From the NCBI GenBank assembly GCA_965208675.1, contig OZ242351.1:4128001-4192000 (forward strand): a DNA stretch of 64,000 bases, given 5' to 3'. Below are positions 1 through 64,000 of this stretch, in pieces; positions within the stretch are counted from its first letter, which is position 1; each line of letters opens with the position of its first letter. This DNA is from Candidatus Poribacteria bacterium (GTDB lineage: Bacteria; Poribacteria; WGA-4E; PCPOR2b). The notes under the pieces are model-generated. The model did no database searches. It had not been told where the DNA came from and saw nothing but the letters and a program-made list of their open reading frames with translations. Both the position numbers and the translations under genes were made by a program.

Positions 1-333
1 TGTTTGGACACACGAGGAAAAAACGCACGACCTTTACCAGCAAAGAACTAAATTCAACTCATCACGATTGGTAGAAAATGTTTGATGTCAAAGCTACTTT
101 CATAGCATTTGAAGCGGCAGGAAATGACTGGTCGTTTACGTGGAGCGTGACTGCTCCATTGCTCCACGCACGGCAACCGACTTGGCGACGGGAATGGGTC
201 GTATATGCGGCATATGGGATATTGAACGGAGGCAGTCTACGATGCTTCTACAAGTCATAGTTCAAGGATACAAATCACTAGTGGATGTCGAGGTATATCT
301 CAAACTCCGCCGGAAAGGAGCTGTTGCAGATAA

Positions 334-666
334 TTGATCTATCGGATGCGCATTTACAGGGCAGTTCCAGAGAACCTGCCCCAGTTTCATCGGTTCTTTT
401 TAGAGAGATTGATGCCAATACAACTACGCCACGGTGCGAGGCTCGTTGGGCGTTGGGAAACACGAGACTGTCGTGTCGTTGCAGTTTGGGAATACGATAG
501 CATGGAGGCGTACGAACAGATTCAGCAGTCCGTGCGCGATGATTCCGATTCAGTTGCAGCGCAAGCGCACCTAAGGACCGTACCTCCGCTGTATACAGAG
601 CGAGAGGAAATCTTTATGACCTCTACAATCAAGGGAATTTGCTATGAATCAAATGATACAATCTGA
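334..666 (+). CDS. NIPSNAP family protein
   Basis: MIYRMRIYR...F...HGARLVGRW...VVAVWEYDSMEAY pattern of the NIPSNAP dimeric alpha/beta barrel; GGAG upstream. Confidence 0.8.
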   Translation: MIYRMRIYRAVPENLPQFHRFFLERLMPIQLRHGARLVGRWETRDCRVVAVWEYDSMEAYEQIQQSVRDDSDSVAAQAHLRTVPPLYTEREEIFMTSTIKGICYESNDTI

Positions 667-705
667 CGGCTTTTAATTATGCCCCGGTGACATTGGGCGT
701 GACGG

Positions 706-1248
706 ATGATTAATTCAAGGAGCTATAGCGTGATTTTTCGAATTTCAACCAAAATAAGTAAGAAGATACACCTGACTCCGGACCAGACATTGCCAGTTGA
801 CCGTAATCCATTTGCGGATTGGTCGGTTCATTTGTTCACTGTCGAACGGATTCAATACGTGCTCATCACGAATACAATCTCACTCTATTCCATGGTCATG
901 TTCGGACGAGGACTGAAGGACGAGCAATCGTTCCGGGAGCGGGTTACAGACTATATGAGTGAATTCATTCGCACTGCCGGACATGAATCGATAGTTGAGA
1001 ATTTCATCGTCCCATCGATGGATACCGTCCGTTTTTCGAAGGCGCTAAACCGATCAGTAATCGGCTCAATGAACGACTTCATATGGCAGGCAAAGTTCCA
1101 TTTAACAGAGGACCATCTATCTCTCTTTGAAGTTGGGTTGCTCTTGAACGAAACGCCCATGTCGTATTTGAATCGTAGCGGTCCAATGGATGTCTTTCCG
1201 AAGCTTGCAATCACGGAGGCAATCGACATAACCCCTCCTGACTCCTAA
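706..1248 (+). CDS. DUF6933-like hypothetical protein
   Basis: NPFADWSVHLF...TNTISLYSMV...NRSVIGSMNDF...LNETPM pattern recalled for DUF6933. Confidence 0.6.
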   Translation: MINSRSYSVIFRISTKISKKIHLTPDQTLPVDRNPFADWSVHLFTVERIQYVLITNTISLYSMVMFGRGLKDEQSFRERVTDYMSEFIRTAGHESIVENFIVPSMDTVRFSKALNRSVIGSMNDFIWQAKFHLTEDHLSLFEVGLLLNETPMSYLNRSGPMDVFPKLAITEAIDITPPDS

Positions 1249-1376
1249 CCCAGGAGGGCACACCTAGTCCATGGTTTGCGTTATGCCGTCTGCGGACGTT
1301 AAATCTTTGGGAACACCTCGAAAATCGCAGAGGAGTTTAAGCCGGCACTACGTTATCAAAAAAATGGTTCAAATTT

Positions 1377-2188
1377 ATGAAAGACTGTGTCAAAAGTCGG
1401 TCTGAAAGCAGCAATACCGCCCTCTACGATTATCCAGATTACTACGAGTTAGCATTTTCATTTCGTGACATCTCGCAGGAAGTAACATGTATTGAGCAAC
1501 TGATTGAGCGGTACGCCAAGACGCCAGTGCTGCGAGTGCTTGAGTTGGCGTGCGGTCCGAGCCCACACCTTCAGGAATTGTGCCAACGAGGTTACGAGTA
1601 TCACGGACTAGATTTGAATGAAAGAATGCTTGCTGCCGGTCGACACAAAGTCACTGAAGGTGCATGGACAACCGAATTTCACAAAGCCTCCATGATAGAC
1701 TTCAACCTGAACACAACATACCAGTTTGCTTTCGTGGCGCTCGGCTCGCTATACGCACGGAACACAGAGGAACTGTCTACTCATTTCAAATCAGTGGCAC
1801 GCGTCCTTGAGAACCTGGTGGACTCTACTTGTTGGACTGGTGTGTGCAGTTTGGACAATCGCCTGCTTTTGCAAAGGAAAGCCAGTTGTGGCGGATGGAA
1901 AGGGATGGCATTGCAATCAAAGTGAACGTCATATTGAGAGATGTAGATCCTGTTGAGCAGATTGTTCAGGAAGAGACGACCTTAAATGTGTCAGACCGCG
2001 GACAAACCTTAACGATATCTAATTGCGACCTACGTAGGGTGATTTATCCGCAGGAATTTCACCTGTTAATTGATGCTATGAATGAGTTCGAGTTTGTGGG
2101 ATGGTGGAACAATTGGGACTTGAACCAACCATTATCGCAGGTAACGGGTGAGATTAATCGGCCAATTGCGGTGGTTCGACGCGTCTAA
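1377..2188 (+). pseudogene. Class I SAM-dependent methyltransferase, frameshifted near 1810
   Basis: VLELACGP motif I in ORF 1377-1925. The expected 'VL-E-PGGLYLLD' continues in another frame (gtc ctt ga gaa cct ggt gga ctc tac ttg ttg gac) into ORF 1829-2188. Confidence 0.75.
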
Positions 2189-2343
2189 CGGATTTGAACA
2201 ATTCAATCGCAAGAATACGGCGTCCGCCTGCCGAAAAGCCACGCTGCATCGGTTTGGTCTTCGGCAGTACCTCGACAAGATCGGAATTGCAGACAGCAAA
2301 AGCGATGGTTGCAATGTAGACCTCCGACATTCGAAGTTTATAC

Positions 2344-3270
2344 ATGAGCGACCGTTTCAACTTGGTTATCGGCGGTGCGATGGAATGCGCGGATGATGTA
2401 CGCACTGTCCTGACGAAGATGGGGCTTGACACCTCTCATCTAGGGACGGTCGAGCTTATTCGGGAAAGACATGGTAATCGCCTCTTTAGAATTGCGCTTG
2501 GAAGTGCCTCTTACGTACTAAAGGTATTCAGGAATCCGGCGACCTCAGCGGAGATAGGGGCGTATGACCTCCTGAAAAATCTTGGTGTTCCTACTCTTCA
2601 CACCATTGCGGCAACGGATGATGCGCTTCTGCTTGAAGATCTTAAAGTCAGCAGCGATTTCAGACTTGCGAGCGAGGATGATATCGAAAAGCCTGAAGTT
2701 GGCGCTGCACTAGCGCACTGGTATCGTATTCTTCACGACGCAGGCTCAAGGTTCCGGATAAGCCAGACTGAGACTACATTCTTGCGGCGTGAGATTGAGG
2801 AATTGACTCCTACGTCGATTTTGAATTTAGCCTCGAAGATTGGCGGCTCAAATCAGTCCGAGTGGAATAATCTAGCTGACAACATTGACAGAATTAAAAA
2901 CGCGGCGATGGCATCTGCCGAGACGTTGACCTACAATGACTTTCATTGGACCAATTTGGCACTGTCCCGCGCTGTGAAACCGATTGAGGCTATTGTGTTT
3001 GACTATCATCTTTTGGGTGTAGGATTGCGGTATTCGGACTACAGAAACGTGCTAAGTTCTCTTGGGAAAAATGCTGCGGCTGCATTCCGTTCTGAATTCG
3101 GTGAGACCGATCCGAGGGAGAAAGTTTTGGACGACTTGATGGCGCTTTTGAATGCTCTCGCGGTAGCCTTCCGCCGTCACAAATTCCCTTCTTGGGCGGA
3201 GGCGCCTCTCGAACTTGTAAAAACGGGGGAGATTCACAGCAGATTTAAAGCGGTCATGGAGATTCTGTAA
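2344..3270 (+). CDS. Aminoglycoside phosphotransferase / choline kinase-like protein
   Basis: YVLK, LLLEDL, Brenner-like TYNDFHWTNL and IVFDY motifs. Confidence 0.7.
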   Translation: MSDRFNLVIGGAMECADDVRTVLTKMGLDTSHLGTVELIRERHGNRLFRIALGSASYVLKVFRNPATSAEIGAYDLLKNLGVPTLHTIAATDDALLLEDLKVSSDFRLASEDDIEKPEVGAALAHWYRILHDAGSRFRISQTETTFLRREIEELTPTSILNLASKIGGSNQSEWNNLADNIDRIKNAAMASAETLTYNDFHWTNLALSRAVKPIEAIVFDYHLLGVGLRYSDYRNVLSSLGKNAAAAFRSEFGETDPREKVLDDLMALLNALAVAFRRHKFPSWAEAPLELVKTGEIHSRFKAVMEIL

Positions 3271-3375
3271 GGGAAGCTGCCAGACTAGTTTTCTCGACAA
3301 GTGGTGATAGCGGGCTACCTGCAATTGACGCCTGTACCCACCGCATGAATTAACGAAACCATCAACTGAACTTGC

Positions 3376-4224
3376 TTGAGTGGACGGATGAGTTCTAAGC
3401 ACAGTTACTACAGTCCGGCGTGGGTAGCCGATTACTACGATGAATACGGCGAACAGGAATGCGAACGATATGATCGGAGACCTGCGAACGAGGTTAGTTT
3501 ATTCCTCCACACGCATTATCTGAAACAATTCGTAAAAACCGGTTCGCGAGTTTTGGATGTAGGCGCCGGCCCTGGGCGTTTCACCGGTATTATGGCTGAC
3601 ATGGGTTGCCGCGTTGTGGCAGCAGATATATCGCAGGTACAACTCGATTTACATCGAAAATCTGCGGAAGCGCTGGGCTTTGAAAGTGCCGTGGAGGAAC
3701 GCCTGCAACTAGATATTTGCGATATGAGTTGTCTGTCCAGCGATTCCTTTGATGCCGTTATCTGTTACGGCGGCCCTTTGAGCTATGTCTTCGACCGTGC
3801 GTCAACTGCAATGGCGGAATGTGCTCGGGTTTGCCGGAAAGGCGGCCACGTTCTAGCCAGCGTCATGTCTCTTTGGGGCGCGGCTCATCGGAACTTGGAG
3901 ATGGTGCTTTCGGTACCGCCGGAAAATAACCAGAAGATTACTGAGACCGGCGACTTAACGCCGGAGAATTGGGGTGATGTTCGCCATCGGTGCCACATGT
4001 TTCGGCCAGATGAAGTGCGGCGGATGGTGCGCCAAGCGGAGTTGGCGCTGGTTGCAATTTCCGCTTCAAACTGTGTTTCAAACTGTTGGGATAATCTACT
4101 CATTGACGTAAAGGCAGATCGAGAAAAGTGGCAGGAACTCCTCAGAATGGAGATTGCCGCTAGCAGCGAAGAGGGTTGTCTAGGCATGGGCTCCCATATC
4201 ATTGTGGTTGGGAGAAAGGAGTAG
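3376..4224 (+). CDS. Class I SAM-dependent methyltransferase
   Basis: VLDVGAGPG motif I, FDAVICYGGPLSY, RVCRKGG. Confidence 0.85.
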   Translation: MSGRMSSKHSYYSPAWVADYYDEYGEQECERYDRRPANEVSLFLHTHYLKQFVKTGSRVLDVGAGPGRFTGIMADMGCRVVAADISQVQLDLHRKSAEALGFESAVEERLQLDICDMSCLSSDSFDAVICYGGPLSYVFDRASTAMAECARVCRKGGHVLASVMSLWGAAHRNLEMVLSVPPENNQKITETGDLTPENWGDVRHRCHMFRPDEVRRMVRQAELALVAISASNCVSNCWDNLLIDVKADREKWQELLRMEIAASSEEGCLGMGSHIIVVGRKE

Positions 4225-4330
4225 GCAAGGTATAGGGATGTAATGATTTCTATTCCTGCTCATAATCCAATTCGCGCAATGGTTTCTAATTCCAAGCAAG
4301 CGGGGGCCGCCTGCATTAAGTTTAACTTGT

Positions 4331-4479
4331 TAGGAGTTACGCAGTTGAACGACTGAAGGTTTGTAGTAGGGCAATTTATTGCCCGTTTTTACATAAAACA
4401 TTTGTCAGGTCAAGGAAGTGAAAGACCTGTCGGACGCGCAATAAATTGTGCGACTACAAACTGAACTGCGTAAGTTCTA
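4331..4479. mobile_element. MITE/REP-like nested palindromic element
   Basis: Outer imperfect IR taggagttacgcagttga (4331) / tgaactgcgtaagttcta (4479). Inner IR gtttgtagtagggcaatttattgc (4359) / gcaataaattgtgcgactacaaac (4461). TA at both ends. Confidence 0.7.
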
Positions 4480-4520
4480 CTTATTTTAAGATGATAACTC
4501 CTGCCAAAGAGGATTTTCGG

Positions 4521-5249
4521 ATGTTAAAGCGGATTTCTACTACCGTATATATGTGGTCCGAGGGTCATGGGGCGGCTAGAAATGAACCGTATATTTGGAA
4601 CAGCTATCTCATTCAGGTGAAGGAACGGGGCGTTTTAATCCTTGTCGATCCGCTTCCACTTTCCGATGAAGAAATTCGAGAAGTTGAAGAAATCGGTGCG
4701 CCCTCTCACATTCTGCTTACATGCAACTGGCACTATCGAGAATCGGATGTATTCAGGCAAAAGTGGGGTTGTGAAGTTTACCTGCACGAAGACGGATTGA
4801 TGGACTCAGAGGTGCCAATAGATGAAACATTGCAGGATAGGGATGTGTTGTGGGACCTGATACAAGTGATTCATGTTCCGGATGTTCACTATGTCGAGGA
4901 AGTTGCGTTTCTGATTAAGGGTGATGGAAATACCATGATTGTCGGGGATTTGCTCTGCGGCGGAAGAAAAGACAGAGGTGTTCCTGACGGTGAACTTTGG
5001 ATAAATGCGCCGGAGTATATCTTGGACCTTCAAGATGCACGGAACTCCCTTCGAAAGTTGAATGAGTATTCTTTCGAGAAATTGTGTTTTGGTCACGGAA
5101 CCCCAATCACGCAAGCGGCTAACGCGGTGTTCAATGAATTTATCGAAAATGACGGCGCATGGGAGAAGTTGGAAGTTGAAAAGGTTGAGAGAGCGGGTGC
5201 TGCCTCGCGAGAATTTCTGAGGATCATGGAAACAAGAGGGTCGCGCTAA
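4521..5249 (+). CDS. MBL-fold metallo-hydrolase
   Basis: ILVDP, LTCNWHYRES (HxHxD variant), IVGDLL, LCFGHG. Start moved to ATG 4521 (AGAGGA RBS) because the ORF-track start lies inside the MITE. Confidence 0.75.
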   Translation: MLKRISTTVYMWSEGHGAARNEPYIWNSYLIQVKERGVLILVDPLPLSDEEIREVEEIGAPSHILLTCNWHYRESDVFRQKWGCEVYLHEDGLMDSEVPIDETLQDRDVLWDLIQVIHVPDVHYVEEVAFLIKGDGNTMIVGDLLCGGRKDRGVPDGELWINAPEYILDLQDARNSLRKLNEYSFEKLCFGHGTPITQAANAVFNEFIENDGAWEKLEVEKVERAGAASREFLRIMETRGSR

Positions 5250-5323
5250 GTGGTGCATCTTACACGGTTTTTTTGGGATTATTTCACGTGATTGACGTGC
5301 ATGCGCTTTAATTTTACGCTATT

Positions 5324-6046
5324 ATGGAGAAAATCTACGGCAAACATTCAGTAAATGCGGTTTTCCATACGCGCCCCCGCGCTGTTCGACGCATTATTCT
5401 TCTTGACGGTAGAAAGTCCTCGCTCAACGAAGAGTATATAGAACATGCACACCGCCACAGTATTCAACCTGAGATATTGCCGCGGGAAAAATTCTTGCGC
5501 GCTACAGAATTAACTGAAGACGACAAACATCAAGGTATTTGCATTTTTGCCGAGCCGCGGACGATTTACGGCGAGAAAGATTTGGAAATCCTTCGAGAAG
5601 GTCGGGTTATTCTTGCTCTTGACCAAGTTTCCAACCCTCAAAACTTAGGCACAATGCTACGGAATGCGGCATTTTTCGGTGCAGACGCGGTCATTTTATT
5701 GCGGAATCGTTCAACAGATATTACTCCGACCGTAACGCGAGTCGCGGTTGGCGCTGCGGAATTCGTGAAGATTTTCAAGGTAATAAACTTAGCGAGAAGT
5801 TTGGACGCACTAAAAAAAATCGGATTTTGGGTGTACGGCTTGGACGAAAGCGGTCAGAAAACTCTCGCAGAGACGGATTTTGATGAAAAAACAGTTTTCG
5901 TCGTCGGCGCAGAGGGAGAAGGACTTCGTCTCCGAACAAAGAAGTTTTGCGACGAACTTGTGCGTATCCCGGGCGGACAGCATGGCATAGAAAGTTTGAA
6001 TGCGGGAGTTGCTACGGCCGTGGCACTGGCGGAGTTTTTTCGCTAA
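5324..6046 (+). CDS. rlmB: 23S rRNA Gm2251 2'-O-methyltransferase (TrmH/SpoU family)
   Basis: IYGKHSV, HQGI, LDQVSNPQNLGTMLRNAAFFG, VGAEGEGLR, IESLNAGVA SPOUT motifs. Confidence 0.85.
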   Translation: MEKIYGKHSVNAVFHTRPRAVRRIILLDGRKSSLNEEYIEHAHRHSIQPEILPREKFLRATELTEDDKHQGICIFAEPRTIYGEKDLEILREGRVILALDQVSNPQNLGTMLRNAAFFGADAVILLRNRSTDITPTVTRVAVGAAEFVKIFKVINLARSLDALKKIGFWVYGLDESGQKTLAETDFDEKTVFVVGAEGEGLRLRTKKFCDELVRIPGGQHGIESLNAGVATAVALAEFFR

Positions 6047-6170
6047 ATGAATGAATCATTCGAATGCGGCATTCTATCAAGCTGATTCTCGGAATTGATG
6101 GTTGCCAACCGTGGCTGGAGGATGGCTCGCCCATTCATAGAAGCATAGGATTAGAAGGGGGATAACGACT

Positions 6171-7904
6171 GTGAAAGATACTCTTCGGGGAAAAGATTCT
6201 TCCAGCGGCGATTCGCCGATGGACGCGGAAAGTATCTGCCAAGCAGCGCAGGCGGGTGACCTTCAGCGGGTTAAGGAGATACTCGCTGTCAAACCTGAAT
6301 TAGCCACGCAGGATCTCGGCTCAAATAATGAGCACCAGCCCATCCATTTTGCGGCGGAAGAAGGTCACGCTGAAATCGTGCGTGAGTTACTGGAAGCTGG
6401 CGCCGATCCGCACAATGGTATTTATCCGCACCGTGAGGCGACGAGTGCGCTGACCATGGCGACAGACCGCGGGCACACCTCCGTCATTGCGGTCATTGAG
6501 GCGTGGCTCAATGAACAGCATGGAACGACACCAAAGGGTGAAGCCTTTGCCCAGGCCGCGGCGCGCGGCGATATTGAACGTGTCCGCTCAATGCTTGACG
6601 AGGATGCCGAGCTAATCAATGCAACTGACATGGGCGGAGGAACTACGCTTTTCAGAGCGGTACATAGGGCTGATTTGCCGCTATTGCTTGAGTTGCTAGA
6701 CCGTGGTGCCGACGTAGACTATCGTGCCGCGGATGGGAGCCGGCCTATTCACCATTGCCTCGCGCACAGTTGGAAGGTGCCTGACGAGATGTACAAAACC
6801 TATGTGCTTATTGCGGGTGCGTTGATTGCCCGAGGCGCAGCGTATACCCTCTGGGTCGCCTGCGGCATTGGCGATGTTGAAGGTGTTAAACGAATATTGG
6901 ACGCGTGCGAGGACAGAAGCTCATTGTGCAAGAGTCGTCAGCCGTTTTGGACCGACTATGAAAACCCGCTTGTCGTTGCCTGTTTTCAAGGACATGCAGC
7001 AGTCGTCCAGTTGCTCATCGACGCTGGTGTGGATCCAGATTCGCCATTTGAAATCGACGTCGCCGGCGAGAAGGTAAAGCAATGGGGCCATCCGCTCTGG
7101 ATTGCGGCGAACCGTGGGCATTACGATGTTGTAAAATTGCTCCTTGAACGGGGCGCAAACCCGAACACGGCGGTCTATGCCGCCGGTAACGCTGTTTGTT
7201 GGGCATATCAATACGGGCACAAGCGTGTTGCCGATTTGATGTTTCAGCACGGTGCGGTCGCGGATCTGTTGAGTTATTGCCTGACAAACAATCTTCCTGC
7301 CATCTCGGAGATTCTTCATCGGGACACATCAGCACGCAACGGAATTCTGTGGGACGCAATTCTGGCGGGCAATGTTGATGTGGTTGCGATGGCACTGCGC
7401 GATAACCCACCGCATGATGAAGCAAACGGATTCAAGCTGTTAGAAGCGGCGGTACGCGGCTGGCGGCTAGGGGACCTGAAAATCAGCAACGAGGGATTCG
7501 ACCGCCGCAATGCCGTCACAATACTAGGTATGCTGCTTGAACATGGTGTGAACCCGAATCTGAGAAACCCACGAGATGAACGGTTCAATTTTACGATTTT
7601 GCATCATCTTGCGGGTAAAAGCTGCAACTCCCGAACATACGGGCATACGGAGGACGAGGTCGTTGAATTCGCTCGTCTGCTGCTTGACTACGGCGCCGAT
7701 GTCAATGCCATAGAAAACAAACTCAAGTCAACCCCGCTGGGTTGGGCAGCCCGTTTCGGATGCCAGAAGTTGGCTGCGTTCCTGCTTGACCGCGGCGCGG
7801 ACCCCAATCTAGCCGACGCGCCGTGGGCGACACCAACGGCTTGGGCGAAGAGAGAGGGACATGCCGCAATTGCCATGACTCTTCACGAACGTGGCGCAGC
7901 ATAG
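6171..7904 (+). CDS. Ankyrin repeat protein
   Basis: Many ANK repeats ([56 protein letters not shown]). Confidence 0.9.
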
Positions 7905-8079
7905 TGCGTTCAAAGCTAGACGCCAAAGGATTTTGCAAAATAGTTTGCGGAATACCGATTGACTAAATCTAACTCGCAACGATGTTCCCTGCATCGGGAT
8001 GTATTAGCCCTTCGTTCAACGGCTCACGGCTCGGGCATAACCAAGTGATACCGTGGCTGTTACGATTGGTAATGTGCAT

Positions 8080-8197
8080 TATACTCACTTAGGTTCGTAT
8101 TTACACAAGGAGGGATTGACTGATTGATAATCGAGGCTAAGAAGCCTCTCCCACAAACCAATGAGTAAATGCACAATTTCTAGTTGCAATGACTATA
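8080..8197. repeat. Dispersed MITE-like repeat, copy 1
   Basis: Shares atttacacaaggag...aatcgaggcta(a/g)gaagcctctcc(c/t)aca.accaatga.taaatg with 29918-30163. Degenerate tata(g/c)tc...gactata ends. Confidence 0.6.
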
Positions 8198-8541
8198 GTA
8201 TAGACTCGATAGTAAAGGTGATAATTGACAGACCGATGGGATCTCGGCATCCCAATCACGGCTTTATCTATCCCGTGAACTACGGGTATGTTCCCGGAAC
8301 ACTCGCTGGGGATGGAGAGGAGGTCGACGCCTACATTCTAGGCGAGTTTGAACCGCTGGATTCGTTCGTGGGTAACGTTATTGGGCTTATCGTCCGCAAT
8401 GATGACGACGAGAATAAGTTAGTTGTCTCTAGATATGTGGACCGATATGGAGCAGATGCGATTAAGGCATTGACGGAATTCCAAGAGCGCTTTTTCGATT
8501 CCCACGTGATTTCATTTGTTGAGAAGCCTGCAACGGGATGA
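8161..8541 (+). CDS. Inorganic pyrophosphatase (short family I type)
   Basis: IDRPMGSRHP, YPVNYGYVPGT, DGEEVDAY, DDDENKLVV. The first ~12 codons lie inside the repeat element. Confidence 0.85.
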   Translation: MSKCTISSCNDYSIDSIVKVIIDRPMGSRHPNHGFIYPVNYGYVPGTLAGDGEEVDAYILGEFEPLDSFVGNVIGLIVRNDDDENKLVVSRYVDRYGADAIKALTEFQERFFDSHVISFVEKPATG

Positions 8542-8632
8542 TTTTGCACCTGTGTTTAACGTTTCTTAGGTAAGCAGAAAAAGAAATCCTCGCGCGTATC
8601 CTGTACAGGTGCTTTCTTCACGAGGCACATAG

Positions 8633-9214
8633 ATGTCTGATAGATTTAGAACCTGTTTGAAAAGTATGTAGCGGAGCCGGTTTTTGGTCATTTCAGGGCA
8701 ATAATCATCGGAATTTCAGGGCATTTACCCCAAAACAGCTTTTCCGGAAGACGGATTTGGACTTTTCAAACAGGTTCTTAAGCTTATTGCCACCGTCCAT
8801 GTATTTCTAACGAAAAATGACAGTGAAATTTTGCTCTTGAGGCGTTTCAATACAGGGTATGAGGACGGCAATTACAGCGTGATTGCCGGGCACATCAACG
8901 GTAACGAGGAGATTAAGGCAGCGGCAATCCGAGAAGCGAAGGAAGAGGCAGGAATCGAGATTCAGCTATCGGATATCAACGTGGTTGGGGTTATGCACAG
9001 GAAGGGAGAGGATGAACGGGTGGACTTTTTTCTTGCTGCCGCCAGATGGGACGGGCGCGTCGTCAATGCAGAACCGGAAAAATGCGACGATCTATCCTGG
9101 CATTCTGTCCACGATTTACCCGCCAATATGGTGCCTTATGTTAGGCGGGCACTCGAAAACTATCGGAAGGGCAAGTATTTTGAAAGTTTCGGCTGGGATG
9201 AAACGACCGAATAG
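8633..9214 (+). pseudogene. NUDIX hydrolase interrupted by a MITE
   Basis: Nudix box AGHINGNEEIKAAAIREAKEEAG. Removing the MITE restores MSDRFKLIATVHVFLTKNDSEILLLRRFNTGYEDG. Confidence 0.85.
8649..8777. mobile_element. 129-bp MITE with 17-bp terminal IR and TTA target duplication
   Basis: gaacctgtttgaaaagt (8649-8665) and acttttcaaacaggttc (8761-8777) form a perfect IR. TTA at 8646-8648 and 8778-8780. Confidence 0.9.
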
Positions 9215-9484
9215 GATTGAGCGCGTGAATGGCGAGCGCATTAGGGATTTCAGTGCGACAGAGAAGCCGCAGGTAAAGGGATTGATAGCAGGTGATAACA
9301 AAAACATGAAAAGCCTATTATTAGCGATTAAATTGCCTAGTCACCTACTATTCAAACAGGTTCTGACAGGCGCGCGGTTTGGTGTATGTGTACGTCCGCC
9401 CAACTGCAAGAGTTTCGCAACAGAGAGAACATAAGATGAGTAGGAACGGACATATCCCATCGGATGACGCGGCAGGAGTAAGGC

Positions 9485-10258
9485 ATGAGCATCAATGAAG
9501 CCGAATTAGAGCGATTTCATACCGACGGCCTTGTGACTTTGTCACCGAATTTTCCTCGTGGATGGCTCGAAGCTGCAAATGAAGCTATAGATGCGCTCGA
9601 CGATACCGATTTCAACCCCGAAGACGGGAGAGGTTTAGCCGGTTGGTATATGGGCGACGTCGTGCAATCCGGGTTATTGAGGCTTATCTACGATCCATTC
9701 TTCGAGGACGCTGCCAAGGGAGTCTTGCGTGCGGACGCAGTCGAATTGACGCTTGTGTCTCTGCGAGTGACGAAACCAAAGCCCAACGCCTCAGCGGCAT
9801 TTGAACCGCAACACGTTGATTTCAAATGTGGAACGGCCTCTTCCGAAAGCACGCCCGTTGCGATGCCCTGTGGCTTTTTTGTGTGGCTGACGGATGTCCA
9901 GGCGGATAATTGCCCTTTGTATTACCGCCCCGGCAGTCATTTACAGGTGATGCACTACATGGACAATCATCCGGACGACAATAATCATGAGATCCAACAA
10001 GCGCCGCCTAATCTTGAGTACGCGCCCGCGGTTCCGGTATTTGCGCAAAGTGGGCAAGTTTCCACGCTTTCAGGGACACTTGTCCACGGCGGATCTGTGA
10101 CGCCAGGGCATCGGGAACGTAGACTTCTCGTGATCGAGTTTAGAGCAAAAGGCACCGATTTTCCGTTGTACGCTCAGTTGGAGGAACGCAGCAGAAAATA
10201 CCTACAGGAGTTGAAGAATCACCTGCCATCCCACAGACTGCATCTGCTTCCTGAATAA
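9485..10258 (+). CDS. Phytanoyl-CoA dioxygenase (PhyH) family protein
   Basis: FHTDGLV, HVD facial-triad motif, PGSH, distal HGG. Confidence 0.8.
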   Translation: MSINEAELERFHTDGLVTLSPNFPRGWLEAANEAIDALDDTDFNPEDGRGLAGWYMGDVVQSGLLRLIYDPFFEDAAKGVLRADAVELTLVSLRVTKPKPNASAAFEPQHVDFKCGTASSESTPVAMPCGFFVWLTDVQADNCPLYYRPGSHLQVMHYMDNHPDDNNHEIQQAPPNLEYAPAVPVFAQSGQVSTLSGTLVHGGSVTPGHRERRLLVIEFRAKGTDFPLYAQLEERSRKYLQELKNHLPSHRLHLLPE

Positions 10259-10298
10259 GCCATGATATATTCTACTACGACACCGAAATTCTCACGCC

Positions 10299-10760
10299 AT
10301 GAAATTGAAAATTGAAAATCGTGATTGTGTTTTTTGTAGAATCGTAGGTGGTGAGACGGATTCTGCAACGGTATTTGAGGACGATGCGACTTTGGCATTC
10401 ATGGACCACCGGCAAAGCAACGAGGGGCACGTCTTGGTTGTTCCGAAAAGTCATTACGAACAAATCTATGACGTAGACGACGACACCGCATCGGCGCTTG
10501 CCAAAACGGTGCGGAATGTGGCACGTGCTGTGCGCCAAGTCTATGAACCGGAAGGCATATCCATTTGGCAGTCGAACGGCGCCGCGGCAAATCAGGAGGT
10601 ACCGCATGTTCATTGGCACGTTTTTCCGCGATACACCAACGATGGGCATCTTGTGGTGTATCCTGGGGGTACCGCCGGCAGACCGCGAAACAAACCGGTA
10701 GAAAATCTGAGAAGGATTTCTGTGCCTTTGATAGAAGCACTTAAGAATGGCATCGCTTAA
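10299..10760 (+). CDS. HIT family hydrolase
   Basis: CVFC, GHVLVVPKSH, NGAAANQEVPHVHWHVFPR histidine triad. Confidence 0.9.
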   Translation: MKLKIENRDCVFCRIVGGETDSATVFEDDATLAFMDHRQSNEGHVLVVPKSHYEQIYDVDDDTASALAKTVRNVARAVRQVYEPEGISIWQSNGAAANQEVPHVHWHVFPRYTNDGHLVVYPGGTAGRPRNKPVENLRRISVPLIEALKNGIA

Positions 10761-10934
10761 CATTGCGGTTTAGTGCTATGTTATTGGGGCAGTTGTTTCC
10801 TTCGGACGATCCCTCTACAGCCTCTGAAATCGCTGACCCGCAGCGTGCAAACCAACAGCGCCTTGATTACAGATTGAAACCTTGTTTTTTTCCCTCAAAA
10901 ATAACTCAGTCAGCCGAACACATGGAGAACAGTA

Positions 10935-11633
10935 ATGGAAATCGGTTCAATTCATGACGCGGCAGCAAGCGGCGATTTGGACGCAGTGAAGAGATTCGTT
11001 GAACGAGACCCGCAGTTGGTCAATCAAGATGACGAATATGAATGGCGTCCGATTTTCCATGCCGGACTAAGACGCCATTATAATGTTGTCAAATATCTGA
11101 TAGATTCGGGTGCCGATTTGGCGGCTCATGACGGCTATGCCTTGCACTATGCGGGTGAAGTACCGGACAATAAGGATATCGTGTCGCTGCTCGTTTCCTA
11201 TGGTGGGTTGGATGCACACACCAAACCATCATCCGAGCCCGCTCGGCAGTTTATATATGCCGTTTTTTTAGCTAATGTGACGCGGGTAAAATCCATGCTC
11301 GGCGAAAATCCAGCGTTAGTACGGGAGCGCTACGCACGGGGTGATACCGCTTTGCACCATGCCGCTCGAAACGGTGACATTGAAATCGCAAAACAGTTGG
11401 TCTCCTGTGGTGCAGATGTTAATGCAACATCAGATCACGAGCATTTTCCTTTATACTGTGCAGCCGGACATGGACACTTAGAAACCACCCGATATCTAGT
11501 AGAAAACGGCGCAGATTTAAGGGCTAGACTTAGCGATGGAAAAACAGTTGGTGAATGGTTAAGACAGTATGCGGACGCCGACAGCCGATTTAGGTTATGT
11601 CTAGATTTTTTGGAAGCACAAGGTGCGACGTGA
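10935..11633 (+). CDS. Ankyrin repeat protein
   Basis: IHDAAASGDL, TALHHAARNGDIEIAKQLVSCGADVN, PLYCAAGHGHLE. Confidence 0.9.
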   Translation: MEIGSIHDAAASGDLDAVKRFVERDPQLVNQDDEYEWRPIFHAGLRRHYNVVKYLIDSGADLAAHDGYALHYAGEVPDNKDIVSLLVSYGGLDAHTKPSSEPARQFIYAVFLANVTRVKSMLGENPALVRERYARGDTALHHAARNGDIEIAKQLVSCGADVNATSDHEHFPLYCAAGHGHLETTRYLVENGADLRARLSDGKTVGEWLRQYADADSRFRLCLDFLEAQGAT

Positions 11634-11767
11634 TACGGGCTTTCGGAAATTCTTTCAGCAGCGTGTTCCTTGAACAGTTTCGGATGATAGGGTTGCCAAA
11701 CATTCCTGTTGCTCCAAAGACTGTATGCGGCACACGATTTTAGTAGAGATTCCCTCAGGGAGGTGTC

Positions 11768-12511
11768 ATGTCGATTGAATCTTTAGCCGACTTTGAAGGC
11801 ATGTCGCGGGTCGGAAAAGCTGTTGCGGCAACGTTGAGGGCAATGTCGGACTACGTTCGTCCGGGGGTTTCGACTGCAGAAGTAGATTTCGTTGGCGCGC
11901 AAGTTCTCAGGCAGCACGGGGCGCGGTCAGCACCACAGTATTTCTATGATTTCCCTGCAGTCAATCTGATTAGCGTCAACGATGAGGTCGTTCACGGTAT
12001 TCCCGGCGATCGGCTTTTGCGATCCGGGGATTTGGTAAGCCTTGACGTTACCGCAGAGTTAGATGGATACATCGCGGATGCGGCTACAACCATTCCGCTC
12101 CCACCGTATTCTAAAGAGGCCGCGAAGTTGTGCCGTTGTGCGGAAACAGCCTTTGAGAAGGCGGCGGCGGTTGCTCGTGCCGGAAGCCCCATCCATTGTA
12201 TTGGTAAAGCCGTTGAACGAGAGGCGGGCAAAGATGGGTTCGCCGTGATTAAGGAGTTAGGAGGTCACGGTGTTGGTAGACACATCCATGAAAATCCGTT
12301 CGTTGCCAACTTTTTCCATCCAACCGATACGCAGCCGTTGACTGACGGTCTGGTTATCGCGATTGAACCGCTGATTGCTGAACGTTCGGGGAAAATCTTT
12401 GAGGACGATGATGGCTGGACAATTCGAACAGTCGATGGCGGTCTATCTGCACATTATGAACACACCGTAGTGATTAGGGAAGGTAAACCTATTTTACTTA
12501 CGGTGGCGTAG
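11768..12511 (+). CDS. map: Type I methionyl aminopeptidase
   Basis: SVNDEVVHGIP, SLDV...DGYIADAA, GHGVGRHIHE, AIEP, SAHYEHT; GGAGG RBS. Confidence 0.92.
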   Translation: MSIESLADFEGMSRVGKAVAATLRAMSDYVRPGVSTAEVDFVGAQVLRQHGARSAPQYFYDFPAVNLISVNDEVVHGIPGDRLLRSGDLVSLDVTAELDGYIADAATTIPLPPYSKEAAKLCRCAETAFEKAAAVARAGSPIHCIGKAVEREAGKDGFAVIKELGGHGVGRHIHENPFVANFFHPTDTQPLTDGLVIAIEPLIAERSGKIFEDDDGWTIRTVDGGLSAHYEHTVVIREGKPILLTVA

Positions 12512-12618
12512 CGGTTAGTGTTCTGTTGACGCACGTTTCTTGCTGCGGAAAATATGCGCTTCCGCCTTTCAGATTACGGCGAGCGTCATTTGAGAAGTGT
12601 CGCACGAAAGGCTTCAAA

Positions 12619-13458
12619 ATGAAGACCAACAGTCCGTTCCACGATGAAACCTACCTTCGAGCCAACCGGGAGAATTGGAATGAACGGGTCGAACACCACT
12701 ACGGCACGAAGTATTACGATGTTCAAGGATTTCTCTCTGGCAGATGCACGTTAAAGCCGGTCGAGTTCAAAGCACTTGGTGAAGTTACCGGAAAGCGAAT
12801 TCTCCATCTGCAATGCCACTTTGGTCTCGATACGCTTTCACTTAGCAGAATGGGCGGAATCGTGACGGGTATAGACTTTTCCGAGGCAGCAATTCGGAAA
12901 GCAAAGAATCTTAGCGAAATGACCAAGCTGAATGCCGAGTTCCATTGCGCTGATGTCCACTCTGTGTGTGATGTTCTGGATTGTGGTTCATTCGATCTCG
13001 TCTTTGCCTCTTACGGCGTGTTCTGCTGGATACAGGATCTCTATCGATGGTTTTCGGTTGCGAGCGCAATGTTGAAACCTGATGGCAGAATTTTCGTAAT
13101 CGATGGACATCCGGCACTCGACATGCTTAACTATGATGCCGCGGACGACTGGTTTTCGTTCAACGGACACTATTTCCACGAGGAGACCCCGGAACTATGC
13201 ACTGTAAAGGAGTCTTACACTGGTGAAGGCGGTAGTCTGGTGAATTCCACAACCTACCAGTGGTACCACCATCTTGGTGAATATGCCACCGCGGTTGGAT
13301 CCGCTGGTCTCATAATCCATTCGTTAGCGGAGTACCCCTATTGCCATTTTCGCAAGTTCCCGTGCATGGTTCAACGCTCCGATGGCTATTGGGAGATTCC
13401 GAATCACAGCTTACCCATCATGTTCTCCATGGATTGCAGGAAGGCGGCTATTGTGTAA
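12619..13458 (+). CDS. Class I SAM-dependent methyltransferase
   Basis: NRENWNER, LHLQCHFGLDTLSL, GIDFS, FDLVFASYG, LKPDG. Start set at ATG 12619. Confidence 0.85.
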   Translation: MKTNSPFHDETYLRANRENWNERVEHHYGTKYYDVQGFLSGRCTLKPVEFKALGEVTGKRILHLQCHFGLDTLSLSRMGGIVTGIDFSEAAIRKAKNLSEMTKLNAEFHCADVHSVCDVLDCGSFDLVFASYGVFCWIQDLYRWFSVASAMLKPDGRIFVIDGHPALDMLNYDAADDWFSFNGHYFHEETPELCTVKESYTGEGGSLVNSTTYQWYHHLGEYATAVGSAGLIIHSLAEYPYCHFRKFPCMVQRSDGYWEIPNHSLPIMFSMDCRKAAIV

Positions 13459-13571
13459 CCGCACAGTTTTCGTTGCGGCGATACCGCACCTTTTCCCCGA
13501 CAACGCTCGACAAGCTTGGGGATCGCGGACCGGCGTAACGTATGCCAAAGGTAGGCAAGAACGGCAAACCA

Positions 13572-14396
13572 ATGCGTGAAGGTGATGTTTTCCAAAACAC
13601 AAAAATTCCCGTTACAGTCGAATCGTTGCAGTCCGATTTTCGTGCGCTTGGCGTTAGGGCGGGGCTGGTATTGATGGTACATTCATCCTTGAGCGCGATG
13701 GGATGGGTGTGCGGCGGAGCTGTGGCGGTCATACTGGCACTTCAGGAAGTCTTAGGCGCCGCTGGGACGCTTGTGATGCCCGCCCATTCAACGGACTTGA
13801 CAGAGCCAAGCGAGTGGCAAAATCCCTCTGTACCTGAGTCGTGGTGGCAGGTCATACGTGCGTACATGCCAGCCTACCATCCGGACCTGACGCCCACACG
13901 CTCAATGGGTGTTATTGCAGAGACGTTCCGAAAGCAAAATGGCGTTCTCCGCAGCGCACATCCGCACCACTCGTTTTGTGCACGTGGCCCTCAAGCGTCG
14001 CACATTACAGATAACCATCCATTGGCGTTTGGCATGGGAGAGGGTTCGCCGCTTGCGAGAATCTACGATTTGGACGGTTTTGTATTGCTTCAAGGTGTCG
14101 GTCATAACCGCAATAAATCAATGCACCTCGCAGAATATCGGGCGGCCTACCGAACCAAACACACGGTACAACAGGGGGCGCCGATTTCATCGTCGGGTTC
14201 AAGGAGATGGACCATCTTTGAAAATATCGATCTTGACAGTTCCGATTTTGAGCGTATCGGTGAGGACTTTCTTCAATCTGATGCGGGAAAACTGGTACGT
14301 CGCGGCACAGTTGGTCTTGCAGCGTGCCAACTCATGTCACAACGCGCCATCGTTGACTTCGCTGTTGATTGGCTTGAAGGGCATAGGACGCAGTGA
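13572..14396 (+). CDS. AAC(3)/YokD family N-acetyltransferase
   Basis: VHSSLSAMGWVCGG, GTLVMPAHS, RSAHPHHSF, GEGSPL, MHLAE. Confidence 0.9.
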   Translation: MREGDVFQNTKIPVTVESLQSDFRALGVRAGLVLMVHSSLSAMGWVCGGAVAVILALQEVLGAAGTLVMPAHSTDLTEPSEWQNPSVPESWWQVIRAYMPAYHPDLTPTRSMGVIAETFRKQNGVLRSAHPHHSFCARGPQASHITDNHPLAFGMGEGSPLARIYDLDGFVLLQGVGHNRNKSMHLAEYRAAYRTKHTVQQGAPISSSGSRRWTIFENIDLDSSDFERIGEDFLQSDAGKLVRRGTVGLAACQLMSQRAIVDFAVDWLEGHRTQ

Positions 14397-14420
14397 ACCA
14401 GTCAGGAATTCGGTGATTCC

Positions 14421-14999
14421 GTGGATAATCCAAATATTGTTATCATCGGCGATGAATCGCAGGCTGGAACATACGTTCTGCGGATTCATCTCAATGCGGA
14501 CACTTCATTACGGTTCGGGCGATTCAAGCGTGGGAAATTGATTTCGCTGCCCGCCGGTGAATACGCCTATGTCGGCTCCGCGCTCTCGGAGAAAGGTTCG
14601 ACATCTCTGGCGCGGCGGCTGATACGACACGCAACTCGAAGTGAGGGTCAAGCACCGCACCGTATTCGAGAAGAGATGATGCGCCGATGCGTTGAATGCG
14701 GTTTGGGAAACGGCGACTTGCTGCCAAAGCGCGGTAAAACCTTATTCTGGAACATTGACTTCCTCTTGGATTTGGGTTCGGCGGAGATTGCGGGCGTCTA
14801 CGCCATTCGGTCAGGAAAACGATTGGAAAGCAGGCTTGCCAAACACCTTGAGCGGGATTCACACACGGAAGTTATCGAACGCGGTGTAGGTGCGAACGAT
14901 GTCCCAGGCAACACACATCTGTTGCTCGTCCGCGCGGAGGAGCGGTGGTGGGCGTCGCTCGCGGCGAAACTTGCTAACGTGGGTGACGGTAGTTCGTAG
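14421..14999 (+). CDS. DUF123 / Uri-superfamily (GIY-YIG-like) endonuclease
   Basis: GTYVL, GEYAYVGSA, LARRLIRH, WNIDFLL, GANDVPGNTHL. Confidence 0.75.
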   Translation: MDNPNIVIIGDESQAGTYVLRIHLNADTSLRFGRFKRGKLISLPAGEYAYVGSALSEKGSTSLARRLIRHATRSEGQAPHRIREEMMRRCVECGLGNGDLLPKRGKTLFWNIDFLLDLGSAEIAGVYAIRSGKRLESRLAKHLERDSHTEVIERGVGANDVPGNTHLLLVRAEERWWASLAAKLANVGDGSS

Positions 15000-15158
15000 T
15001 CGGCGTATGACGGAAGTATCCTATCGGCATCCTGAGCAGAGCGGAAGCTGGTTCGCGAATCAGCTAATTGCGCAGCACCGATGAATACATCGGGGGACAA
15101 CGTGTGGATACACGCTTCTGTATTCGTACCCGAAAACCGTATAGATAAAGAAAAAGGC

Positions 15159-15305
15159 GAGTTTGCACGTAAAGACAGATAAAACCATTTTCATATGGCG
15201 GGAACAGCAGACCACAAAAGAATTTAATTTTCCCGGTTTCTTTCTGTTAGTAGAATTATACTGTAAATCTATCTACATGTTTACACACTCTTTGAATTAT
15301 GTGCC
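15159..15305. repeat. Direct repeat flanking the lectin gene (copy A)
   Basis: gagtttgcacgtaaagacagataaaaccatt...cagaccacaa...taattttcccggt...tgtaaatctatctaca, matching 16983-17145. Confidence 0.7.
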
Positions 15306-15313
15306 ACGTTTAA

Positions 15314-16822
15314 TTACCTATCCCCCAACGGTGCTTTACCGTCAATCCGTTTTTCAAGGATGGCTACTCTAGGTAATGATGCACTTAAGTCTCCACCTGC
15401 AAGTTGCCCATGTGTACGCCACTGTCCACGTAAATTCCCGCCCATGCTACCATAAGTATCAGCCTCTGTATGCTCCGGTTGACTCCTCATCCAGTTGGTA
15501 TAGACAACTGGTTCCCCGCTGTTCCACTGCCATTCGCCCGCTTCAACTGAATAGGTCAACCCAATCCAATAGGAATGAAAGCCAAAGTGCTCGACCAGCC
15601 ATTCCTGCTCGGTACTGTCATTTATTGAAACGAGTTGTGCACCTTCTGTGCGTGCTTTGGTTTGGGCATCTTGCCAACTGCTGCAACGAATGCTTTTGTA
15701 AAGGCTTTCATTGGGAGCCCCAATCCACACGCCAAGCATGTTCGGTTCGGTGGGTGCCATCAATCCCATCATATCCCGAATTGGTGTGTCGTTGAGTGTG
15801 AAAACTACGTCTTTTCGTTCTTCCCCAGATTTGACCGTAAACTTCGATGTCGCAGAGAGTCCTTGATATTCTACGGAAGCGACATAGACTCCACGTTGTG
15901 GTAAATATTCGATAAAATAACCGGCATAATCGGTCACGGGCCGGCGACTTGAATGGTGGAGAGAATTTTTATCCGAACCGTCACTGCGTACGTCTAACAT
16001 GAACATTGCTTTCGGAAGGGCGGTGCCGTCCTCAAATACGATTCGTCCCCGCATTGACATGGAAGTTTCTTGGAGCGTGAAGACCAGATCTTCCCGCTGC
16101 TCTCCACCTTTTAGGGTAAACTCGGACGTTGCCGAAAGCCCTTGACATTTCACCGATACCTTGTAGGATGCGACCTCGAAATTAGGCTCATCAACGTATC
16201 TCACAAAGTAACCGTCGGAGTTCGTTCGCGTTGACCAATCTTTAAACTCTTTTCTGGCCAGCCTCCCAATGTCATACTCACGTTGCTCGTGGAGGTCGAT
16301 CTGTGCGTTAGCAAACTGTGTGCCATCCTTGGAAACCACCTTTCCCCGATACCGAGTACGAGGCCGCGCCGTGATTCTCACGTTTTCGAGATGTGTTCCC
16401 GGCTCAACCAAAAACTTAATCCCTTTTGGGTGCGACAGGATTGTTGGATAGACGGTTATCGCGCCGACTTTCATTGATAGCAATTCATAACTTTTCTGAG
16501 ATTCCTGCGGCGTTGAAGACGATCCAATCAGTTGAACCGGGCCGGACATTACGTGGGTGATAAAGAAGTGTCCCGCTTCATCGGTTTTATCGACAGATAT
16601 TATCGGAAGGCCGCCATTTTCCGCAACAGCATAGCCGTTGACAAGTTTTATGGGCTTCATGGTTAGAGGAAACCCGGCGACCGGGTTCCCTTCTACATCA
16701 ACTACACGCCCAGAGAGTGTGCTTGGGATTTTGGGCGTGATGCCGAGCGACACGGAGGTCAGCAACAACGCCACAATCCCGGTAATTGATGTCACGCTGA
16801 ATTTGAATATTGAACGATTCAT
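15314..16822 (-). CDS. Secreted protein with carboxypeptidase-regulatory-like beta-sandwich repeats and a C-terminal C-type lectin domain
   Basis: Signal peptide. LSGRVVDVEGNPV...TDEAGHF domain. Two internal repeats ending GLSATS.FT.K.GE...D.VFTL. CTLD motifs SWQDAQ...LVSIND..EQEWL...YWIGL...WNSGEPVVYTNW. Confidence 0.8.
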   Translation of the reverse strand: MNRSIFKFSVTSITGIVALLLTSVSLGITPKIPSTLSGRVVDVEGNPVAGFPLTMKPIKLVNGYAVAENGGLPIISVDKTDEAGHFFITHVMSGPVQLIGSSSTPQESQKSYELLSMKVGAITVYPTILSHPKGIKFLVEPGTHLENVRITARPRTRYRGKVVSKDGTQFANAQIDLHEQREYDIGRLARKEFKDWSTRTNSDGYFVRYVDEPNFEVASYKVSVKCQGLSATSEFTLKGGEQREDLVFTLQETSMSMRGRIVFEDGTALPKAMFMLDVRSDGSDKNSLHHSSRRPVTDYAGYFIEYLPQRGVYVASVEYQGLSATSKFTVKSGEERKDVVFTLNDTPIRDMMGLMAPTEPNMLGVWIGAPNESLYKSIRCSSWQDAQTKARTEGAQLVSINDSTEQEWLVEHFGFHSYWIGLTYSVEAGEWQWNSGEPVVYTNWMRSQPEHTEADTYGSMGGNLRGQWRTHGQLAGGDLSASLPRVAILEKRIDGKAPLGDR

Positions 16823-16982
16823 AGTGAATATCCCCTTTCGGTTGGTGCGCTGTGAAAGATTGAAAAATAGAATCTACGCAAGAATCATCAAACCATCTCC
16901 ATATTACCATATTTCCCTTTTTTTGGATTGGGGTCATGAGTCTAGGTTTCCTCCCGTTAATCAAGAATTGTATAATCTTTGA

Positions 16983-17145
16983 GAGTTTTCACGTAAAGAT
17001 AGATAAAGCCATTTGCTGATAGCGGAGCATTTTCAGATGGCTGGAAATGCAGACCACAACCGGATCTAATTTTCCCGGTCTTTTTCTGTTTGTAAAATGA
17101 TATTGTAAACCTATCTACAAATTTACGCTCTCGGAAATACGTCCG
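16983..17145. repeat. Direct repeat flanking the lectin gene (copy B)
   Basis: gagttttcacgtaaagatagataaagccatt...cagaccacaa...taattttcccggt...tgtaaacctatctaca. Confidence 0.7.
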
Positions 17146-17218
17146 CGCGCGGTAAAACTGGGGCAAATGGACGCCGCTGTGATTTAGATGTCGTCGCTGG
17201 CCTCAAGTCAATCCCTCA

Positions 17219-20017
17219 TCATTGGTTTTCCAAATGACTCACATCTATCTTCCAACACTGAATGTTTGAATCACCCTGAGAAAATAAGATTGTTTTGCCG
17301 TTCGGTGCCATAAAGATAGGATTAGCGTTTACCGGTATGCTAAACGAGAACTCCTTGGAAATTGAGCCATCAAGCGAAACACGCTGGAATTTACCGAGAT
17401 ACGCATATGCAAGGTAAGTCTTACCGTCAGGAGACCAACTTAATCGGACACAATTCTTGCGTAGCTTTGTTGATTTTCCGCCATCTAAAGACGCCAGCCA
17501 GGTTTCTCTGTGTATTTCGAACGTCAGTTGCTTTCCATCAGGTGTCCAGCCAATCTGCATCTCATGTTCTGGAGTGTTGGTAATTCGCTTGGGTGCTCCA
17601 CCCGATGCAGAAAGAACGTACAGATCGCCTTCCATTTCAGGATAATGAAATGCTCCCTTCTCCCTCTCCAATCGAAGAAATGCCATACTTTTCCCATCGG
17701 GTGACCAAGCTACTTCTCCGACTACTCCTGGCTCTGTGAGTCGTTTTACGTGACCACTCGAAACAACAACAATACAGAGTTGAACCTGGTTAATGCCCTT
17801 GGCATCAAGAAATGCGATTCGTTGTCCATCGGGCGACCAGCGCGGCTTGCGGACATAGAAATCCCCTTGGATTAACTGTTTGGACCGTCCTCCTGACACT
17901 GGCATGATTTGAAGTGTGGAATTCTCGTAAAGCTTTTCACCTTGAGCAGACATTTTTAACTTTCGCCGTACGAACGCAATCCGCTTGCCATCAGGAGAAA
18001 AGGTGGATTCACCAAGCTCGATTCTCTTCGGGAGTGAAATAGGCACCGGTGTCAACTCGCCGGTTTCTACATTCAGGAGGCCGGGTTTTTGGTTGCCCGA
18101 CGATGGGAGACATAAATGTTTGCCGTCGGCTAGCCATTGTAAGGGTTCAGACTGCCACATTAAACTCGGGTCCAGGCTCATGGTTCGGTATTCACCGTTT
18201 TTGAGACTAAGAGCATAGGTTTTATCATTGAAAGACGTTTCCACCATGATAATTTCTCCTCCGGAAGTCCACCTGATTGGTCTGCCAAACATATCCGAAT
18301 CTGACATAACAGCCTTGAGAAGAATTGGTTTTCCCGAAAAATTTCCTTCCTTATTGACGCGAGAGGCGTAAAACCCTTTATGACTGTTTAAACTTTGGGT
18401 GAAGTTGGAATAATAAGCCATCCACCGTCCATCGGGTGAATATACGAGCGGCTTTAGTGCAGAACCATCTACTACGATCCTTTGCTTATCACCGTCTAAC
18501 GCGTGAATCCACCTGCGGCTACCAACCCCAACGCCTCGTCGCGATAAATAATTAATCCATCTTCCATCTCCCGACCAAATTGGGTTGGTATTCTCTTTGC
18601 CATCGGTCGTAAATGGACGAATCTTCCCCGTAGCGATTGATACGATGAAGATATCTGTGTTTTCACCGTTAACCCTTTCAAATGCGAGTTCCTTCCCGCC
18701 GGGCGACCAACTTAGGCCTTCTGGCCCCCTGTTGGAACCGGTTTCCGCTAGGAAACGAATTTTGCCTCCAGACACGGGAATAAGACATACGTCCATGTCT
18801 TCACCCGTTCCGGGACTCGTCCCAGTCGAAGGACTGTGACGATAAAATGCAATCCACCGTCCGTCCGGAGACCACTTCGGTACATAATAGACCGTTGGAA
18901 TACCCTCATCCACCAAAACCGTCGGTTTAACCGGCATATCTTGCGATGCGGATGTTACGGGCAAAACCAAAAGACCACGTGGAGTTGAAGAAGGCCCCCA
19001 ACTGAAGTAAGCCATTTTTGTTCCATCGGGCGAAAAATCCAGATTTCCATGAGGATTGACACCATCAGGAAGGTATACGCCCGTTAATGATACACCATTT
19101 TTCTGCGAGGATCTGAGTTGTCCATCTCCGGTTAGCAGTTTCCGTCGCGCCGGTTTCTGCCCAAAATCACCATTTTCCCCTTCAGCGCCGAGTATCGCAA
19201 CCCGAGTCGCTTCCACATCTACGGGAAGGTCGCCATCCTCGAAAACCTGTGTGTTCAGAGGCAGAGAGCCGCCGAGCCATTCGCCCAACGGATAAAGCGG
19301 GCTGTGCGGAAGGCTCAAACTCAAAAGCAAAAGAATTACCCCGCCTGCTGCGGATAGCCCCAAAGGCAGCGCGGTCTTGTGGGGTGCGGTTTGAATCTTT
19401 GCGTTACTGATTAACTCTACCACATGGGCGGTGAATCCCGGCTGTAATTTTCTTTCGGCAAAAGCAGTGCGTATCATTGGAATCATCTCCTCACTTAAGG
19501 CAGTTTTCAATTTTGCTCTGGCTCGCACGAGTCGCTGATCGATGGTGTTTGGAGACACTCGCAAAGTTTGGGCAATCTCCTTGCTTTTCATGCCTGCCAT
19601 GTAACGGAGCATTAACACTTGACGGTGCATCTCGGGGAGAGAAGCCAATGCGTCGTGAACCCGTTCATTTTTCAGTTTTTCCGAGTGTGCCTCAACGTCC
19701 ATTCGATGATTCTCGTCTTGCTCGGCAAGGTGCGCCGTGACGACCTGTCTTTTTTGGGCGCGGTGATAATTCTTGCACTGATTCGAAGCAATGGAATAGA
19801 GCCACGGATAGAAGTTGTCCCATCGCCGCAGAGTTGACAGGTTCTTATACGCTTCAAGAAAGACATCCTGAGTTAAATCTTCAGCGTCATGAAACTGTCC
19901 GACCTTCGCGTACACGAGCGCGAAGATGCGCTCTTTGTATTTGTCAACCAACAGGGCAAATGTCTCCGTGTTTCCCGAAAGACATTGATGAACGATATGA
20001 CCATCTCTAGTGTGCAT
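17219..20017 (-). CDS. ECF sigma-70 factor fused to TM helix and TolB-like PD40 beta-propellers (copy 1)
   Basis: sigma2 DAEDLTQDVFLEAY...FYPWLYSIA; sigma4 LPEMHRQVLMLRY...EIA...SPNTIDQRLVRAR; TM LGLSAAGGVILLLLSLSL; about 12 (W/F)SPDG repeats. Confidence 0.9.
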   Translation of the reverse strand: MHTRDGHIVHQCLSGNTETFALLVDKYKERIFALVYAKVGQFHDAEDLTQDVFLEAYKNLSTLRRWDNFYPWLYSIASNQCKNYHRAQKRQVVTAHLAEQDENHRMDVEAHSEKLKNERVHDALASLPEMHRQVLMLRYMAGMKSKEIAQTLRVSPNTIDQRLVRARAKLKTALSEEMIPMIRTAFAERKLQPGFTAHVVELISNAKIQTAPHKTALPLGLSAAGGVILLLLSLSLPHSPLYPLGEWLGGSLPLNTQVFEDGDLPVDVEATRVAILGAEGENGDFGQKPARRKLLTGDGQLRSSQKNGVSLTGVYLPDGVNPHGNLDFSPDGTKMAYFSWGPSSTPRGLLVLPVTSASQDMPVKPTVLVDEGIPTVYYVPKWSPDGRWIAFYRHSPSTGTSPGTGEDMDVCLIPVSGGKIRFLAETGSNRGPEGLSWSPGGKELAFERVNGENTDIFIVSIATGKIRPFTTDGKENTNPIWSGDGRWINYLSRRGVGVGSRRWIHALDGDKQRIVVDGSALKPLVYSPDGRWMAYYSNFTQSLNSHKGFYASRVNKEGNFSGKPILLKAVMSDSDMFGRPIRWTSGGEIIMVETSFNDKTYALSLKNGEYRTMSLDPSLMWQSEPLQWLADGKHLCLPSSGNQKPGLLNVETGELTPVPISLPKRIELGESTFSPDGKRIAFVRRKLKMSAQGEKLYENSTLQIMPVSGGRSKQLIQGDFYVRKPRWSPDGQRIAFLDAKGINQVQLCIVVVSSGHVKRLTEPGVVGEVAWSPDGKSMAFLRLEREKGAFHYPEMEGDLYVLSASGGAPKRITNTPEHEMQIGWTPDGKQLTFEIHRETWLASLDGGKSTKLRKNCVRLSWSPDGKTYLAYAYLGKFQRVSLDGSISKEFSFSIPVNANPIFMAPNGKTILFSQGDSNIQCWKIDVSHLENQ

Positions 20018-20055
20018 TGGCGCTCCCTCGAATGAGATGATTGTTACTGCCTTTA

Positions 20056-20100
20056 TAGTAACCGCTCAACCCCGAATTCTGACATCGGGTTGATTTTTTT
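20056..20100 (-). promoter_or_regulatory. Putative ECF promoter of copy 1
   Basis: A-tract, then TGTCAG-N16-GTTACTA on the - strand; one of five copies of this motif. Confidence 0.65.
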
Positions 20101-20296
20101 GAGGAGAAACGTCGCAACCGCTACAGGGGAATTGAAAGCGTTCCCGCGAATATTTTACTTTGTCTGAATCAGGATTGACAGGATTTTAGGATATTCAGGA
20201 TGTTGCATCCGCTCATACTGAAACTGATTGTGCACAGACGTGAACATTGGGGGACAGGAAATGGGGATGCACATGCAGTGGATGTTTGCCGTGTAT

Positions 20297-20346
20297 AGAA
20301 AAGAAAAAGGCGTCCATCTGCCGTGAAACTGGGGCAAATGGACGCC
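20297..20346 (-). terminator. Intrinsic terminator after copy 2
   Basis: GGCGTCCATTTGCC-loop-GGCAGATGGACGCC followed by TTTTTCTTTTCT. Confidence 0.8.
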
Positions 20347-20399
20347 GTTATTAAACTCTCAAATTATGGGCGTGTCTGTTGTATACTTTGAGGAATCCG

Positions 20400-23321
20400 C
20401 TATTGATTGACGAGATGACTCACATCAATGCTCCAACACGACTTTACCGAATCGACCTGCCTTAGTAGGATTGTTTCGCCGTCGGGAGACATAGAGAGTG
20501 GTCGAGCATTCATCGGAGCACGAGCCGAGAGTTCGGAGGATATCGCGCCATTTGACGATACGCGTTGCAACTTCCCATGCGGTCCGAATGCATGATACGT
20601 TGCCCCATCCGATGACCAGCTCGACGGAATATAATTCCTATGCAACTTCTTCGGTTGCCCGCCGTTAATTGATATAACCCACCAAGCCCCGTCGTTTGTT
20701 TTGTACGTGAGTTGTTTGCCATTGGGCGTCCAATGGATTTCCGATTCCCCTTCGTTGCGAGTGTTGGTAATTTGCCTTGACTCCCCACCGGTTGCGGGTA
20801 CAATGTGGATGTCGTCAGGCGGCGATTTTTTGTACGCCAGTATTGTACCATCGGGCGACCAAGCTGGTTCGCCGAACCGGCCTGAATCTGCCATTAGTAT
20901 CTTCACTTTACCGTCCGATACGGAAACGACGCAAAGTTGCGACTCCGGGCCACTTTGCATCTCAGTTCTTCTCGTTATCCCATTGATGAAAGCGATTGTT
21001 TGACCATCAGGCGACCAGCGTAGATGGGAGGGCCACGATTCGCCATGCGTCAACTGTCTGGGTGTTCCACCTGGCACTGGTATGATGTACAATTGGCGTT
21101 CAGTGTCGGGGTGTTTAACCATAATCACAAATGCGATTTGTTTTTCATCAGGAGAAAGGGTAGATTCGTCAAAATTTATTTCTTTGAAAAATTCAAGAAG
21201 TTGACTGCGAGTAAAACGGTTGGTTTCAATGTCTAAAATCCCGCATCTCGCACCACTGCCAGGCAAGTTCACGCTAGATGGGAAAAACAGACGATTCCCG
21301 CCAGAGAGCCACTGTACACCTATAAGTTGCGGATCTGTAAGCGGAAAAAGCGGAATACTCGTCGGAAAACGCGGAACGTGGTAAATGCTCGTATCAGTAT
21401 TGAGGTAGCGTCGTGCGCCACGTTTTGTCTGGACGTTAAAATAGGCAGCTTCACTGCGGTAGCATAGTGTACCGCTTTTTGTTTTGAGAGCAGCGTAGGT
21501 AACCTTTATGCGATCCTCTTGTAGAATGATGATTTTTCCGCCCGGTGTCCACCGCAAAAGTTTCGGTGCATATTGAAATTTCTCCGGTTCAATTAAAATT
21601 GGATCTCCTGCTAAGTCGCCATGTTCGTTGAAGTGGTCAACAGCAATGCCGGGAAACGAGAAACTGCCGTTCGTAACGGCAATGTTGTTGCGGGCAACCC
21701 ATTTTCCGTTGGGTGAATAAACGAACTCGTCTTGTATGGCAACAACGTTTATCGGTGTTGTCCCACCGCCATCAACAGGTTGTTTCCAGACAGGCTTGCC
21801 GAGATATGTTTCCCGAGATGAAGGGCGTTGCGATAAATAGAAAATCCAGTTTCCATCAGGCGACCACGATGGCGAGGTATTCCCTTTTCCGTCCGTTGTA
21901 AATGGGCGTACTACTCCGGTGTCTAGCGACACGATGCTAATATCCGTATTCTCTCCTGTCCATTTGACAAACGCAATCTCTTTGCTATCAGGTGACCAAC
22001 TGAGTCCACGCGAGTGCTTTTGAGAGTCGGTCCGGGCGAGGAAGCGCATTCTGCCGCCTGCCGCAGGAATAAGATATAAATCAATGTCACTTCCATAACC
22101 TTCCGCCCTCGGATATTGATGTTCCTGACGATAAAAGGCGACCCACTTCCCGTTAGGCGACCACTTAGGTTGAAAATATTGTGTTGTTGCACCCTCTCCT
22201 TGCACTAGAACTGTTTTTTTAGGCGAGACATCGCTTGATGCGTCTACTAAAGGCGACACAATAAGTTGGAACTCATACCCTAAGGATGTAACTCCTCTGC
22301 CGAGGTAAACCATCTTCGTGCCATCGGGCGAAATGTCCATATCCCAAGAAGCATCATTTGGGAGATATATGCCCGTTGTCGTTATTTCCTCATTAGGATT
22401 GTCCATTTCCTCAGACTGGTTGATGGCTGTGGCTGCCTTTAACGGCTCCGGTCTCCGCCCAAAATCGCCATCTTCCCCTTCAGCGCCGAGTATCGCAACC
22501 CGAGTCGCTTCTGCATCTACGGGGAGGTCGCCATCCTCGACAACCTGTGTATTCAGAGGCAGAGAGCCGCCGAGCCATTCGCCCAACGAATAAAGCGGGC
22601 TGTGCGGAAGGCTCAAACTCAAGAGTAGGAGAATTACGCCGCCTGCTGCGGACAGTCCCAAAGGCAGAGCGGTCTTGTGGGGCGCGGTTTGAATCTTTGC
22701 GTTACTGATTAACTCTACCACATGGGCGGTGAATCCCGGCTGTAATTTTCTTTCGGCAAAAGCAGTGCGTATCATTGGAATCATCTCCTCACTTAAGGCA
22801 GTTTTCAATTTTGCTCTGGCTCGCACGAGTCGCTGATCGATGGTATTGGGAGACACCCGTAACGTCTGTGCAATCTCCTTGCTTTTCATGCCAGCCATGT
22901 AACGGAGCATTAACACTTGACGGTGCATCTCAGGGAGAGAAGCCAATGCCTCATGGAGTTGTTCGTCTCTCAATTTTTCCAAATGTGCTTCCATGTCTGG
23001 TCGCTGTGAGACACTCTCATCTTGGTCGGCAAGGTGTGCCGTGTCAACCTTTCTTTTTTGGGCATAGTGAAAATCCTTACATCGGTTTGAAGCAATCGAA
23101 TAGAGCCACGGATAAAAATTGTCCCATCGCCGCAGGGTTGATAGCTTCTTATAGGCGCTGAGAAAGACATCCTGAGTGATATCCTCTGCGTCTTGAAACT
23201 GGCCAACCTTTGCATACACGAGCGCGAAGATGCGCTCCTTGTATTTGTCAACCAACAGGGCAAATGCCTCCGTGTTGCCCGAAAGACATTGATGAACGAT
23301 ATTGCCATCTCCGGTGTGCAT
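20400..23321 (-). CDS. ECF sigma / TM / PD40 propeller fusion (copy 2)
   Basis: Same architecture; sigma4-TM segment almost identical to copy 1; C-terminal CWSIDVSHLVNQ. Confidence 0.9.
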   Translation of the reverse strand: MHTGDGNIVHQCLSGNTEAFALLVDKYKERIFALVYAKVGQFQDAEDITQDVFLSAYKKLSTLRRWDNFYPWLYSIASNRCKDFHYAQKRKVDTAHLADQDESVSQRPDMEAHLEKLRDEQLHEALASLPEMHRQVLMLRYMAGMKSKEIAQTLRVSPNTIDQRLVRARAKLKTALSEEMIPMIRTAFAERKLQPGFTAHVVELISNAKIQTAPHKTALPLGLSAAGGVILLLLSLSLPHSPLYSLGEWLGGSLPLNTQVVEDGDLPVDAEATRVAILGAEGEDGDFGRRPEPLKAATAINQSEEMDNPNEEITTTGIYLPNDASWDMDISPDGTKMVYLGRGVTSLGYEFQLIVSPLVDASSDVSPKKTVLVQGEGATTQYFQPKWSPNGKWVAFYRQEHQYPRAEGYGSDIDLYLIPAAGGRMRFLARTDSQKHSRGLSWSPDSKEIAFVKWTGENTDISIVSLDTGVVRPFTTDGKGNTSPSWSPDGNWIFYLSQRPSSRETYLGKPVWKQPVDGGGTTPINVVAIQDEFVYSPNGKWVARNNIAVTNGSFSFPGIAVDHFNEHGDLAGDPILIEPEKFQYAPKLLRWTPGGKIIILQEDRIKVTYAALKTKSGTLCYRSEAAYFNVQTKRGARRYLNTDTSIYHVPRFPTSIPLFPLTDPQLIGVQWLSGGNRLFFPSSVNLPGSGARCGILDIETNRFTRSQLLEFFKEINFDESTLSPDEKQIAFVIMVKHPDTERQLYIIPVPGGTPRQLTHGESWPSHLRWSPDGQTIAFINGITRRTEMQSGPESQLCVVSVSDGKVKILMADSGRFGEPAWSPDGTILAYKKSPPDDIHIVPATGGESRQITNTRNEGESEIHWTPNGKQLTYKTNDGAWWVISINGGQPKKLHRNYIPSSWSSDGATYHAFGPHGKLQRVSSNGAISSELSARAPMNARPLSMSPDGETILLRQVDSVKSCWSIDVSHLVNQ

Positions 23322-23359
23322 CGGTGTTCCCTCGTATGAGATTGGTGTTACTATCTATA

Positions 23360-23405
23360 TAGAAGCCGCTTAACCCCGAATTCTGACATCGGGTTGATTT
23401 TTTTG
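23360..23405 (-). promoter_or_regulatory. Putative ECF promoter of copy 2
   Basis: A-tract, then TGTCAG-N16-GCTTCTA. Confidence 0.65.
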
Positions 23406-23596
23406 AGGAGAAACGTCGCAACCGCTACAGAAGAATTGAAGGGTTTCCTGTGAATATTGTACTCTGACTGAATCAGGATTTACAGGGTTAAAGGATTTTC
23501 AGAATATTATGCCTTCTCACACGGGAATCAATTGTGCAACAATGAAAACATTAGGGGTAAGCATGTGAGAATGCGCATTCAGTCATTAACCCATAC

Positions 23597-23646
23597 AGAA
23601 AAGAAAAAGGCGTCCATCTGCCGTAAATCTGGGGCAAATGGACGCC
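23597..23646 (-). terminator. Intrinsic terminator after copy 3
   Basis: Same GGCGTCC...GGACGCC hairpin plus T-tract. Confidence 0.8.
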
Positions 23647-23699
23647 GTTATTGAACTCCCAAAATACGGGCGTGGCAGTTGTGTACTTTGAGAGTCTCG

Positions 23700-26539
23700 C
23701 TACTGACTGACTAGATGACTCACATCAATGCTCCAGCACTGTGTTCCTGAATCAATCAGCCGATACAGAATGGTTTCACCGTCGGGCGACATTGAAAGCG
23801 GACGTGCGTCCGCCGGAACGCGAAACGGCAATTCGTCAATTGTCGTGCCGTCGAGAGTTACGCGCTGCAGTTCGCCGTTTCGTCCAATGGCGAGATAAGA
23901 CCTTCCATCCGATGACCAACTAGATGGGATATAATTTCTTCGCATTGGCTTCGGTTTCCCACCGTCGATTGACATGCCCCACGCTTGTCCGCCTATCTCG
24001 AACGTCAACCGCTTTCCATCGGGAGTCCACGAGAGTCTCCCGAAGGGTGTCCAAGACAGCAATATTTCCCCTTCGGGTGGACTATTGGGTGGAGCGGCTA
24101 TTCGCTTGGATTTTCCGCCCGTTGCCTGAACAAGATAGATGTCGACCTCTGTCTCATCGAAATCCAAATCTAAGACCTTTCCCTTACCCTTCAAGCGGAG
24201 ATACGCGAGCATTGTTCCATCGGGCGACCAAGCTGCTCCCATGCACCGTTCGGTATCTATGAATGTTTTCACCTGACCATCTGATACAGAAGCGACGCAG
24301 AGTTTTGACTTGAAACCTACTGAGGCAGCGAATTTCGCGTTGATGAACGCGATTTTTTGACCGTCGGGCGACCAGCGCGGATTCATACCATAAAACTCAG
24401 TTTGTGTCACCTTTTTGGATGTCCCGCCACCCACCGGCATGATGTGAAGATGCGCACTTACGTCAGGGGATATTCCCGCTAGTGCCGGATCCGTCTCCTT
24501 GGGTTGCAAGTGCACGTATGCCGCCCATTTTTCATCGGGCGAAAGGCTAGATAAACCGAAGAACGTCTCATCTGGAAGTTCTATGGGTAGCTCCGTAAAC
24601 TGACCCGTTTCGATGTCGAAAAATCCGGGGCGTCGGTTTCTGTCAGACACAAATAACAGACGATTCCCGTCGGATAACCACTGTGCATTTTTAAACCCAA
24701 ACTTCGAATCTGAATTCACGTGGCGTTTTTCACCGCCTTTTATGCGGAAGGCATAGGTCTTCTCAATATAATCCTCTTGCAGGACGATGATTTTCCCATT
24801 CGGTGTCCAGCGCAACGGTTTTGCCCCCACCTGGAGTCTCGCCGCTTTGAGTAGAATTGGCTTCCCTACCAGCTCGCCATGTTCACTGACGCGCGCTGCT
24901 ATGAAACCGCTCTGTCCATCGGGTAGGTATTTTGTATAGGCAATCCACTTTCCATCAGGTGAATGAATTGGAGGGCTAAGACCAACACGCTCGTTTACTA
25001 CTGCTTTTCCTCCAGCAACAGGCTGTCTCCACACGCGGCGGCTATCAATCCAGAGCCCTCGTTTTGATGAATAGAAGATCCATTCTCCATCAGGCGACCA
25101 AGATGGGTTAGTGTTCTCTTTCCCATCCGTTGTGAAAGGACGTGCTGCTCCGCTGTTGAGCGCGACTATCCAAATATCCGTTTTTTTCCCTTTCATCTTG
25201 ACATACGCGAGTTCCTTGCTGTCAGGGGACCAACTTAGTCTGTCATATTTTTCGGAATCGGTATGTGCAAGGAAGCGCATCTTACCTCCCGAAGCAGGAA
25301 TCAGACACACATCATAATGTCCGTAGTCTTTAAGGCCGTATTCGAGACGATAAAAGGCGATTAACTTTCCATTAGGTGACCATTTAGGTTGTACAGGCTG
25401 TACGCTCTCCGAACCATCTACATAGATAATTTTCCGCTCTACCGGTGTATTGGAGTCTAATTCGGTTAGTGGATAAACTGCAATCGACGGCTGTCGTAGA
25501 GCATGCTCCGCCGGAAACGGCACATAGGCGAATTGTGTGCCGTCAGGCGAAATATCAATGTCCCAGCCAAGATCCAAATCATCGGGTACGTGTATGGCGG
25601 TTACCGTTATTTCCTCATTGGGCTGGTCAGTTTCAGCCGACCGTACAATGGCGCTGGGCATCTTATGTGATTTCGGTCTCCGTCCAAAATCGCCATCTTC
25701 CCCTTCAGCACCGAGTATAGCGACCCGAGTCGCTTGCGCATTTACGGGGAGGTCGCCATCTTCGACAACATGTGTTTTTAGAGGCAGAGAGCCGCCCAAC
25801 CATTCGCCAAACGGATAAAGCGGGCTGTGCGGAAGGCTCACACTTAAGAGTAGGAGGATTATTCCACCTACAGCGGATAACCCCAAAGGCAGCGCGGTCT
25901 TGTGGGGCGCCGTTTGAATTTTGGTGTCGCTGATAAACTCTACCACGCGGGCGGTAAATCCCGGCTGTAATCTTCTTTCGGCAAAAGCAGTGCGTATCAT
26001 TGGAATCATCTCCTCGCTTAGGACAGTTTTCAATTTTGCTCTGGCTCGCACGAGCCGCTGATCGATGGTGTTTGGAGACACCCGCAATGATTCGGCGATC
26101 TCTTTACTTTTCATGCCAGCCATATAGCGGAGCATTAACACTTGACGGTGCATCTCAGGGAGAGAAGCCAATGCCTCATGAAGTTGTTCGACTCTCACCG
26201 CTTCCGAATCTGCATCAACAGCCGCTTGGTGATTGAGATTCCGAGCGAGAACGTTCATGGTTTCAACCTGCTCCTTTTGGGCGCGGTAAAAATTCTTGCA
26301 CCTGTTGGCGGCAATCGAATAGAGCCACGGATAGAAATTGTCCCATCGCCGCAGTGTCGACAGTTTCTTATAGGCGTTGAGGAAGATATCTTGTGTTAAG
26401 TCCTCAGCGTCTTGAAATTGCCCGACCTTCGCGTACACGAGTGCAAAGATACGCTCCTTGTATTTGTCAACCAACAGGGCGAATGCCTCCGTGTTGCCCG
26501 AAAGACATTGATGAACGATATACCGTCTCTGGTGTGCAT
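23700..26539 (-). pseudogene. ECF sigma / TM / PD40 propeller fusion (copy 3) with a 1-bp deletion at codon 7
   Basis: ATG at 26539 reads ATG CAC ACC AGA GAC GGT -AT ATC GTT CAT, versus GGT CAT ATC GTT CAT in copy 1. The rest is open from 26474 to 23700. Confidence 0.8.
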
Positions 26540-26579
26540 AAGCGTTCTCTCGTCATGAGATGACTGTTACTTCCCTATA

Positions 26580-26624
26580 TAGAAACCGCTTACCCCGAAT
26601 TCTGACATCGGGTTGATTTTTTTT
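26580..26624 (-). promoter_or_regulatory. Putative ECF promoter of copy 3
   Basis: A-tract, then TGTCAG-N15-GTTTCTA. Confidence 0.6.
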
Positions 26625-26765
26625 GAGGAGAATGGTCACAATCGCTACAGTGAAACAGATTGTGTTCCTGTGAATATTGTAGCCCGCCTGAATCAGGATT
26701 GACAGGAATTTTGTGGTTTGTAGGATATGGGAATGCACATGCGGTGGAGGTTCCCGCGTGCGTAT

Positions 26766-26815
26766 AGAAAAGAAAAAGGCGTCCATCTACCGTAAATCTG
26801 GGGCAAATGGACGCC
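26766..26815 (-). terminator. Intrinsic terminator after copy 4
   Basis: Same hairpin plus T-tract. Confidence 0.8.
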
Positions 26816-26868
26816 GTTATTGAATGCCCAAAATCTGGGCGCGTCTGTTGTGTACTTTGAGAGGCCGG

Positions 26869-29673
26869 TTATTGATTGACGAGATGACTCACATCAATGC
26901 TCCAGCACTGTGTTCCTAAATCAGTCCGCCGAAACAGAATCGTGTCGCCGTCGGGCGACATTGAGAGTGGGCGAGCATCCGTCGGAACACGAAACGGGAA
27001 TTCGTCGATTGTCGTGCCGTCGAGAGATACTCGCAGCAATTCGCCGTTTCGTCCAATGGCGAGATAAGACATGCCGTCTGATGACCAACTCGACGGGATA
27101 TAGCCTCTTGGCAACTTCTTTGCTTCTCCGCCATTGATTGATGCAACCCATACCTCTTCTAGATTCACCGCTCCTTGAATCATCAAATTGAAGATTAGCT
27201 GCTTTCCATCGGGTGTCCAAGAAATGTTGATTTCCTTTCCAGGAGTGTTGGTTATCTGCTTGGCGTCTCCGCCCGCTGCCGGTACAACGTAGATATCACC
27301 TTCCATGTCTCCTTTTAAGTTGAGATAGGCGATTGTGATTCCATCCGGAGACCACGCAGGGCTCATGCACCGTTCCGAATCTGTGAGTTTTTTCATTTGA
27401 CCGTCGGACGCGGATACGACGCAGAGCTGCGACTTGTAACTCTCTGGCGAGCCAATCATCGCGTTGGTGAATGCGATGTTTTGGCCGTCCGGCGACCAGC
27501 GAAGTTCGTTCGCATAAAGCAGGCCGCTGGTCAATTGACGGATTTTTCCACCACTAATTGGTGCAATGTGGATATGAATGTTTCCTTTGGGCAAGCCGCT
27601 GGTTTGCTCTACATTTTTGAGATCGAACAGTGTGAACGCAACTTCCCTCTCGTTCGGCGATAGGGTAAGGGCACGTAGCAACATCCCCTTCGGAAGTTCA
27701 ATGGGGAGTTCGGTATATTGACTTGTTTCGATGTCGAAGAGTCCGGGGCGTATGTCTAGATCTTTTAAAGACGCCAGTAACAGACGTTTACCGTCGGATA
27801 GCCACTGTGCGCCTCCTTCAAACAATAGCGCCGGATTGGAACTCGTGCGGCGTTGTTCCCCGTTTTTTACGTTGAGGGCATAGGTCATCTCTCTGCGATC
27901 TTCTTGCACCACGATTATTTTTGCGTCCTGTCCCCACCGCAACGGTTTCGCGCTCGCCCCGAGTCCCATCGCTTTGAGCAGCATCGGTTCGCCCGACAAC
28001 TCACCCTGTTCGTTGACGCGACGTGTCAAAAAACCGAATTTAGCCTCGGGCAGATAGACGCCCGTGTAGACAACCCACTTGCCATCTGGTGAATAGATAG
28101 GAGACTGAACGATGGTGACATAATCATTTTCTATTACCGTCGCTTTACCGCCCTGAACCGGCTGTTTCCGCACGCGGTGGCTATCGTCCGAGGTGGATCG
28201 TCGCGATAAATAAGAAATCCACTTACCGTCCGGCGACCAGGATGGTTGAATATTCTCCTTTCCATCTGTTGTGAAGGGGCGAACCTCTTGGGTGTCGAGC
28301 GATACAATCCAAATGTCTGCTATCCTCTCCTTCCAGTTAATCCACTTGACAAACGCAAGATTCAAACTGTCAGGTGACCAACTCAATCCGCCAGACTGTT
28401 CAGAATTGGATTGCGGAAGCACGCGCATCTCGTCCCCTGACGCAGGAATAATGCAAACTTCATAGTGCTCACTATCTTCTTGATTGAGTTCGCTACGATA
28501 AAAAGCAATCCATCCTCCATCAGGCGACCATCGAGGTCGCGCTAACCGTACGTTGTTTGAACCATCGAGAAAGATGTCTTTCCGTTCTGCCGGTGCACTG
28601 GGGGCTAATCCTGTAAAAGGATAGAGTGCGAGAACCGGCTTCCATTGAGGCACATAGACAAATTGTGCACCATCGGGGGAGATGTCAATATCCCAAAGGT
28701 TAGAGCCCAAGTCATCGGGCATGGATATGGCGGATACCGTTATTTTCTCATTGGGGTTATCCATTTCATCTGGCTGCCCCACGGCCGCCTGCGTCTTGAG
28801 CGGCTCCGGTTTCTGCCCAAAATCGCCGTCTTTCCCTTCAGCACCGAGTATGGCTACCCGAGTCGCTTCTACATCTACGGGGAGCTCTCCGTCTTCGACA
28901 ACCTGTGTATTCAGCGGCAGAGAGCCGCCGAGCCATTCGCCCAACGGATAAAGCGGGCTGTGCGGCAGGCTCAAACTCAAGAGCAAGAGAATTACCCCAC
29001 CTACTGCGGACAGCCCCAAAGGCAACGCAGTCTTGTGGGGCGCGGTTTGAATCTTTGCGTCGCTGATTAATTCGACCACACGGGCGGTAAATCCCGGCTG
29101 TAATCTTCTTTCGGCAAAAGCAGTGCGTATCATTGGAATCATCTCCTCACTTAAGGCAGTTTTCAATTTTGCTCTGGCTCGCATGAGCCGCTGGTTTATA
29201 GCATTCGGAGACACCCGCAACGTTTCTGCAATCTCCTTGCTTTTCATGCCTGCCATGTAACGGAGCACTAACACTTGACGGTACATCTCTGGGAGGGAAG
29301 CCAATGCGTCGTGGACTCGTTCATTTCTCAGTTTTTCCGAGTGCGCATCCATGTCTGCCTGGTGATTCTCATCCGAGTCAGCAAGATACGCAGCGCCAAC
29401 TAGTCCTTTCTGATCTCGGTGAAAATTCCTGCATCGGTTTACGGCAATCGAATAGAGCCACGGATAGAAATTGTCCCATCGACGCAGGGTTGATAACTTC
29501 TTGTACGCTTTGAGAAAGACATCTTGGGTTAAGTCCTCTGCGTCCTGAAACTGCCCAACCTTTGCGTACACGAGCGCGAAAATGCGCTCTTTATATTTAT
29601 CAACCAACAGGGCAAATGCCTCCGTGTTACCCGAAAGACATTGATGAACGATTTGACCATCTGTGGTGTACAT
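26869..29673 (-). CDS. ECF sigma / TM / PD40 propeller fusion (copy 4)
   Basis: Same architecture; sigma4.2 SPNAINQRLMRAR. Confidence 0.9.
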   Translation of the reverse strand: MYTTDGQIVHQCLSGNTEAFALLVDKYKERIFALVYAKVGQFQDAEDLTQDVFLKAYKKLSTLRRWDNFYPWLYSIAVNRCRNFHRDQKGLVGAAYLADSDENHQADMDAHSEKLRNERVHDALASLPEMYRQVLVLRYMAGMKSKEIAETLRVSPNAINQRLMRARAKLKTALSEEMIPMIRTAFAERRLQPGFTARVVELISDAKIQTAPHKTALPLGLSAVGGVILLLLSLSLPHSPLYPLGEWLGGSLPLNTQVVEDGELPVDVEATRVAILGAEGKDGDFGQKPEPLKTQAAVGQPDEMDNPNEKITVSAISMPDDLGSNLWDIDISPDGAQFVYVPQWKPVLALYPFTGLAPSAPAERKDIFLDGSNNVRLARPRWSPDGGWIAFYRSELNQEDSEHYEVCIIPASGDEMRVLPQSNSEQSGGLSWSPDSLNLAFVKWINWKERIADIWIVSLDTQEVRPFTTDGKENIQPSWSPDGKWISYLSRRSTSDDSHRVRKQPVQGGKATVIENDYVTIVQSPIYSPDGKWVVYTGVYLPEAKFGFLTRRVNEQGELSGEPMLLKAMGLGASAKPLRWGQDAKIIVVQEDRREMTYALNVKNGEQRRTSSNPALLFEGGAQWLSDGKRLLLASLKDLDIRPGLFDIETSQYTELPIELPKGMLLRALTLSPNEREVAFTLFDLKNVEQTSGLPKGNIHIHIAPISGGKIRQLTSGLLYANELRWSPDGQNIAFTNAMIGSPESYKSQLCVVSASDGQMKKLTDSERCMSPAWSPDGITIAYLNLKGDMEGDIYVVPAAGGDAKQITNTPGKEINISWTPDGKQLIFNLMIQGAVNLEEVWVASINGGEAKKLPRGYIPSSWSSDGMSYLAIGRNGELLRVSLDGTTIDEFPFRVPTDARPLSMSPDGDTILFRRTDLGTQCWSIDVSHLVNQ

Positions 29674-29711
29674 GGGCGTCCTCTCGCAAAAGATGGTTGT
29701 TTTTATCTATA

Positions 29712-29757
29712 TAGAAACTGCCCACCCCCGAATTATTACACTTGGGGAATTTTTTTT
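29712..29757 (-). promoter_or_regulatory. Putative ECF promoter of copy 4
   Basis: A-tract, then TGTAAT-N16-GTTTCTA. Confidence 0.65.
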
Positions 29758-29917
29758 ATGAGAATAGCTGCAACTACTTAAGCAGTATTGAAGGTTTACC
29801 TGTGAATATTGTACTCTGTCTGAACCAGGATTTACAGGATTTTAGGACTTGCAGGATGTTGCATCGGCTCGCAGGCAATTGAAAATGCCACTAGTGAATA
29901 TATTGAGGGACAGAGAG

Positions 29918-30163
29918 TATAGTCGTTTTAGTTCAGATTTACACAAGGAGGAATGGACTATTTGAAAATCGAGGCTAGGAAGCCTCTCCTACACACCAAT
30001 GAATAAATGTATAATTCATGACTTGCGCAAATTGAAAAGAAAAGATGTGTTTTTTTGCTGAAAAAGTCGATATTGCGGTGTTTTTAACCCCCTAAATCCC
30101 CCTTATCAGGGGGACTTAAAGAGGAAGTGCGTAAGTCTTACAATTTTTAGTCCCATGGCTGTA
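29918..30163. mobile_element. MITE-like repeat (copy 2 of the 8080 family) with a second element nested at ~30018-30140
   Basis: Outer part matches 8080-8197. The inner part has ends atgacttgcgca / tgcgtaagtctta, like the 4331 element, and a cccccttatcaggggg hairpin. Confidence 0.6.
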
Positions 30164-30212
30164 GAAAAGAAAAAGGCGTCCATCTGCCGTGAAACTGGGG
30201 CAAATAGACGCC
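30163..30212 (-). terminator. Intrinsic terminator after copy 5
   Basis: Same hairpin plus T-tract. Confidence 0.8.
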
Positions 30213-30265
30213 GTTATTGAATGCCCAAAATGTGGGCGGGTTTGAAGTGAACTTTGAGTGACGAG

Positions 30266-33127
30266 CTATTGACTGACTAGATGACTCACATCAATGCTCC
30301 AGCACTGTGTTTCTGAATCAATCAGCCGATACAAAATGGTTTCACCGTTGGGCGATATTGAGAGCGGACGTGCATCCACCGGAACACGAAACGGTAATTC
30401 GTCAATTTTCGTGCCGTCGAGAGATACCCGCTGCAATTCGCCGTTTCGTCCAAATGCGAGATAAGATGTTCCATCCGATGACCAACTCGACGGGATAAAA
30501 TTTCTTTGCATTGGCTTCGGTTCCCCACCATTGATTGAAATAACCCACGCTTGCCCGCTTATCTCGAAGGTCAACCGTTTTCCGTCGGGTGTCCAACAAA
30601 GACTCCCATCAGGTGTCCAAGGCAGGAGTATCTCTCCTTCGGGTGGACTATCGGGTGGAGCACTGATTCGCTTGGATTCTCCGCCCGTTGCCGGAACAAG
30701 ATAGATGTCAACCTCTGTCTCATCGAAATCCAAATCTAAGACCTGTCTCTTACCCTTCAAGCGGAGGAACGCGAGCATCGTTCCATCTGGCGACCAAGCT
30801 GCTCCTGAGCACCGTTCGGTATCTGTGAATGTTTTCACCTGACCATCTGATACAGAAGCGACGCAGAGTTTTGACTCGAAACCAACTGATGCTGCGAGAT
30901 TAGCGTTGATAAACGCGATTTTTTTACCGTCGGGCGACCAGCGGGGGTTAATCCAAATAAACTCGGTTTGTGCCATCTGTTTGGAAGTTCCACCTGTTAC
31001 GGGCATGATGAGAAGATGCGCACTTACTTGGGGTACTCCGTCGACAAGTTTATGGGGCGTTTTGCGATGAATCTGCACATATGCAACCCACTTTTCATCG
31101 GGCGAAAGGGTGGCCCCGCTGAGCCATGTTCCCTCTGGGAGTTCGATGGGTAGCTCGGTGAATCGACCAGTTTCGATGTCCAAAAAACCGGGGCGCCGCT
31201 CTTTGCTAGAAACTAGAAAAAGCCGATTCCCGTCTGATTGCCACTGTGCGCCTTCAAACCAAAAGTCGGGATTGGAACTTACACGTCGTTGTTCGCCATT
31301 CTTTATATTGAGTGCATAGGTCATTTCTGTGTAGGCTTCTTGCAGTACGATTAGTCTTCCGTCTGGCGTCCACCGCAACGGTTTTGCGCCCACTTGGAGT
31401 CTCGCCGCTTTGAGGAAAATTGGTTCGCCTGTTAGCTCACCTTGTTCGTTGACTCGCGATGCAATAAAACCGCTTTTTCCATCGGGTAAGTAGTTCGTGT
31501 AGGCAACCCACTTTCCGTCGGGTGAGTGAATGGGTGGGTAGATGAGATGAAACCCTTCATTTACTGTTGCTTCACCATCCCGCACAGGCTGCCGCCATAC
31601 GCGGAGGCTATTTATCAAGAGGCCTCGTTTTGATGAATAGGCAATCCATTCACCATCAGGCGACCATGAGGGATCGGTGTTTTCTTTTCCATCCGTCGTG
31701 AATGGACGCACTGCGCCTGTTTCGAGCGAGACGATGTAAATGTCCGATTTCTTTCCTTTCGACCTAACAAACGCTAGTTCTTTGCTATCCGGAGACCAAC
31801 TTAACCAACCTGGGTGGTTGGTAGAATTGGTGTGCGCCAGGAAGCGTAATGCCCCGCCTGATGCGGAAACCAGATACACGTCCATATCTTTTCCATACGG
31901 ACCAATAGTCTCTCCCACACCGGGAACGTATGCAGTGTAAACATGACGATAAAATGCAATCCACTGACCGTCTGGAGACCATTTCGGCTGATAGTAATTC
32001 GCGATATCCTCCTCCAATATAACCGAGGGTTTAGGCGCCGCATTAGTTGTAGCCTCGACTAGAGGCTGAATCTGAAGCTGAGTCAAGTTGCTTGAAGATG
32101 TAAAATCGCGACCAACATATACCATTTTCGTTCCATCAGGTGAAAAATCAATATCCCACGACATGTCCAAATCGTCGGGCACATGAACTCTCGTGATCGT
32201 ACTTTTATTTTCGTTCATTTCCTCAGATTGGCCAAAGGCATCGGGCGCTTCAAACGGCTCCCGTTTCTGCCCAAACTCGCCGTCATTCCCTTCAGGACCG
32301 AGTATGGTAACCCTAGTTACTTCAGCATCTACGAGGAGGTCGCCATCTTTGACAACCTGTGATTTGGAAGGCAGCGGCCCACCGAACCAGTCGCGAAGCG
32401 GATGAAGCGGGTTTTGTGGCAGGCTCAAACTTAAGACTAGGAGAATTAACCCACCTGCAGCAGATAGCCCCACGGGTAACCCGGTCTTGTGGGGCGCCGT
32501 TTGAATCTTCGCCTCTCTGATAAACTCCACTACGCGAGCCGTAAATCCTGGTGATAATTTACGGTCGGCAAGGGCGGTGGGCATCATTGAAACTAGATCT
32601 TCACTCAGCACAGTTTTGAGCTTCGCTCTAGCTCGCATCAGCCGCTGATTGATGGTATTCGGAGACACCCGCAGCGTCTCGGCAATCTCTTTGCTCTTTA
32701 GCCCAGCCATGTAACGGAGCACTAAAACTTGACGGTGCATCTCAGGGAGGGAAGCCAGTGCTTCATGGATTCGTTGGTTTCTCAGGTTTTTTGCGTGCGC
32801 GTCCATATCTGCTCGATGGCTGTCGGATTGGTCGGCAAGGTACGCCGCATCAATCTGTCTGTATTGGGCACGATGGAAATCCTTGCATCGGTTCACAGCG
32901 CTTGAATGAAGCCACGCATAGAAATTGTCCCATCGTTTCAGCGTGGAGAGTTTTTTGTAGGCGTTGAAAAACACATCTTGAGTGAGGTCCTCTGCATCTT
33001 GAAACTGACCGACTTTGGCATACACGAGCGCGAAAATTCGAACTTTATATTTGTCAACTAACTCGGCGAATGCCTCCGGGTTGCCCGAAAGACATTCATA
33101 AACGATTTGCCTGTCACTCGTGTGCAT
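30266..33127 (-). CDS. ECF sigma / TM / PD40 propeller fusion (copy 5)
   Basis: Start MHTSDRQIV at 33127 by alignment with the paralogs; sigma4.2 SPNTINQRLMRAR; PD40 repeats. Confidence 0.9.
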   Translation of the reverse strand: MHTSDRQIVYECLSGNPEAFAELVDKYKVRIFALVYAKVGQFQDAEDLTQDVFFNAYKKLSTLKRWDNFYAWLHSSAVNRCKDFHRAQYRQIDAAYLADQSDSHRADMDAHAKNLRNQRIHEALASLPEMHRQVLVLRYMAGLKSKEIAETLRVSPNTINQRLMRARAKLKTVLSEDLVSMMPTALADRKLSPGFTARVVEFIREAKIQTAPHKTGLPVGLSAAGGLILLVLSLSLPQNPLHPLRDWFGGPLPSKSQVVKDGDLLVDAEVTRVTILGPEGNDGEFGQKREPFEAPDAFGQSEEMNENKSTITRVHVPDDLDMSWDIDFSPDGTKMVYVGRDFTSSSNLTQLQIQPLVEATTNAAPKPSVILEEDIANYYQPKWSPDGQWIAFYRHVYTAYVPGVGETIGPYGKDMDVYLVSASGGALRFLAHTNSTNHPGWLSWSPDSKELAFVRSKGKKSDIYIVSLETGAVRPFTTDGKENTDPSWSPDGEWIAYSSKRGLLINSLRVWRQPVRDGEATVNEGFHLIYPPIHSPDGKWVAYTNYLPDGKSGFIASRVNEQGELTGEPIFLKAARLQVGAKPLRWTPDGRLIVLQEAYTEMTYALNIKNGEQRRVSSNPDFWFEGAQWQSDGNRLFLVSSKERRPGFLDIETGRFTELPIELPEGTWLSGATLSPDEKWVAYVQIHRKTPHKLVDGVPQVSAHLLIMPVTGGTSKQMAQTEFIWINPRWSPDGKKIAFINANLAASVGFESKLCVASVSDGQVKTFTDTERCSGAAWSPDGTMLAFLRLKGKRQVLDLDFDETEVDIYLVPATGGESKRISAPPDSPPEGEILLPWTPDGSLCWTPDGKRLTFEISGQAWVISINGGEPKPMQRNFIPSSWSSDGTSYLAFGRNGELQRVSLDGTKIDELPFRVPVDARPLSISPNGETILYRLIDSETQCWSIDVSHLVSQ

Positions 33128-33255
33128 AGGAATGCTTTCATATTTTAAGAGCAAGTTGCAGTTTGCGATTCAAAACGAGGTGGGGTTGCTTGTTCGACTA
33201 AGGACGGTACCGCAAATTTCAGTAATGCTAGTGTTCGCCAAACTATACAGAAATG

Positions 33256-33855
33256 TTAGTCGGTTTTAGGTCGCTGGTGGATAAACTTGACCATGTATTC
33301 CCCTTCTTCCCTTCTCAATTCGAGGTGATTCCCATCGTCAGAGTGGATAAAATCCAGCGGGCCTCCATCATTGTACCAAAAATCATACAGAAATACGGGG
33401 TTTTCAAGGTCTCTTCTGATTTCCGGTGCTTCCTCCTTCGGTTCCACTCTGGTTACAATCAAATTTAATCGGAGTTTATTTTCACCTATGTAATATTTTC
33501 CCCGGAAGGTAACTACCAATTCTTGGATGTGTTCCCAGCCTTTCCATTCAAGCCAATGCAATTCATCCTCTTGTATGGGATATCTTTGTACTAGTTCAAA
33601 GATTCCATCTGCCGCCAGTGTCAGGATATTCGGGTTTGCGCCAGCAATTGACCCTTCAGAATCAATCTGGTTCATCACTACTCCATCCTTTAACCAAATT
33701 ATATCCATAAGACGCCAATCTCCCAAAATCGGGGAGTCGATATGGGCTGGCGGCTCGGTCGGGGTTTCCCCAACGGGATTTTCGGTATTTCCACACCCTA
33801 CGATGAAAACAAGTAAAATTCCAATTATTGTTGCCCAGGTCAATATTAATTTCAT
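33256..33855 (-). CDS. Lipoprotein with lipocalin-like domain
   Basis: Lipobox-like IVGC after a hydrophobic leader; ILGDWRL...LTLAADG.F...GKYYI lipocalin-like pattern. Confidence 0.6.
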   Translation of the reverse strand: MKLILTWATIIGILLVFIVGCGNTENPVGETPTEPPAHIDSPILGDWRLMDIIWLKDGVVMNQIDSEGSIAGANPNILTLAADGIFELVQRYPIQEDELHWLEWKGWEHIQELVVTFRGKYYIGENKLRLNLIVTRVEPKEEAPEIRRDLENPVFLYDFWYNDGGPLDFIHSDDGNHLELRREEGEYMVKFIHQRPKTD

Positions 33856-33883
33856 CTGTTCGTGTTCCCAACGTTGGTTTCAG

Positions 33884-34642
33884 TCAGTTCTGTGCTTTCA
33901 GCTTTCCCCACGTCGTCGACAATTTCTCTCCCAAGCGATTGACTGCCAAAAAACCAGGGCCGCCATCCGGCACATCGGGACCTGTCACCGTAAAATCATC
34001 CAACAGGATGTTACACCTTCCATAAAATAACAATCCAATCGTCCCCATAGGGACTGAATCTTCTTCTGTGAATAAACTAACATCGCCGATCGAAAAAGTG
34101 TAACCGTTTCCTTCGCGTTGAATGCTCAACGTGTACCAGACCCCTTTTTCGAATGCAAAGCGGCCCATTGCAGCGGTATTTTCGTGCAGGAGTTGCCAGA
34201 GTTCTGGATGATCCTCTATCACGTAACGCTCAATGGAAACAATCAAAACGTTGGGTTCTTCCGCGGAATGCCAGAACATAAATTTTATAAGCCCTTCATA
34301 TTTTCTTGTTTCTTCGTTAAATGACATATATTCAATCCACCAATAGCTGTCCTCCGGGCCTCGGATGTTCCTAACCATAAACTTCGATTCCATCGAGAAA
34401 TCTTTGATTCTACCTAGTCCCCAATTTAAGATTCTATATTGAGCATTTTGTTTTTTCCCTCTGTAATTAAAGTGACCATCAACGACGGCTGCGCTAAGCT
34501 CGTCATCAACCCGACCACTTCCCCAATCCCGAAGGGTTTTATCGCTGAAATCGTCTATCCACGTACCGGCGGTACAGATGCGTCCAAACACAGCCAGCCC
34601 TAGGAGAACAATCATGAATTGAACGGTTTTAATCGGCATCAA
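33884..34642 (-). CDS. Secreted ConA-like beta-sandwich protein with Poribacteria-type C-terminal TTW tail
   Basis: Signal peptide, AGTWIDDFSD, WYTLSI, GTIGL...DDFTVTGPDVPDGG, tail EKLSTTWGKLK. Confidence 0.65.
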   Translation of the reverse strand: MMPIKTVQFMIVLLGLAVFGRICTAGTWIDDFSDKTLRDWGSGRVDDELSAAVVDGHFNYRGKKQNAQYRILNWGLGRIKDFSMESKFMVRNIRGPEDSYWWIEYMSFNEETRKYEGLIKFMFWHSAEEPNVLIVSIERYVIEDHPELWQLLHENTAAMGRFAFEKGVWYTLSIQREGNGYTFSIGDVSLFTEEDSVPMGTIGLLFYGRCNILLDDFTVTGPDVPDGGPGFLAVNRLGEKLSTTWGKLKAQN

Positions 34643-34785
34643 ACTTCACCTCCCGTTGTAACTTTCACGTCTAGAGACAAAAAGATTGTAATTGATACGC
34701 TCAATTGTATCAAATCATCTCGTTAGCAGTGACTCCAGAAACTGGTTTCTAGAATTCCACGGATCTTCACCCACATTGTGTGGTT

Positions 34786-37011
34786 CTACTTGACGATAGC
34801 CATCCGCCGTATCGCGGTGTAATCACCCGCGCGGAGTTGGTAGAAATAGGTACCGCTTGTGACGGGTTCTCCGTTTTGATTGCGGCCGTCCCAATACGCG
34901 GCTGTTGCTTTGCCTCGGTAGATTCCCGCATTTTTGCGTCCAACGTCTAGCCTGCGTACGATTTGACCGCTCTGGTCATAGATTTTCAACGTCACGAGTG
35001 AATCGTCCGCCAACTGATACGGTATCCAGGTTTCGGGGTTGAACGGATTCGGATAATTCTGCAGCAACGCTGTCCGTTTGATGTTTCCCAGTGTTGTCAA
35101 ACGTCTCAATGACGGTTCCACGCCAAACGCATTCCAAGACGAAAGTTCCCACAGCAACACCGTCCCGTCACCACTTCCGCTAGCGAGTGTGAGTCCATCA
35201 TGACTGATCGCGACACTCCCGACGTTGCCTGTGTGCGCCGCGCGCATTTGGAGATGTTTTCCGGTTTCCGTGTCCCACAGTCGAATGGTAGTGTCTTCAC
35301 TTCCGCTCACGAGAGAACGCCCGGTGGGACTGAAAACCACGCTTAGAACCGCACTGGTATGTCCGTTAAGCAAATGCAGGTGTGTTCCGGTACTGGTGTC
35401 CCACAGACGGACGATAGTGTCCGAACTTCCGCTAGCGACCGTCAGGCCGTCGGGACTGAAAGCGACGCTCCGAACCGCATCCATATGCCCCCTAAGCGTT
35501 CGCAGATGTTTTCCGGAATCAGTGTTCCACAATCGAATGGTCTTGTCTCCGCTTCCACTTGCAAGCGTACCTCCATCGGGACTGAAGGCGACGCTGTAGA
35601 CACCAAATCTATGTCCCTTGATTGTTCGCAGGTGTTTTCCGTTTTCGGCGTTCCATAGACGAATGATAGCGTCCTCACTCCCACTTGCGATGGTGCCGCC
35701 ATCGGGACTGAACGCAATGCAATTGACAAAATCCGTATGAGTGGTAATCTTTCGCAAGTGATTTCCGTTGTTGGCGTCCCACAGACGAATAACACCGTCC
35801 GAACTTCCGCTCGCGATGGTACCTCCATCGGGATTGTACGCCACGCTAAAGATTGCAGATTTATGCCCCTTGAGCGTCTGCAGGAGTTTTCCCTTATTGG
35901 TGTCCCACAGACGGATGTTAGCATCCCAATTTCCGCTTGCGATAGTGCCGCCGCCGGGGTTAAACGCAACGCTAGTCACCGCATTCGGGTGTCCGGTGAG
36001 TGTTTGCGAGGGTTCTCCCGTATCGGGATTCCACAGGCGGATGGTATCGTCCCAACCCGCGCTAGCGATAGTATCGCCATTGGGACTAAACACAACGCTT
36101 TTGACCGAATTCGTATGCCCGTTGAACATTCGTAGGAGTTCTCCCGTATGGGCGTTCCATAATCGGAGGGTAAGGTCTAATCCCACGCTTGCGATAGTAC
36201 CGCCATCGGGACTAAACGCTATGCTCCTAATCCAATTCGTATTTGCGGCGAGCGTTTGAAGGTGCTCTCCCGTATCGGCGTTCCAGATACGGACGGTACC
36301 ATCCCAACTCCCGCTTGCTAAAGCACGCCCATCTGGCCTGAATACAACGCTATCGACCCAATTCGTATGCCCAGTGAGTGTTCGCAGTAATTCCCCCGTA
36401 TTGGCATCCCATAAACGAACGGTATCGTCTCCGCTTCCACTAGCGATCGTGCGTCCATCGGGACTAAACGCAATACTGTGGACTCTAGATCTATGCCCAA
36501 TCATCTTTCGCAGTTGTTCTCCCGTATCGGCGTCCCAAAGTCGTATGGTAGCGTCTTCGCTTCCACTGGCAATCGTGCGTCCATCGGGACTAAACGTCAC
36601 GCTTCGAATCACATCTGTATGCCCGTTGAGTGTTCGCAGTTGTTCTCCCGTATCGGCGTCCCACACATGGATTGGCCCCTCCCAGCCCCCATGGACAGCA
36701 GCATCCCAACCACCGCTAGCAATCATGTGACCATCAGGACTAAAGGCAAAGCTGACGACATCCGTTTGCGCTGCTCGCAGGGTAACCTCTTGATGAGTCG
36801 CCGTATCGTAAAGCCATACTCCAATACTACTTCCTACACCAAGTCGAGTGCCGTCCGGCGAATACTTAATCTCGCTTATTTTACCTTTGCCCAGGCGGGT
36901 TTTAGCGCCCTCTGGTAGACCCCATAGTGCAAAATCTTGTGCGATGCTGTGCGGTAAACATATAACGCCAACCAACAGTAAGCCAAAATTGAAAACTGCC
37001 GCTTTCTTCAT
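34786..37011 (-). CDS. Secreted WD40-repeat protein with FlgD-Ig / T9SS-CTD-like C-terminal domain
   Basis: About 13 GH...FSPDG..ASGS.D..IRLWD repeats; C-terminal LLQNYPNPFNPETWIPYQL...WDGRN...SGTYFYQL. Start MKKAAVF at 37011 has a GGAGG RBS. Confidence 0.9.
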   Translation of the reverse strand: MKKAAVFNFGLLLVGVICLPHSIAQDFALWGLPEGAKTRLGKGKISEIKYSPDGTRLGVGSSIGVWLYDTATHQEVTLRAAQTDVVSFAFSPDGHMIASGGWDAAVHGGWEGPIHVWDADTGEQLRTLNGHTDVIRSVTFSPDGRTIASGSEDATIRLWDADTGEQLRKMIGHRSRVHSIAFSPDGRTIASGSGDDTVRLWDANTGELLRTLTGHTNWVDSVVFRPDGRALASGSWDGTVRIWNADTGEHLQTLAANTNWIRSIAFSPDGGTIASVGLDLTLRLWNAHTGELLRMFNGHTNSVKSVVFSPNGDTIASAGWDDTIRLWNPDTGEPSQTLTGHPNAVTSVAFNPGGGTIASGNWDANIRLWDTNKGKLLQTLKGHKSAIFSVAYNPDGGTIASGSSDGVIRLWDANNGNHLRKITTHTDFVNCIAFSPDGGTIASGSEDAIIRLWNAENGKHLRTIKGHRFGVYSVAFSPDGGTLASGSGDKTIRLWNTDSGKHLRTLRGHMDAVRSVAFSPDGLTVASGSSDTIVRLWDTSTGTHLHLLNGHTSAVLSVVFSPTGRSLVSGSEDTTIRLWDTETGKHLQMRAAHTGNVGSVAISHDGLTLASGSGDGTVLLWELSSWNAFGVEPSLRRLTTLGNIKRTALLQNYPNPFNPETWIPYQLADDSLVTLKIYDQSGQIVRRLDVGRKNAGIYRGKATAAYWDGRNQNGEPVTSGTYFYQLRAGDYTAIRRMAIVK

Positions 37012-37260
37012 TGAAACAACCCTCCATATTTGGATTGGGGAAAATTTCTTCCAATTTCTTTTTTCCGTGCACGACCTTGGATTCAGAATCTGTCTTATTT
37101 GCCTGTTTGAACAATCCAAATCCGTTTTCGAGAGAGGTCATTTCATCGATTTCGGCTCTCGTGCTGAAAGGATTCGGTTTGTCCTGTGTCTTTAGTTATT
37201 CAACTTGCCTTCGCCCATAATAGCAAAGACTGAAGCGAAATTTCCTGTGTATTTGCGTTA

Positions 37261-37277
37261 AGCAATTCATGTGCCAA
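37261..37277 (-). promoter_or_regulatory. Putative sigma-54 (-24/-12) promoter
   Basis: TTGGCACATGAATTGCT on the - strand fits TGGCAC-N5-TTGC, about 250 bp upstream of the WD40 gene. Confidence 0.6.
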
Positions 37278-37545
37278 GACCAAAATTCCAAACATCATCG
37301 CCTGGGCCCGAGAACGGACAAGATTGTATTGGAGTGAACTGTTGTAGTAGTGATGCAAATTTGTAGCGCAAGTGTCACGGGTCTATGTCTGTGGTAAAGT
37401 CCAGAAGTGATAATGAGCTTGCTTTCAGCGGGTTTAAATTTTCTGACTTTAACGTGTACCAGACTTGTTGCCTTGATTGGTCTGAATTCTAGTTAGGATT
37501 AATTGAATCCGAGAATCAGACTGCGAATAAAATGCCCCGCATAAA

Positions 37546-37592
37546 TAGACGCCGCCCGACTTCGAATTATTACATCGGTCTGAATTTTTTTT
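37546..37592 (-). promoter_or_regulatory. Fifth copy of the putative ECF promoter, upstream of the WD40-to-sigma copy 5 gene string
   Basis: A-tract, then TGTAAT-N16-GCGTCTA, with the shared spacer start AATTCG. Confidence 0.6.
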
Positions 37593-37856
37593 GGATTTTA
37601 CGAGAAGAATCTATGCACGTATTGAAGGGAATGAAGGTTTGCCATGGCGATTTTTTAAACACATCAGTCTTTAGTCCAAAAAAGTGGATTTGTCACTGTC
37701 GAATTTGACGTGATACCGGCAGGTGCTCTACGGTGGGTACGGTGTTTTGAGATCGAGGGATAAGTGTGGGGATTAAACTTAATTCGGAAACACGTGTTTT
37801 CGATGTGAAATCGACCGTCGCGATTCGGAGATCGCTCCTACAATGATACCGACAAT

Positions 37857-38630
37857 TTACAATTCGGCGCTGCGTGGGTTTGTCTTTAGGGCATAGAGTT
37901 CCTCAAGGAATACGTCGTAATCAATATGTTTATGGTCGCCCATTTTCTGCGCGATAGAGTCTCCGAGGGTATAAGCTAATTTCGACCGCCTCGGTAACGG
38001 AAGGGTCCGCCGGCGTACGAGATACTCGCGTATTGCCGCCAATTCAGCGTCCGTAACCTGAGCCGGTTGAATCCAGTCGGCATAGACAAAATTCGACTTT
38101 TGGATGGTTGGGGGATGTACTGGATTGGGAGAAGCCACGGCGTTCTCTTTAACAACGAGTGTGCCAGCAGCTAAATCGCCCAACCGCTGCCAGTTTTCGT
38201 TGAATAGCATAACGACAAGCCCGGTGCCGTAGAAGAATGGAAGAAAATCGATAATACGCACCAAATTCCGTATGGCTGAATCAGAAAAGCTGATTGGATA
38301 TCCTTGCGCTTTGATGACCCGCAATCCGAGTGCGCGCTTGCCCGGCGACTGGCCATTCGTAGTTATCTCGAACACCATGTAGTAACCCCAGATGAGCGCG
38401 AATATGGCTATGCCGGTAATTGCAACTAGCCAATTGCCAAAATTTTCATCTAGATCAAGTTGGGCACGTATGGTAACATAAGCACCTATGCAAATTAGCG
38501 GGATCAGTACGGCGATATCAACTAATGCCGCATAAAAACGGGATCCGATGCCCGCGACACTATAGTTAATTCTAATTTGTTCGGGGGTTTCAACAGATAG
38601 ATGTTCGTTTACTTCTCTATTTTTAGGCAT
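37857..38630 (-). CDS. RDD family protein
   Basis: ETPEQI...AGIGSRFYAALVD, GQSPGKRALGLRV, IRNLVRIIDFLP, QRLGDLAAGTLVV. Confidence 0.9.
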   Translation of the reverse strand: MPKNREVNEHLSVETPEQIRINYSVAGIGSRFYAALVDIAVLIPLICIGAYVTIRAQLDLDENFGNWLVAITGIAIFALIWGYYMVFEITTNGQSPGKRALGLRVIKAQGYPISFSDSAIRNLVRIIDFLPFFYGTGLVVMLFNENWQRLGDLAAGTLVVKENAVASPNPVHPPTIQKSNFVYADWIQPAQVTDAELAAIREYLVRRRTLPLPRRSKLAYTLGDSIAQKMGDHKHIDYDVFLEELYALKTNPRSAEL

Positions 38631-38735
38631 TCGATCTCCAGCGCTGTTATTAAGAAATAATCATTTTCTGCTAACATGCTCTGAACGGGGTCTCCTGCAC
38701 AATTCGTACAACATAACCAACCGACGACGTTATAA

Positions 38736-39719
38736 TTGATGATTTTGGAAGAGTTTATCGACAAGAAACAGCCGGTCTGGTCAGAGTTGGAAACGCTATT
38801 AAAGCGCGGCCCGCGGCGCCATATCGGCAGCGCTACGCCAACGCAACTCAATCGGTTGGGATATCTGTATCGCCGTGTGACCTCCGATTTGGCGGTTGCC
38901 CGCCGCGACTATCCAGACGATCGCTGCGTACCATACCTTAATACGCTCGCCTCCCGCGCCCACAGCGGTATCTACCAAAGCTCCCCCTTGAAAAGAAACA
39001 CAATTCGCCAGTTCTTTAGCGCCGGGTTTCCGACGCTGTTTCGCAGCAACCTCGGTTTTATCTCGGCTGCGTTTCTGCTGTTTACGCTCGGGTTTGCCGC
39101 GACATATTGGATGGCGCTGGCGAACCCACAATTCGCGGAGAAAATTGCGCCTGAAGACATCGTTGATACGATACACGAAAAGGAGATGTGGACGAACATT
39201 CCGGAGTTACAGCGAAATCTTGCCGCCTCTTTCATCATGACCAATAACATTCGTGTCGCGTTTTTGGCGTTCGCTAGCGGTATCATGTATATGGTCGGAA
39301 CAGTTTATATTCTAGCTTTCAATGGTGTGCACATTGGCACGATTGCGGGGCTGTGCCACGTGCATGGGCTCGCCCATCCACTCTGGACGTTTGTGTCGCC
39401 GCACGGTTATATCGAATTGACGACAATTTTTATCGCAGGCGGTGCGGGCTTAAAAATGGGGTATGCGCTGATTGGCCCGACGCTTTTCACCCGGAAACGC
39501 GCTTTGACCGATGCGGCGAAAACTGCGGTCAAACTCATCGGTGGTTGTGTTGTCCTGCTTGTCATCGCCGGGGTGATTGAGGGTTTTGTCTCACCTTCCG
39601 GTTTACCGCCAATCGTCAAGGTCGGATTCGGATTCGCAACCGGTGTTCTGCTATTCTCCTATCTCTTTTTGATGGGCAGGTCGAGGAAATCGGCGATACC
39701 GACAAACGCGGCAAATTAG
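38736..39719 (+). CDS. Stage II sporulation protein M (DUF95) family membrane protein
   Basis: LYRRVTSDLA, IMTNNIRVAF, PHGYIEL, IAGVIEGFVSP; a usual neighbour of RDD genes. Confidence 0.9.
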   Translation: MMILEEFIDKKQPVWSELETLLKRGPRRHIGSATPTQLNRLGYLYRRVTSDLAVARRDYPDDRCVPYLNTLASRAHSGIYQSSPLKRNTIRQFFSAGFPTLFRSNLGFISAAFLLFTLGFAATYWMALANPQFAEKIAPEDIVDTIHEKEMWTNIPELQRNLAASFIMTNNIRVAFLAFASGIMYMVGTVYILAFNGVHIGTIAGLCHVHGLAHPLWTFVSPHGYIELTTIFIAGGAGLKMGYALIGPTLFTRKRALTDAAKTAVKLIGGCVVLLVIAGVIEGFVSPSGLPPIVKVGFGFATGVLLFSYLFLMGRSRKSAIPTNAAN

Positions 39720-39769
39720 GTGTGTCTGATTTATCGCCGAATCTTGAACTCGTTAAGGAACATTTTTAA

Positions 39770-40420
39770 TTGTCGAATACCACGTTAGACAAGGAATTGA
39801 TGGCTTGTACCCCAATCCTTGTAAATCCTAATTTCTTCAATCCAAACTGTACGCTTCCTTATGGTTTGGCAGTAGAACATATTCGACAGGCAATGGAAGG
39901 TTTTGTTGATTTTCTAGGGTTCATTAACGCGCAACTTTACACCAAGGAGATTCCGCGCCTTGAAAGTTTCTTAATGCCCGCTAACTTTAGTAGCATCGTT
40001 GGTGAGTTCATCAACACTAACATACCGATGCATTGCTTTGACTTAGCGAAGAACCAGTATCACAATGGACATCCAGATTTGATTCCAAAAGCGATGTTTC
40101 CGAACAATGCGGTGCAATATGCGCAAGAAGGCATCGAAGTTAAAGCGTCCCGTCATGCAAGCGGGTGGCAAGGGCACAACCCAGAATCCGTTTGGCTAAT
40201 GGTGTTTTACTTTGACAGTAATACTTCCCGCGATTCTATCAAGGGCATCGATCCTAAGCCATTTCGATTTAAGGGAGTATTTATTGCCCGAATTTTAAAA
40301 GAGGACTGGACATTTTCGGGGCGTTCGGGTGCAAGCCGACGGACAATCACCGCTAGTGTAAACACAAGCGGCAGAGAAAAAATGATGGCTAACTGGGTAT
40401 ATAAGGACTTAACAGATTGA
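39770..40420 (+). CDS. Putative type II restriction endonuclease (PD-(D/E)xK)
   Basis: GHPDLIP...GIEVKAS catalytic-like motif; convergent with the DNA methyltransferase and overlapping it by 12 bp. Confidence 0.6.
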   Translation: MSNTTLDKELMACTPILVNPNFFNPNCTLPYGLAVEHIRQAMEGFVDFLGFINAQLYTKEIPRLESFLMPANFSSIVGEFINTNIPMHCFDLAKNQYHNGHPDLIPKAMFPNNAVQYAQEGIEVKASRHASGWQGHNPESVWLMVFYFDSNTSRDSIKGIDPKPFRFKGVFIARILKEDWTFSGRSGASRRTITASVNTSGREKMMANWVYKDLTD

Positions 40421-41353
40421 CAGACTAAGTTGTACATCTCTGGTGTTTAGTTTCTCCAAGGCGGGTATCGCTTGCTGGCTCATTGTATAGTATTTGTCGT
40501 AGCATTCTACACCGATACAGGAATATTTGATTGCTTCTGCGGCAGCGACTGTGGAGCCGGAGCCCATAAACGGATCTACTACAATTCCTTCCCCAAGTGG
40601 TAGAGCGGAGTAAACCACCTGCCGCAAAAACGACTGTGGTTTTAAACTCGGATGATTGGCAATTCCGCGCTCCTTCTGTGAGGTGCGTTCGCTTTCTATT
40701 ACATCTGTAAAGGGGTTTCCATCAGGTTTTCGGCGTAACCCTCCGGTTTGAAACTTTTCTAGACATTCGCTTACCGTCATTCCGTTTAGGAGCGGTTTTC
40801 GAAAAATCCCCCAAGGCTCGTAACAACTGCGCGGCATCGTGCAAACATTAGAAAATTCTTTCTCTGCATTCTTGGGTCTGTCGCCGCCCCGTAGAGTTTT
40901 TACCAACCGGATTACTTGGCCCCGAAACTCAAAACCTGCATCTAAAATAGATGTAAACACTGTCTGCGAAAGTAAGGCGTTTGAAGCAAGAAAGATGTGA
41001 CCTCCAGGGCGCAAAATTTGGGAAACGAGCCGCCCCCAATCGAGAAAGTGTTGTTGCAGATGGTCCATTTCTTTCTGGTTGAGTGCTGTAAAGCGCGGCA
41101 AGGGCGAGCGTTTATGCCCATCAAAAGACGGTGGAATACGCCAAACACCACCGTTTCCATTTTCACGCTTTTCTAGCTGGTCGAGTTGGTATTCCTTTAC
41201 ACCATATGGTGGATCTGTTACAATTGCATGGATACTCTCTTTTGGAATTCTCGCCATCCATTCAAAACAATTAGCACAGATTATCACAGATTTTGAAAAT
41301 GAGTAAGATTTGTAGTCTAAAGCATAAAGCTGCTGTAGTTGATTTGTCGGCAT
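40409..41353 (-). CDS. Beta-class amino-DNA methyltransferase (N6A/N4C)
   Basis: VTDPPY (motif IV) precedes HPSLKP and VDPFMGSGST (motif I). Confidence 0.9.
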   Translation of the reverse strand: MPTNQLQQLYALDYKSYSFSKSVIICANCFEWMARIPKESIHAIVTDPPYGVKEYQLDQLEKRENGNGGVWRIPPSFDGHKRSPLPRFTALNQKEMDHLQQHFLDWGRLVSQILRPGGHIFLASNALLSQTVFTSILDAGFEFRGQVIRLVKTLRGGDRPKNAEKEFSNVCTMPRSCYEPWGIFRKPLLNGMTVSECLEKFQTGGLRRKPDGNPFTDVIESERTSQKERGIANHPSLKPQSFLRQVVYSALPLGEGIVVDPFMGSGSTVAAAEAIKYSCIGVECYDKYYTMSQQAIPALEKLNTRDVQLSLSIC

Positions 41354-41362
41354 GGTTAGCTC

Positions 41363-41611
41363 CTACTGCTTGACTGTTTCGCCGAGGTTGTAAACAGGGC
41401 TAAGCTCTTGGATGACAGTTCCTATTTCTCGCCTCTCAATTTCATTTCCTCCCAATAACTTTTGAATGTCCGACAAACTGAGCAATATGACCTGCGGCGT
41501 GTTTCGGCGTTTTATCACATATCTAGTGTTGTTCTGGATGACATCATCAAGGATGCTGCCAAAATTGTTTTGAGCTTCAGTAGAAGGAATCGTTTTTGTA
41601 GTCATATCCAA
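41363..41611 (-). CDS. Phd/YefM family antitoxin-like DNA-binding protein (no toxin partner)
   Basis: TIPSTEAQNNFGSILDDV...YVIKRRNTPQVILLSLSD matches the Phd/YefM N-terminal pattern. Confidence 0.8.
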   Translation of the reverse strand: MDMTTKTIPSTEAQNNFGSILDDVIQNNTRYVIKRRNTPQVILLSLSDIQKLLGGNEIERREIGTVIQELSPVYNLGETVKQ

Positions 41612-41629
41612 TCTCCAATTTTTCCATAT

Positions 41630-41675
41630 TAGCTAATTTAGCTATATTATAGCATAGATTTGATGCTTGTGCCAA
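41630..41675 (-). promoter_or_regulatory. sigma70 promoter with a tandem palindromic operator upstream of phd-methyltransferase
   Basis: TTGGCA-N18-TATAAT with extended TG. TAGCTA-N3-TAGCTA (41630-41644) overlaps the expected start site. Confidence 0.55.
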
Positions 41676-42142
41676 AGGTTTTGGAACGGCAATTTTCAAA
41701 ATTACCCGGCGCAGCGCAAAGATTTAACGATGCTCCAACTATTCACGGTTTTCATTGTAAATTGTTTCAATAGCCCACCACGCGAATCTCCTGTGAACGC
41801 CAGAGGGGCGGCGATAAATGACAGATAGTAATCATCAACAGGATTTGGCTGCACAAATTAAAAGCTACCATGAGGCAGGTGAATTTGTTAAGGCTTTAGA
41901 GATTAGTGCACGCGCAGTGGAATCTAGTCGTAGGGACTTGGATGTTTGGGGGATTGGCAATACAGTCATTTAGGTTCACATCTCATAAGCGGTCAGCCGT
42001 TGATTTGGCTGGTTGAAGCACTGCTAGCAGATTGAAAACTCAAGACGTGTAGGTTCAGTGTGAATCCGATATAAGTGAGCCGCAGTCGTAATATCCACAA
42101 TTTGCCAACTGCTCTCACTGGCGACAGAGGAGTCCATCTCTC

Positions 42143-42616
42143 ATGAGACAATTTACCGACGCTGAAAAACAGTTAATGCAAGCCAAGATTTATGACCAAC
42201 AAGACCGGCGTCATCAGACGGTCAGAGAAATTGCCCGGCGACGCGATGGAAAAAAACGGGAATCGCCCGCGTGGAAATATGGTTTCTTGGGAGTCATCCT
42301 CTGTCTACTCGCTGTCAACGTGATTCATCTACTGAATCGGCGGCTTTTAGGTTTTGACCAATTTGGTACTCTCGTGGTCGCTTTGATGCTCTTATTTAAT
42401 CACATCGCAGATTACTTCACGAAAACAGGTTGGCAAAGACGTGTGATGACAACGGTTGCTCGGGTTTGGCTTGTATTGGTTTTGGTCTACGGAGTTTGGA
42501 TTCTTTCTGAGGTCTCCATTCCATTGATGGTTGGTTATTTGGTTCTAATAATAATCCTATTTCTAGTGTGGCCGGATTCACATTGGCGGAAGATTTGCGG
42601 TAAAAACTCTCGCTAA
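42143..42616 (+). CDS. Hypothetical membrane protein (paralog 1 of 3)
   Basis: MRQFTDAEKQ N-terminus, about 4 hydrophobic helices, GAGGAG RBS. Confidence 0.75.
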   Translation: MRQFTDAEKQLMQAKIYDQQDRRHQTVREIARRRDGKKRESPAWKYGFLGVILCLLAVNVIHLLNRRLLGFDQFGTLVVALMLLFNHIADYFTKTGWQRRVMTTVARVWLVLVLVYGVWILSEVSIPLMVGYLVLIIILFLVWPDSHWRKICGKNSR

Positions 42617-42812
42617 ATCTGAATTAATGTCGATGGTTGAAACGAGGATCATAAACAAATCTGTTGCATGGATTCGGGTTATTCTTGCGCTTGCACCGTT
42701 TGTGTATTGTGGCTGGTATTCGTTGCTCGCCCACGTCGAAGAAGGTGGAAGACTATCGAAAATTTAAAAAGCGGTCAACCGAATTCCACGGTGCCCTAGG
42801 AGGTCATTTCCG

Positions 42813-43292
42813 ATGAGGGAATTTACCGACGCTGAAAAACAGGAGTTGCAAGCCAAGATTAAAGACGAGCAAGAACGGCAAAAGCAGTTAGCCGAACAAC
42901 TTGCTCAACAAAAAGACGGAGCGCCGCAAAAGACTTCAACTGCGGGTAAATATATATATTTGGGGTTTGTTCTGTGTCTGCTCGCGTTCAACGTGTTTAT
43001 CCTGCTAAATGTGCGGCATATCGGTCTTGACAAATTTGGCGGTCTGATATTTGTGTTGTGGGCTTTATTCGATTGCATCGCAGTTTACTTCACGAAAACG
43101 GGTTGGCAGAGACTCGTGATGAAAACCGCGGCTCGGATGTGGTTCATATTCATGTTTGCGTACGGGCTTTGGATTCTTGCTAAGGTGTCGTTCCCATTGA
43201 CGGCAATTTGGGCGGCTATGATTGTCTTGTTGAGCGTTTGTCGGATTTCAATTTGGCGGCCAATCTTCGGTAAAAATTCGCGATACCGATGA
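42813..43292 (+). CDS. Hypothetical membrane protein (paralog 2 of 3)
   Basis: MREFTDAEKQ, YFTKTGWQR.VM shared with paralog 1; AGGAGG RBS. Confidence 0.75.
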   Translation: MREFTDAEKQELQAKIKDEQERQKQLAEQLAQQKDGAPQKTSTAGKYIYLGFVLCLLAFNVFILLNVRHIGLDKFGGLIFVLWALFDCIAVYFTKTGWQRLVMKTAARMWFIFMFAYGLWILAKVSFPLTAIWAAMIVLLSVCRISIWRPIFGKNSRYR

Positions 43293-43487
43293 ATGGTGCC
43301 GATGGTTGAAACAGGAATGGTAATCAGGACAGTTGTATGAACTCGGAATGCGTGAATATGTGGTTCAATCCATTATGTAATGTGGCTCGTATTCGTTGCC
43401 TAACCAACCGTGGCGTAGGATAGACGATGTCCGCATGTTCCACTACAAATCAACAATTCTCTACTGCGCTAAAGGAGGTCATCTCCC

Positions 43488-44048
43488 ATGCGGCAATTTA
43501 CCGACGCTGAAAAATAGTTGCTGCGAGCCAAGATTAAAGACGAACAGGAACGGCGAGATCAGGCAGTTAATGAGATTGCGGCAAGAATAAAAGAAGATGC
43601 GTTAAAGAACCGAGTAGTGAGCCGAACTCCGACCGCGTTAGGTTCTTTTAACCGGACTGTGCCCGTATTGGGTTCTATCTGGAAATATGGTTTTCTGGGG
43701 GTTATTCTCTGCCTTCTCGCCTTAAATTTGATTCTCGCGTTATTCTGGGAAGATACTTCATATGACCGATACGCGCATCCTAAGTACGCGGGAGTCGTGG
43801 TAGCGTTGATGCTCCTATTTAATCACATAGCATTTTACTATACAACAATCGGTTGGCAAAGTCGCGTTATGAAAACAGTTGCATGGATATGGATATTTGT
43901 TGGATGCGCTTATATACTCTGGCTTCTAGGAACATTCATCGCCGATACAATCGTTCCAATTCACGGCGTGCTGGGCGATTGGAATTTTGTTGTTAGAATA
44001 ATGGCGGGTTTCGCTACTTCTTATGCGAGTTGGCGTATTCCGTACTAG
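43488..44048 (+). pseudogene. Hypothetical membrane protein (paralog 3) with TAG at codon 10
   Basis: AGGAGG then ATG CGG CAA TTT ACC GAC GCT GAA AAA TAG TTG; the paralogs have CAG (Q) at this codon. Confidence 0.75.
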
Positions 44049-44117
44049 TTACGTACAACAATAGCGTTTTGAAGATTTTCTGTCAATTTACTCAAACTGG
44101 ATGAAAAACAGTCCTTG

Positions 44118-44146
44118 TTGACAGAAACTGGTGATCACCGTAGAAT
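44118..44146 (+). promoter_or_regulatory. Near-consensus sigma70 promoter
   Basis: TTGACA-N17-TAGAAT; the spacer contains the palindrome GGTGATCACC. Confidence 0.6.
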
Positions 44147-44287
44147 ATTAATGGAAGTGAATTAACCGCAATCAGAAAATACCGCTTGTACGGACAGATA
44201 GTCGGTGCGAACGGGGAGCTTGAGATGACATGGCGGTATATCGAGAGTTTCCGGTGTTCAAATCAGGTCAGCGACATATATCATCCA

Positions 44288-44948
44288 AGGAGGCGTAGTC
44301 AAGGACGTATCGGGGAACGGCTATGACGGCGCCCTTGGCGGCGATCCGCAACAGGTTGACGGCGTGTTCGGGAAAGCACTGGTGTGCGGCGGTGATGACT
44401 TCGTCGATTTGGGGGATAATCGCTTTTTATTTGATGAGTAAACTATACTGTTTTGGGCGAATCAGATTTGCGCCGACTGTTGCCCAACTTATTTCGTTGT
44501 AAGAGAAGCAGATGGCAACGCCTGCGGTGTATTTGCCGCGCGGCCGCCAAAAACTGTGCGCGCTTTTTGCTTTAAGCCTCCTAAATTTGGTGAAGAGGCA
44601 ATCGTACAAAAGGGTGCCATAGAAGATGATGATTGGCATCATATCGCCGCGGTGTTCAGTGGTGTTTCCGGGCGGGAACTTTACATTGATGGCGAACTCG
44701 CAGCGAGCAATGAAAAGTTCAAATCAAGTTTTGATGATTTGAAAGGGACAAATACGTTTATTGCTCGCGGTAGAACGCTTAATCCCATTGAACAGGTATA
44801 GGACGCCATTGACGAATTCGCTATCGTGAAAAAGGCTTTGACTGATGCGGAGATTAAACTGAGCCTAAAAGGTTTGGCGGAAATATTAGCCGTTCAACCT
44901 TCAAGCAAACTCACGACGACATGGGCGTGGATTAAAACTACTCCATGA
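44288..44948 (+). pseudogene. Degraded LamG-domain secreted protein
   Basis: Fragments GGVVKDVSGNGYDG...DGVFGKAL...DDFVDLG, DDDWHHIAAVF...LYIDG, IDEFAIVKKAL and tail VQPSSKLTTTWAWIK, broken by frameshifts and stops. Confidence 0.75.
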
Positions 44949-45031
44949 ATTTTCACAGATAGAAACCGCTCCATGTTCGATAATTGGGCTCACCACAGAC
45001 TTGCTGCTAACGGAAAAGGGTAAACACTCCG

Positions 45032-45994
45032 ATGCGTTATCTGGTCACGGGCGGCAGTGGTTTTATTGGGGCCTACGTCGTCCATGAGTTACTCAAGCGT
45101 AGGCATGAGCCATTTATTTACGACACTCTCGTGAGCGGAAATACGCTGTCTCTTCTGCTTGAATCACGGACACTGTCAGGGAAACAAATCATCTCTGGTT
45201 CGACACGCGATTTTCACCACCTTCTCACTGTCTTAAAAGAAAACCAAGTTCAGAAAATCATACACGTCGCCTCGCCGCTCAGCCCAGTGACCGAACCGTT
45301 CCCGTCCGTAGCCGTCAAAGACATTTGCCTGGGCATGATGAACGTTCTCGAAGCGGCACGGTTGTGTGAGATTGAGCGGGTGGTTTGGGCTAGTTCAGTG
45401 GCAGTTTTTGGACCTGTTGGATGCTATGCCGGCTCCGTTTCAGATGCATCAACTCACCATCCACAGAGCCTTTACGGTGCCTCTAAGTCCTACGCGGAAT
45501 TTCTCGGCCGCCATTACTTTGAGAAATTTCAGGTGGATTCTGTAGGGTTGCGTTATATGTTTGTTTATGGGGCGGGAAGACAGCGGGGAAGCGGCATGTT
45601 CTGGAGCGATGTTATTGAATCGTCGCTACAGGGGCGTCCGTGCGAAGCGCCGTGCGGTGATGAGGTTTTCACATGGCAGTATGTGGAGGATGTTGCGGAA
45701 TTAACGGCACTTGCCGCTGAATCCGGCAGATTTGAAGGTCAATCTGTGAATACTCCTGGCGATTACCAATCCATGAAGTACATGAGAGACTGCATAAAGG
45801 ACTTTATCCCTTCGGCTCAAATTCACCTGAAACCGGGACGCACCGATATCACTTGGAACTGTAAGGCGGACACGGTGGAAACGGTGTTAGGATTCAGACC
45901 TTAATATGGCGTAAAGGCGGGGGTGGCGCGGTCTATCGAGCTTATGAAACTTCAGAACGCAGACGAAGTGTTGCACACCGCTTTTCCAATATAA
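45032..45994 (+). pseudogene. NAD-dependent epimerase/dehydratase with a premature TAA near the C-terminus
   Basis: VTGGSGFIG, ASSVAVFG, YGASK. After LGFRP* (45902-45904) the frame continues YGVKAGVARSIELM, the usual final helix. Confidence 0.65.
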
Positions 45995-46020
45995 CGAAGA
46001 TTACTTAGGAGTATCACACG

Positions 46021-46854
46021 ATGAAGCTGTCACTTTCTGCACGGATTGCAGAATCGTTTTATGACAAAACGATAGCCGCCCTGCCATTTGAGGATGTTGC
46101 GCAACTGGCGAAGGAAAACGGCTATCTTGCAATTTGTATGCGGGCGTCCGTAGCTGGCATACAGTCGTCAACAGACCGCGTCAAATCAGTCCGTCAAACA
46201 CTCGACCAGCAAGGGCTTAGGGTATCAATGGTGACGGGTGACTTCGCGATCCCAGAGAATCTCGAACCTGGCCCTGGCGTACTACGGGACATTACCCCTT
46301 ACCTTAATCTCGCTGAAGCGTTTGCGTGCGACCTGTTACGGGTTTGCATGAAAAGAGAAGAGGACATCGCTTGGGCGCAGCGTGCATCCGATGAAGCTGC
46401 GGAACGCGGCATGCGCCTCGCCCATCAATGCCACGTTGCGAGTTTGTTCGAGACGATTGAAGGCTCGTTGGATGTACTGGAGCGTGTGGACCGCCCAAAT
46501 TTCGGGATTATTTATGAACCGGCGAACCTCAAAATGTGCGGTGAAACGTATGGAATAGATGCGCTCACGGCTTTCAAACCTTATCTTTTCAATGTTTACC
46601 TCCAGAATTATCTGGACAATCCGGACGGTAAAGCGCACATCGAAACGTGGGTGCGTGGTATGTTCTATTTTGACCACATTCCTCTTCACGACCCCCGCGG
46701 GGTGGATTGGCGCGAGGTCTTTGACGCACTGGATGCAGTCGGTTATGACGGATACGTCACCGTCCACCAAGCTCTCGCTGAAATCATGACGCCAGCAGAA
46801 GCGGCACAAGTCAGCGCGGACTTTCTGCGTTCACTGCGTGAAACTGACCTGTAA
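46021..46854 (+). CDS. Sugar phosphate isomerase/epimerase (xylose isomerase-like TIM barrel)
   Basis: RPNFGIIYEPANL, GVDWREVFDALDAVGYDGYVTVH. Confidence 0.8.
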   Translation: MKLSLSARIAESFYDKTIAALPFEDVAQLAKENGYLAICMRASVAGIQSSTDRVKSVRQTLDQQGLRVSMVTGDFAIPENLEPGPGVLRDITPYLNLAEAFACDLLRVCMKREEDIAWAQRASDEAAERGMRLAHQCHVASLFETIEGSLDVLERVDRPNFGIIYEPANLKMCGETYGIDALTAFKPYLFNVYLQNYLDNPDGKAHIETWVRGMFYFDHIPLHDPRGVDWREVFDALDAVGYDGYVTVHQALAEIMTPAEAAQVSADFLRSLRETDL

Positions 46855-47143
46855 ATCCTATCGGCTAACACACCTGAATGTTGCCCCTTACACCGGCACG
46901 ATTACGTGACAACCTTCAACGGAGTTGCCCGGATGTAGACAACAATCTTGACATTGAGTTAATTAGGAAAGATGTCTATAGAAAGATACACCGCTTTCGA
47001 CGTCAGATAATGTGGTGCTGTTCAACATTCTTATGCCGATTTCGTACCGTGAGCGTTGGAGTTTTCACGTTCATTATCCAAACAACGTCACTCAATATCC
47101 GTTATCCGGGAAATCGCGGATTGCGAACTAAGGAGGAACAACA

Positions 47144-47959
47144 GTGAGAAAAGCACACAATCTATTGGTGTCGGTAAGTGTTTGTTCACTTATGGTTGCT
47201 GTTACCTTTGTCGTGGGAGGCGGCGCTGAGATTGACACAGCGCATGTGGTTGGCGCTTGGCTGCTGGACGAGAACGAAGGTGGCGTTGCTAAGGACGCGT
47301 CCGGCGGCGGCAATGACGGCAGGTTGCTGAAGGGCGCCAAGTGGCACGCAGGTAAGTTCGGGGCTGCGCTCTTGTTCGATGGCGTGGACGATGCTGTGCA
47401 AATACCGAGCAGCGCCGGGGACAAGTTGAATCCCGATACGCAGATTACACTTGCGGCGTGGATCCAACGCCGCGATGCCCAGGAATCTCCGGGTTACATG
47501 ATTATCGGAAGAATGGACACTGCGCAGTCGCGAACTTACTACCTCGCGTTCTGGCAAAACAGGTTTCAGATGGAGGTCTCGCACAATGGGACGGTGGGTA
47601 ACCGCACGGTGATGGAGTCGATTGAAGAGATAGTCGACATGGAGTGGCATCATTTAGCCGGTACGTACGATGGCGAGAACATGCTAATCTATGTCGATGG
47701 CGTTCCGGCGGGCAAGGCTCCACCGTTTATAGCTGGCAAGGGAGGGATTCACCAGAATGACTCCGATGTTTACATCGGGTACGACGAGGTGGACGGCGGT
47801 TTGTTCTTTGACGGCCTCATTGACGAAGTCATCATACTAAACATCGCACTGGCTGAGAAGGATATCGTCACGTTGATGGAGGACGGTCTCAGGCAAACGC
47901 TGTCGGTATCGTCGCCGGAAACTCTCGCCATTCTTTGGGCAACTCTCAAACGCAGTTAG
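47144..47959 (+). CDS. Secreted LamG domain protein
   Basis: WLLDENEG..AKDASG, GKFGAALLFDG, WHHLAGTYDG...IYVDG, FDGLIDEV; tail ETLAILWATLK; AAGGAGG RBS. Confidence 0.85.
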   Translation: MRKAHNLLVSVSVCSLMVAVTFVVGGGAEIDTAHVVGAWLLDENEGGVAKDASGGGNDGRLLKGAKWHAGKFGAALLFDGVDDAVQIPSSAGDKLNPDTQITLAAWIQRRDAQESPGYMIIGRMDTAQSRTYYLAFWQNRFQMEVSHNGTVGNRTVMESIEEIVDMEWHHLAGTYDGENMLIYVDGVPAGKAPPFIAGKGGIHQNDSDVYIGYDEVDGGLFFDGLIDEVIILNIALAEKDIVTLMEDGLRQTLSVSSPETLAILWATLKRS

Positions 47960-48410
47960 CCCTGACATACACGCTGTGCTGAGACAGAGACCTGCGTTTT
48001 TTCCTCTGTGAAGCGGGCAGCTGTCTAGGAAGGAGGATAACGGCGCGATTGGCCAGTCACTCATAGTTTTAATTTTGGTTGCGATAGCCAACCCGACAAG
48101 ATGAGTACAAAGAAAATTGCGGCATGGTCGATACCAGAGCAAGCTGTAACGATCGTCCTTGGCAAAGGCGCGGCAGACCTCGAAATGTACGCATCAAGTG
48201 AATTGGTCAAATACCTCACTGGCTGCCAGAGCGAACTCGGCGCGCACACTTATTGAGGACTTCACAATTTTTGTGGACAAGGAGGCATTACCTACCGTGC
48301 GTTCTATCGTAACAACACGGCAACGGAAAAACAACCTAGACTCTAGAATCCGATAAGAGCCGGTACCAACTTTTTCGGACGCTGCAAATTACGCGGATAT
48401 ATGTAATCAA

Positions 48411-49001
48411 TTGTGCACAAGAGACAAGCAACTCGCGAAAGTGATTCATTTGGTAGGACCATGCGGTTTGGCTGAGAACCGTGCCGGTTTTGATTTCTTG
48501 ATTGATGCTATAATTGGACAACAACTGTCAAAGACAGCAGCAGACGCAATAATTAGGCGATTTCGAATGTTGTTTACATCGGGACACGCCACGCCAAAAC
48601 AGTTTATATCTCTGCCGAGACAGGATGTGCTCAATACAGGAATCTCGAATCGGAAATACGATTACATGCTTGAATTAGCCCAGATGACTGACAGCAAGCA
48701 GTTGCGGTTTTCGCAATTACATCGTGAGGATGACTCCACAATCCGCCGCTTGCTCAAGGAAGTAAATGGCATTGGCGACTGGACTGTCGATATGTACTTG
48801 CTTTTTGGTCTCGCTAGGTTGGACGTGTTTCCTGTCCACGATCTCGCGCTTAGAAATGTCATGTCTACCATTTACGATTTCAAGGTCGGTGATTTGGAAA
48901 CGGCCAAGAAGATAGCACAGAAATGGAAGCCATACCGCAGCATTGGATCCTGGTACCTTTACAAGTTCCGGAACATGCCAACGCAAAGCCCTGCAACTTG
49001 A
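48411..49001 (+). CDS. DNA-3-methyladenine glycosylase II (AlkA/HhH-GPD)
   Basis: IIGQQLS, VNGIGDWT HhH motif, DVFPVHDL, WKPYRS. Confidence 0.88.
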   Translation: MCTRDKQLAKVIHLVGPCGLAENRAGFDFLIDAIIGQQLSKTAADAIIRRFRMLFTSGHATPKQFISLPRQDVLNTGISNRKYDYMLELAQMTDSKQLRFSQLHREDDSTIRRLLKEVNGIGDWTVDMYLLFGLARLDVFPVHDLALRNVMSTIYDFKVGDLETAKKIAQKWKPYRSIGSWYLYKFRNMPTQSPAT

Positions 49002-49424
49002 AGATGCGTTACATCGGGCGATTGATTCGAGAAATTCTCAACATCGAGGGCGGCGGCAGAGTATTTCAAGCTACATTCACGATTACGGAACCGAAATCTT
49101 GAGGACATTTGATGAAGAGTTGTCTGACAACGCGGTTGACGATTGAATTTAGCGATGACTGATACGCGCGATAAGGAAACGGTTGGCGTCAGCGGAGAGG
49201 ACGCTTTTTTGGGTCAGATGGACAGTTTATGACGAGGACGACAAGGCCTCCTTAAAACTCGAGGCGGCAATGCTGGAGGTTTTCACAACTGGGCGCAATC
49301 GCCTATCGGACTTGTAAATGTTTCAATGGAAGCTTATCTATTATCCATGCGCCTCGTTAATTACGGGCGCCATTCTGTCGGTTAACGGCACTTACTCCGC
49401 CTCCCAGGGGATGCAGGTTGGGAA

Positions 49425-50684
49425 TTGAGCGGCATTATTTCCAACCTTGCTCTGGTGATTTGTCCAGGTTCGCGACAGCACATTCATTTAGAAAGTCGGC
49501 ATTTGGAGAAAAATGTGAAGGTGAATCCACAACAATTAATGGACGACGGGTATATCGTTATTCGCGAGTGTGTTCCGCGGGATCGCTTGGATTCGCTACG
49601 CGAAAATTATGAGACGCTAGTGAAACGCCAGGGCGGTGAATCTTGGTTAGCTGCGAGTGCTCAACCGCGGCTTGAGGCGAATCGCTTAGTTGATAAAACT
49701 ACTGCGGATACAGTTGAAATCTGGTTGCACGAAAACACCTTGGGTGTCAGTCAACAATTGCTGTGCCATCCGGAAGCGGGAGTCTCAAGAATGTGGATGA
49801 TGTGCAGCCCCACCCACGACCACGGACCTTCTAATTGGCATCGGGATGTCCACCCCATTGATATGGCGCCGCTGCGCGCACTTCAGATGGACATGGTAGA
49901 GAATATGCCCAGGTATCTTCAGTGGAACATCCCCCTCTACGACGATGACGTTTTTTGGGTGGTGCCCGGCAGTCACCGCCGCCTCAATACGGACGCTGAA
50001 AACCAGCAGTTACTTGATAATCCACGTGTCCCTTTACCGGATAGCATACCTGTGGACCTCAAAGCGGGCGATGGGGTTGTGTACAGCAACTTTCTGCTGC
50101 ACTGGGGCAGCAACTATAGTACGAAACTGCGGCGTACACTGCATGGGGGGCATTCAATTTTCATGTACTATCAAGATTTGGGATTTACGGAGTCGCTTTC
50201 GCCCGTCGCGCGGGAAGCGTTTGAAGGTTGGGGGCGGAGAAGCGCAACACTACAGAACTTGACGGAATCTGCGCTTCGTGCCATTATCGACAGAGATGCG
50301 GGCGCATACGTTGAAGCGCTCGAAGGAATTCAGCCGGGTGCCGGGGAAATGGGTAAGCTAGTATTGACAATATATCTCTGCAAAGCAGCGTATCACATTC
50401 ATATCTTGAAACGTCCGGACTTTGATAGTCTGCCCGATGAAGTTCGTAGACGTGCGGGAGAGGAACACATGATTACCCTCAACTGGGGACCAGAATTCAG
50501 CAATCGATTCTCGCAAGTCGAGTCTGATGCGCTTTGGACGCGGTTCGAGACTTTGGACGGAAAACTCCAGGCGGACCAGGAGTGCTTCGTACCGGGTTTT
50601 CAGTCAGGGCCAATGCGCTACTTTTTCGAAGAAATGCCGTCTAATTTCGGTTTAGAGGAGTTTATTGGTAGTTGGGGCGCCTAG
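49425..50684 (+). CDS. PhyH-family dioxygenase with C-terminal extension
   Basis: DDGYIVIR, WHRD, QWNIPL, VVPGSH, LKAGDGV...LHWG. The real start is probably ~30 codons downstream. Confidence 0.8.
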   Translation: MSGIISNLALVICPGSRQHIHLESRHLEKNVKVNPQQLMDDGYIVIRECVPRDRLDSLRENYETLVKRQGGESWLAASAQPRLEANRLVDKTTADTVEIWLHENTLGVSQQLLCHPEAGVSRMWMMCSPTHDHGPSNWHRDVHPIDMAPLRALQMDMVENMPRYLQWNIPLYDDDVFWVVPGSHRRLNTDAENQQLLDNPRVPLPDSIPVDLKAGDGVVYSNFLLHWGSNYSTKLRRTLHGGHSIFMYYQDLGFTESLSPVAREAFEGWGRRSATLQNLTESALRAIIDRDAGAYVEALEGIQPGAGEMGKLVLTIYLCKAAYHIHILKRPDFDSLPDEVRRRAGEEHMITLNWGPEFSNRFSQVESDALWTRFETLDGKLQADQECFVPGFQSGPMRYFFEEMPSNFGLEEFIGSWGA

Positions 50685-50735
50685 TAGAGGTATGGGGAAT
50701 ACACCGAACAGTTTACCAAAGAAGGAGCTCTGGAA

Positions 50736-51881
50736 TTGAAAATCGTCAAGGTTGAACATTTTTTCCCGCGCCAGCGGGCGCGTCTAGTTAAAATCACGAC
50801 CGATAACGGCATAGTGGGATGGGGCGAAGCGACACTTGAAGGCAAACCCAAGAGCACCAGGGCAGCTGTTGAAGAACTGGCGGACTATCTAATCGGTAAA
50901 GATCCGCTGCGGATTGAGCAACATTGGCAATATATCTACCGGGGTGCGTTCTATCGAGGCGGGAGCGTGCTGATGAGCGCCTTGTCCGGTATCGATCAGG
51001 CATTATGGGACATCGCCGGGAAACACTACGGCGTGCCGGCCTACAAGTTGTTGGGCGACGCCGTGCGAGACCGCGTCCGGGTCTACGCCCACTGGGGCAT
51101 TGGCAGTATGACCGACGAAGGCAAAGCTCAGGCGCGAGACCGTCTCGAAGCGCTACAGAAGCAGGGTGGCTACAGCGTTTTCAAATCAGGTCCGGGCGGC
51201 AAGTGGCGGGGCCATGAACCGCCGGCAATGATTGACGCATTCGTCGAGCGGGCATATTTGATGCGAGAGTGGGTTGGGCCTGACGTAGAACTCGCCTTTG
51301 ATTTCCACGGCATGATGACCCCCGCACTTGCAATTGAGATTTGTCACGAATTAAAAGGCATGCGCCCGATGTTCGTGGAGGAGCCGGTACCCCAAGAGAA
51401 CATTGATGCGCTGAAGCTAGTATCGGACCGTGTCACCTTTCCGATTGCTACGGGCGAGCGCTTATTGTCGCGGTGGGAATTTCGGGAAATCTTTGAGAAA
51501 CAAGCGGTGGCTTATATCCAACCGGATGCCTCCCATGCCGGCGGCATCACGGAACTCAAAAAGATTGCCAACATGGCAGAAATCTATTATATGCACATCG
51601 CACCCCACTGTGCGATTGGACCGGTGGCGTTTTCCGCGTCGTTGCACGTTGATGCAGTAGTGCCCAACTTTTTGATTCAAGAACAGACAGATTGGGTTAT
51701 GGGCTCCGGCCTCTTGAAAGAAGATTGGCGAGTTAAAGATGGTTTCGTCGAGTTGCCAACGAATCCCGGCCTTGGCATTGAGATTGACGAAAAAGCGGCT
51801 GAACAGAATCTCGACACATACGCGGAAGAGTTGGGCGGCGAATTTTATCATGAGTCCGATGGTAGTTTGGTGGATTGGTAG
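50736..51881 (+). CDS. dgoD: Galactonate dehydratase-like enolase-superfamily enzyme
   Basis: TDNGIVGWGE, FYRGG..LMSALSGIDQALWDI, DFHG, EEP, ATGERL, QPD, APHC. Confidence 0.75.
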   Translation: MKIVKVEHFFPRQRARLVKITTDNGIVGWGEATLEGKPKSTRAAVEELADYLIGKDPLRIEQHWQYIYRGAFYRGGSVLMSALSGIDQALWDIAGKHYGVPAYKLLGDAVRDRVRVYAHWGIGSMTDEGKAQARDRLEALQKQGGYSVFKSGPGGKWRGHEPPAMIDAFVERAYLMREWVGPDVELAFDFHGMMTPALAIEICHELKGMRPMFVEEPVPQENIDALKLVSDRVTFPIATGERLLSRWEFREIFEKQAVAYIQPDASHAGGITELKKIANMAEIYYMHIAPHCAIGPVAFSASLHVDAVVPNFLIQEQTDWVMGSGLLKEDWRVKDGFVELPTNPGLGIEIDEKAAEQNLDTYAEELGGEFYHESDGSLVDW

Positions 51882-51970
51882 CGGGATGGGCATAGTACAT
51901 ATTGTGGAGAAAGACATTGCCGAGACTACTGTCTCAGTTGTTTTAGGATTCGGGAGAATGGAAGGCTTCA

Positions 51971-52282
51971 ATGAACAGACTACTTGACCTCCAAAAACGA
52001 ATTGCTGACGAACGCAAGAAACGTGGATTTGTTACGGATCCTGTCAAGCTGGGGGTGCTTTTGACTGAGGAGATTGGGGAAATTGCTTCGGAACTCAAAC
52101 GGCATTGGTCTAAGAATTACGACGGAATTCGCACCGACCGGCTTAAAGAGGAGATCGCCGACGCCTTTGTAATACTTGCGGCTTTAGCAAATCAATTTGA
52201 TATAGACATTGAGGAGGCGGTGGAGAACAAGTTTTTCGACAAAGATGGCCAGAGAGATTGGAAGTCTGCGCAAACTCACTGA
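51971..52282 (+). CDS. MazG-like nucleotide pyrophosphohydrolase
   Basis: LLTEEIGEIA...EEIADAF...LANQFDIDIE. Confidence 0.85.
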   Translation: MNRLLDLQKRIADERKKRGFVTDPVKLGVLLTEEIGEIASELKRHWSKNYDGIRTDRLKEEIADAFVILAALANQFDIDIEEAVENKFFDKDGQRDWKSAQTH

Positions 52283-52409
52283 GATAAAAATGGAAAACAG
52301 AATCGCATTCAACTTAATCGGAAGGTTTGCCATCATCAACTTAGGATTTACTGTACCTCAAATCTCTACTTTGGCGGGCGAATTCGTACAAAAACCATAG
52401 GGCATTTAA

Positions 52410-53036
52410 GTGGATATCGCTGTAAAAAAAGTCACTGCATTTGTCACACGGGAACGCAGTGGAGCGAAGGAGTTGCTCGTGTTTAAGCATCCGTCGGCGG
52501 GCATCCAAATCGCTGCTGGAACTGTAGAAGACGGTGAAAGTTTGGAAACTGGTGTAATGCGAGAAGTCTATGAGGAAACCGGTCTGAAGCTAGTCAGGAT
52601 TGAGAAATTTCTCGGTTATATTGGGAACGAGTTGGGAGAAAATGAGAGAGTCGTTTCGAAAACAACCCAAGTTTATAACAAGCCGCGTTTAAACTCGTCC
52701 GTCTGCAAAGAAGAATTGGCTAGAGGGTTAACCGTAAATTACAACGCCACGCACGGTGATTTTACACACATTTCATACATTGAATACGATAGGATTCCCA
52801 ATCCGACATGCGTCCACTACGAGATAACAGGATGGGTTCCGAGTAGAAACCTAAGTCTGCAAAAAGCGAGACATTTTTTCCAGCTTACTACACAGGAAGA
52901 AACAGCAGATGGATGGGAAGTGAAAAGCGATAGAGACCATATTTTCAAGGTGTACTGGACACCGCTGTCGCCGAAGCCGCGGATTGTGCCGCCGCAGGAC
53001 AAGTGGTTGGATTTCGTTTACGAGCAGATACAGTAA
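52410..53036 (+). CDS. NUDIX hydrolase with internal insertion
   Basis: AGTVEDGESLETGVMREVYEETG Nudix box; RHFF...WE...F..YW C-terminal part. Confidence 0.8.
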   Translation: MDIAVKKVTAFVTRERSGAKELLVFKHPSAGIQIAAGTVEDGESLETGVMREVYEETGLKLVRIEKFLGYIGNELGENERVVSKTTQVYNKPRLNSSVCKEELARGLTVNYNATHGDFTHISYIEYDRIPNPTCVHYEITGWVPSRNLSLQKARHFFQLTTQEETADGWEVKSDRDHIFKVYWTPLSPKPRIVPPQDKWLDFVYEQIQ

Positions 53037-53143
53037 GTTGGTAATAGCTTCTTCGCAGCGTTAGATTCTAAGCAAACCCACGGTTGTTGGTTTGGAACCT
53101 ACCCAATATTGAAGTGATACTAATTCCCAAGGAGAGAACAGGT

Positions 53144-54880
53144 ATGCCGTTTACGACTCGCCCCGTATTGACGGGTACACACGGCGTGGTGACGGCGGGG
53201 CACTATCTGGCGGCGGCAGCGGGATTCCGTATGCTTGAGAAGGGAGGCAACGCGATTGACGCAGGGGTTGCTGCGGGTTTTGCGGTTAACGTGCTTGAAC
53301 CGCAGTCAAACGGAATAGGCGGAGAAGCCCCTATATTAATCTATTCGTCCCGCCAAAAACGGGTCTACGCAATCAACGGACAAGGATACGCCCCAAAAGC
53401 TGCGACTATTGATTGGTTCAAATCCAAAGGGATAAGTTTAATTCCGGGCGATGGATTATTGTCAGCGACAGTCCCCGGTGCGTTTGGTGCGTGGTTGACG
53501 GCCTTGCAGCATTTTGGAAACCTCGGTCTAAAAGACGTGTTGACGCCAGCGATTGAATTGACCGAGGAAGGGTTCCCGATGTATTCTGAGCTCCAAAATG
53601 CCATCGGCAATCTTGCAGATAAATTTCAGCATGAGTGGCCCGGCTCCGCTAGGGTCTATCTACCCCACGATCGTCCACCAATGGTTGGCGAAATCTTCCG
53701 CAATGTGGACTGGGCGAACACGTTCAAGGCTGCAATTGATGTCGAGATAAGAAATCGGCATCTCGGACGCGAAATGGCAATTGAGGCTGCGCGCGATTAC
53801 TTTTACAACGGAGAAATTGCCGAACGAATTGTCGAATTTACACAGCGTACGAAGATTCGCGATGTTAGCGGTCAAGAAAATTATGGATTGCTCGCGCCGG
53901 ATGACTTCCACATGTATCAGACAAAAGTCGAAACTCCGGTAACATTGAGCTATCGCGGTTACGATGTATTCAAGTGTGACACGTGGTGCCAAGGTGCGGT
54001 GTTTTTGCAGCAGTTGTCGTTGCTTGAAGGATTTGACCTTTCATCAATGGGGCACAATTCGCCCGACTACATCCACACCGTGGTTGAATCTGCGAAACTA
54101 GCCTTCGCCGACCGGGAGAAATATTACGGCGACCCCGATTTTGTGGCGGTCCCGCTGAATCGATTACTCTCGAAAGCGTATGCTGCTGAACGGCGCGGGC
54201 TCATCCGAGCGGGACAAGCGTCAATGGACCTTCGCGCCGGAGATTCGCCGCCGATTGAATTGGAACCTGGGGAATCACATCCGGATGTCTATACGGGTGA
54301 TACGACCCATCTGGACGCGATCGACTGTGAGGGCAATATGATCGCTGCGACCCCGAGCGGTGGTTGGATTCCGTCCTCTCCAGTTATAGATGGGTTGGGT
54401 TTTCCACTAGGAACACGCGGGCAGATGTTCTATCTGGATGCCAACCATGCGAATGCACTTGCACCGCGCAAAAGACCGCGCACGACACTGACGCCCTCTC
54501 TGACAATGAAAGACGGCGCGCCGTTTATGGTTTTCGGGACACCGGGCGGAGATTGCCAGGATCAGTGGACATTGCAGTTTTTCCTCAACTTCGTCGATTT
54601 TGGCATGAATCTACAAGAAGCCATTGATGCGCCGAATTTTCACACGCGCCATTTCCCCAATTCTTTTTATCCGCACAACGCCGAGCCCGGCAGCGTAGTG
54701 CTTGAGGGGCGTATTCCTGAACCGGTAAGGGTCGCACTTGCAGACCGTGGACATCAAATTACGGTTGCGGGAGATTGGAGCCACGGTAAAGTGCTCGGGA
54801 TTACCTTTGATTCAAGGACCGGCGTGATTTCCGCGGGTGCATCACCCCGTGCTCAGATAGCTTATGCGATGGGGCGGTGA
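53144..54880 (+). CDS. ggt: Gamma-glutamyltransferase family protein
   Basis: GGNAIDA, EPQSNGIGG, TTHL nucleophile, PRTTLTP, FGTPGG. Start set at ATG 53144 after AGGAG. Confidence 0.88.
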   Translation: MPFTTRPVLTGTHGVVTAGHYLAAAAGFRMLEKGGNAIDAGVAAGFAVNVLEPQSNGIGGEAPILIYSSRQKRVYAINGQGYAPKAATIDWFKSKGISLIPGDGLLSATVPGAFGAWLTALQHFGNLGLKDVLTPAIELTEEGFPMYSELQNAIGNLADKFQHEWPGSARVYLPHDRPPMVGEIFRNVDWANTFKAAIDVEIRNRHLGREMAIEAARDYFYNGEIAERIVEFTQRTKIRDVSGQENYGLLAPDDFHMYQTKVETPVTLSYRGYDVFKCDTWCQGAVFLQQLSLLEGFDLSSMGHNSPDYIHTVVESAKLAFADREKYYGDPDFVAVPLNRLLSKAYAAERRGLIRAGQASMDLRAGDSPPIELEPGESHPDVYTGDTTHLDAIDCEGNMIAATPSGGWIPSSPVIDGLGFPLGTRGQMFYLDANHANALAPRKRPRTTLTPSLTMKDGAPFMVFGTPGGDCQDQWTLQFFLNFVDFGMNLQEAIDAPNFHTRHFPNSFYPHNAEPGSVVLEGRIPEPVRVALADRGHQITVAGDWSHGKVLGITFDSRTGVISAGASPRAQIAYAMGR

Positions 54881-54987
54881 TTGGGAAACGGCTTTCTGGT
54901 TACAATAATTGTTGGATATTGGTTTTGACGCACTGAACAATAGCTGTTGGTATTGTTGCTTAATTTGAAATCCATAGTGGATCATAA

Positions 54988-56475
54988 TTGGAGGTCATAA
55001 AGATGTGTTTTAGTCATGAAAACCGCAAATTCAGACGAGCACAAGAAATTTTGGTTCTAATTTCTGTCGTCTTTTGGTTAGTAACAACCCTTAACTCAGA
55101 GAGTTTAGCGGCGTACGATTGGACAGATCAGATTGCCGCCTTCAAGCCGATGGTCGTGAATGTGGAAACCTCTTCAGAAGTTGTATTTGAAGCGGAATCG
55201 AAGGGTACAAACTTCGCCACAGGTTTCATCGTTGATGCGGCGCGAGGCATAATCGCCACTAACCGGCATGTCACCGGCAGCAGCCCATCTTACGTGAAGA
55301 TTAATTTTTTCGACGGCAGTTTTACAGAGGCGGAGATACTCTACTATGATCCGACCCACGATTTCGGTTTTTACCGAATCAATTCTGAAGAGGTACAGTT
55401 TGAGCTGCAAGCCGTGAAAACAAACTCGTGGCGCAGCCTGTCTTTGGGCGATGAATTGCTATTGATTGGCAACAACGAGAAGGAAGAATATTCAATCAAG
55501 TTTGGAAGAGTTGCAAATCTTAACGTCAACAAAGGCGATCGGCACTCCAGCTACATCCACGCGACGTTTGACCGAACGGGCGGAGCTAGCGGGAGTCCAG
55601 TCTGGAACACCAAAGGTGAGGTCATTGCCATCCATGCGCGCGGGACAGACACTTCAAGTTTTGAGCTGCCGATCGACTATTTGACGGATGCCCTAACGAA
55701 AATCCAGAATCAGATTCCGATCCAACGCGGGGAAATCGGGGTGGATTTGGAACTTATCTCCATTGGTGAGGCGATTAAGCATTTCAGACTCCCGGAGTCT
55801 TCGCGTGATGAAATTGGACCATCAGAGACTGGGACACCTAAAGTTATTCAGGTTGAATCAATTATTCCGCGGACAACCGGAGAGATGCATCTACGGGCGT
55901 CGGACATTGTCTATCGAATCAATGGAAAACTCATCCGCGACGAGCTATATACATTCGACGCCATTTTAAATGAAAGTGTGGGAAAGAATGTGATGCTGGA
56001 CATCTATCGTAACGGGGAGGCAATGTCGGTTGAGATGCCGGTAGAAGACCTCGAGTCGAAAAAAATTCGCCGGTTTGTCCGCTTCGCAGGTTCAATAGTT
56101 CACGACATTACACCTAGCTTGAGACGGATGCTCTACTTTGAGGCCGACGGCGTTTACTTGACCCATGCGGTTGCCGGCAGCAGTCTTTCGCGCATCGGAC
56201 TGCGCGAGCGCAATGGGAATTCGAAAGTGGTGATTTTGGAAATCAACGGGCGGCCAATTCGAGATTTGGACGATTTTATAGACGCTTGCAAGGAGATTTC
56301 GGATGGGCAACACACGTACATGGTCATCCGTGATTTTAATCTGTTTGACAGCTCACCGACTCCCAAAAGTGTGACCGTAAATCTGAAATTCGGTCCGCTA
56401 CAGGTGTTCTTATGGAATGAGCAAATGCTTGACTGGCAAGAGGCGGGAATTGAAGACGAAACAGCGTCGAAATGA
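54988..56475 (+). CDS. Trypsin-like serine protease with PDZ domains (Nma111/Deg7-like)
   Basis: ATGFIVD..RGIIATNRHV (His), DPTHDFGF (Asp), GGASGSPV (Ser), two PDZ-like regions, N-terminal signal peptide. Confidence 0.85.
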   Translation: MEVIKMCFSHENRKFRRAQEILVLISVVFWLVTTLNSESLAAYDWTDQIAAFKPMVVNVETSSEVVFEAESKGTNFATGFIVDAARGIIATNRHVTGSSPSYVKINFFDGSFTEAEILYYDPTHDFGFYRINSEEVQFELQAVKTNSWRSLSLGDELLLIGNNEKEEYSIKFGRVANLNVNKGDRHSSYIHATFDRTGGASGSPVWNTKGEVIAIHARGTDTSSFELPIDYLTDALTKIQNQIPIQRGEIGVDLELISIGEAIKHFRLPESSRDEIGPSETGTPKVIQVESIIPRTTGEMHLRASDIVYRINGKLIRDELYTFDAILNESVGKNVMLDIYRNGEAMSVEMPVEDLESKKIRRFVRFAGSIVHDITPSLRRMLYFEADGVYLTHAVAGSSLSRIGLRERNGNSKVVILEINGRPIRDLDDFIDACKEISDGQHTYMVIRDFNLFDSSPTPKSVTVNLKFGPLQVFLWNEQMLDWQEAGIEDETASK

Positions 56476-56487
56476 GCGTCATTCGAG

Positions 56488-57234
56488 TCACTGGATTTTC
56501 AACGATGCGGCGTTTGATTCGAGTTCTGCCGTGCCCCTGAGAGAATTCATGGGCAGGAAAATTTGGTCAAGTTTGCCCTCCATTTTACTTCGCATGAATT
56601 CAATCTCTTCCCGCAACTGAGCGACAGCCTGCTGTTTTTCGGAGGCGGGCAGTTTGGGTGAGTTTTGTATGGCTGCGATTTCACGTTCATACTCAATGAT
56701 TTGCGGCGACTGATCTTGCAGAGATTCTCGATAGACTTTCAGAATCATCCTTACCTGTACCGTATAATCGCCCCGATCCAGTTTGTAATGGGTATTCAGA
56801 TTCTCCAATACAGCGTTTCGTACTGTACCCGCCTTCAAATCCGCACCTCGAATGCAACTGACATGGCTACCCTCCCGCATCAAGGTTTTTGGTTTATCAT
56901 CCAAGGCAATTGAACGCTTAGGTTTAACAATTTCACCCATCGCATTTTTTACGACCAAGTTTGTGAATACGCTTTCCCCTTCAACGGCAGCATAAGGCAC
57001 AAGCAAATCGAATTTCCCCACATGAATTTGCAGCTCAAGAGGGATAGTTTCATCGACGGAATAAATGGGTTTCGATGACGATAAGTTGAGTTCCAAAATT
57101 GTTGGCGGATTGTCCGCCGAAGTGGTTTGAATCTGCACCGGCGTTTCGGACGACCCACCCAAACAACCGATAACAGAGACGCTACAAATGACAAGAAAAA
57201 CATAGTGTACATTAGGTTGAGGTTGAAGTTTCAT
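56488..57234 (-). CDS. Hypothetical lipoprotein
   Basis: VIGC lipobox-like motif, beta-rich domain, coiled-coil insert; AAGGAG RBS. Confidence 0.6.
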   Translation of the reverse strand: MKLQPQPNVHYVFLVICSVSVIGCLGGSSETPVQIQTTSADNPPTILELNLSSSKPIYSVDETIPLELQIHVGKFDLLVPYAAVEGESVFTNLVVKNAMGEIVKPKRSIALDDKPKTLMREGSHVSCIRGADLKAGTVRNAVLENLNTHYKLDRGDYTVQVRMILKVYRESLQDQSPQIIEYEREIAAIQNSPKLPASEKQQAVAQLREEIEFMRSKMEGKLDQIFLPMNSLRGTAELESNAASLKIQ

Positions 57235-57297
57235 TGAGCTCTCCTTGTTTAAACCTGCATTCGCGCGGAAGTTCTACTGTTACCTTATTCCATACCT

Positions 57298-58740
57298 TTA
57301 GATAACAAACATTTGCATGAATTCGTTAACTGTTGCAGCTTCCAACCGTTTCTGGTCTAAACAGAGATTTGCGATAACTTCCACCCGCTTTGCAGGGAAA
57401 CGGGACGCTAGGTTGGCGATGAATTTTTCCTCCAACAGTGGAATGCCTTCGTTTCGCCTCCGCCGGTGTCCTATTGGATATTCGATGGCGGCCTTTTCAG
57501 TCGTAGAGCCATCCACGAAGCGGATTTGAAGGGCATTTGCGATGGAGCGTTTCTGGGGATCGAGGTAGTCTTTGCTGTATGCGGGCGATTCCTCCACGAC
57601 CATCTTTTCCCGTAAGATGTCGATGAGGGGTTCGCGCGCGATTTTATCTTCGTAGTGGTCGGCGGTCAACTCTCCGTAGATAAGCCCAACCGCTACCATA
57701 TATTGTAGGCAGTGATCTCGATCCGCGGGATTGTTTAACGGGCCGGTTTTGTCGATTATACGAATCGCGGATTCGTGGGTCGTAATTGTAATTGTCTCGA
57801 TTTCGTCCAGCCGATCATTTACTTTACTATTCAGCTTAAACGCGCATTCGACGGCTGTCTGGGCGTGAAATTCTGCCGGGAATGAAATTTTGAACAGGAT
57901 ATTTTCCATTACATACGTCCCATAAGGACGATTACGGATAAAAGACTGTCCGTTGAAGAGTACGTCGTAAAACCCCCACTTCGGCACAGACATCGCCGAA
58001 TTATACCCCATTTCGCCTTTCATGGCGGTCAGGGCGAGCCACACCGCGCGGCTTGCCGCGTCCCCCGCTGCCCAAGATTTTCGCGATCCGGTGTTGGGCG
58101 CATGGCGGTAGACCCGCAAATTTCCGCCGTCGATAAAGGCGTTGGACACCGCATTGATGATTTCGTCGGTACCTCCGCCTAGCATCTTTGTGACGACCGC
58201 AGTCGAGGCAATTTTAACGAACAGTACGTGGTCTAATCCGACACGGTTCAAGCTGTTTTCCAGTGCAAGTACACCCTGAATCTCGTAGGCTTTAATCATA
58301 AACGTTAGCACGTCGCGCATCACTAGGGGCGGCCGGCCTTCAGCCACGTTTCTGCGGCTGAGAAAGTCCGCGGTTGCCAAGATGCTGCCTAGATTATCCG
58401 AGGGATGTCCCCACTCCGCCGCGAGCCATGTGTCGTTGTAATCCAGCCATCGAATTAGGGAGCCGATATTGAACGCGGCCTGCACCGGATCCAGCTCAAA
58501 CTGTTGCCCCGGAACGCGGGCGCCGTTCGAAACGTGTGTGCCGGAAATTACCGGTCCCAGGTGTTTCGTGCATTCGGGATAGCGCAGGGCTAGCAAGCCG
58601 CATCCGAGTGAATCAATGAGACAGTGCCGGGCGGTTTCGAAGGCGAGTTGGCTTTCAATTGAGTAGCCCGTTACATACTCTGCGATATCGACGGGTATCG
58701 GGTCGGGTTCAGGGCGGTTTTTGCAAGATGAGGCAGTCAC
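57298..58740 (-). CDS. prpD: 2-methylcitrate dehydratase
   Basis: [59 protein letters not shown]. Confidence 0.95.
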
Positions 58741-59115
58741 AAAACTATTCCCTTTCTGTTTTGGAACATGAAACTTTACGGGATTTATCTTAATATCCAG
58801 ATTCTATATGATTATACCAAAAATCAATGCGCTGGCAATCCAAAAATTACTAAAACTATGTTAGTCACGGAGAAGGTTTACACATTGCTCAGGTATTTAC
58901 AATTAGCGCATGGAAATGCGAGCCGGCGGGTATGGATAATACGGAATTTACTAAAGGGAGTGGAAATGGCAGGTGCCGCTTGGTGTACTAGAAGAGGAAA
59001 CAACGCTGTATTTGAAATTTTTAATAGAGATGGAGGGCAGCTTATCTGAAGGATTGTCCGTCAAAATCGGATATTGGGAGGTACATCGTTGCTACATAGC
59101 ACAAGCGTGCGGCAA

Positions 59116-60408
59116 TTATTCATCCAAAATATAATTTTTCGGGTTCTTCCAACTTTTCTTTTTCGCATGATAGACACCGTAGTGCAAATGCGGACCCGTA
59201 CTTACGCCAGTGTTTCCAACGTAGCCAATGATATCTCCGCGTTTTACAACCTTTCCACGGCGAATTCCCTTTGCAGACTTGTTCAGGTGTCCATACACGG
59301 TTTCCATCTGGCTAGCCTTGTGATCTATCCGAATCACCCTTCCGAGATACCGATCCCGGGTGACCCTTGCTACGACGCCATCAGCAGCCGCCAGCACAGG
59401 TGTGCCTCTACGCGCCCGAATATCCAGTCCTCGATGAAACTGTCGTTTTTTCGTAATCGGGTGGTTACGCCATCCGAATAGCGATGAAAACCAATACGGC
59501 TTCACCTCGTTTCCTTCAGGGTAAATGCTAAGTTTGCCTTTTGCCTTATAGACTGCGTAGGTACGGTTTTTTGCTTTATCAGCTATCCACCAATGGCTAT
59601 TTTCCTTTTCAGTCGAAATTGATACGTCTTGGGAAAGTGCGATTCCATTAGATTTAAACGCCCGACGTAACTTGTCTGAGATATTTTCACCGCTCGGATC
59701 GGTAGGGTTTTCCAAATTGACGGCAAACAGTAATTGGTCGCGCACTTCAATTGGCAAAATTGAGGGCATCTCATTGACGGCTTGGACAGCGTTTGCAACA
59801 TGATCGTAAATTGGTTGAATTTCGTTTTTCAAGCGGAGAATTTGAGTGAGTCTAGAATCGCTTGCGGGGGTATCGTCCGAAAAGCCGGCTTCAATTTCTA
59901 TGCTATGTGCGCCATGGGGTTGTGTTTGAAGTATAGATTCCTGTTCAATATCGTCAAGTATTTCTGCGTCAAATCCAGCGCCACCTTGTCCGAGAATACC
60001 TTTCTCTGTGCTAATCCCTAAAACATGCCGTACTTCATCAGCCATGTTCCGAATCTGCTGCATCTCGTTGTCTAGCGTATTGCGCCAACTCTGTTGTTCA
60101 GTGTTGAGCCGTTCGTTTTCCGAATTTGCAGATTGCAATTTACTATGGATAGCGTGTACCTTGCCCTTTGAATAAATGCCATAGAAAACTCCTCCTAAAG
60201 CGCCAACCAATACAATAAAAGACAGAATTATCAACTTCCGGCAAATATGACGTTCAATTGCAAATTGGCGTATTGGCCCGTTGTCGGATGACATGACAAC
60301 TATGGTATACATATCCTTCACGAATTTTCCCCCCCTAATATTACGGTCGCGCAACCTAGATTTTGATGAGGACGAGTTTTGAGGCAATTTTGGAATGTTA
60401 CGATGCAT
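59116..60408 (-). CDS. M23 family metallopeptidase with TM helix and coiled coil
   Basis: FGWRNHP...FHRGLDI, YGHL, TGVSTGPHLHY; N-terminal TM helix and coiled coil. Start uncertain. Confidence 0.9.
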   Translation of the reverse strand: MHRNIPKLPQNSSSSKSRLRDRNIRGGKFVKDMYTIVVMSSDNGPIRQFAIERHICRKLIILSFIVLVGALGGVFYGIYSKGKVHAIHSKLQSANSENERLNTEQQSWRNTLDNEMQQIRNMADEVRHVLGISTEKGILGQGGAGFDAEILDDIEQESILQTQPHGAHSIEIEAGFSDDTPASDSRLTQILRLKNEIQPIYDHVANAVQAVNEMPSILPIEVRDQLLFAVNLENPTDPSGENISDKLRRAFKSNGIALSQDVSISTEKENSHWWIADKAKNRTYAVYKAKGKLSIYPEGNEVKPYWFSSLFGWRNHPITKKRQFHRGLDIRARRGTPVLAAADGVVARVTRDRYLGRVIRIDHKASQMETVYGHLNKSAKGIRRGKVVKRGDIIGYVGNTGVSTGPHLHYGVYHAKKKSWKNPKNYILDE

Positions 60409-60421
60409 GTTACAATGCGGT

Positions 60422-60450
60422 AGTATAGCACAAATCCTAAATTAAAGCAA
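60422..60450 (-). promoter_or_regulatory. sigma70 promoter of the M23 gene
   Basis: TTGCTT-N17-TATACT with extended TG. Confidence 0.5.
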
Positions 60451-60811
60451 GCCTGTAATTCAAAATAATTGCGTCACAAAATTTACAGTTTTGGTCGACC
60501 TCTTTTATTATCCAGGTTTCATGCGCGTAACGGACAATACGTGTGATGCAGCAGTGAGGTTTCAGTAAACTAACAGTGACACACAATGACGGCTATGATA
60601 TACTATGAATGCCGAATACTGCCAATTGACGGATAAGGATTGGTCTGAGTTTGGTTAACATTTTGATGCCGTGTTATTGAATTCGTGTATTGAATTGGGA
60701 ATCATTTTAGCGGGTGAAGAATCCGATTTGATATTTTCACTAAGTAACGGAGAAAGACTTGCTAATCGCAAAATTCACAATCTGCGATTTTGAGGAGGAA
60801 GCTATTACTCG

Positions 60812-63800
60812 ATGAACCAGTGTCATTTCCGGGCATATATGAGCGCAGATGTTTGCCAAACACACGTTCGCTTTGTTCAATCTTGCATCTCGCAATGGGG
60901 GAGTATACGGGTATTAATTCTACTCATTTTATTTAGTGGTTTTGTATCTGATATATTCGCCGCAACGGGACATTCGGCGGTTCAAGCGGCATCTGATTCC
61001 AATGGGATAACCGTTGAGTTTGACCTGCCCGAACTTGATGTGTCAACTGTAGAACATGCTGGCGTTCAATATCGGTCAGTTCGCTACAAGGAAAGCGGGT
61101 TTACCAATGAAGCAGGCAACCCGCGACTGCCAGTTACACGTGTTATGCTAGGTGTGCCGCCTAACGCGAGTTTTCATATTGAAGTAACTCAAGCGGCATA
61201 CCGGGCACGACGCATTTCTCGAATCTCTCCCGTCCCCCGCCGTGTCCCACAAACAGGTTCAAAAGGCATCCAAAACCTTGTCGATGAGTGGCGTGAAGAT
61301 GGAGTTGCCTATCAGAGCGGCGGCGCCCATTATCCTGAATCGCTAGCGGAAATTGTTTACGAAGGCGCCATCAGATCGCAGCGGGTTATATTACTCGAAC
61401 TTCGGCCTGTCCAATATCAACCACGAACGCGTTCGCTACGGATTTATCCACGCCTAGCTGTCCGTGTACATTTTGATTATACCCCCAATCGCCCGCGTGC
61501 TTCAGGTTTCTCCGGGTCTCCTACAAATCGGTCCCTTTCAATGAGAAGCTCGGTTGAACCGGTAGTGTTCGAGAGAATGTTCCAAAGGCAGTTATTGAAT
61601 TACGATGAAGCGAGGCGATGGCGTGTCCCAAGAGAACAGCGGATACCATCTGCTCCTTCACTCCAACACCCAACTGTGGATGGCCGGTACAAGATTCTCA
61701 TTGACAAAACCGGCATATACCGCCTGACAAGTGAAGAATTGCTCCGGTCGTGGAATGTAGATTTGAGGGATATTGATCCTCGATATCTTCATCTGCGGCG
61801 TTACGGCGCAGATCACGGCAACGCGGGTCAAGAAATCCCAATGTACATTCAAGGCGAAACGGACGGGCGATTCGACATCGGTGACTACCTTGAATTTTTT
61901 GGCTTGGATGCCGCGAGTAGATATACGCGCTGGAATGTTTACTGGTTAACCGTAGAGCGGACACGCGGTAAGCGGGTCGCAGAAATTAACGCACACCCTG
62001 GCGATCCGCGCGCGAAGACCGTCCCCGTTTTTCGATCTAAGGTTGTTTTCGAGGAAGACCATCTAACTAGCAACCTGGAGCATGTTTCACCAGCAGTTGT
62101 ATCACCCGGGAACAAGCACGGTTGGTTCGAGTCACTTGACTTCTGGTACTGGACGGGAATCAAAAACGCGGGGGACTACAATGACGATAATTTAGAATTT
62201 CCGCTCTATGACCTTACCCAGAGTTTTGTCCAACCTAAAATACGGGTTTTGCTGCAAGGGGGCGCCCCGACAAGGCATGAGATTCTAGTATCAGTAAATG
62301 GGATAAGGATTGACAATGCGAAGTGGTCTGACCAAAATGTTGCGGCGGTCGAACGCACACTACGTGCTTGGGACAATTTGCGGGATTTCTCCAAGAACGA
62401 ACGGAATGTGCTCACGATAACGCGGGTAGATACGACAACGGAGGATGATACGACCCGGTATCCCTACCATGCGTACATTAATTCCTTTGAAGTTGAGTAC
62501 ACACGCCTGTTAAAAGCAGTGAACGATTACCTTGCATTCTCCTCCCCAGCTAGTACAGATACGTACGCTGTTCGCAAACACCGCACGCTGGAATACACAG
62601 TTCAGAGTTTCCTCTCGCCGGATGTGGAGATTTTTGAATACGACAGCGAGAATTTAACTGCAAAGCTGCAAAACCCCAAAATAGACAGAGTGCATCTGAA
62701 TCGAGCTGACCGTGATCGCTTACGCCTAATCACTCAAGAAAGCCGTGATGTAGGAGAAGGGCAGGAACAGATTATATCTCTAGGGGATATTCCACGCGCC
62801 GCTTACAATGCAACCTTTCACGCACCGGATTCTCACGATGCCAAATTCTTAGCGGTTTCGTCTGCGGGCGTGCGCAGGCCGGTTGATGTCGAGTATGTTC
62901 CTCCTACTGATTTACTGTCACCGTCCAACGGTGCCGACTATCTGATAATTAGCCATCCGGTGTTTAGTGAAGCGTCCCATAAATTAGCTGAATGGCGATC
63001 GGCTTCAAAAGGCGGCGGACACCGCGCGAAGGTGGTTGATGTTAACCAGATTTATAACACCTTTAGCAACGGCATGGTGGACCCAAAAGCCATTAAGGCA
63101 TTTCTGACTTACGCGTATAAGCACTGGGAACAACCAGCGCTCTCTTATCTTGTTATCATGGGAGATGGGACGTTCGATTACCGCGGCACGGACGAAGAGA
63201 TTTATCCTGATGCTCCGGAACTGCTGGGATATATCCCGACTCACTACATTTGGACAAGCTCATTTGGGCGAACTTCAATCGATCATTGGTATGCAACGGT
63301 GAGCGGGATTGACGAACTTGCGGATTTCTACGTTGGACGGCTTAGTGCAGAAACGCCTGAATCCGCCAATGAGATAGTCGAAAAAATCATCAACTACGAG
63401 GGAACCAGACCGAACGGAAGCTGGCGGCGGCAGATTATCTCAGTTGCGGATGACGAAGTCAATAACTCTGGTGATTTCATTTTCAAGAAAAGCTTGACCG
63501 AAGTTGCGCAGAGCCACACATTACTGGGTTATGAAACAAAACGGATCTTTCTCGAAGACATTATTAAGGAGGTTAATGCGAATCCCGAAGCATACGGCAG
63601 CAAGCTGCCTAAGCACGTTGCGAAGGATTTGATTATCGACACAATGGGCAAAGGTGCAGTCATTGCCCAATACGCTGGTCATGGCGGAAGGATTGTTTGG
63701 GCGCACGAGGCTATATTCGATAACGCGTCAGTCGACCGGGTTGATCAGACAGAGCATCTTCCGTTTATGCTTGTTTTGAGCTGTTATAACGGTTACTTTG

Positions 63801-64000
63801 ATGCGCCCGGCGAGCCGAGCATGGCGGAAAAGCTGCTTCGAAAGGAAAGGGGCGGCATAATCGGTATGCTCAGCGCCACTCGTTTGACGTACGGCAGCGG
63901 CAATGATACCCTCAACCGAATAATCTTCGATGATCTTTTTAAGCGCAATGTGCGCGGACTTGGCGAACTCAGCTTCGATTCAAAAGTGGAATTACTAATC
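60812..64000 (+). CDS. C25 family cysteine peptidase (gingipain/PorU-like) with propeptide, truncated at the window end
   Basis: Spot-translated by hand from ATG 60812 (GAGGAGG RBS): signal peptide, AGNPRLPV propeptide, GADYLII, IYNTFSNG, YLVIMGDG, VGRL, YAGHG (His, 63677) and LSCYNG (Cys). Start and GHG codons share a frame. Absent from the ORF track, consistent with no stop in the window. Confidence 0.85.
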   Translation, partial: MNQCHFRAYMSADVCQTHVRFVQSCISQWGSIRVLILLILFSGFVSDIFAATGHSAVQAASDSNGITVEFDLPELDVSTVEHAGVQYRSVRYKESGFTNEAGNPRLPVTRVMLGVPPNASFHIEVTQAAYRARRISRISPVPRRVPQTGSKGIQNLVDEWREDGVAYQSGGAHYPESLAEIVYEGAIRSQRVILLELRPVQYQPRTRSLRIYPRLAVRVHFDYTPNRPRASGFSGSPTNRSLSMRSSVEPVVFERMFQRQLLNYDEARRWRVPREQRIPSAPSLQHPTVDGRYKILIDKTGIYRLTSEELLRSWNVDLRDIDPRYLHLRRYGADHGNAGQEIPMYIQGETDGRFDIGDYLEFFGLDAASRYTRWNVYWLTVERTRGKRVAEINAHPGDPRAKTVPVFRSKVVFEEDHLTSNLEHVSPAVVSPGNKHGWFESLDFWYWTGIKNAGDYNDDNLEFPLYDLTQSFVQPKIRVLLQGGAPTRHEILVSVNGIRIDNAKWSDQNVAAVERTLRAWDNLRDFSKNERNVLTITRVDTTTEDDTTRYPYHAYINSFEVEYTRLLKAVNDYLAFSSPASTDTYAVRKHRTLEYTVQSFLSPDVEIFEYDSENLTAKLQNPKIDRVHLNRADRDRLRLITQESRDVGEGQEQIISLGDIPRAAYNATFHAPDSHDAKFLAVSSAGVRRPVDVEYVPPTDLLSPSNGADYLIISHPVFSEASHKLAEWRSASKGGGHRAKVVDVNQIYNTFSNGMVDPKAIKAFLTYAYKHWEQPALSYLVIMGDGTFDYRGTDEEIYPDAPELLGYIPTHYIWTSSFGRTSIDHWYATVSGIDELADFYVGRLSAETPESANEIVEKIINYEGTRPNGSWRRQIISVADDEVNNSGDFIFKKSLTEVAQSHTLLGYETKRIFLEDIIKEVNANPEAYGSKLPKHVAKDLIIDTMGKGAVIAQYAGHGGRIVWAHEAIFDNASVDRVDQTEHLPFMLVLSCYNGYFDAPGEPSMAEKLLRKERGGIIGMLSATRLTYGSGNDTLNRIIFDDLFKRNVRGLGELSFDSKVELLI

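What the first reader, a model, noticed from the sequence alone, without database searches (positions are those of the whole stretch)
17219..33127. Tandem array of five membrane-anchored ECF sigma factors with diversified extracytoplasmic beta-propeller sensors
Seen: five head-to-tail genes, each sigma2-sigma4 / linker / single TM helix / ~600 aa of TolB-like PD40 repeats / conserved CW(S/K)IDVSHL end. The sigma-TM part is highly conserved and the propellers are divergent. Copies 1-4 have their own promoter motif, each copy is followed by the conserved terminator (split in copy 1), and no anti-sigma gene is nearby. Known: ECFs with TM and WD40-type C-terminal extensions are described in Planctomycetes. 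Inferred: a one-component transmembrane receptor bank in which variable propellers bind different ligands and the sigma domain is released, probably by regulated proteolysis. Many inputs would converge on few promoter types. I do not know of such a cassette array being characterised in Poribacteria-like bacteria.
Basis: partly seen in the sequence, partly recalled or inferred. Interest (0 to 1): 0.88.

Follow-up and report, generated by a model that had tools for sequence, protein, structure and literature searches.

The report
Tandem membrane-anchored sigma factor sensor genes
Five neighbouring genes in a sponge-associated Poribacteria genome each fuse a gene-switching sigma factor to a membrane anchor and an outward-facing double propeller sensor, and relatives reshuffle these units by recombination.

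Summary
Five head-to-tail minus-strand genes (17219-33127) each encode ECF sigma2-sigma4, a 40-aa linker, one TM helix, a conserved juxtamembrane stretch and about 620 aa of PD40 repeats modelled as two beta-propellers. Corrections: copy 3 has a 1-bp deletion after codon 6, and the terminator behind copy 1 is a remnant.

New here:
- The family was found only in Poribacteria. Arrays of 2-4 copies occur in six other genomes.
- The sigma-TM module and the propellers have conflicting histories (AU p 2e-7 to 3e-70). A relative's single gene is a copy-3-like 5' part joined to a copy-1-like propeller.
- One promoter-like motif precedes 24 of 27 family genes. The other three lie behind lipoprotein genes that carry it.
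- 24 of the 44 ECF-like ORFs in this genome are sigma-TM-sensor fusions.

Most likely these are one-component transmembrane ECFs released by regulated proteolysis onto one shared promoter type. That mechanism is inferred, not shown. The architecture is a catalogued kind (ECF57/ECF01-Gob, ECF52/53, IutY), so this is a new variant. The ECF group could not be assigned.

The parts
17219..20017 (-). copy 1: ECF sigma2-sigma4 / linker / TM / double PD40 propeller, 932 aa
   Evidence: Its propeller is orthologous to the single copy of relative G021 (83% aa).
20400..23321 (-). copy 2, 973 aa, same architecture, with two insertions in the second propeller region
23700..26538 (-). copy 3. The paralogous ATG is at 26538, but a 1-bp deletion after codon 6 breaks the frame. 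The open frame of 924 aa starts at TTG 26474 and lacks the first 22 aa.
   Evidence: No contig of 4 DNA runs from one sample showed an indel anywhere in 17000-33400.
26869..29673 (-). copy 4, 934 aa
30266..33127 (-). copy 5, 953 aa from the aligned ATG. It is the most divergent sigma-TM module and has no motif of its own.
20298..20346 (-). intrinsic terminator behind copy 2 (14-bp stem, 10-nt loop, U-run). The same element lies at 23598-23646, 26767-26815 and 30164-30212 behind copies 3, 4 and 5.
   Evidence: (z -4.1, -5.7, -3.8, -4.4)
17153..17176 (-). remnant (5' arm only) of the terminator behind copy 1; marks the edge of the duplicated unit
   Evidence: z +0.54
20051..20099 (-). promoter-like motif AAAAAA-N8-CGA-TGT(A/C)A(T/G)AATTCG-N14-CTATA(T/A)AG, ending about 40 nt before the ATG of copy 1. 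The same motif lies at 23355-23403 (copy 2), 26575-26622 (copy 3) and 29707-29756 (copy 4).
   Evidence: nhmmer E 1e-11 to 1e-14. It is conserved in two Poribacteria families although the flanks differ.
37545..37590 (-). fifth copy of the motif, 534 nt upstream of the WD40 gene that heads the gene run WD40 - P0126 - P0125 - copy 5
   Evidence: E 1.1e-6
33256..33855 (-). P0125, a 199-aa predicted lipoprotein with no family hit. A homolog is conserved directly upstream of the first array member in relatives G010 and G031.
33884..34642 (-). P0126, a 252-aa secreted protein with a weak 3-keto-disaccharide-hydrolase/DUF1080-like hit. It is conserved upstream of P0125-like genes in G010 and G031. 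The best sigma-70-like site of the region (10 of 12) lies at 34685-34713.
   Evidence: (E 0.0048, below the cut-off)
34786..37011 (-). P0006, a secreted 13-repeat WD40 protein with a T9SS type A sorting domain. The homologous position holds a sigma-TM-WD40 fusion in G038 and a sigma-less TM-WD40 in G021.
29918..30140 (-). two short dispersed repeats inserted in the copy 5 - copy 4 spacer (not part of the system)

Best explanation
The locus is an array of five independently transcribed genes, four intact and one frameshifted at its 5' end. They encode single-pass, membrane-anchored ECF sigma factors of a subfamily found only in Poribacteria.

Each protein has these parts:
- a cytoplasmic sigma2-sigma4 core;
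- a 40-aa two-helix linker;
- a Gly/Pro-containing TM helix;
- a conserved, probably disordered juxtamembrane stretch;
- an extracytoplasmic double PD40 (TolB-like) beta-propeller.

Shown here: the anatomy, the topology by the positive-inside rule, the absence of a recognisable separate anti-sigma gene, and the near identity of the promoter-reading parts of all five sigmas. Also shown: one family-specific promoter-like motif in front of the family's genes and of a conserved lipoprotein operon, propeller types older than the split of two Poribacteria families, and re-assortment of the sigma-TM module and its flanks by recombination.

Inferred: each protein is a one-component transmembrane signal transducer. 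Binding of a protein, peptide or glycan ligand to the propeller, or damage to it, would start site-1 cleavage outside the membrane. An RseP-type site-2 cut in the TM helix would follow, releasing the sigma core. The freed sigma would then drive the shared motif promoters: its own gene, its paralogs and the P0126/P0125/WD40 genes. Several different inputs would thus feed one cross-activating output.
For: Anatomy:
- Pfam Sigma70_r2, Sigma70_r4_2 and PD40 in 5 of 5 copies.
- NCBIfam TIGR02937 (ECF superfamily) scores 92-101 bits against a cut-off of 42.9.
- One TM segment in 5 of 5, with K/R 2-3 on the N side and 0-1 on the C side.
- AF2 model: residues 310-932 are mostly pLDDT 75-90 and all-beta. 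The best PDB fold matches are double-propeller proteins (2ymu, 1k32, 1nr0; E 6e-16 to 2e-13).
- No anti-sigma Pfam family in the 5 proteins at E<=0.01 or in 8 flanking ORFs.

One output:
- sigma2 is 85.6% and sigma4 87.9% identical among the copies, and the sigma4 recognition helix is almost invariant.
- In the 4.89-Mb genome the motif model hits only c1-c4 and the site upstream of the WD40 gene, plus one weak site at E 0.006.
- The motif precedes 24 of 27 family genes examined: G000 4 of 5, relatives 9 of 11 and 11 of 11. The model was built from 13 of these, so the 11 and 3 of the 4 operon sites are the independent ones (the G031 site was not among the 13).
- The 3 genes without it are first in their arrays, behind P0126/P0125-like genes that carry the motif upstream.

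Machinery: an RseP-like M50 protease is encoded in the genome.

Linker: complex prediction of sigma 1-176 against linker 177-216 gave weak support. The score was 0.59 and the best control 0.00. That mark was reached by 58 of 80 solved complexes and 2 of 110 mismatched pairs. At 0.60 or under, only 7 of those 80 solved complexes reached it, as did both mismatches that passed. The runs agree in at least 96% of contacts and the partner's pLDDT is at least 71. The two chains are pieces of one polypeptide, which favours a pass.

Function retained: dN/dS is 0.11-0.25 among paralogs and 0.28-0.37 for propellers between orthologs.

Precedent: IutY, a fused sigma/anti-sigma, is released by Prc and RseP. 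ECF48/52/53 are expected to work likewise (PMC8999054, passages read).
Against: - No expression data: no RNA run was listed.
- No cleavage site, ligand or protease partner is identified.
- The linker is too short for a class I anti-sigma domain and has no family hit. Its predicted packing has only weak support.
- The motif has an AT-rich CTATATAG box and no CGT-type -10, so a housekeeping or other sigma could read it. It is also part of the duplicated unit, so part of its conservation is inherited.
- One of five copies is frameshifted here. Of the 11 copies in the 7 relatives read in detail (G005, G010, G017, G019, G021, G031, G038), 3 are broken, so some decay is going on.
- RseP-type proteases are universal (14 of 14 control genomes), so their presence is not discriminating.
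- dS between paralogous propellers is saturated (about 1.8), so those dN/dS values are rough.
Confidence: 0.6

Rival explanations
1. The sigma factor works while still tethered, or is switched by a conformational or protein-interaction signal passed through the membrane, without proteolytic release. This would resemble ToxR/CadC-type membrane-bound regulators, or the protein-interaction model proposed for ECF57.
For: The closest non-sigma look-alikes of the sensor part are wHTH (PF00486)-PD40 proteins. By recall, not by any search here, I take these to be ToxR/CadC-like membrane-bound regulators that act without release. PMC8999054 (passage read) reports a protein-interaction or conformational mechanism suggested for ECF57, which carries WD40-like repeats. 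Two cysteines (C12 invariant, C81 nearly invariant) are conserved in the sigma core of 66 family members.
Against: A sigma must join RNA polymerase and travel with the open complex, and a 40-aa tether makes that awkward. The one fused transmembrane ECF that the review cites as experimentally characterised (IutY) needs proteolysis. Both conserved cysteines lie in sigma2, not one each in sigma2 and sigma4. The TM helix has the Gly-Gly and Pro residues typical of site-2 protease substrates; that rule is recalled, not tested here.
Confidence: 0.12
2. The propellers are not ligand receptors but bait or status reporters. The sigma would be freed whenever the exposed propeller is degraded or unfolds, for example through envelope stress or through host or competitor proteases. 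The array would then widen the range of attacks sensed rather than the range of ligands bound.
For: The architecture is the same as in the main model. PD40/DPPIV_N-type propellers are typical substrate-gating domains of peptidases and of TolB. The juxtamembrane stretch is conserved and of low model confidence (pLDDT below 50 for residues 206-308), which would suit a protease entry site.
Against: Propeller types are kept distinct and under purifying selection across two Poribacteria families. That fits specific partners better than generic bait. Nothing here tests it directly.
Confidence: 0.15
3. The array is mainly a by-product of unequal recombination at a duplication-prone site. Only one or two copies would be functional and the rest would be decaying.
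For: Copy 3 is frameshifted. Of 11 copies in the 7 relatives read in detail, 3 are split: G005 by a frameshift in the TM region, G010 by a frameshift near residue 318, and G031 by an in-frame TGA at residue 257. Copy number at the syntenic site varies from 1 to 5 within one genus. In G021 the neighbouring fusion has lost its sigma domain.
Against: Four of five copies are intact over more than 930 codons, with dN/dS 0.11-0.25. Each keeps its motif, ribosome-binding site and terminator. The same propeller types persist in a different family. Some breaks in closed long-read genomes could be sequencing errors, although no contig disagreed here.
Confidence: 0.08

Closest known systems
ECF sigma factors with WD40-like C-terminal extensions of Planctomycetes (ECF57; ECF01-Gob of the older scheme)
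   Same: An ECF core fused to a long C-terminal extension of beta-propeller repeats, with no separate anti-sigma factor and several paralogs per genome. ECF57 averages 5.3 copies per planctomycetal genome (PMC7826278, passage). WD40-like repeats are reported for ECF57 (PMC8999054). PD40 is what Pfam itself describes as 'WD40-like Beta Propeller Repeat'.
   Different: The phylum is Poribacteria. Group membership could not be tested because no ECF-group HMMs were available and the paper's supplements are closed. The two conserved cysteines here both lie in sigma2. A protein-interaction mechanism was proposed for ECF57, whereas a single TM helix here puts the propellers outside the cell. That ECF01-Gob has a TM helix before its WD40 part is my recollection of Jogler et al. 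2012, which is not held.
IutY of Pseudomonas putida (ECF243), a fused sigma/anti-sigma factor
   Same: A single polypeptide with an N-terminal ECF sigma, one TM helix and a periplasmic domain. It is activated by Prc and RseP proteolysis, and the truncated sigma is constitutively active (PMC8999054). It is the best experimental model for how this family may work.
   Different: IutY carries a FecR-type anti-sigma domain and receives its signal from a TonB-dependent transducer. Here there is no FecR or other anti-sigma family hit, only a 40-aa linker. The outer part is a double propeller and no transducer gene is nearby.
ECF48/ECF52/ECF53 of Actinobacteria (e.g. SCO4117)
   Same: An ECF fused to a transmembrane, anti-sigma-like C-terminal extension with an extracytoplasmic sensory domain. 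Proteolytic activation is expected (PMC8999054).
   Different: Those groups have a zinc-finger (ZAS-like) domain, one or two TM helices and, in SCO4117, a carbohydrate-binding domain. No zf-HC2 hit and no such domain were found here.
wHTH-PD40 regulators annotated by JGI as 'Tol biopolymer transport system component/DNA-binding winged helix-turn-helix'
   Same: A DNA-targeting domain fused to TolB-like PD40 repeats. These were the best non-family hits to the propeller part (P0112-P0124, 24-26% identity over 52-66% of the query). That these proteins are membrane-spanning one-component regulators is my assumption; no TM helix was checked in them.
   Different: The output domain is an OmpR/ToxR-type wHTH, not a sigma factor. 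They are analogues in design, not members of the same family.
TolB (Tol-Pal system)
   Same: The PD40 repeat type. TolB structures are among the sequence matches to the propellers (E about 1e-9).
   Different: TIGR02800 scores 116-141 bits against a cut-off of 343. There is no TolB N-terminal domain. There are two propellers instead of one, and the protein is anchored and fused to a sigma.

Membership tests
ECF (group 4) sigma-70 family | sigma2 and sigma4 domains only, matching the ECF superfamily model | tested here: met
   Pfam Sigma70_r2, Sigma70_r4_2 and Sigma70_ECF in 5 of 5 copies. TIGR02937 scores 92-101 bits against a cut-off of 42.9 in the 3 of 3 copies scanned. The best PDB sequence matches are ECF sigmas (8z6g, 6in7, 5wuq, 1or7).
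A named ECF subfamily in NCBIfam (RpoE, SigW, Sig-70_gvs1, etc.) | score above the subfamily or equivalog cut-off | tested here: not met
   All specific models fall below their cut-offs, e.g. TIGR02989 98 bits against 124.6 and TIGR02939 96 bits against 236.
ECF57 / ECF01-Gob | placement in the group by ECF-group HMM or tree | not testable with these tools
   No ECF Hub HMMs or reference sequences were available. Supplements of PMC7826278 are closed.
ECF57 / ECF01-Gob | C-terminal extension rich in WD40-like repeats | tested here: met
   PD40 ('WD40-like Beta Propeller Repeat') E 1e-26 to 1e-41 in 5 of 5 copies; double-propeller model.
ECF57 | two conserved cysteines placed to link sigma2 and sigma4 (PMC8999054) | tested here: not met
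   C12 is invariant and C81 at least 90% conserved in 66 sequences, but both lie in sigma2. No conserved cysteine lies in sigma4.
IutY-type fused sigma/anti-sigma (ECF243) | FecR-type anti-sigma domain between the sigma and the TM helix | tested here: not met
   No FecR or other anti-sigma Pfam family at E<=0.01 in any of the 5 copies. The linker is only 40 aa.
IutY-type fused sigma/anti-sigma (ECF243) | activation by site-1 and RseP proteolysis | not testable with these tools
   Only the presence of an RseP-like gene could be shown.
ECF52/53-type | zinc-finger (ZAS) anti-sigma domain in the extension | tested here: not met
   No zf-HC2 or RskA hit. No H-x3-C-x2-C motif is visible in the linker in the alignment.
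TolB | equivalog score, TolB N-terminal domain and a single six-bladed propeller | tested here: not met
   TIGR02800 scores 116-141 bits against a cut-off of 343. About 620 aa of beta structure match double propellers.

The most novel reading that the evidence does not exclude
The promoter, sigma-TM-juxtamembrane module and terminator form a conserved recombination handle. Through it, Poribacteria strains gain, lose and re-assort ancient propeller sensor cassettes by unequal crossing-over and gene conversion. All cassettes feed one shared, mutually activating promoter type. The result would be a strain-variable, OR-gated receptor bank for host- or environment-derived ligands. It would also be part of a genome-wide habit in which most ECFs are one-component sigma-TM-sensor fusions.
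Probability: 0.3. Interest if true: 0.7.

Novelty: new variant of a known kind. Interest (0 to 1): 0.5.

Why it matters
ECF sigma factors normally need a separate anti-sigma partner. Fused transmembrane forms are catalogued, but according to the review read here (PMC8999054) only IutY has been characterised experimentally.

This Poribacteria genome uses the fused form for more than half of its ECF-like ORFs (24 of 44). The array offers a natural experiment: one output module combined with several old, distinct propeller inputs, with recombinants visible among close relatives. If the shared motif is the sigma-dependent promoter, the family is a compact, orthogonal, single-gene transmembrane sensor design. 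That would interest signalling researchers and synthetic biologists. It is also a lead to what uncultured sponge symbionts sense.

Without experiments it remains a well-described new variant of a predicted class.

Tried and rejected
- **ECF group assignment:** no ECF-group HMMs were available. NCBIfam gave only the superfamily. The protein atlas search on residues 1-300 returned generic ECF clusters and added nothing.
- **Expression:** The look-up of sequencing runs listed no RNA holder. This is a blank and is not used as evidence.
- **Read laying:** contigs of 4 DNA runs from one sample, possibly the sample the genome came from, showed no other letters and no indels over 17000-33400. All 30 bins had depth. 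The listed pieces do not include the copy-3 frameshift site, so this only weakly argues that the 1-bp deletion is real. One contig per run joined 24380 to 30927 (homologous places in copies 3 and 5) with a side of only 20-22 letters. That is below the 30-letter reliability mark, and I read it as an assembly crossing between paralogs.
- **Promoter/terminator scan:** promoter-like hits matched chance (22 found, 21.1 expected). The scan missed the long-loop terminators, which were found by alignment and folding instead.
- **Hairpin in the motif:** a hairpin reading (CCCGA...TCGGG) was dropped because the pairing is not kept in the second family.
- **Programmed frameshift or read-through:** rejected for the split copies in relatives. 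The three breaks are of different kinds and at different places.
- **Leader of the WD40 gene:** the 534-nt leader was tested as a decayed sigma module. blastx found nothing beyond the signal-peptide junction, and blastn found only the 54-nt motif region.
- **P0125 and P0126 as anti-sigma factors:** rejected. Both have signal or lipoprotein leaders and no anti-sigma hit.
- **Gene-wide positive selection on propellers:** not seen.
- **AU tests:** the genus grouping was defined beforehand. The two propeller-type groupings were named after seeing the tree, so their p-values are descriptive.
- **Limits of the genome searches:** The genome search scored only 14-15 candidates per genome, so copy numbers in relatives are lower bounds. 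The peptide patterns are family-specific, so that scan cannot show absence in other phyla.
- **Closed or missing sources:** Jogler et al. 2012 (PMC3497475) is not held. Supplements of PMC7826278, which hold the ECF group descriptions, could not be seen and may already describe a matching group.
Full report
**1. Is it there?**

Yes. The window (G000:C1:4128001-4192000 of a closed 4.89-Mb genome) carries five large minus-strand ORFs at 17219-20017, 20400-23321, 23700-26474, 26869-29673 and 30266-33154. They are called c1 to c5 here.

- Their translations align over their whole length. Identity to c1 is 53-58%.
- Pfam finds Sigma70_r2, Sigma70_r4_2, Sigma70_ECF and PD40 repeats in all five. It also gives weaker DPPIV_N-type propeller hits.
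- A single hydrophobic segment (LPLGLSAAGGVILLLLSLSLP) follows sigma4 by about 32 residues in all five.
- All five end in CW(S/K)IDVSHL.
- Amino-acid identity by region:

| Region | Identity |
|---|---|
| sigma2 | 85.6% |
| sigma2-sigma4 linker | 44.4% |
| sigma4 | 87.9% |
| cytoplasmic linker | 82.5% |
| TM helix | 86.2% |
| juxtamembrane stretch | 75.2% |
| variable spacer | 35.5% |
| propeller 1 | 47.9% |
| propeller 2 | 51.4% |
| last 42 residues | 67.6% |

Two corrections apply.
- In c3 the paralogous ATG (26538) is followed after six codons by a 1-bp deletion (GGT-ATATCG against GGTCATATCG). Only a form starting at TTG 26474 and lacking the first 22 residues is open.
- Behind c1 only the 5' arm of the terminator is left.

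**2. Flanking elements**

Behind c2, c3, c4 and c5 lies a hairpin with a 14-bp stem and a 10-nt loop, followed by UUUUUCUUUUC. Folding z-scores are -4.1, -5.7, -3.8 and -4.4. The c1 remnant does not fold (z +0.54).

A stretch of about 190 nt upstream of c1-c4 is conserved. I compared it with the upstream regions of family genes from seven relatives in two Poribacteria families. That reduces the conservation to one core: AAAAAA-N8-CGA-TGT(A/C)A(T/G)AATTCG-N14-CTATA(T/A)AG. The core ends about 40 nt before the ATG, and a GAGGGA-type ribosome site lies in between.

A profile of the motif gave these results.
- In the whole genome it hits only the four sites before c1-c4 (E 1e-11 to 1e-14), a fifth site at window 37545-37590 (E 1e-6) and one weak site elsewhere (E 0.006).
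- It precedes 4 of 5 family genes in G000, 9 of 11 in seven relatives and 11 of 11 in five further genomes. That is 24 of 27 in all.
- The profile was built from 13 of these sites. The 11 sites are the independent test.

The three genes without the motif (c5, G010a, G031b) are each first in their array.
- Each lies directly behind homologs of the secreted protein P0126 and the lipoprotein P0125.
- Those homologs carry the motif upstream: L016 2326 in G010, L015 14496 in G031 and window 37545 here.
- In G063 a P0125-like gene has its own copy of the motif.

The motif is therefore a family-specific cis element, most simply a promoter. Read as TGTAAT-N18/19-TCTATA it resembles RpoE-type ECF promoters (GGAAC-N-TCAAA; recalled, not tested). 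Its AT-rich box would also suit another sigma.

A second, distal CTGTCA-N18-TACAAT box is conserved only within the genus. The best sigma-70-like site of the region (10 of 12) lies just upstream of P0126.

**3. What the proteins are**

- NCBIfam places the core in the ECF superfamily only. TIGR02937 scores 92-101 bits against a cut-off of 42.9, and all subfamily models are below their cut-offs.
- The nearest solved sigmas are RpoE/AlgU/SigW-like.
- K/R counts of 2-3 before and 0-1 after the TM helix give an N-in, C-out topology.
- An AF2 model built on 66 family sequences has a mean pLDDT of 69.6. Residues 206-308 are below 50, and residues 310-932 are mostly 75-90 and all-beta.
- Foldseek aligns 650-750 columns to double-propeller proteins: 2ymu, tricorn 1k32 and Aip1 1nr0.
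- No anti-sigma family is found in the proteins or in 8 flanking ORFs.
- The neighbours are secreted proteins: CarboxypepD_reg plus C-type lectin, a lipoprotein, a weak DUF1080-like protein, and a WD40 protein with a T9SS sorting domain.
- Complex prediction of sigma 1-176 against the linker 177-216 gave weak support, with a score of 0.59 and a best control of 0.00. The full calibration counts are in the For line. The chains are two pieces of one polypeptide, which favours a pass. I take it only as a hint that the two-helix linker packs on the sigma core.

**4. Distribution**

- About 100 full-length relatives with the same domain list exist in the large protein collection. Three of them are named for an organism (P0049, P0062, P0093), and all three read 'Candidatus Poribacteria bacterium'. 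P0046 and P0065 carry only JGI's 'ECF subfamily' product name.
- All 15 full-length loci from species-representative genomes carry the Poribacteria label.
- In 61 genomes of the phylum, the whole protein matched at E<=1e-100 in 8, which belong to two genera.
- In 159 genomes of the order, the sigma-TM module matched at E<=1e-60 in 24, with 0 of 112 in family f3. It matched closely (E<=1e-126) in 14, and there is also a broken copy in G009.
- Tandem arrays occur in G067 (4 copies), G063 (3), G010 (3), G031 (2), G038 (2, one with a WD40 sensor) and G064 (2). The five copies here are the most seen. These counts are lower bounds, because only 14-15 candidates per genome were scored.

**5. Evolution**

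*Synonymous divergence among the five copies is uneven.*

| Region | dS |
|---|---|
| sigma | 1.08 |
| linker and TM | 0.61 |
| juxtamembrane stretch | 0.35 |
| propellers | about 1.8 (saturated) |

*Trees of the two parts conflict.*
- Sigma-TM modules group by genus (support 93/92).
- Propellers group across families: c1 and G021 with G010b and G031a, and c2 with G019 and G017 (support 100/100).

*AU tests reject the alternative groupings.*
- Genus monophyly is rejected on the propeller data (p 2e-7).
- The propeller groupings are rejected on the module data (p 3e-54 and 3e-70). These two groups were named after seeing the tree.

*Sliding windows show the recombination directly.*
- The single gene of G021 is 92-97% identical to c3 from -133 to +450.
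- It is 94-98% identical to c1 from +890 to +2000.
- G038a is c2-like in its 5' part and c3/c4-like further on.

*Copy number and decay at the syntenic site.*
- At the site between DUF123 and RDD/SpoIIM, copy number varies from 1 to 5 within the genus.
- Broken copies are frequent: c3 here, and 3 of the 11 copies in the 7 relatives read in detail.
- The neighbouring WD40 gene is a sigma-TM-WD40 fusion in G038, a sigma-less TM-WD40 in G021 and a signal-peptide WD40 here.

*Selection is purifying throughout.* dN/dS is 0.11-0.25 among paralogs. Between orthologs it is 0.28-0.37 for propellers and 0.04-0.22 for the module.

The propeller types are therefore old and maintained. The promoter-sigma-TM module is homogenised and serves as the substrate of unequal recombination.

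**6. The wider genome**

A profile of the sigma core finds 44 ORFs. Of these, 29 are 345 aa or longer, and 24 of the 29 have one TM segment 30-40 aa after sigma4.

Ten of the long ones were scanned. Their outer parts are WD40 propellers, Sortilin/BNR, CarboxypepD_reg arrays (with AhpC/TSA or a C-type lectin) and a Peptidase_M16-like domain. One has nothing recognisable. Several sit in clusters (2755226-2779196, 1537227-1551663). Fused, single-pass ECFs are thus the main ECF format of this organism.

**7. Mechanism and rivals**

The best-supported reading is a one-component transmembrane ECF released by regulated proteolysis.
- The one experimentally characterised fused transmembrane ECF, IutY, works this way through Prc and RseP. 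ECF48/52/53 are expected to do the same (PMC8999054, passages).
- An RseP-like gene is present, although such genes are universal.
- The TM helix contains Gly-Gly and Pro residues.
- The near-identical sigma2 and sigma4 segments and the single motif imply convergence on one promoter type, with cross-activation of the paralogs.

None of these steps is shown. The rivals, listed with odds in their own section, are signalling without release, bait-type sensing of proteolytic attack, and an array that is largely decaying.

**8. Comparison and novelty**

[quoted passage not shown] ECF57 of Planctomycetes carries WD40-like repeats (PMC8999054). ECF01-Gob is listed among the extension groups (PMC5766207 and PMC4937300). 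The architecture is therefore a known, mostly unstudied kind.

Searches for ECF and sigma with Poribacteria (2 unrelated papers) and for Poribacteria with WD40 and sigma (3 papers, listings only) found no description of this family.

New here are:
- the phylum;
- the PD40 double-propeller subfamily with its own motif;
- the recurrent tandem arrays;
- the demonstrated module and cassette recombination;
- the dominance of fused ECFs in the genome.

I rate it a new variant of a known kind, with interest 0.5.

Noticed in passing
window 26515-26538 (-): Copy 3 has a 1-bp deletion after codon 6 relative to its four paralogs. Only an N-terminally shortened form from TTG 26474 is open. Contigs of 4 DNA runs from one sample showed no indel in the region.
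   Followed up: partly
window 34786-37590 (-); L014 9063-11645; L013 9991-12342: The secreted WD40 protein with a T9SS sorting domain has the family's promoter-like motif 534 nt upstream. At the same syntenic place G038 has an intact sigma-TM-WD40 fusion, and G021 has a TM-WD40 protein that kept the linker-TM-juxtamembrane part but lost the sigma domain.
   Followed up: partly
window 29918-30140 (-): The copy 5 - copy 4 spacer holds two short dispersed repeats of about 100 nt, with roughly 30 and 10 copies in the genome. Contig word depth in that bin (5,400-13,900 across the four runs) is several hundred times that of the neighbouring bins.
   Followed up: partly
G000 genome, e.g. C1:2755226-2779196, 1537227-1551663, 4112472-4115330: 24 of the 44 ECF-like ORFs are sigma-TM-sensor fusions with varied outer domains (WD40, Sortilin/BNR, CarboxypepD_reg, C-type lectin, AhpC/TSA, M16-like). 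Several sit in further clusters. One lies only 13 kb before the window.
   Followed up: partly
L018 5527-8371; L016 12157-15052; L015 4680-7553: Family copies in relatives G005, G010 and G031 are split. The breaks are a frameshift in the TM region, a frameshift near residue 318, and an in-frame TGA at residue 257. All three lie near the border between the conserved module and the propellers.
   Followed up: partly
G000:C1:2941364-2941406 (-): A weak extra copy of the motif and its leader (E 0.006) is followed by an IS3-like transposase ORF and a fragment similar to P0126. This suggests a disrupted second P0126-type operon.
   Followed up: no
window 15314-16822 (-): The gene just downstream of the array encodes a secreted CarboxypepD_reg plus C-type lectin protein. 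This is the same domain pair as the outer part of another sigma-TM fusion in the genome (L028).
   Followed up: no
window 13542-14396 (+) and 14421-14999 (+): An aminoglycoside 3-N-acetyltransferase family gene (PF02522, E 3e-90) and a DUF123 gene flank the array. DUF123 and RDD/SpoIIM mark the conserved borders of the variable site in the genus.
   Followed up: no

Follow-up and report, generated by a model that had tools for sequence, protein, structure and literature searches.

In the structure of E. coli σE region 4 on its −35 element, Arg171 contacts position −31′, binding the G opposite C-31, and Phe175 touches the methyl group of the T at −33′ (Lane and Darst 2006, PMC1540707). A survey of 10,503 genomes combined with mutagenesis of three ECFs demonstrated the Arg171/−31 pair by mutagenesis and also named Phe175 and the pair formed by −11A and an acidic residue in the place of Lys56; in another ECF, single substitutions at the Arg171 position strongly shifted the −31 preference (Todor et al. 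2020, PMC7776599). In the fused-sensor ECFs (ECF57, IutY/ECF243, ECF48/52/53) a C-terminal extension replaces the anti-sigma gene, and the published model for IutY is release through regulated proteolysis (PMC8999054; Casas-Pastor 2021, PMC7826278). The σI/RsgI systems of cellulolytic clostridia comprise many autoregulated paralogous sigmas, each with a different extracytoplasmic sensor; next to a constant part, their −35 elements contain a variable one that restricts crosstalk (Ortiz de Ora et al. 2018, PMC6056542). A full-text literature search on Poribacteria ECF sigma factors found no paper.

Here we analyse five tandem ECF sigma fusion genes (c1–c5) of a sponge-associated Candidatus Poribacteria bacterium, contained in a window that comprises the whole 64,000-nt stretch of DNA analysed (Table 1). 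The paralogues are 80–87% identical in the sigma part. Homologous copies of the terminator that follows c2 are found 3′ of c3, c4 and c5; since c2–c5 each end in such a strong terminator, c1–c4 are separate transcription units and need their own promoters. The fifth gene, c5, comes last in a string that begins, after the head promoter, with a WD40-repeat gene and continues with a DUF1080-like gene and a hypothetical gene. In c3 one nucleotide is deleted after codon 6, near window position 26521, which shifts the homologous ATG (26539) out of frame; TTG 26474 is the start of the ORF as listed. No separate anti-sigma gene was found between the array genes.

Table 1. Features of the array and its promoters, in window coordinates.
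Feature	Coordinates	Strand	Details
c1 gene	17219..20017	−	932 aa; ECF sigma (r2 + r4_2), one TM helix (aa 214-238), PD40 β-propeller; helix SPNTIDQRLVRAR; Glu55 at RpoE Lys56 position
c1 recognition-helix codons	19517..19555	−	Asp160 GAT 19540-19538; Val164 GTG 19528-19526
c1 promoter	20054..20110	−	A-tract; −35 TGTCAG (20084-20079); −10 TACTAT
Intrinsic terminator after c2	20309..20346	−	14-bp stem then U-run; dG −26.9, z −8.06
c2 gene	20400..23321	−	973 aa; architecture as c1; helix SPNTIDQRLVRAR
c2 recognition-helix codons	22815..22853	−	Asp 22838-22836; Val 22826-22824
c2 promoter	23358..23414	−	A-tract; −35 TGTCAG (23388-23383); −10 TTCTAT
c3 gene	23700..26539	−	Architecture as c1; helix SPNTIDQRLVRAR; listed ORF 23700-26474, TTG start
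c3 recognition-helix codons	26040..26078	−	Asp 26063-26061; Val 26051-26049
c3 promoter	26577..26633	−	A-tract; −35 TGTCAG (26607-26602); −10 TTCTAT; spacer 1 base shorter
c4 gene	26869..29673	−	934 aa; architecture as c1; helix SPNAINQRLMRAR
c4 recognition-helix codons	29173..29211	−	Asn160 AAC 29196-29194; Met164 ATG 29184-29182
c4 promoter	29710..29766	−	A-tract; −35 TGTAAT (29740-29735); −10 TTCTAT
c5 gene	30266..33127	−	Architecture as c1; helix SPNTINQRLMRAR; ATG 33127, listed ORF from TTG 33154
c5 recognition-helix codons	32627..32665	−	Asn 32650-32648; Met 32638-32636
Hypothetical lipoprotein-like gene	33256-33855	−	Between WD40 gene and c5
DUF1080-like gene	33884-34642	−	Between WD40 gene and c5; Pfam match weak, under cut-off
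WD40-repeat gene	34786..37119	−	Signal peptide, likely start ATG 37010; C-terminal sorting-type tail
Head promoter	37544..37600	−	A-tract; −35 TGTAAT (37574-37569); −10 GTCTAT; leader ~530 nt

The array sigmas belong to the ECF (group IV) sigma-70 family and have σ2 and σ4 domains only. Scores lay above the cut-offs for Sigma70_r2 (55.4 bits against 24), Sigma70_r4_2 (53.7 against 25.7), Sigma70_ECF (35.5 against 21.1) and NCBIfam TIGR02937 sigma70-ECF (97.3 against 42.9), and sigma region 3 gave no Pfam match in the array protein. After σ4, every copy has one hydrophobic 19-mer window above 1.6 on the Kyte-Doolittle scale (aa 214-241), reached by a linker of only ~45 aa, and a C-terminal PD40 (WD40-like beta-propeller repeat) domain of 138 bits. 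The array thus shares with the fused-sensor ECFs a TM segment after σ4 and a β-propeller extension in place of an anti-sigma gene (PMC8999054, PMC7826278); the propeller agrees with the WD40-like extension of ECF57, and relatives with the same sigma module bear true WD40 or Kelch repeats. Two conserved cysteines are proposed to join σ2 and σ4 in ECF57 (PMC8999054); those of the array, C12 and C81 (c1, c2 and c4), both lie in the σ2 part, with none in σ4. Like IutY-type (ECF243) proteins the array sigmas have a TM segment, but of the FecR-like anti-sigma domain, which in that type goes with release by Prc/RseP, Pfam gave no match (E≤0.01), nor of a zinc-finger anti-sigma domain. For fused-sensor ECFs, the parts of PMC8999054 and PMC7826278 covered here do not describe tandem arrays that evolve in concert. 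The array sigmas do not fit the σI/RsgI type, in which σI carries a C-terminal domain of its own and the anti-sigma, RsgI, is a separate protein (PMC6056542); they have an ordinary Sigma70_r4_2 domain and the sensor fused in one polypeptide.

The first-pass annotation had reported a promoter-like motif occurring five times in two −35 variants, and all five copies were located. In each, the A-tract lies 9–10 nt 5′ of the hexamer, AATTCG follows immediately 3′, and the first base of the −10-like element (T[T/A]CTAT or GTCTAT, itself variable among the copies) is 23–24 nt from that of the hexamer, leaving a spacer of 18 nt, one base less in c3. On both strands of the 4,892,038-base genome, the regular expression TGTNNNAATTCG-N10-18-CTAT matched the five array sites and one unrelated site. 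The five copies do not amount to five independent events, as the paralogous promoters of c1–c4 were duplicated together with their genes. TGTCAG and TGTAAT differ at two positions (the 4th and 6th), not three. The pairing of c5 with TGTAAT needs qualification: c5 has no promoter motif of its own, and the head motif that probably serves it lies ~4.4 kb and three genes upstream. Synteny supports this link: in two sister genomes this same promoter lies 43 nt 5′ of an N..M gene.

The recognition helices were as first described, with SPNTIDQRLVRAR accompanying TGTCAG in c1–c3 and SPN[A/T]INQRLMRAR accompanying TGTAAT; the linker SEEMIPMIRTAFAER is indeed common to c1–c4 and absent from c5. Alignment to RpoE (HMMER against 1or7_A, E 1.8e-17) places residue 160 (N/D) at Arg171, Gln at Ser172 and residue 164 (M/V) at Phe175. 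The helix ends in a conserved R-A-R, alignable to Arg176 and Arg178, and R162, R165 and R167 do not vary in alignment A1. By sequence, the array sigmas belong to the same fold family as σE and share its helix end, with position 171 predicted to read −31 and position 175 to touch −33 (PMC1540707). They differ from it in carrying Asn/Asp for Arg171, Gln for Ser172 and Met/Val for Phe175, in a −35 of TGTAAT or TGTCAG instead of GGAAC, and in being fused to a TM helix and propeller (PMC1540707). Positions −31 and −33, contacted by residues 171 and 175 in σE, are the two bases that vary among the array hexamers.

The covariation persisted in a larger homologue set. The search covered 176 Poribacteria genomes; of 113 distinct sigma domains of the family, 97 entered the counts (16 were left out for a missing or uncertain promoter or a truncated protein). 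Promoters were called with a scoring rule devised for this analysis, one call (L139) being set by hand, and several trait definitions were picked after the table had been seen. Among the 24 close-family homologues with a proximal promoter, D..V accompanies TGTCAG in 5/5 and N..M accompanies TGTAAT in 16/17, the remaining gene carrying TGTAAC. Two N..L genes are split: L093 has TGTAAT, and its relative L141 (genome G059) has TGTCAG and is the single real exception in the close family. L167 (D-R-S with AGGCAC), whose promoter call is weaker, is a possible second. Genomes with a single close-family gene are self-matched, one having only D..V with TGTCAG (G002) and another only N..M with TGTAAT (G001). 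Rare natural intermediates, D..M and N..V (P0006, P0031), also exist.

Across the 97 genes, in which more distant subfamilies follow suit at −31, Asp at the 171 position goes with G-31 in 13/14 (about seven helix types), Leu with T-31 in 13/13, and Arg with C-31, the sixth hexamer base, in 10/13; this last pairing is shared with E. coli σE (PMC1540707). Asn goes with T-31 in 25/30 and with G-31 in 4/30, so the base at −31 does not depend on D/N alone. Met175 is found with A-33 in 25/25 and Val175 with C-33 in 5/5, and the fifth hexamer base is A in 97/97. After correction for the tree, the Asp/G-31 association kept its direction but was not significant (six pairs: 3.5 same, 0.1 opposite, 2.4 unchanged; p ~0.25); the tree-corrected tests agree in direction but have too few pairs and low power. 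Taken together, the homologue counts and the contact positions argue for the two specificity classes proposed in the first-pass annotation.

A second residue/base pair joins σ2 to the −10. Glu at the Lys56 position goes with A-11 in 10/11 genes and a non-acidic residue with T in 84/86 (10/10 and 14/14, respectively, in the close family), and the tree test on four independent pairs gave 3.0 same versus 0 opposite (p 0.25). In the array, c1 combines Glu55 with an A at −11, and c2–c4 combine a non-acidic residue with T. This split cuts across the −35 classes. All the pairs of Todor et al. (Arg171/−31, Phe175, acidic Lys56/−11A and Asn84/−12) are visible in the array family, which follows the same logic of autoregulatory promoters and residue/base covariation; compared with that survey, the array would represent a recent two-residue/two-base switch between tandem paralogues (PMC7776599).

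From the sequences, alignments and co-occurrence counts, which are directly observed, as is the mosaic structure described below, we infer the transcription start, autoregulation, discrimination between classes and activation mechanism as follows. The motif would be an ECF-type promoter with a UP-like A-tract, a −35 at −36 to −31 and a −10 (GTC/TTC/TAC) at −12 to −10, read by the sigma domain of the downstream gene in positive autoregulation. The protein would be a one-component transmembrane sigma factor, with σ2–σ4 in the cytoplasm, a single TM helix next and a divergent PD40 β-propeller outside the membrane; a signal at the propeller would release or activate the sigma part, probably by way of proteolysis, as in other sigma/anti-sigma fusions. 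We count it against this explanation that a sigma tethered to the membrane has to be set free before it can act. Class 1 would match Asn160/Met164 to T-31 and A-33 (TGTAAT; c4, c5 and the head promoter), a state seen in all other genera examined and therefore probably ancestral, and class 2 Asp160/Val164 to G-31 and C-33 (TGTCAG; c1–c3), seen in the genus of the window only. In a chemically plausible reading, the template-strand base at −31 may pair with Asn where it is A and with Asp where it is C; at −33, Met may touch the thymine methyl opposite A-33, a group missing opposite C-33, where the smaller Val would be accommodated. With Glu55/A-11 (c1) and non-acidic/T-11 (c2–c4) as a second independent module, the array would comprise as many as three feedback circuits, partly insulated from each other, and gene conversion would even out the promoter/sigma/TM cassette as contact residues and bases stay matched. 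As a whole, this combination of autoregulated ECF promoters, two −35 classes, a σ2/−10 module and conversion with matched contacts is the explanation we favour and hold to be reasonably probable.

The strongest alternative accepts autoregulated ECF promoters but takes the variants to be neutral lineage markers, with both sigma types using both promoters about equally and the helix and hexamer differences surviving only through chance misses of conversion tracts. D..V/TGTCAG is restricted to the genus of the window, and all its copies may come from one single change. Added to this are the N..L genes with either hexamer, Asn171 with G-31 in other subfamilies, the lability of position 175, which among close-family members is M, L, F, I, V or R, and the non-significant tree-corrected tests. 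Against neutrality, recombination has scrambled the rest of the gene within the genus, and yet the remaining differences sit on residue/base pairs that touch in the σE4/−35 structure (PMC1540707). When the eight genus genes (300 codons) were classed by hexamer alone, only residues 160 (D/N), 164 (V/M) and 263 were class-fixed, compared with 12, 7, 5 and 5 fixed differences for alternative 3|5 splits of the same genes; two of the three are contact positions, among 106 variable positions, and simple arithmetic from these counts puts the chance of two of three fixed sites falling on three a-priori contact positions at ~2e-4. In line with the original claim, whole-gene similarity does not account for the split. 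Furthermore, Asp/G-31 recurs in helix types distant from those of the genus (L095, L142, L135, L128, L120, L097, L166 and L161), and in another ECF single exchanges at the Arg171 position had a strong effect on the preference at −31 (PMC7776599). We therefore regard neutral markers as unlikely, though worth serious consideration.

Across the 113 sigma domains, the A-tract, the hexamer and a [G/T/A]T[C/A] −10 recur. Close-family promoters lie 38–45 nt before the ATG, and in nearly every row the first bases of hexamer and −10 are 24 nt apart. Over the 24 close-family promoters, information content rises from ~0.1 bit 5′ of the A-tract to 1.5–2.0 bit across the A-tract, hexamer, AATT and −10; within the hexamer, only the 4th (1.2) and 6th (1.0) positions are less sharply conserved. 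Such −35/−10 blocks, kept in orthologues at fixed spacing before the sigma gene, point to the layout of an autoregulated promoter. A conserved ATCCTG-repeat element lies 60–90 nt upstream. Rfam gave no match, and no RNA run was found to contain the stretch.

The motif might instead be read by another factor, either a different ECF sigma or a repressor, and not by the downstream gene product. The genome has ~45 ECF sigma-domain tblastn matches, the distant paralogue L001 also has TGTAAT, and the conserved ATCCTG-repeat element is present upstream. But over 97 genes the −35 and −10 co-vary with the helix and σ2 residues of the very gene they precede, genomes with a single close-family gene bear the matching hexamer, and a genome scan placed the full motif only at these genes, which makes this reading quite improbable. 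That the motif is conserved repeat DNA copied with the genes and no promoter is more improbable still: recurrence inside the array alone proves nothing because the c1–c4 intergenic regions are paralogous across ~300 nt, but across genera and families conservation ends sharply 5′ of the A-tract and is limited to promoter-like blocks with constant spacing to the ATG, each unit is preceded by a terminator, and Rfam has no match.

Returning to autoregulated promoters of two classes, a further possibility, which we put forward tentatively and as somewhat less than an even chance, is that a sigma family is here splitting into insulated circuits. Two modular switches, Asp-Val with C-33/G-31 at σ4/−35 and Glu with A-11 at σ2/−10, would be held together by selection as conversion keeps erasing the other cassette differences, giving at most three positive-feedback loops that differ in the propeller sensors feeding them; the D..M and N..V intermediates would be recombinants that expose a one-residue/one-base code directly.

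The recognition code itself is already published (Todor 2020, PMC7776599; Lane and Darst 2006, PMC1540707), and the array is a natural example of it that overturns nothing. It touches the general question of how duplicated self-activating regulators avoid crosstalk, given that a change in the protein calls for a change in its promoter. In the array, two residues and two bases at known contact pairs seem to make up the entire switch, in genes otherwise 80–87% identical. Asp/Asn at 171, Met/Val at 175 and Glu at 56 are possible natural entries for the ECF code, and ECF-TM-propeller fusion sigmas have undergone a large expansion in the Poribacteria that seems not to have been described before.

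The five array genes (c1-c5; listed below) encode proteins with Sigma70_r2 and Sigma70_r4_2 domains at the N-terminus and PD40 beta-propeller repeats filling the C-terminal 650-700 residues, as judged by Pfam, and each protein has a single hydrophobic segment at about residues 214-241. Among NCBIfam models, the superfamily model TIGR02937 alone scored above its cut-off. By domain content, c1-c5 are ECF sigma factors joined via one transmembrane (TM) helix to a propeller that is presumably extracytoplasmic. The genome, a single contig of 4,892,038 bases with 49% G+C, yielded about 45 ECF sigma-domain matches by tblastn, and all of the top matches examined (16/16) fall within open frames 716-1246 aa long. 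Sponge metagenomes contain part of the stretch (23 sequencing runs listed, none RNA).

Coordinates of the array genes and neighbouring features (window positions unless marked genome)
Feature	Position	Strand	Description
c1	17219-20017	minus	tandem paralogue
c2	20400-23321	minus	tandem paralogue
c3	23700-26474	minus	tandem paralogue
c4	26869-29673	minus	tandem paralogue
c5	30266-33127	minus	tandem paralogue
Array (c1-c5 and spacers)	17219-33154		
-10 block of c1	20060-20055		TACTAT
c4-c5 spacer	29659-30285		590 nt
WD40 gene	34786-37119		first gene after the head promoter
Head motif	37600-37544		opens the gene string that ends in c5
(A)ATCCTG element	about 20160-20200, 23470-23500, 26690-26720, 29830-29860; genome 2.756-2.779 Mb and elsewhere		repeated element

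Relative to c1, c2 and c4, c3 has a 1-nt deletion after codon 6 (near 26521, minus strand), which puts its ATG (26539) out of frame; the open frame restarts at a TTG at 26474 with the loss of about 22 N-terminal residues. We compared runs X1, X5, X6 and X7 as contigs, which carry neither transcription starts nor strands. The X1 contigs, identical to the window in the listed pieces, have no additional base at 26521, and contigs of three other runs have an extra G or A there, which may partly represent cross-mapped paralogues. Short or broken genes also occur in the close family (homologues with at least 68% identity), with open frames of 289, 214 (one TAA), 275 and 339 aa; the genes concerned are L090 (G001:C1:1124526), L094 (G029:C2:4591072) and those of genomes G062 and G032. 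This suggests that array members often decay or become truncated.

The first-pass annotation had described five promoter-like motifs in the array and proposed that the -35 hexamer goes with the sigma4.2 recognition helix as a visible recognition code, D..V with TGTCAG and N..M with TGTAAT (the residues at the RpoE Arg171/Phe175 positions, 160/164 in c1 and c4). All five motifs were found, with the same sequence readings. TGTCAG precedes c1-c3, which have the helix SPNTIDQRLVRAR, and TGTAAT precedes c4, with SPNAINQRLMRAR; the head motif also has TGTAAT, and the c5 helix is SPNTINQRLMRAR. The two hexamers are unlike at positions 4 and 6 only. A regular expression for the motif matched, in the whole genome, the five array and head sites and one unrelated site. 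Since a conserved 14-bp hairpin with a U-run (dG -26.9 kcal/mol, z -8.06) ends each of c2-c5 on the 3' side, c1-c4 are read as separate units, each with its own promoter. The 128-nt spacer upstream of c5 contains no motif, and we assign this gene to the head motif because of gene order, the lack of a clear terminator in the gaps of the head-to-c5 string, and synteny, as seen in the sister genomes G003 and G001, which share this upstream gene and promoter core and have an N..M gene 43 nt after the core. A tblastn search (E up to 10) of the 530-nt leader behind the head motif detected no ECF gene remnant, and Rfam at the gathering threshold gave no match in 19900-38000.

Relatives were gathered from 41 and then 176 Poribacteria genomes together with their 5' regions, giving 113 distinct sigma domains. 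A profile search of genome contigs with the alignment was dominated by generic ECFs and returned only two Poribacteria loci, and a metagenome contig scan gave one distant match (31%). The layout is near-universal in the set of 113: an A-tract, the hexamer and a [G/T/A]T[C/A][T/A][T/A] block, the first base of which lies 24 nt after that of the hexamer in nearly all cases. In the close family this -10 block is 38-45 nt before the ATG, and 24 close-family promoters show high conservation in the A-tract, hexamer, AATT and -10 and none upstream of the A-tract. With the -10 numbered G(-12)T(-11)C(-10), the hexamer occupies -36 to -31. This register is confirmed from inside the data, because the fifth hexamer base is A in 97/97 and Arg at the 171 position goes with C as the sixth base in 10/13, as in E. 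coli sigmaE, for which Lane and Darst (PMC1540707) describe R171 binding the G opposite C-31.

In the HMMER alignment to RpoE chain 1or7_A, chain positions 174, 175 and 178 are matched by N/D, Q and M/V, respectively. Given the chain's three extra N-terminal residues, we infer from lengths and the N-terminal alignment that these are Arg171, Ser172 and Phe175. According to Lane and Darst (PMC1540707), R171 makes base-specific contacts at -31', F175 contacts the thymine methyl at -33', S172 reads -34 and R176 reads -35. Todor et al. (PMC7776599) describe Arg171/-31 and Ser172/-34 as setting specificity, on mutual information and saturation mutagenesis, and also name Phe175 and the acidic-Lys56/-11A pair. 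Taken with the alignment, these published contacts indicate that -31 and -33, the bases that distinguish the two hexamers, are touched by the two residues that distinguish the sigma classes.

Before counting, 16 of the 113 rows were left out because the promoter was absent or uncertain or the protein truncated (c5, L118_768, L151, L152 and L094 among them), and the promoter call of L139 was set by hand. The close family comprises 29 distinct members, 24 with a promoter. Among these 24, written as residues 171, 172 and 175, D-Q-V occurs with TGTCAG (5), N-Q-M with TGTAAT (16) and TGTAAC (1), and N-Q-L once each with TGTAAT and TGTCAG, so that the proposed pairing holds in the larger homologue set for 5/5 D..V and 16/17 N..M genes. 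D..V/TGTCAG is restricted to the window's genus (c1-c3, one G003 gene and one G002 gene). N..M/TGTAAT is probably the ancestral state, since it is found in all other genera and in a paralogue family of about 50% identity (L001, L098 and others).

Across the 97 remaining rows, the base at -31 is G 13 and C 1 for Asp171, T 25, G 4 and C 1 for Asn171, C 10 and T 3 for Arg171, T 13 for Leu171, and mixed for Ala171; at -33, Met175 goes with A (25/25) and Val175 with C (5/5). Asp is again paired with G-31 in helices that are not related to the class found in the window, namely D-K-S (L095, L142), D-Q-N, D-S-N, D-Q-F, D-M-S and D-T-R/S, and one contig carries the sister genes L142 (D-K-S, TGTCAG) and L158 (R-Q-S, TGTCAC). 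Two genes depart from the pattern, L141 and L167, the promoter call being weaker for L167. L141, the only gene that clearly breaks the two-class rule, is the sole close-family gene of its genome (G059) and has an N..L helix, TGTCAG and a weak A-tract.

For phylogenetic control, independent-pair tests were run on a rapid IQ-TREE phylogeny built from the 97 domains after removal of the helix columns, and most trait definitions were picked after the tables had been seen. The covariation kept the predicted direction in every test and was significant in none, the pairs (3-6) being too few.

Independent-pair tests of residue/base associations
Association	Pairs	Same direction	Opposite direction	p
Asp171/G-31	6	3.5	0.1 (2.4 unchanged)	about 0.25
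Arg171/C-31	3	1.9	0.3	0.5
Met175/T-31	4	3.3	0.1	0.25
Glu56/A-11	4	3.0	0	0.25
Met84/A-12	3	2.9	0	0.25

A search of 5.8 billion proteins with the sigma part of c1 gave 119 matches, of which 86 had at least 67% identity, and the helix was readable by regular expression in 115/119. N..M (60) and D..V (18) were accompanied by single cases of D..M (P0006, helix SPNTIDQRLMRAR) and N..V (P0031, helix SPNTINQRLVRAR) and by a few matches each of N..F, N..L, N..I and N..R. P0006 and P0031 are one cluster each among the 86 close-family clusters, and the longest contig given for either is 25,814 nt. They may have arisen by recombination inside the 12-nt stretch that separates the two codons. The search also returned sigma/TM modules on other sensor types (P0009-P0013, P0087-P0089): modules 86-91% identical to c1 are joined to WD40, not PD40, propellers, and modules 52-58% identical to c1 are joined to Kelch repeats. 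Such fusions amount to an exchange of sensor types on an unchanged signalling module.

In addition to what the first-pass annotation had proposed, the base at -11 co-varies with the residue aligned to RpoE Lys56, being A in 10/11 cases with Glu and T in 84/86 with a non-acidic residue. In the close family, Glu occurs with TACTAT (10/10) and other residues with T at -11 (14/14). Within the array, c1 combines Glu55 with TACTAT, and c2 (Ser), c3 (Asn) and c4 (Lys) have TTCTAT; the Glu/-11A pair cuts across the -35 classes. This pattern corresponds to the acidic-Lys56/-11A rule as given by Todor et al. (PMC7776599). The Asn84 position tracks -12 (Met/A 21/21, Asp/G 27/30, Ser/G 7/7). Taken together, these residue/base pairs at sigma2/-10 (-11 and -12) make it difficult to attribute the upstream motifs to a different sigma.

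The class split does not simply follow whole-gene similarity, as the first-pass annotation had noted: D..V and N..M genes interleave on the helix-removed tree, with c1 clustering with the N..M gene of G003 (SH-aLRT 91), and c3 plus the D..V gene of G002 with the N..M gene of G001 (SH-aLRT 99). The first 300 aa of c1-c4 are 79-87% identical and the propellers only 43-57%, with 70% identity between the c3 and c5 propellers. Balanced quartet site patterns (19, 18 and 16) argue that c1-c4 have no single tree. The array repeat unit is a cassette, 79-87% identical among c1-c4, that runs from a gene's last ~100 nt (tail CWSIDVSHLVxQ) through terminator, spacer and promoter into the first ~900 nt of the next gene, which encode sigma, linker and TM segment. 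The pattern suggests that the signalling module evolves in concert while the sensors diversify.

Class-fixed sites were scanned in the eight genes of the genus from -130 to +900, with classes set by the hexamer alone. Among coding columns, two third codon positions (+74 and +473) were fixed, as were +483 (D/N) and +495 (V/M); the fixed protein differences were at residues 160, 164 and 263, out of 300 codons with 106 variable positions. Other 3-versus-5 splits gave 12, 7, 5 and 5 fixed differences. By arithmetic from these counts, two of three fixed sites would fall by chance on the three contact positions defined in the literature with a probability of about 2e-4. Nucleotide differences specific to c4 bunch around its helix (6-7 per 20 nt, synonymous ones included), and the next 80 nt or so are the same in c1-c4. 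Such a pattern would be expected if conversion tracts reaching over the helix were not retained.

Several other elements flank these genes. A sigma70-type scan gave no excess of sites (15 versus 20.7 expected), and a conserved CTGTCA/TGTAAA-N17/18-TA[C/A]AAT about 90 nt upstream of the motif is a candidate second promoter. A further conserved element, made up of two to four (A)ATCCTG repeats with ATTCAGACA at its end, precedes the ECF promoters by 60-90 nt; it is also found upstream of other ECF-fusion genes (8-20 genome copies depending on the pattern), and at c1 and c3 it overlaps a sigma70-like CTGTCA-N18-TA[A/C]AAT. The c4-c5 spacer contains extra sequence missing from the other spacers and has very high summed contig depth in 4/4 runs (X1: 11,735 versus 12-156 in most other bins); the extra sequence looks like a high-copy repeat or mobile element. 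The WD40 gene behind the head promoter encodes a signal peptide and a C-terminal sorting-type tail and is colinear over 620 aa, at 40% identity, with the WD40 sensor region of L087, a sigma-TM-WD40 fusion of G003 located directly at the syntenic promoter. The gene may encode a sensor whose sigma part was lost or never present. WD40 repeats are generic, so any orthology with L087 is putative.

A regulon scan with hexamer, -10 and A-tract found 6 TGTCAG and 8 TGTAAT sites, compared to 1 and 4, respectively, for reversed-hexamer controls; the site at genome 4047068 is apparently within coding sequence, and at full-motif level only the array, the head and one paralogue were left. Since the full motif occurs only at these genes, the array sigmas look like local, mainly self-activating regulators. 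Most likely, the propeller acts as a sensor on the outer side of the membrane and, in response, the sigma part would be freed or activated, by analogy through the regulated proteolysis described for fused sigma/anti-sigma proteins such as IutY (review PMC8999054), and would guide RNA polymerase to its own promoter. Same-class copies would activate one another, and the D..V/TGTCAG switch together with the Glu/-11A switch of c1 would split circuits within the array.

The recognition principle and the specific residue/base pairs have already been described (Todor et al., PMC7776599; Lane and Darst, PMC1540707), insulation of paralogues via the -35 is already known for sigmaI factors (PMC6056542), and fused propeller extensions are already known for ECF57 (review PMC8999054). 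A full-text literature search found no paper on ECF sigma factors of Poribacteria. What is new here is the sigma/TM/propeller family in Poribacteria, the very small size of the switch and its persistence against gene conversion. The array, of moderate interest overall, is mainly of value as a ready-made natural test of the ECF recognition code.
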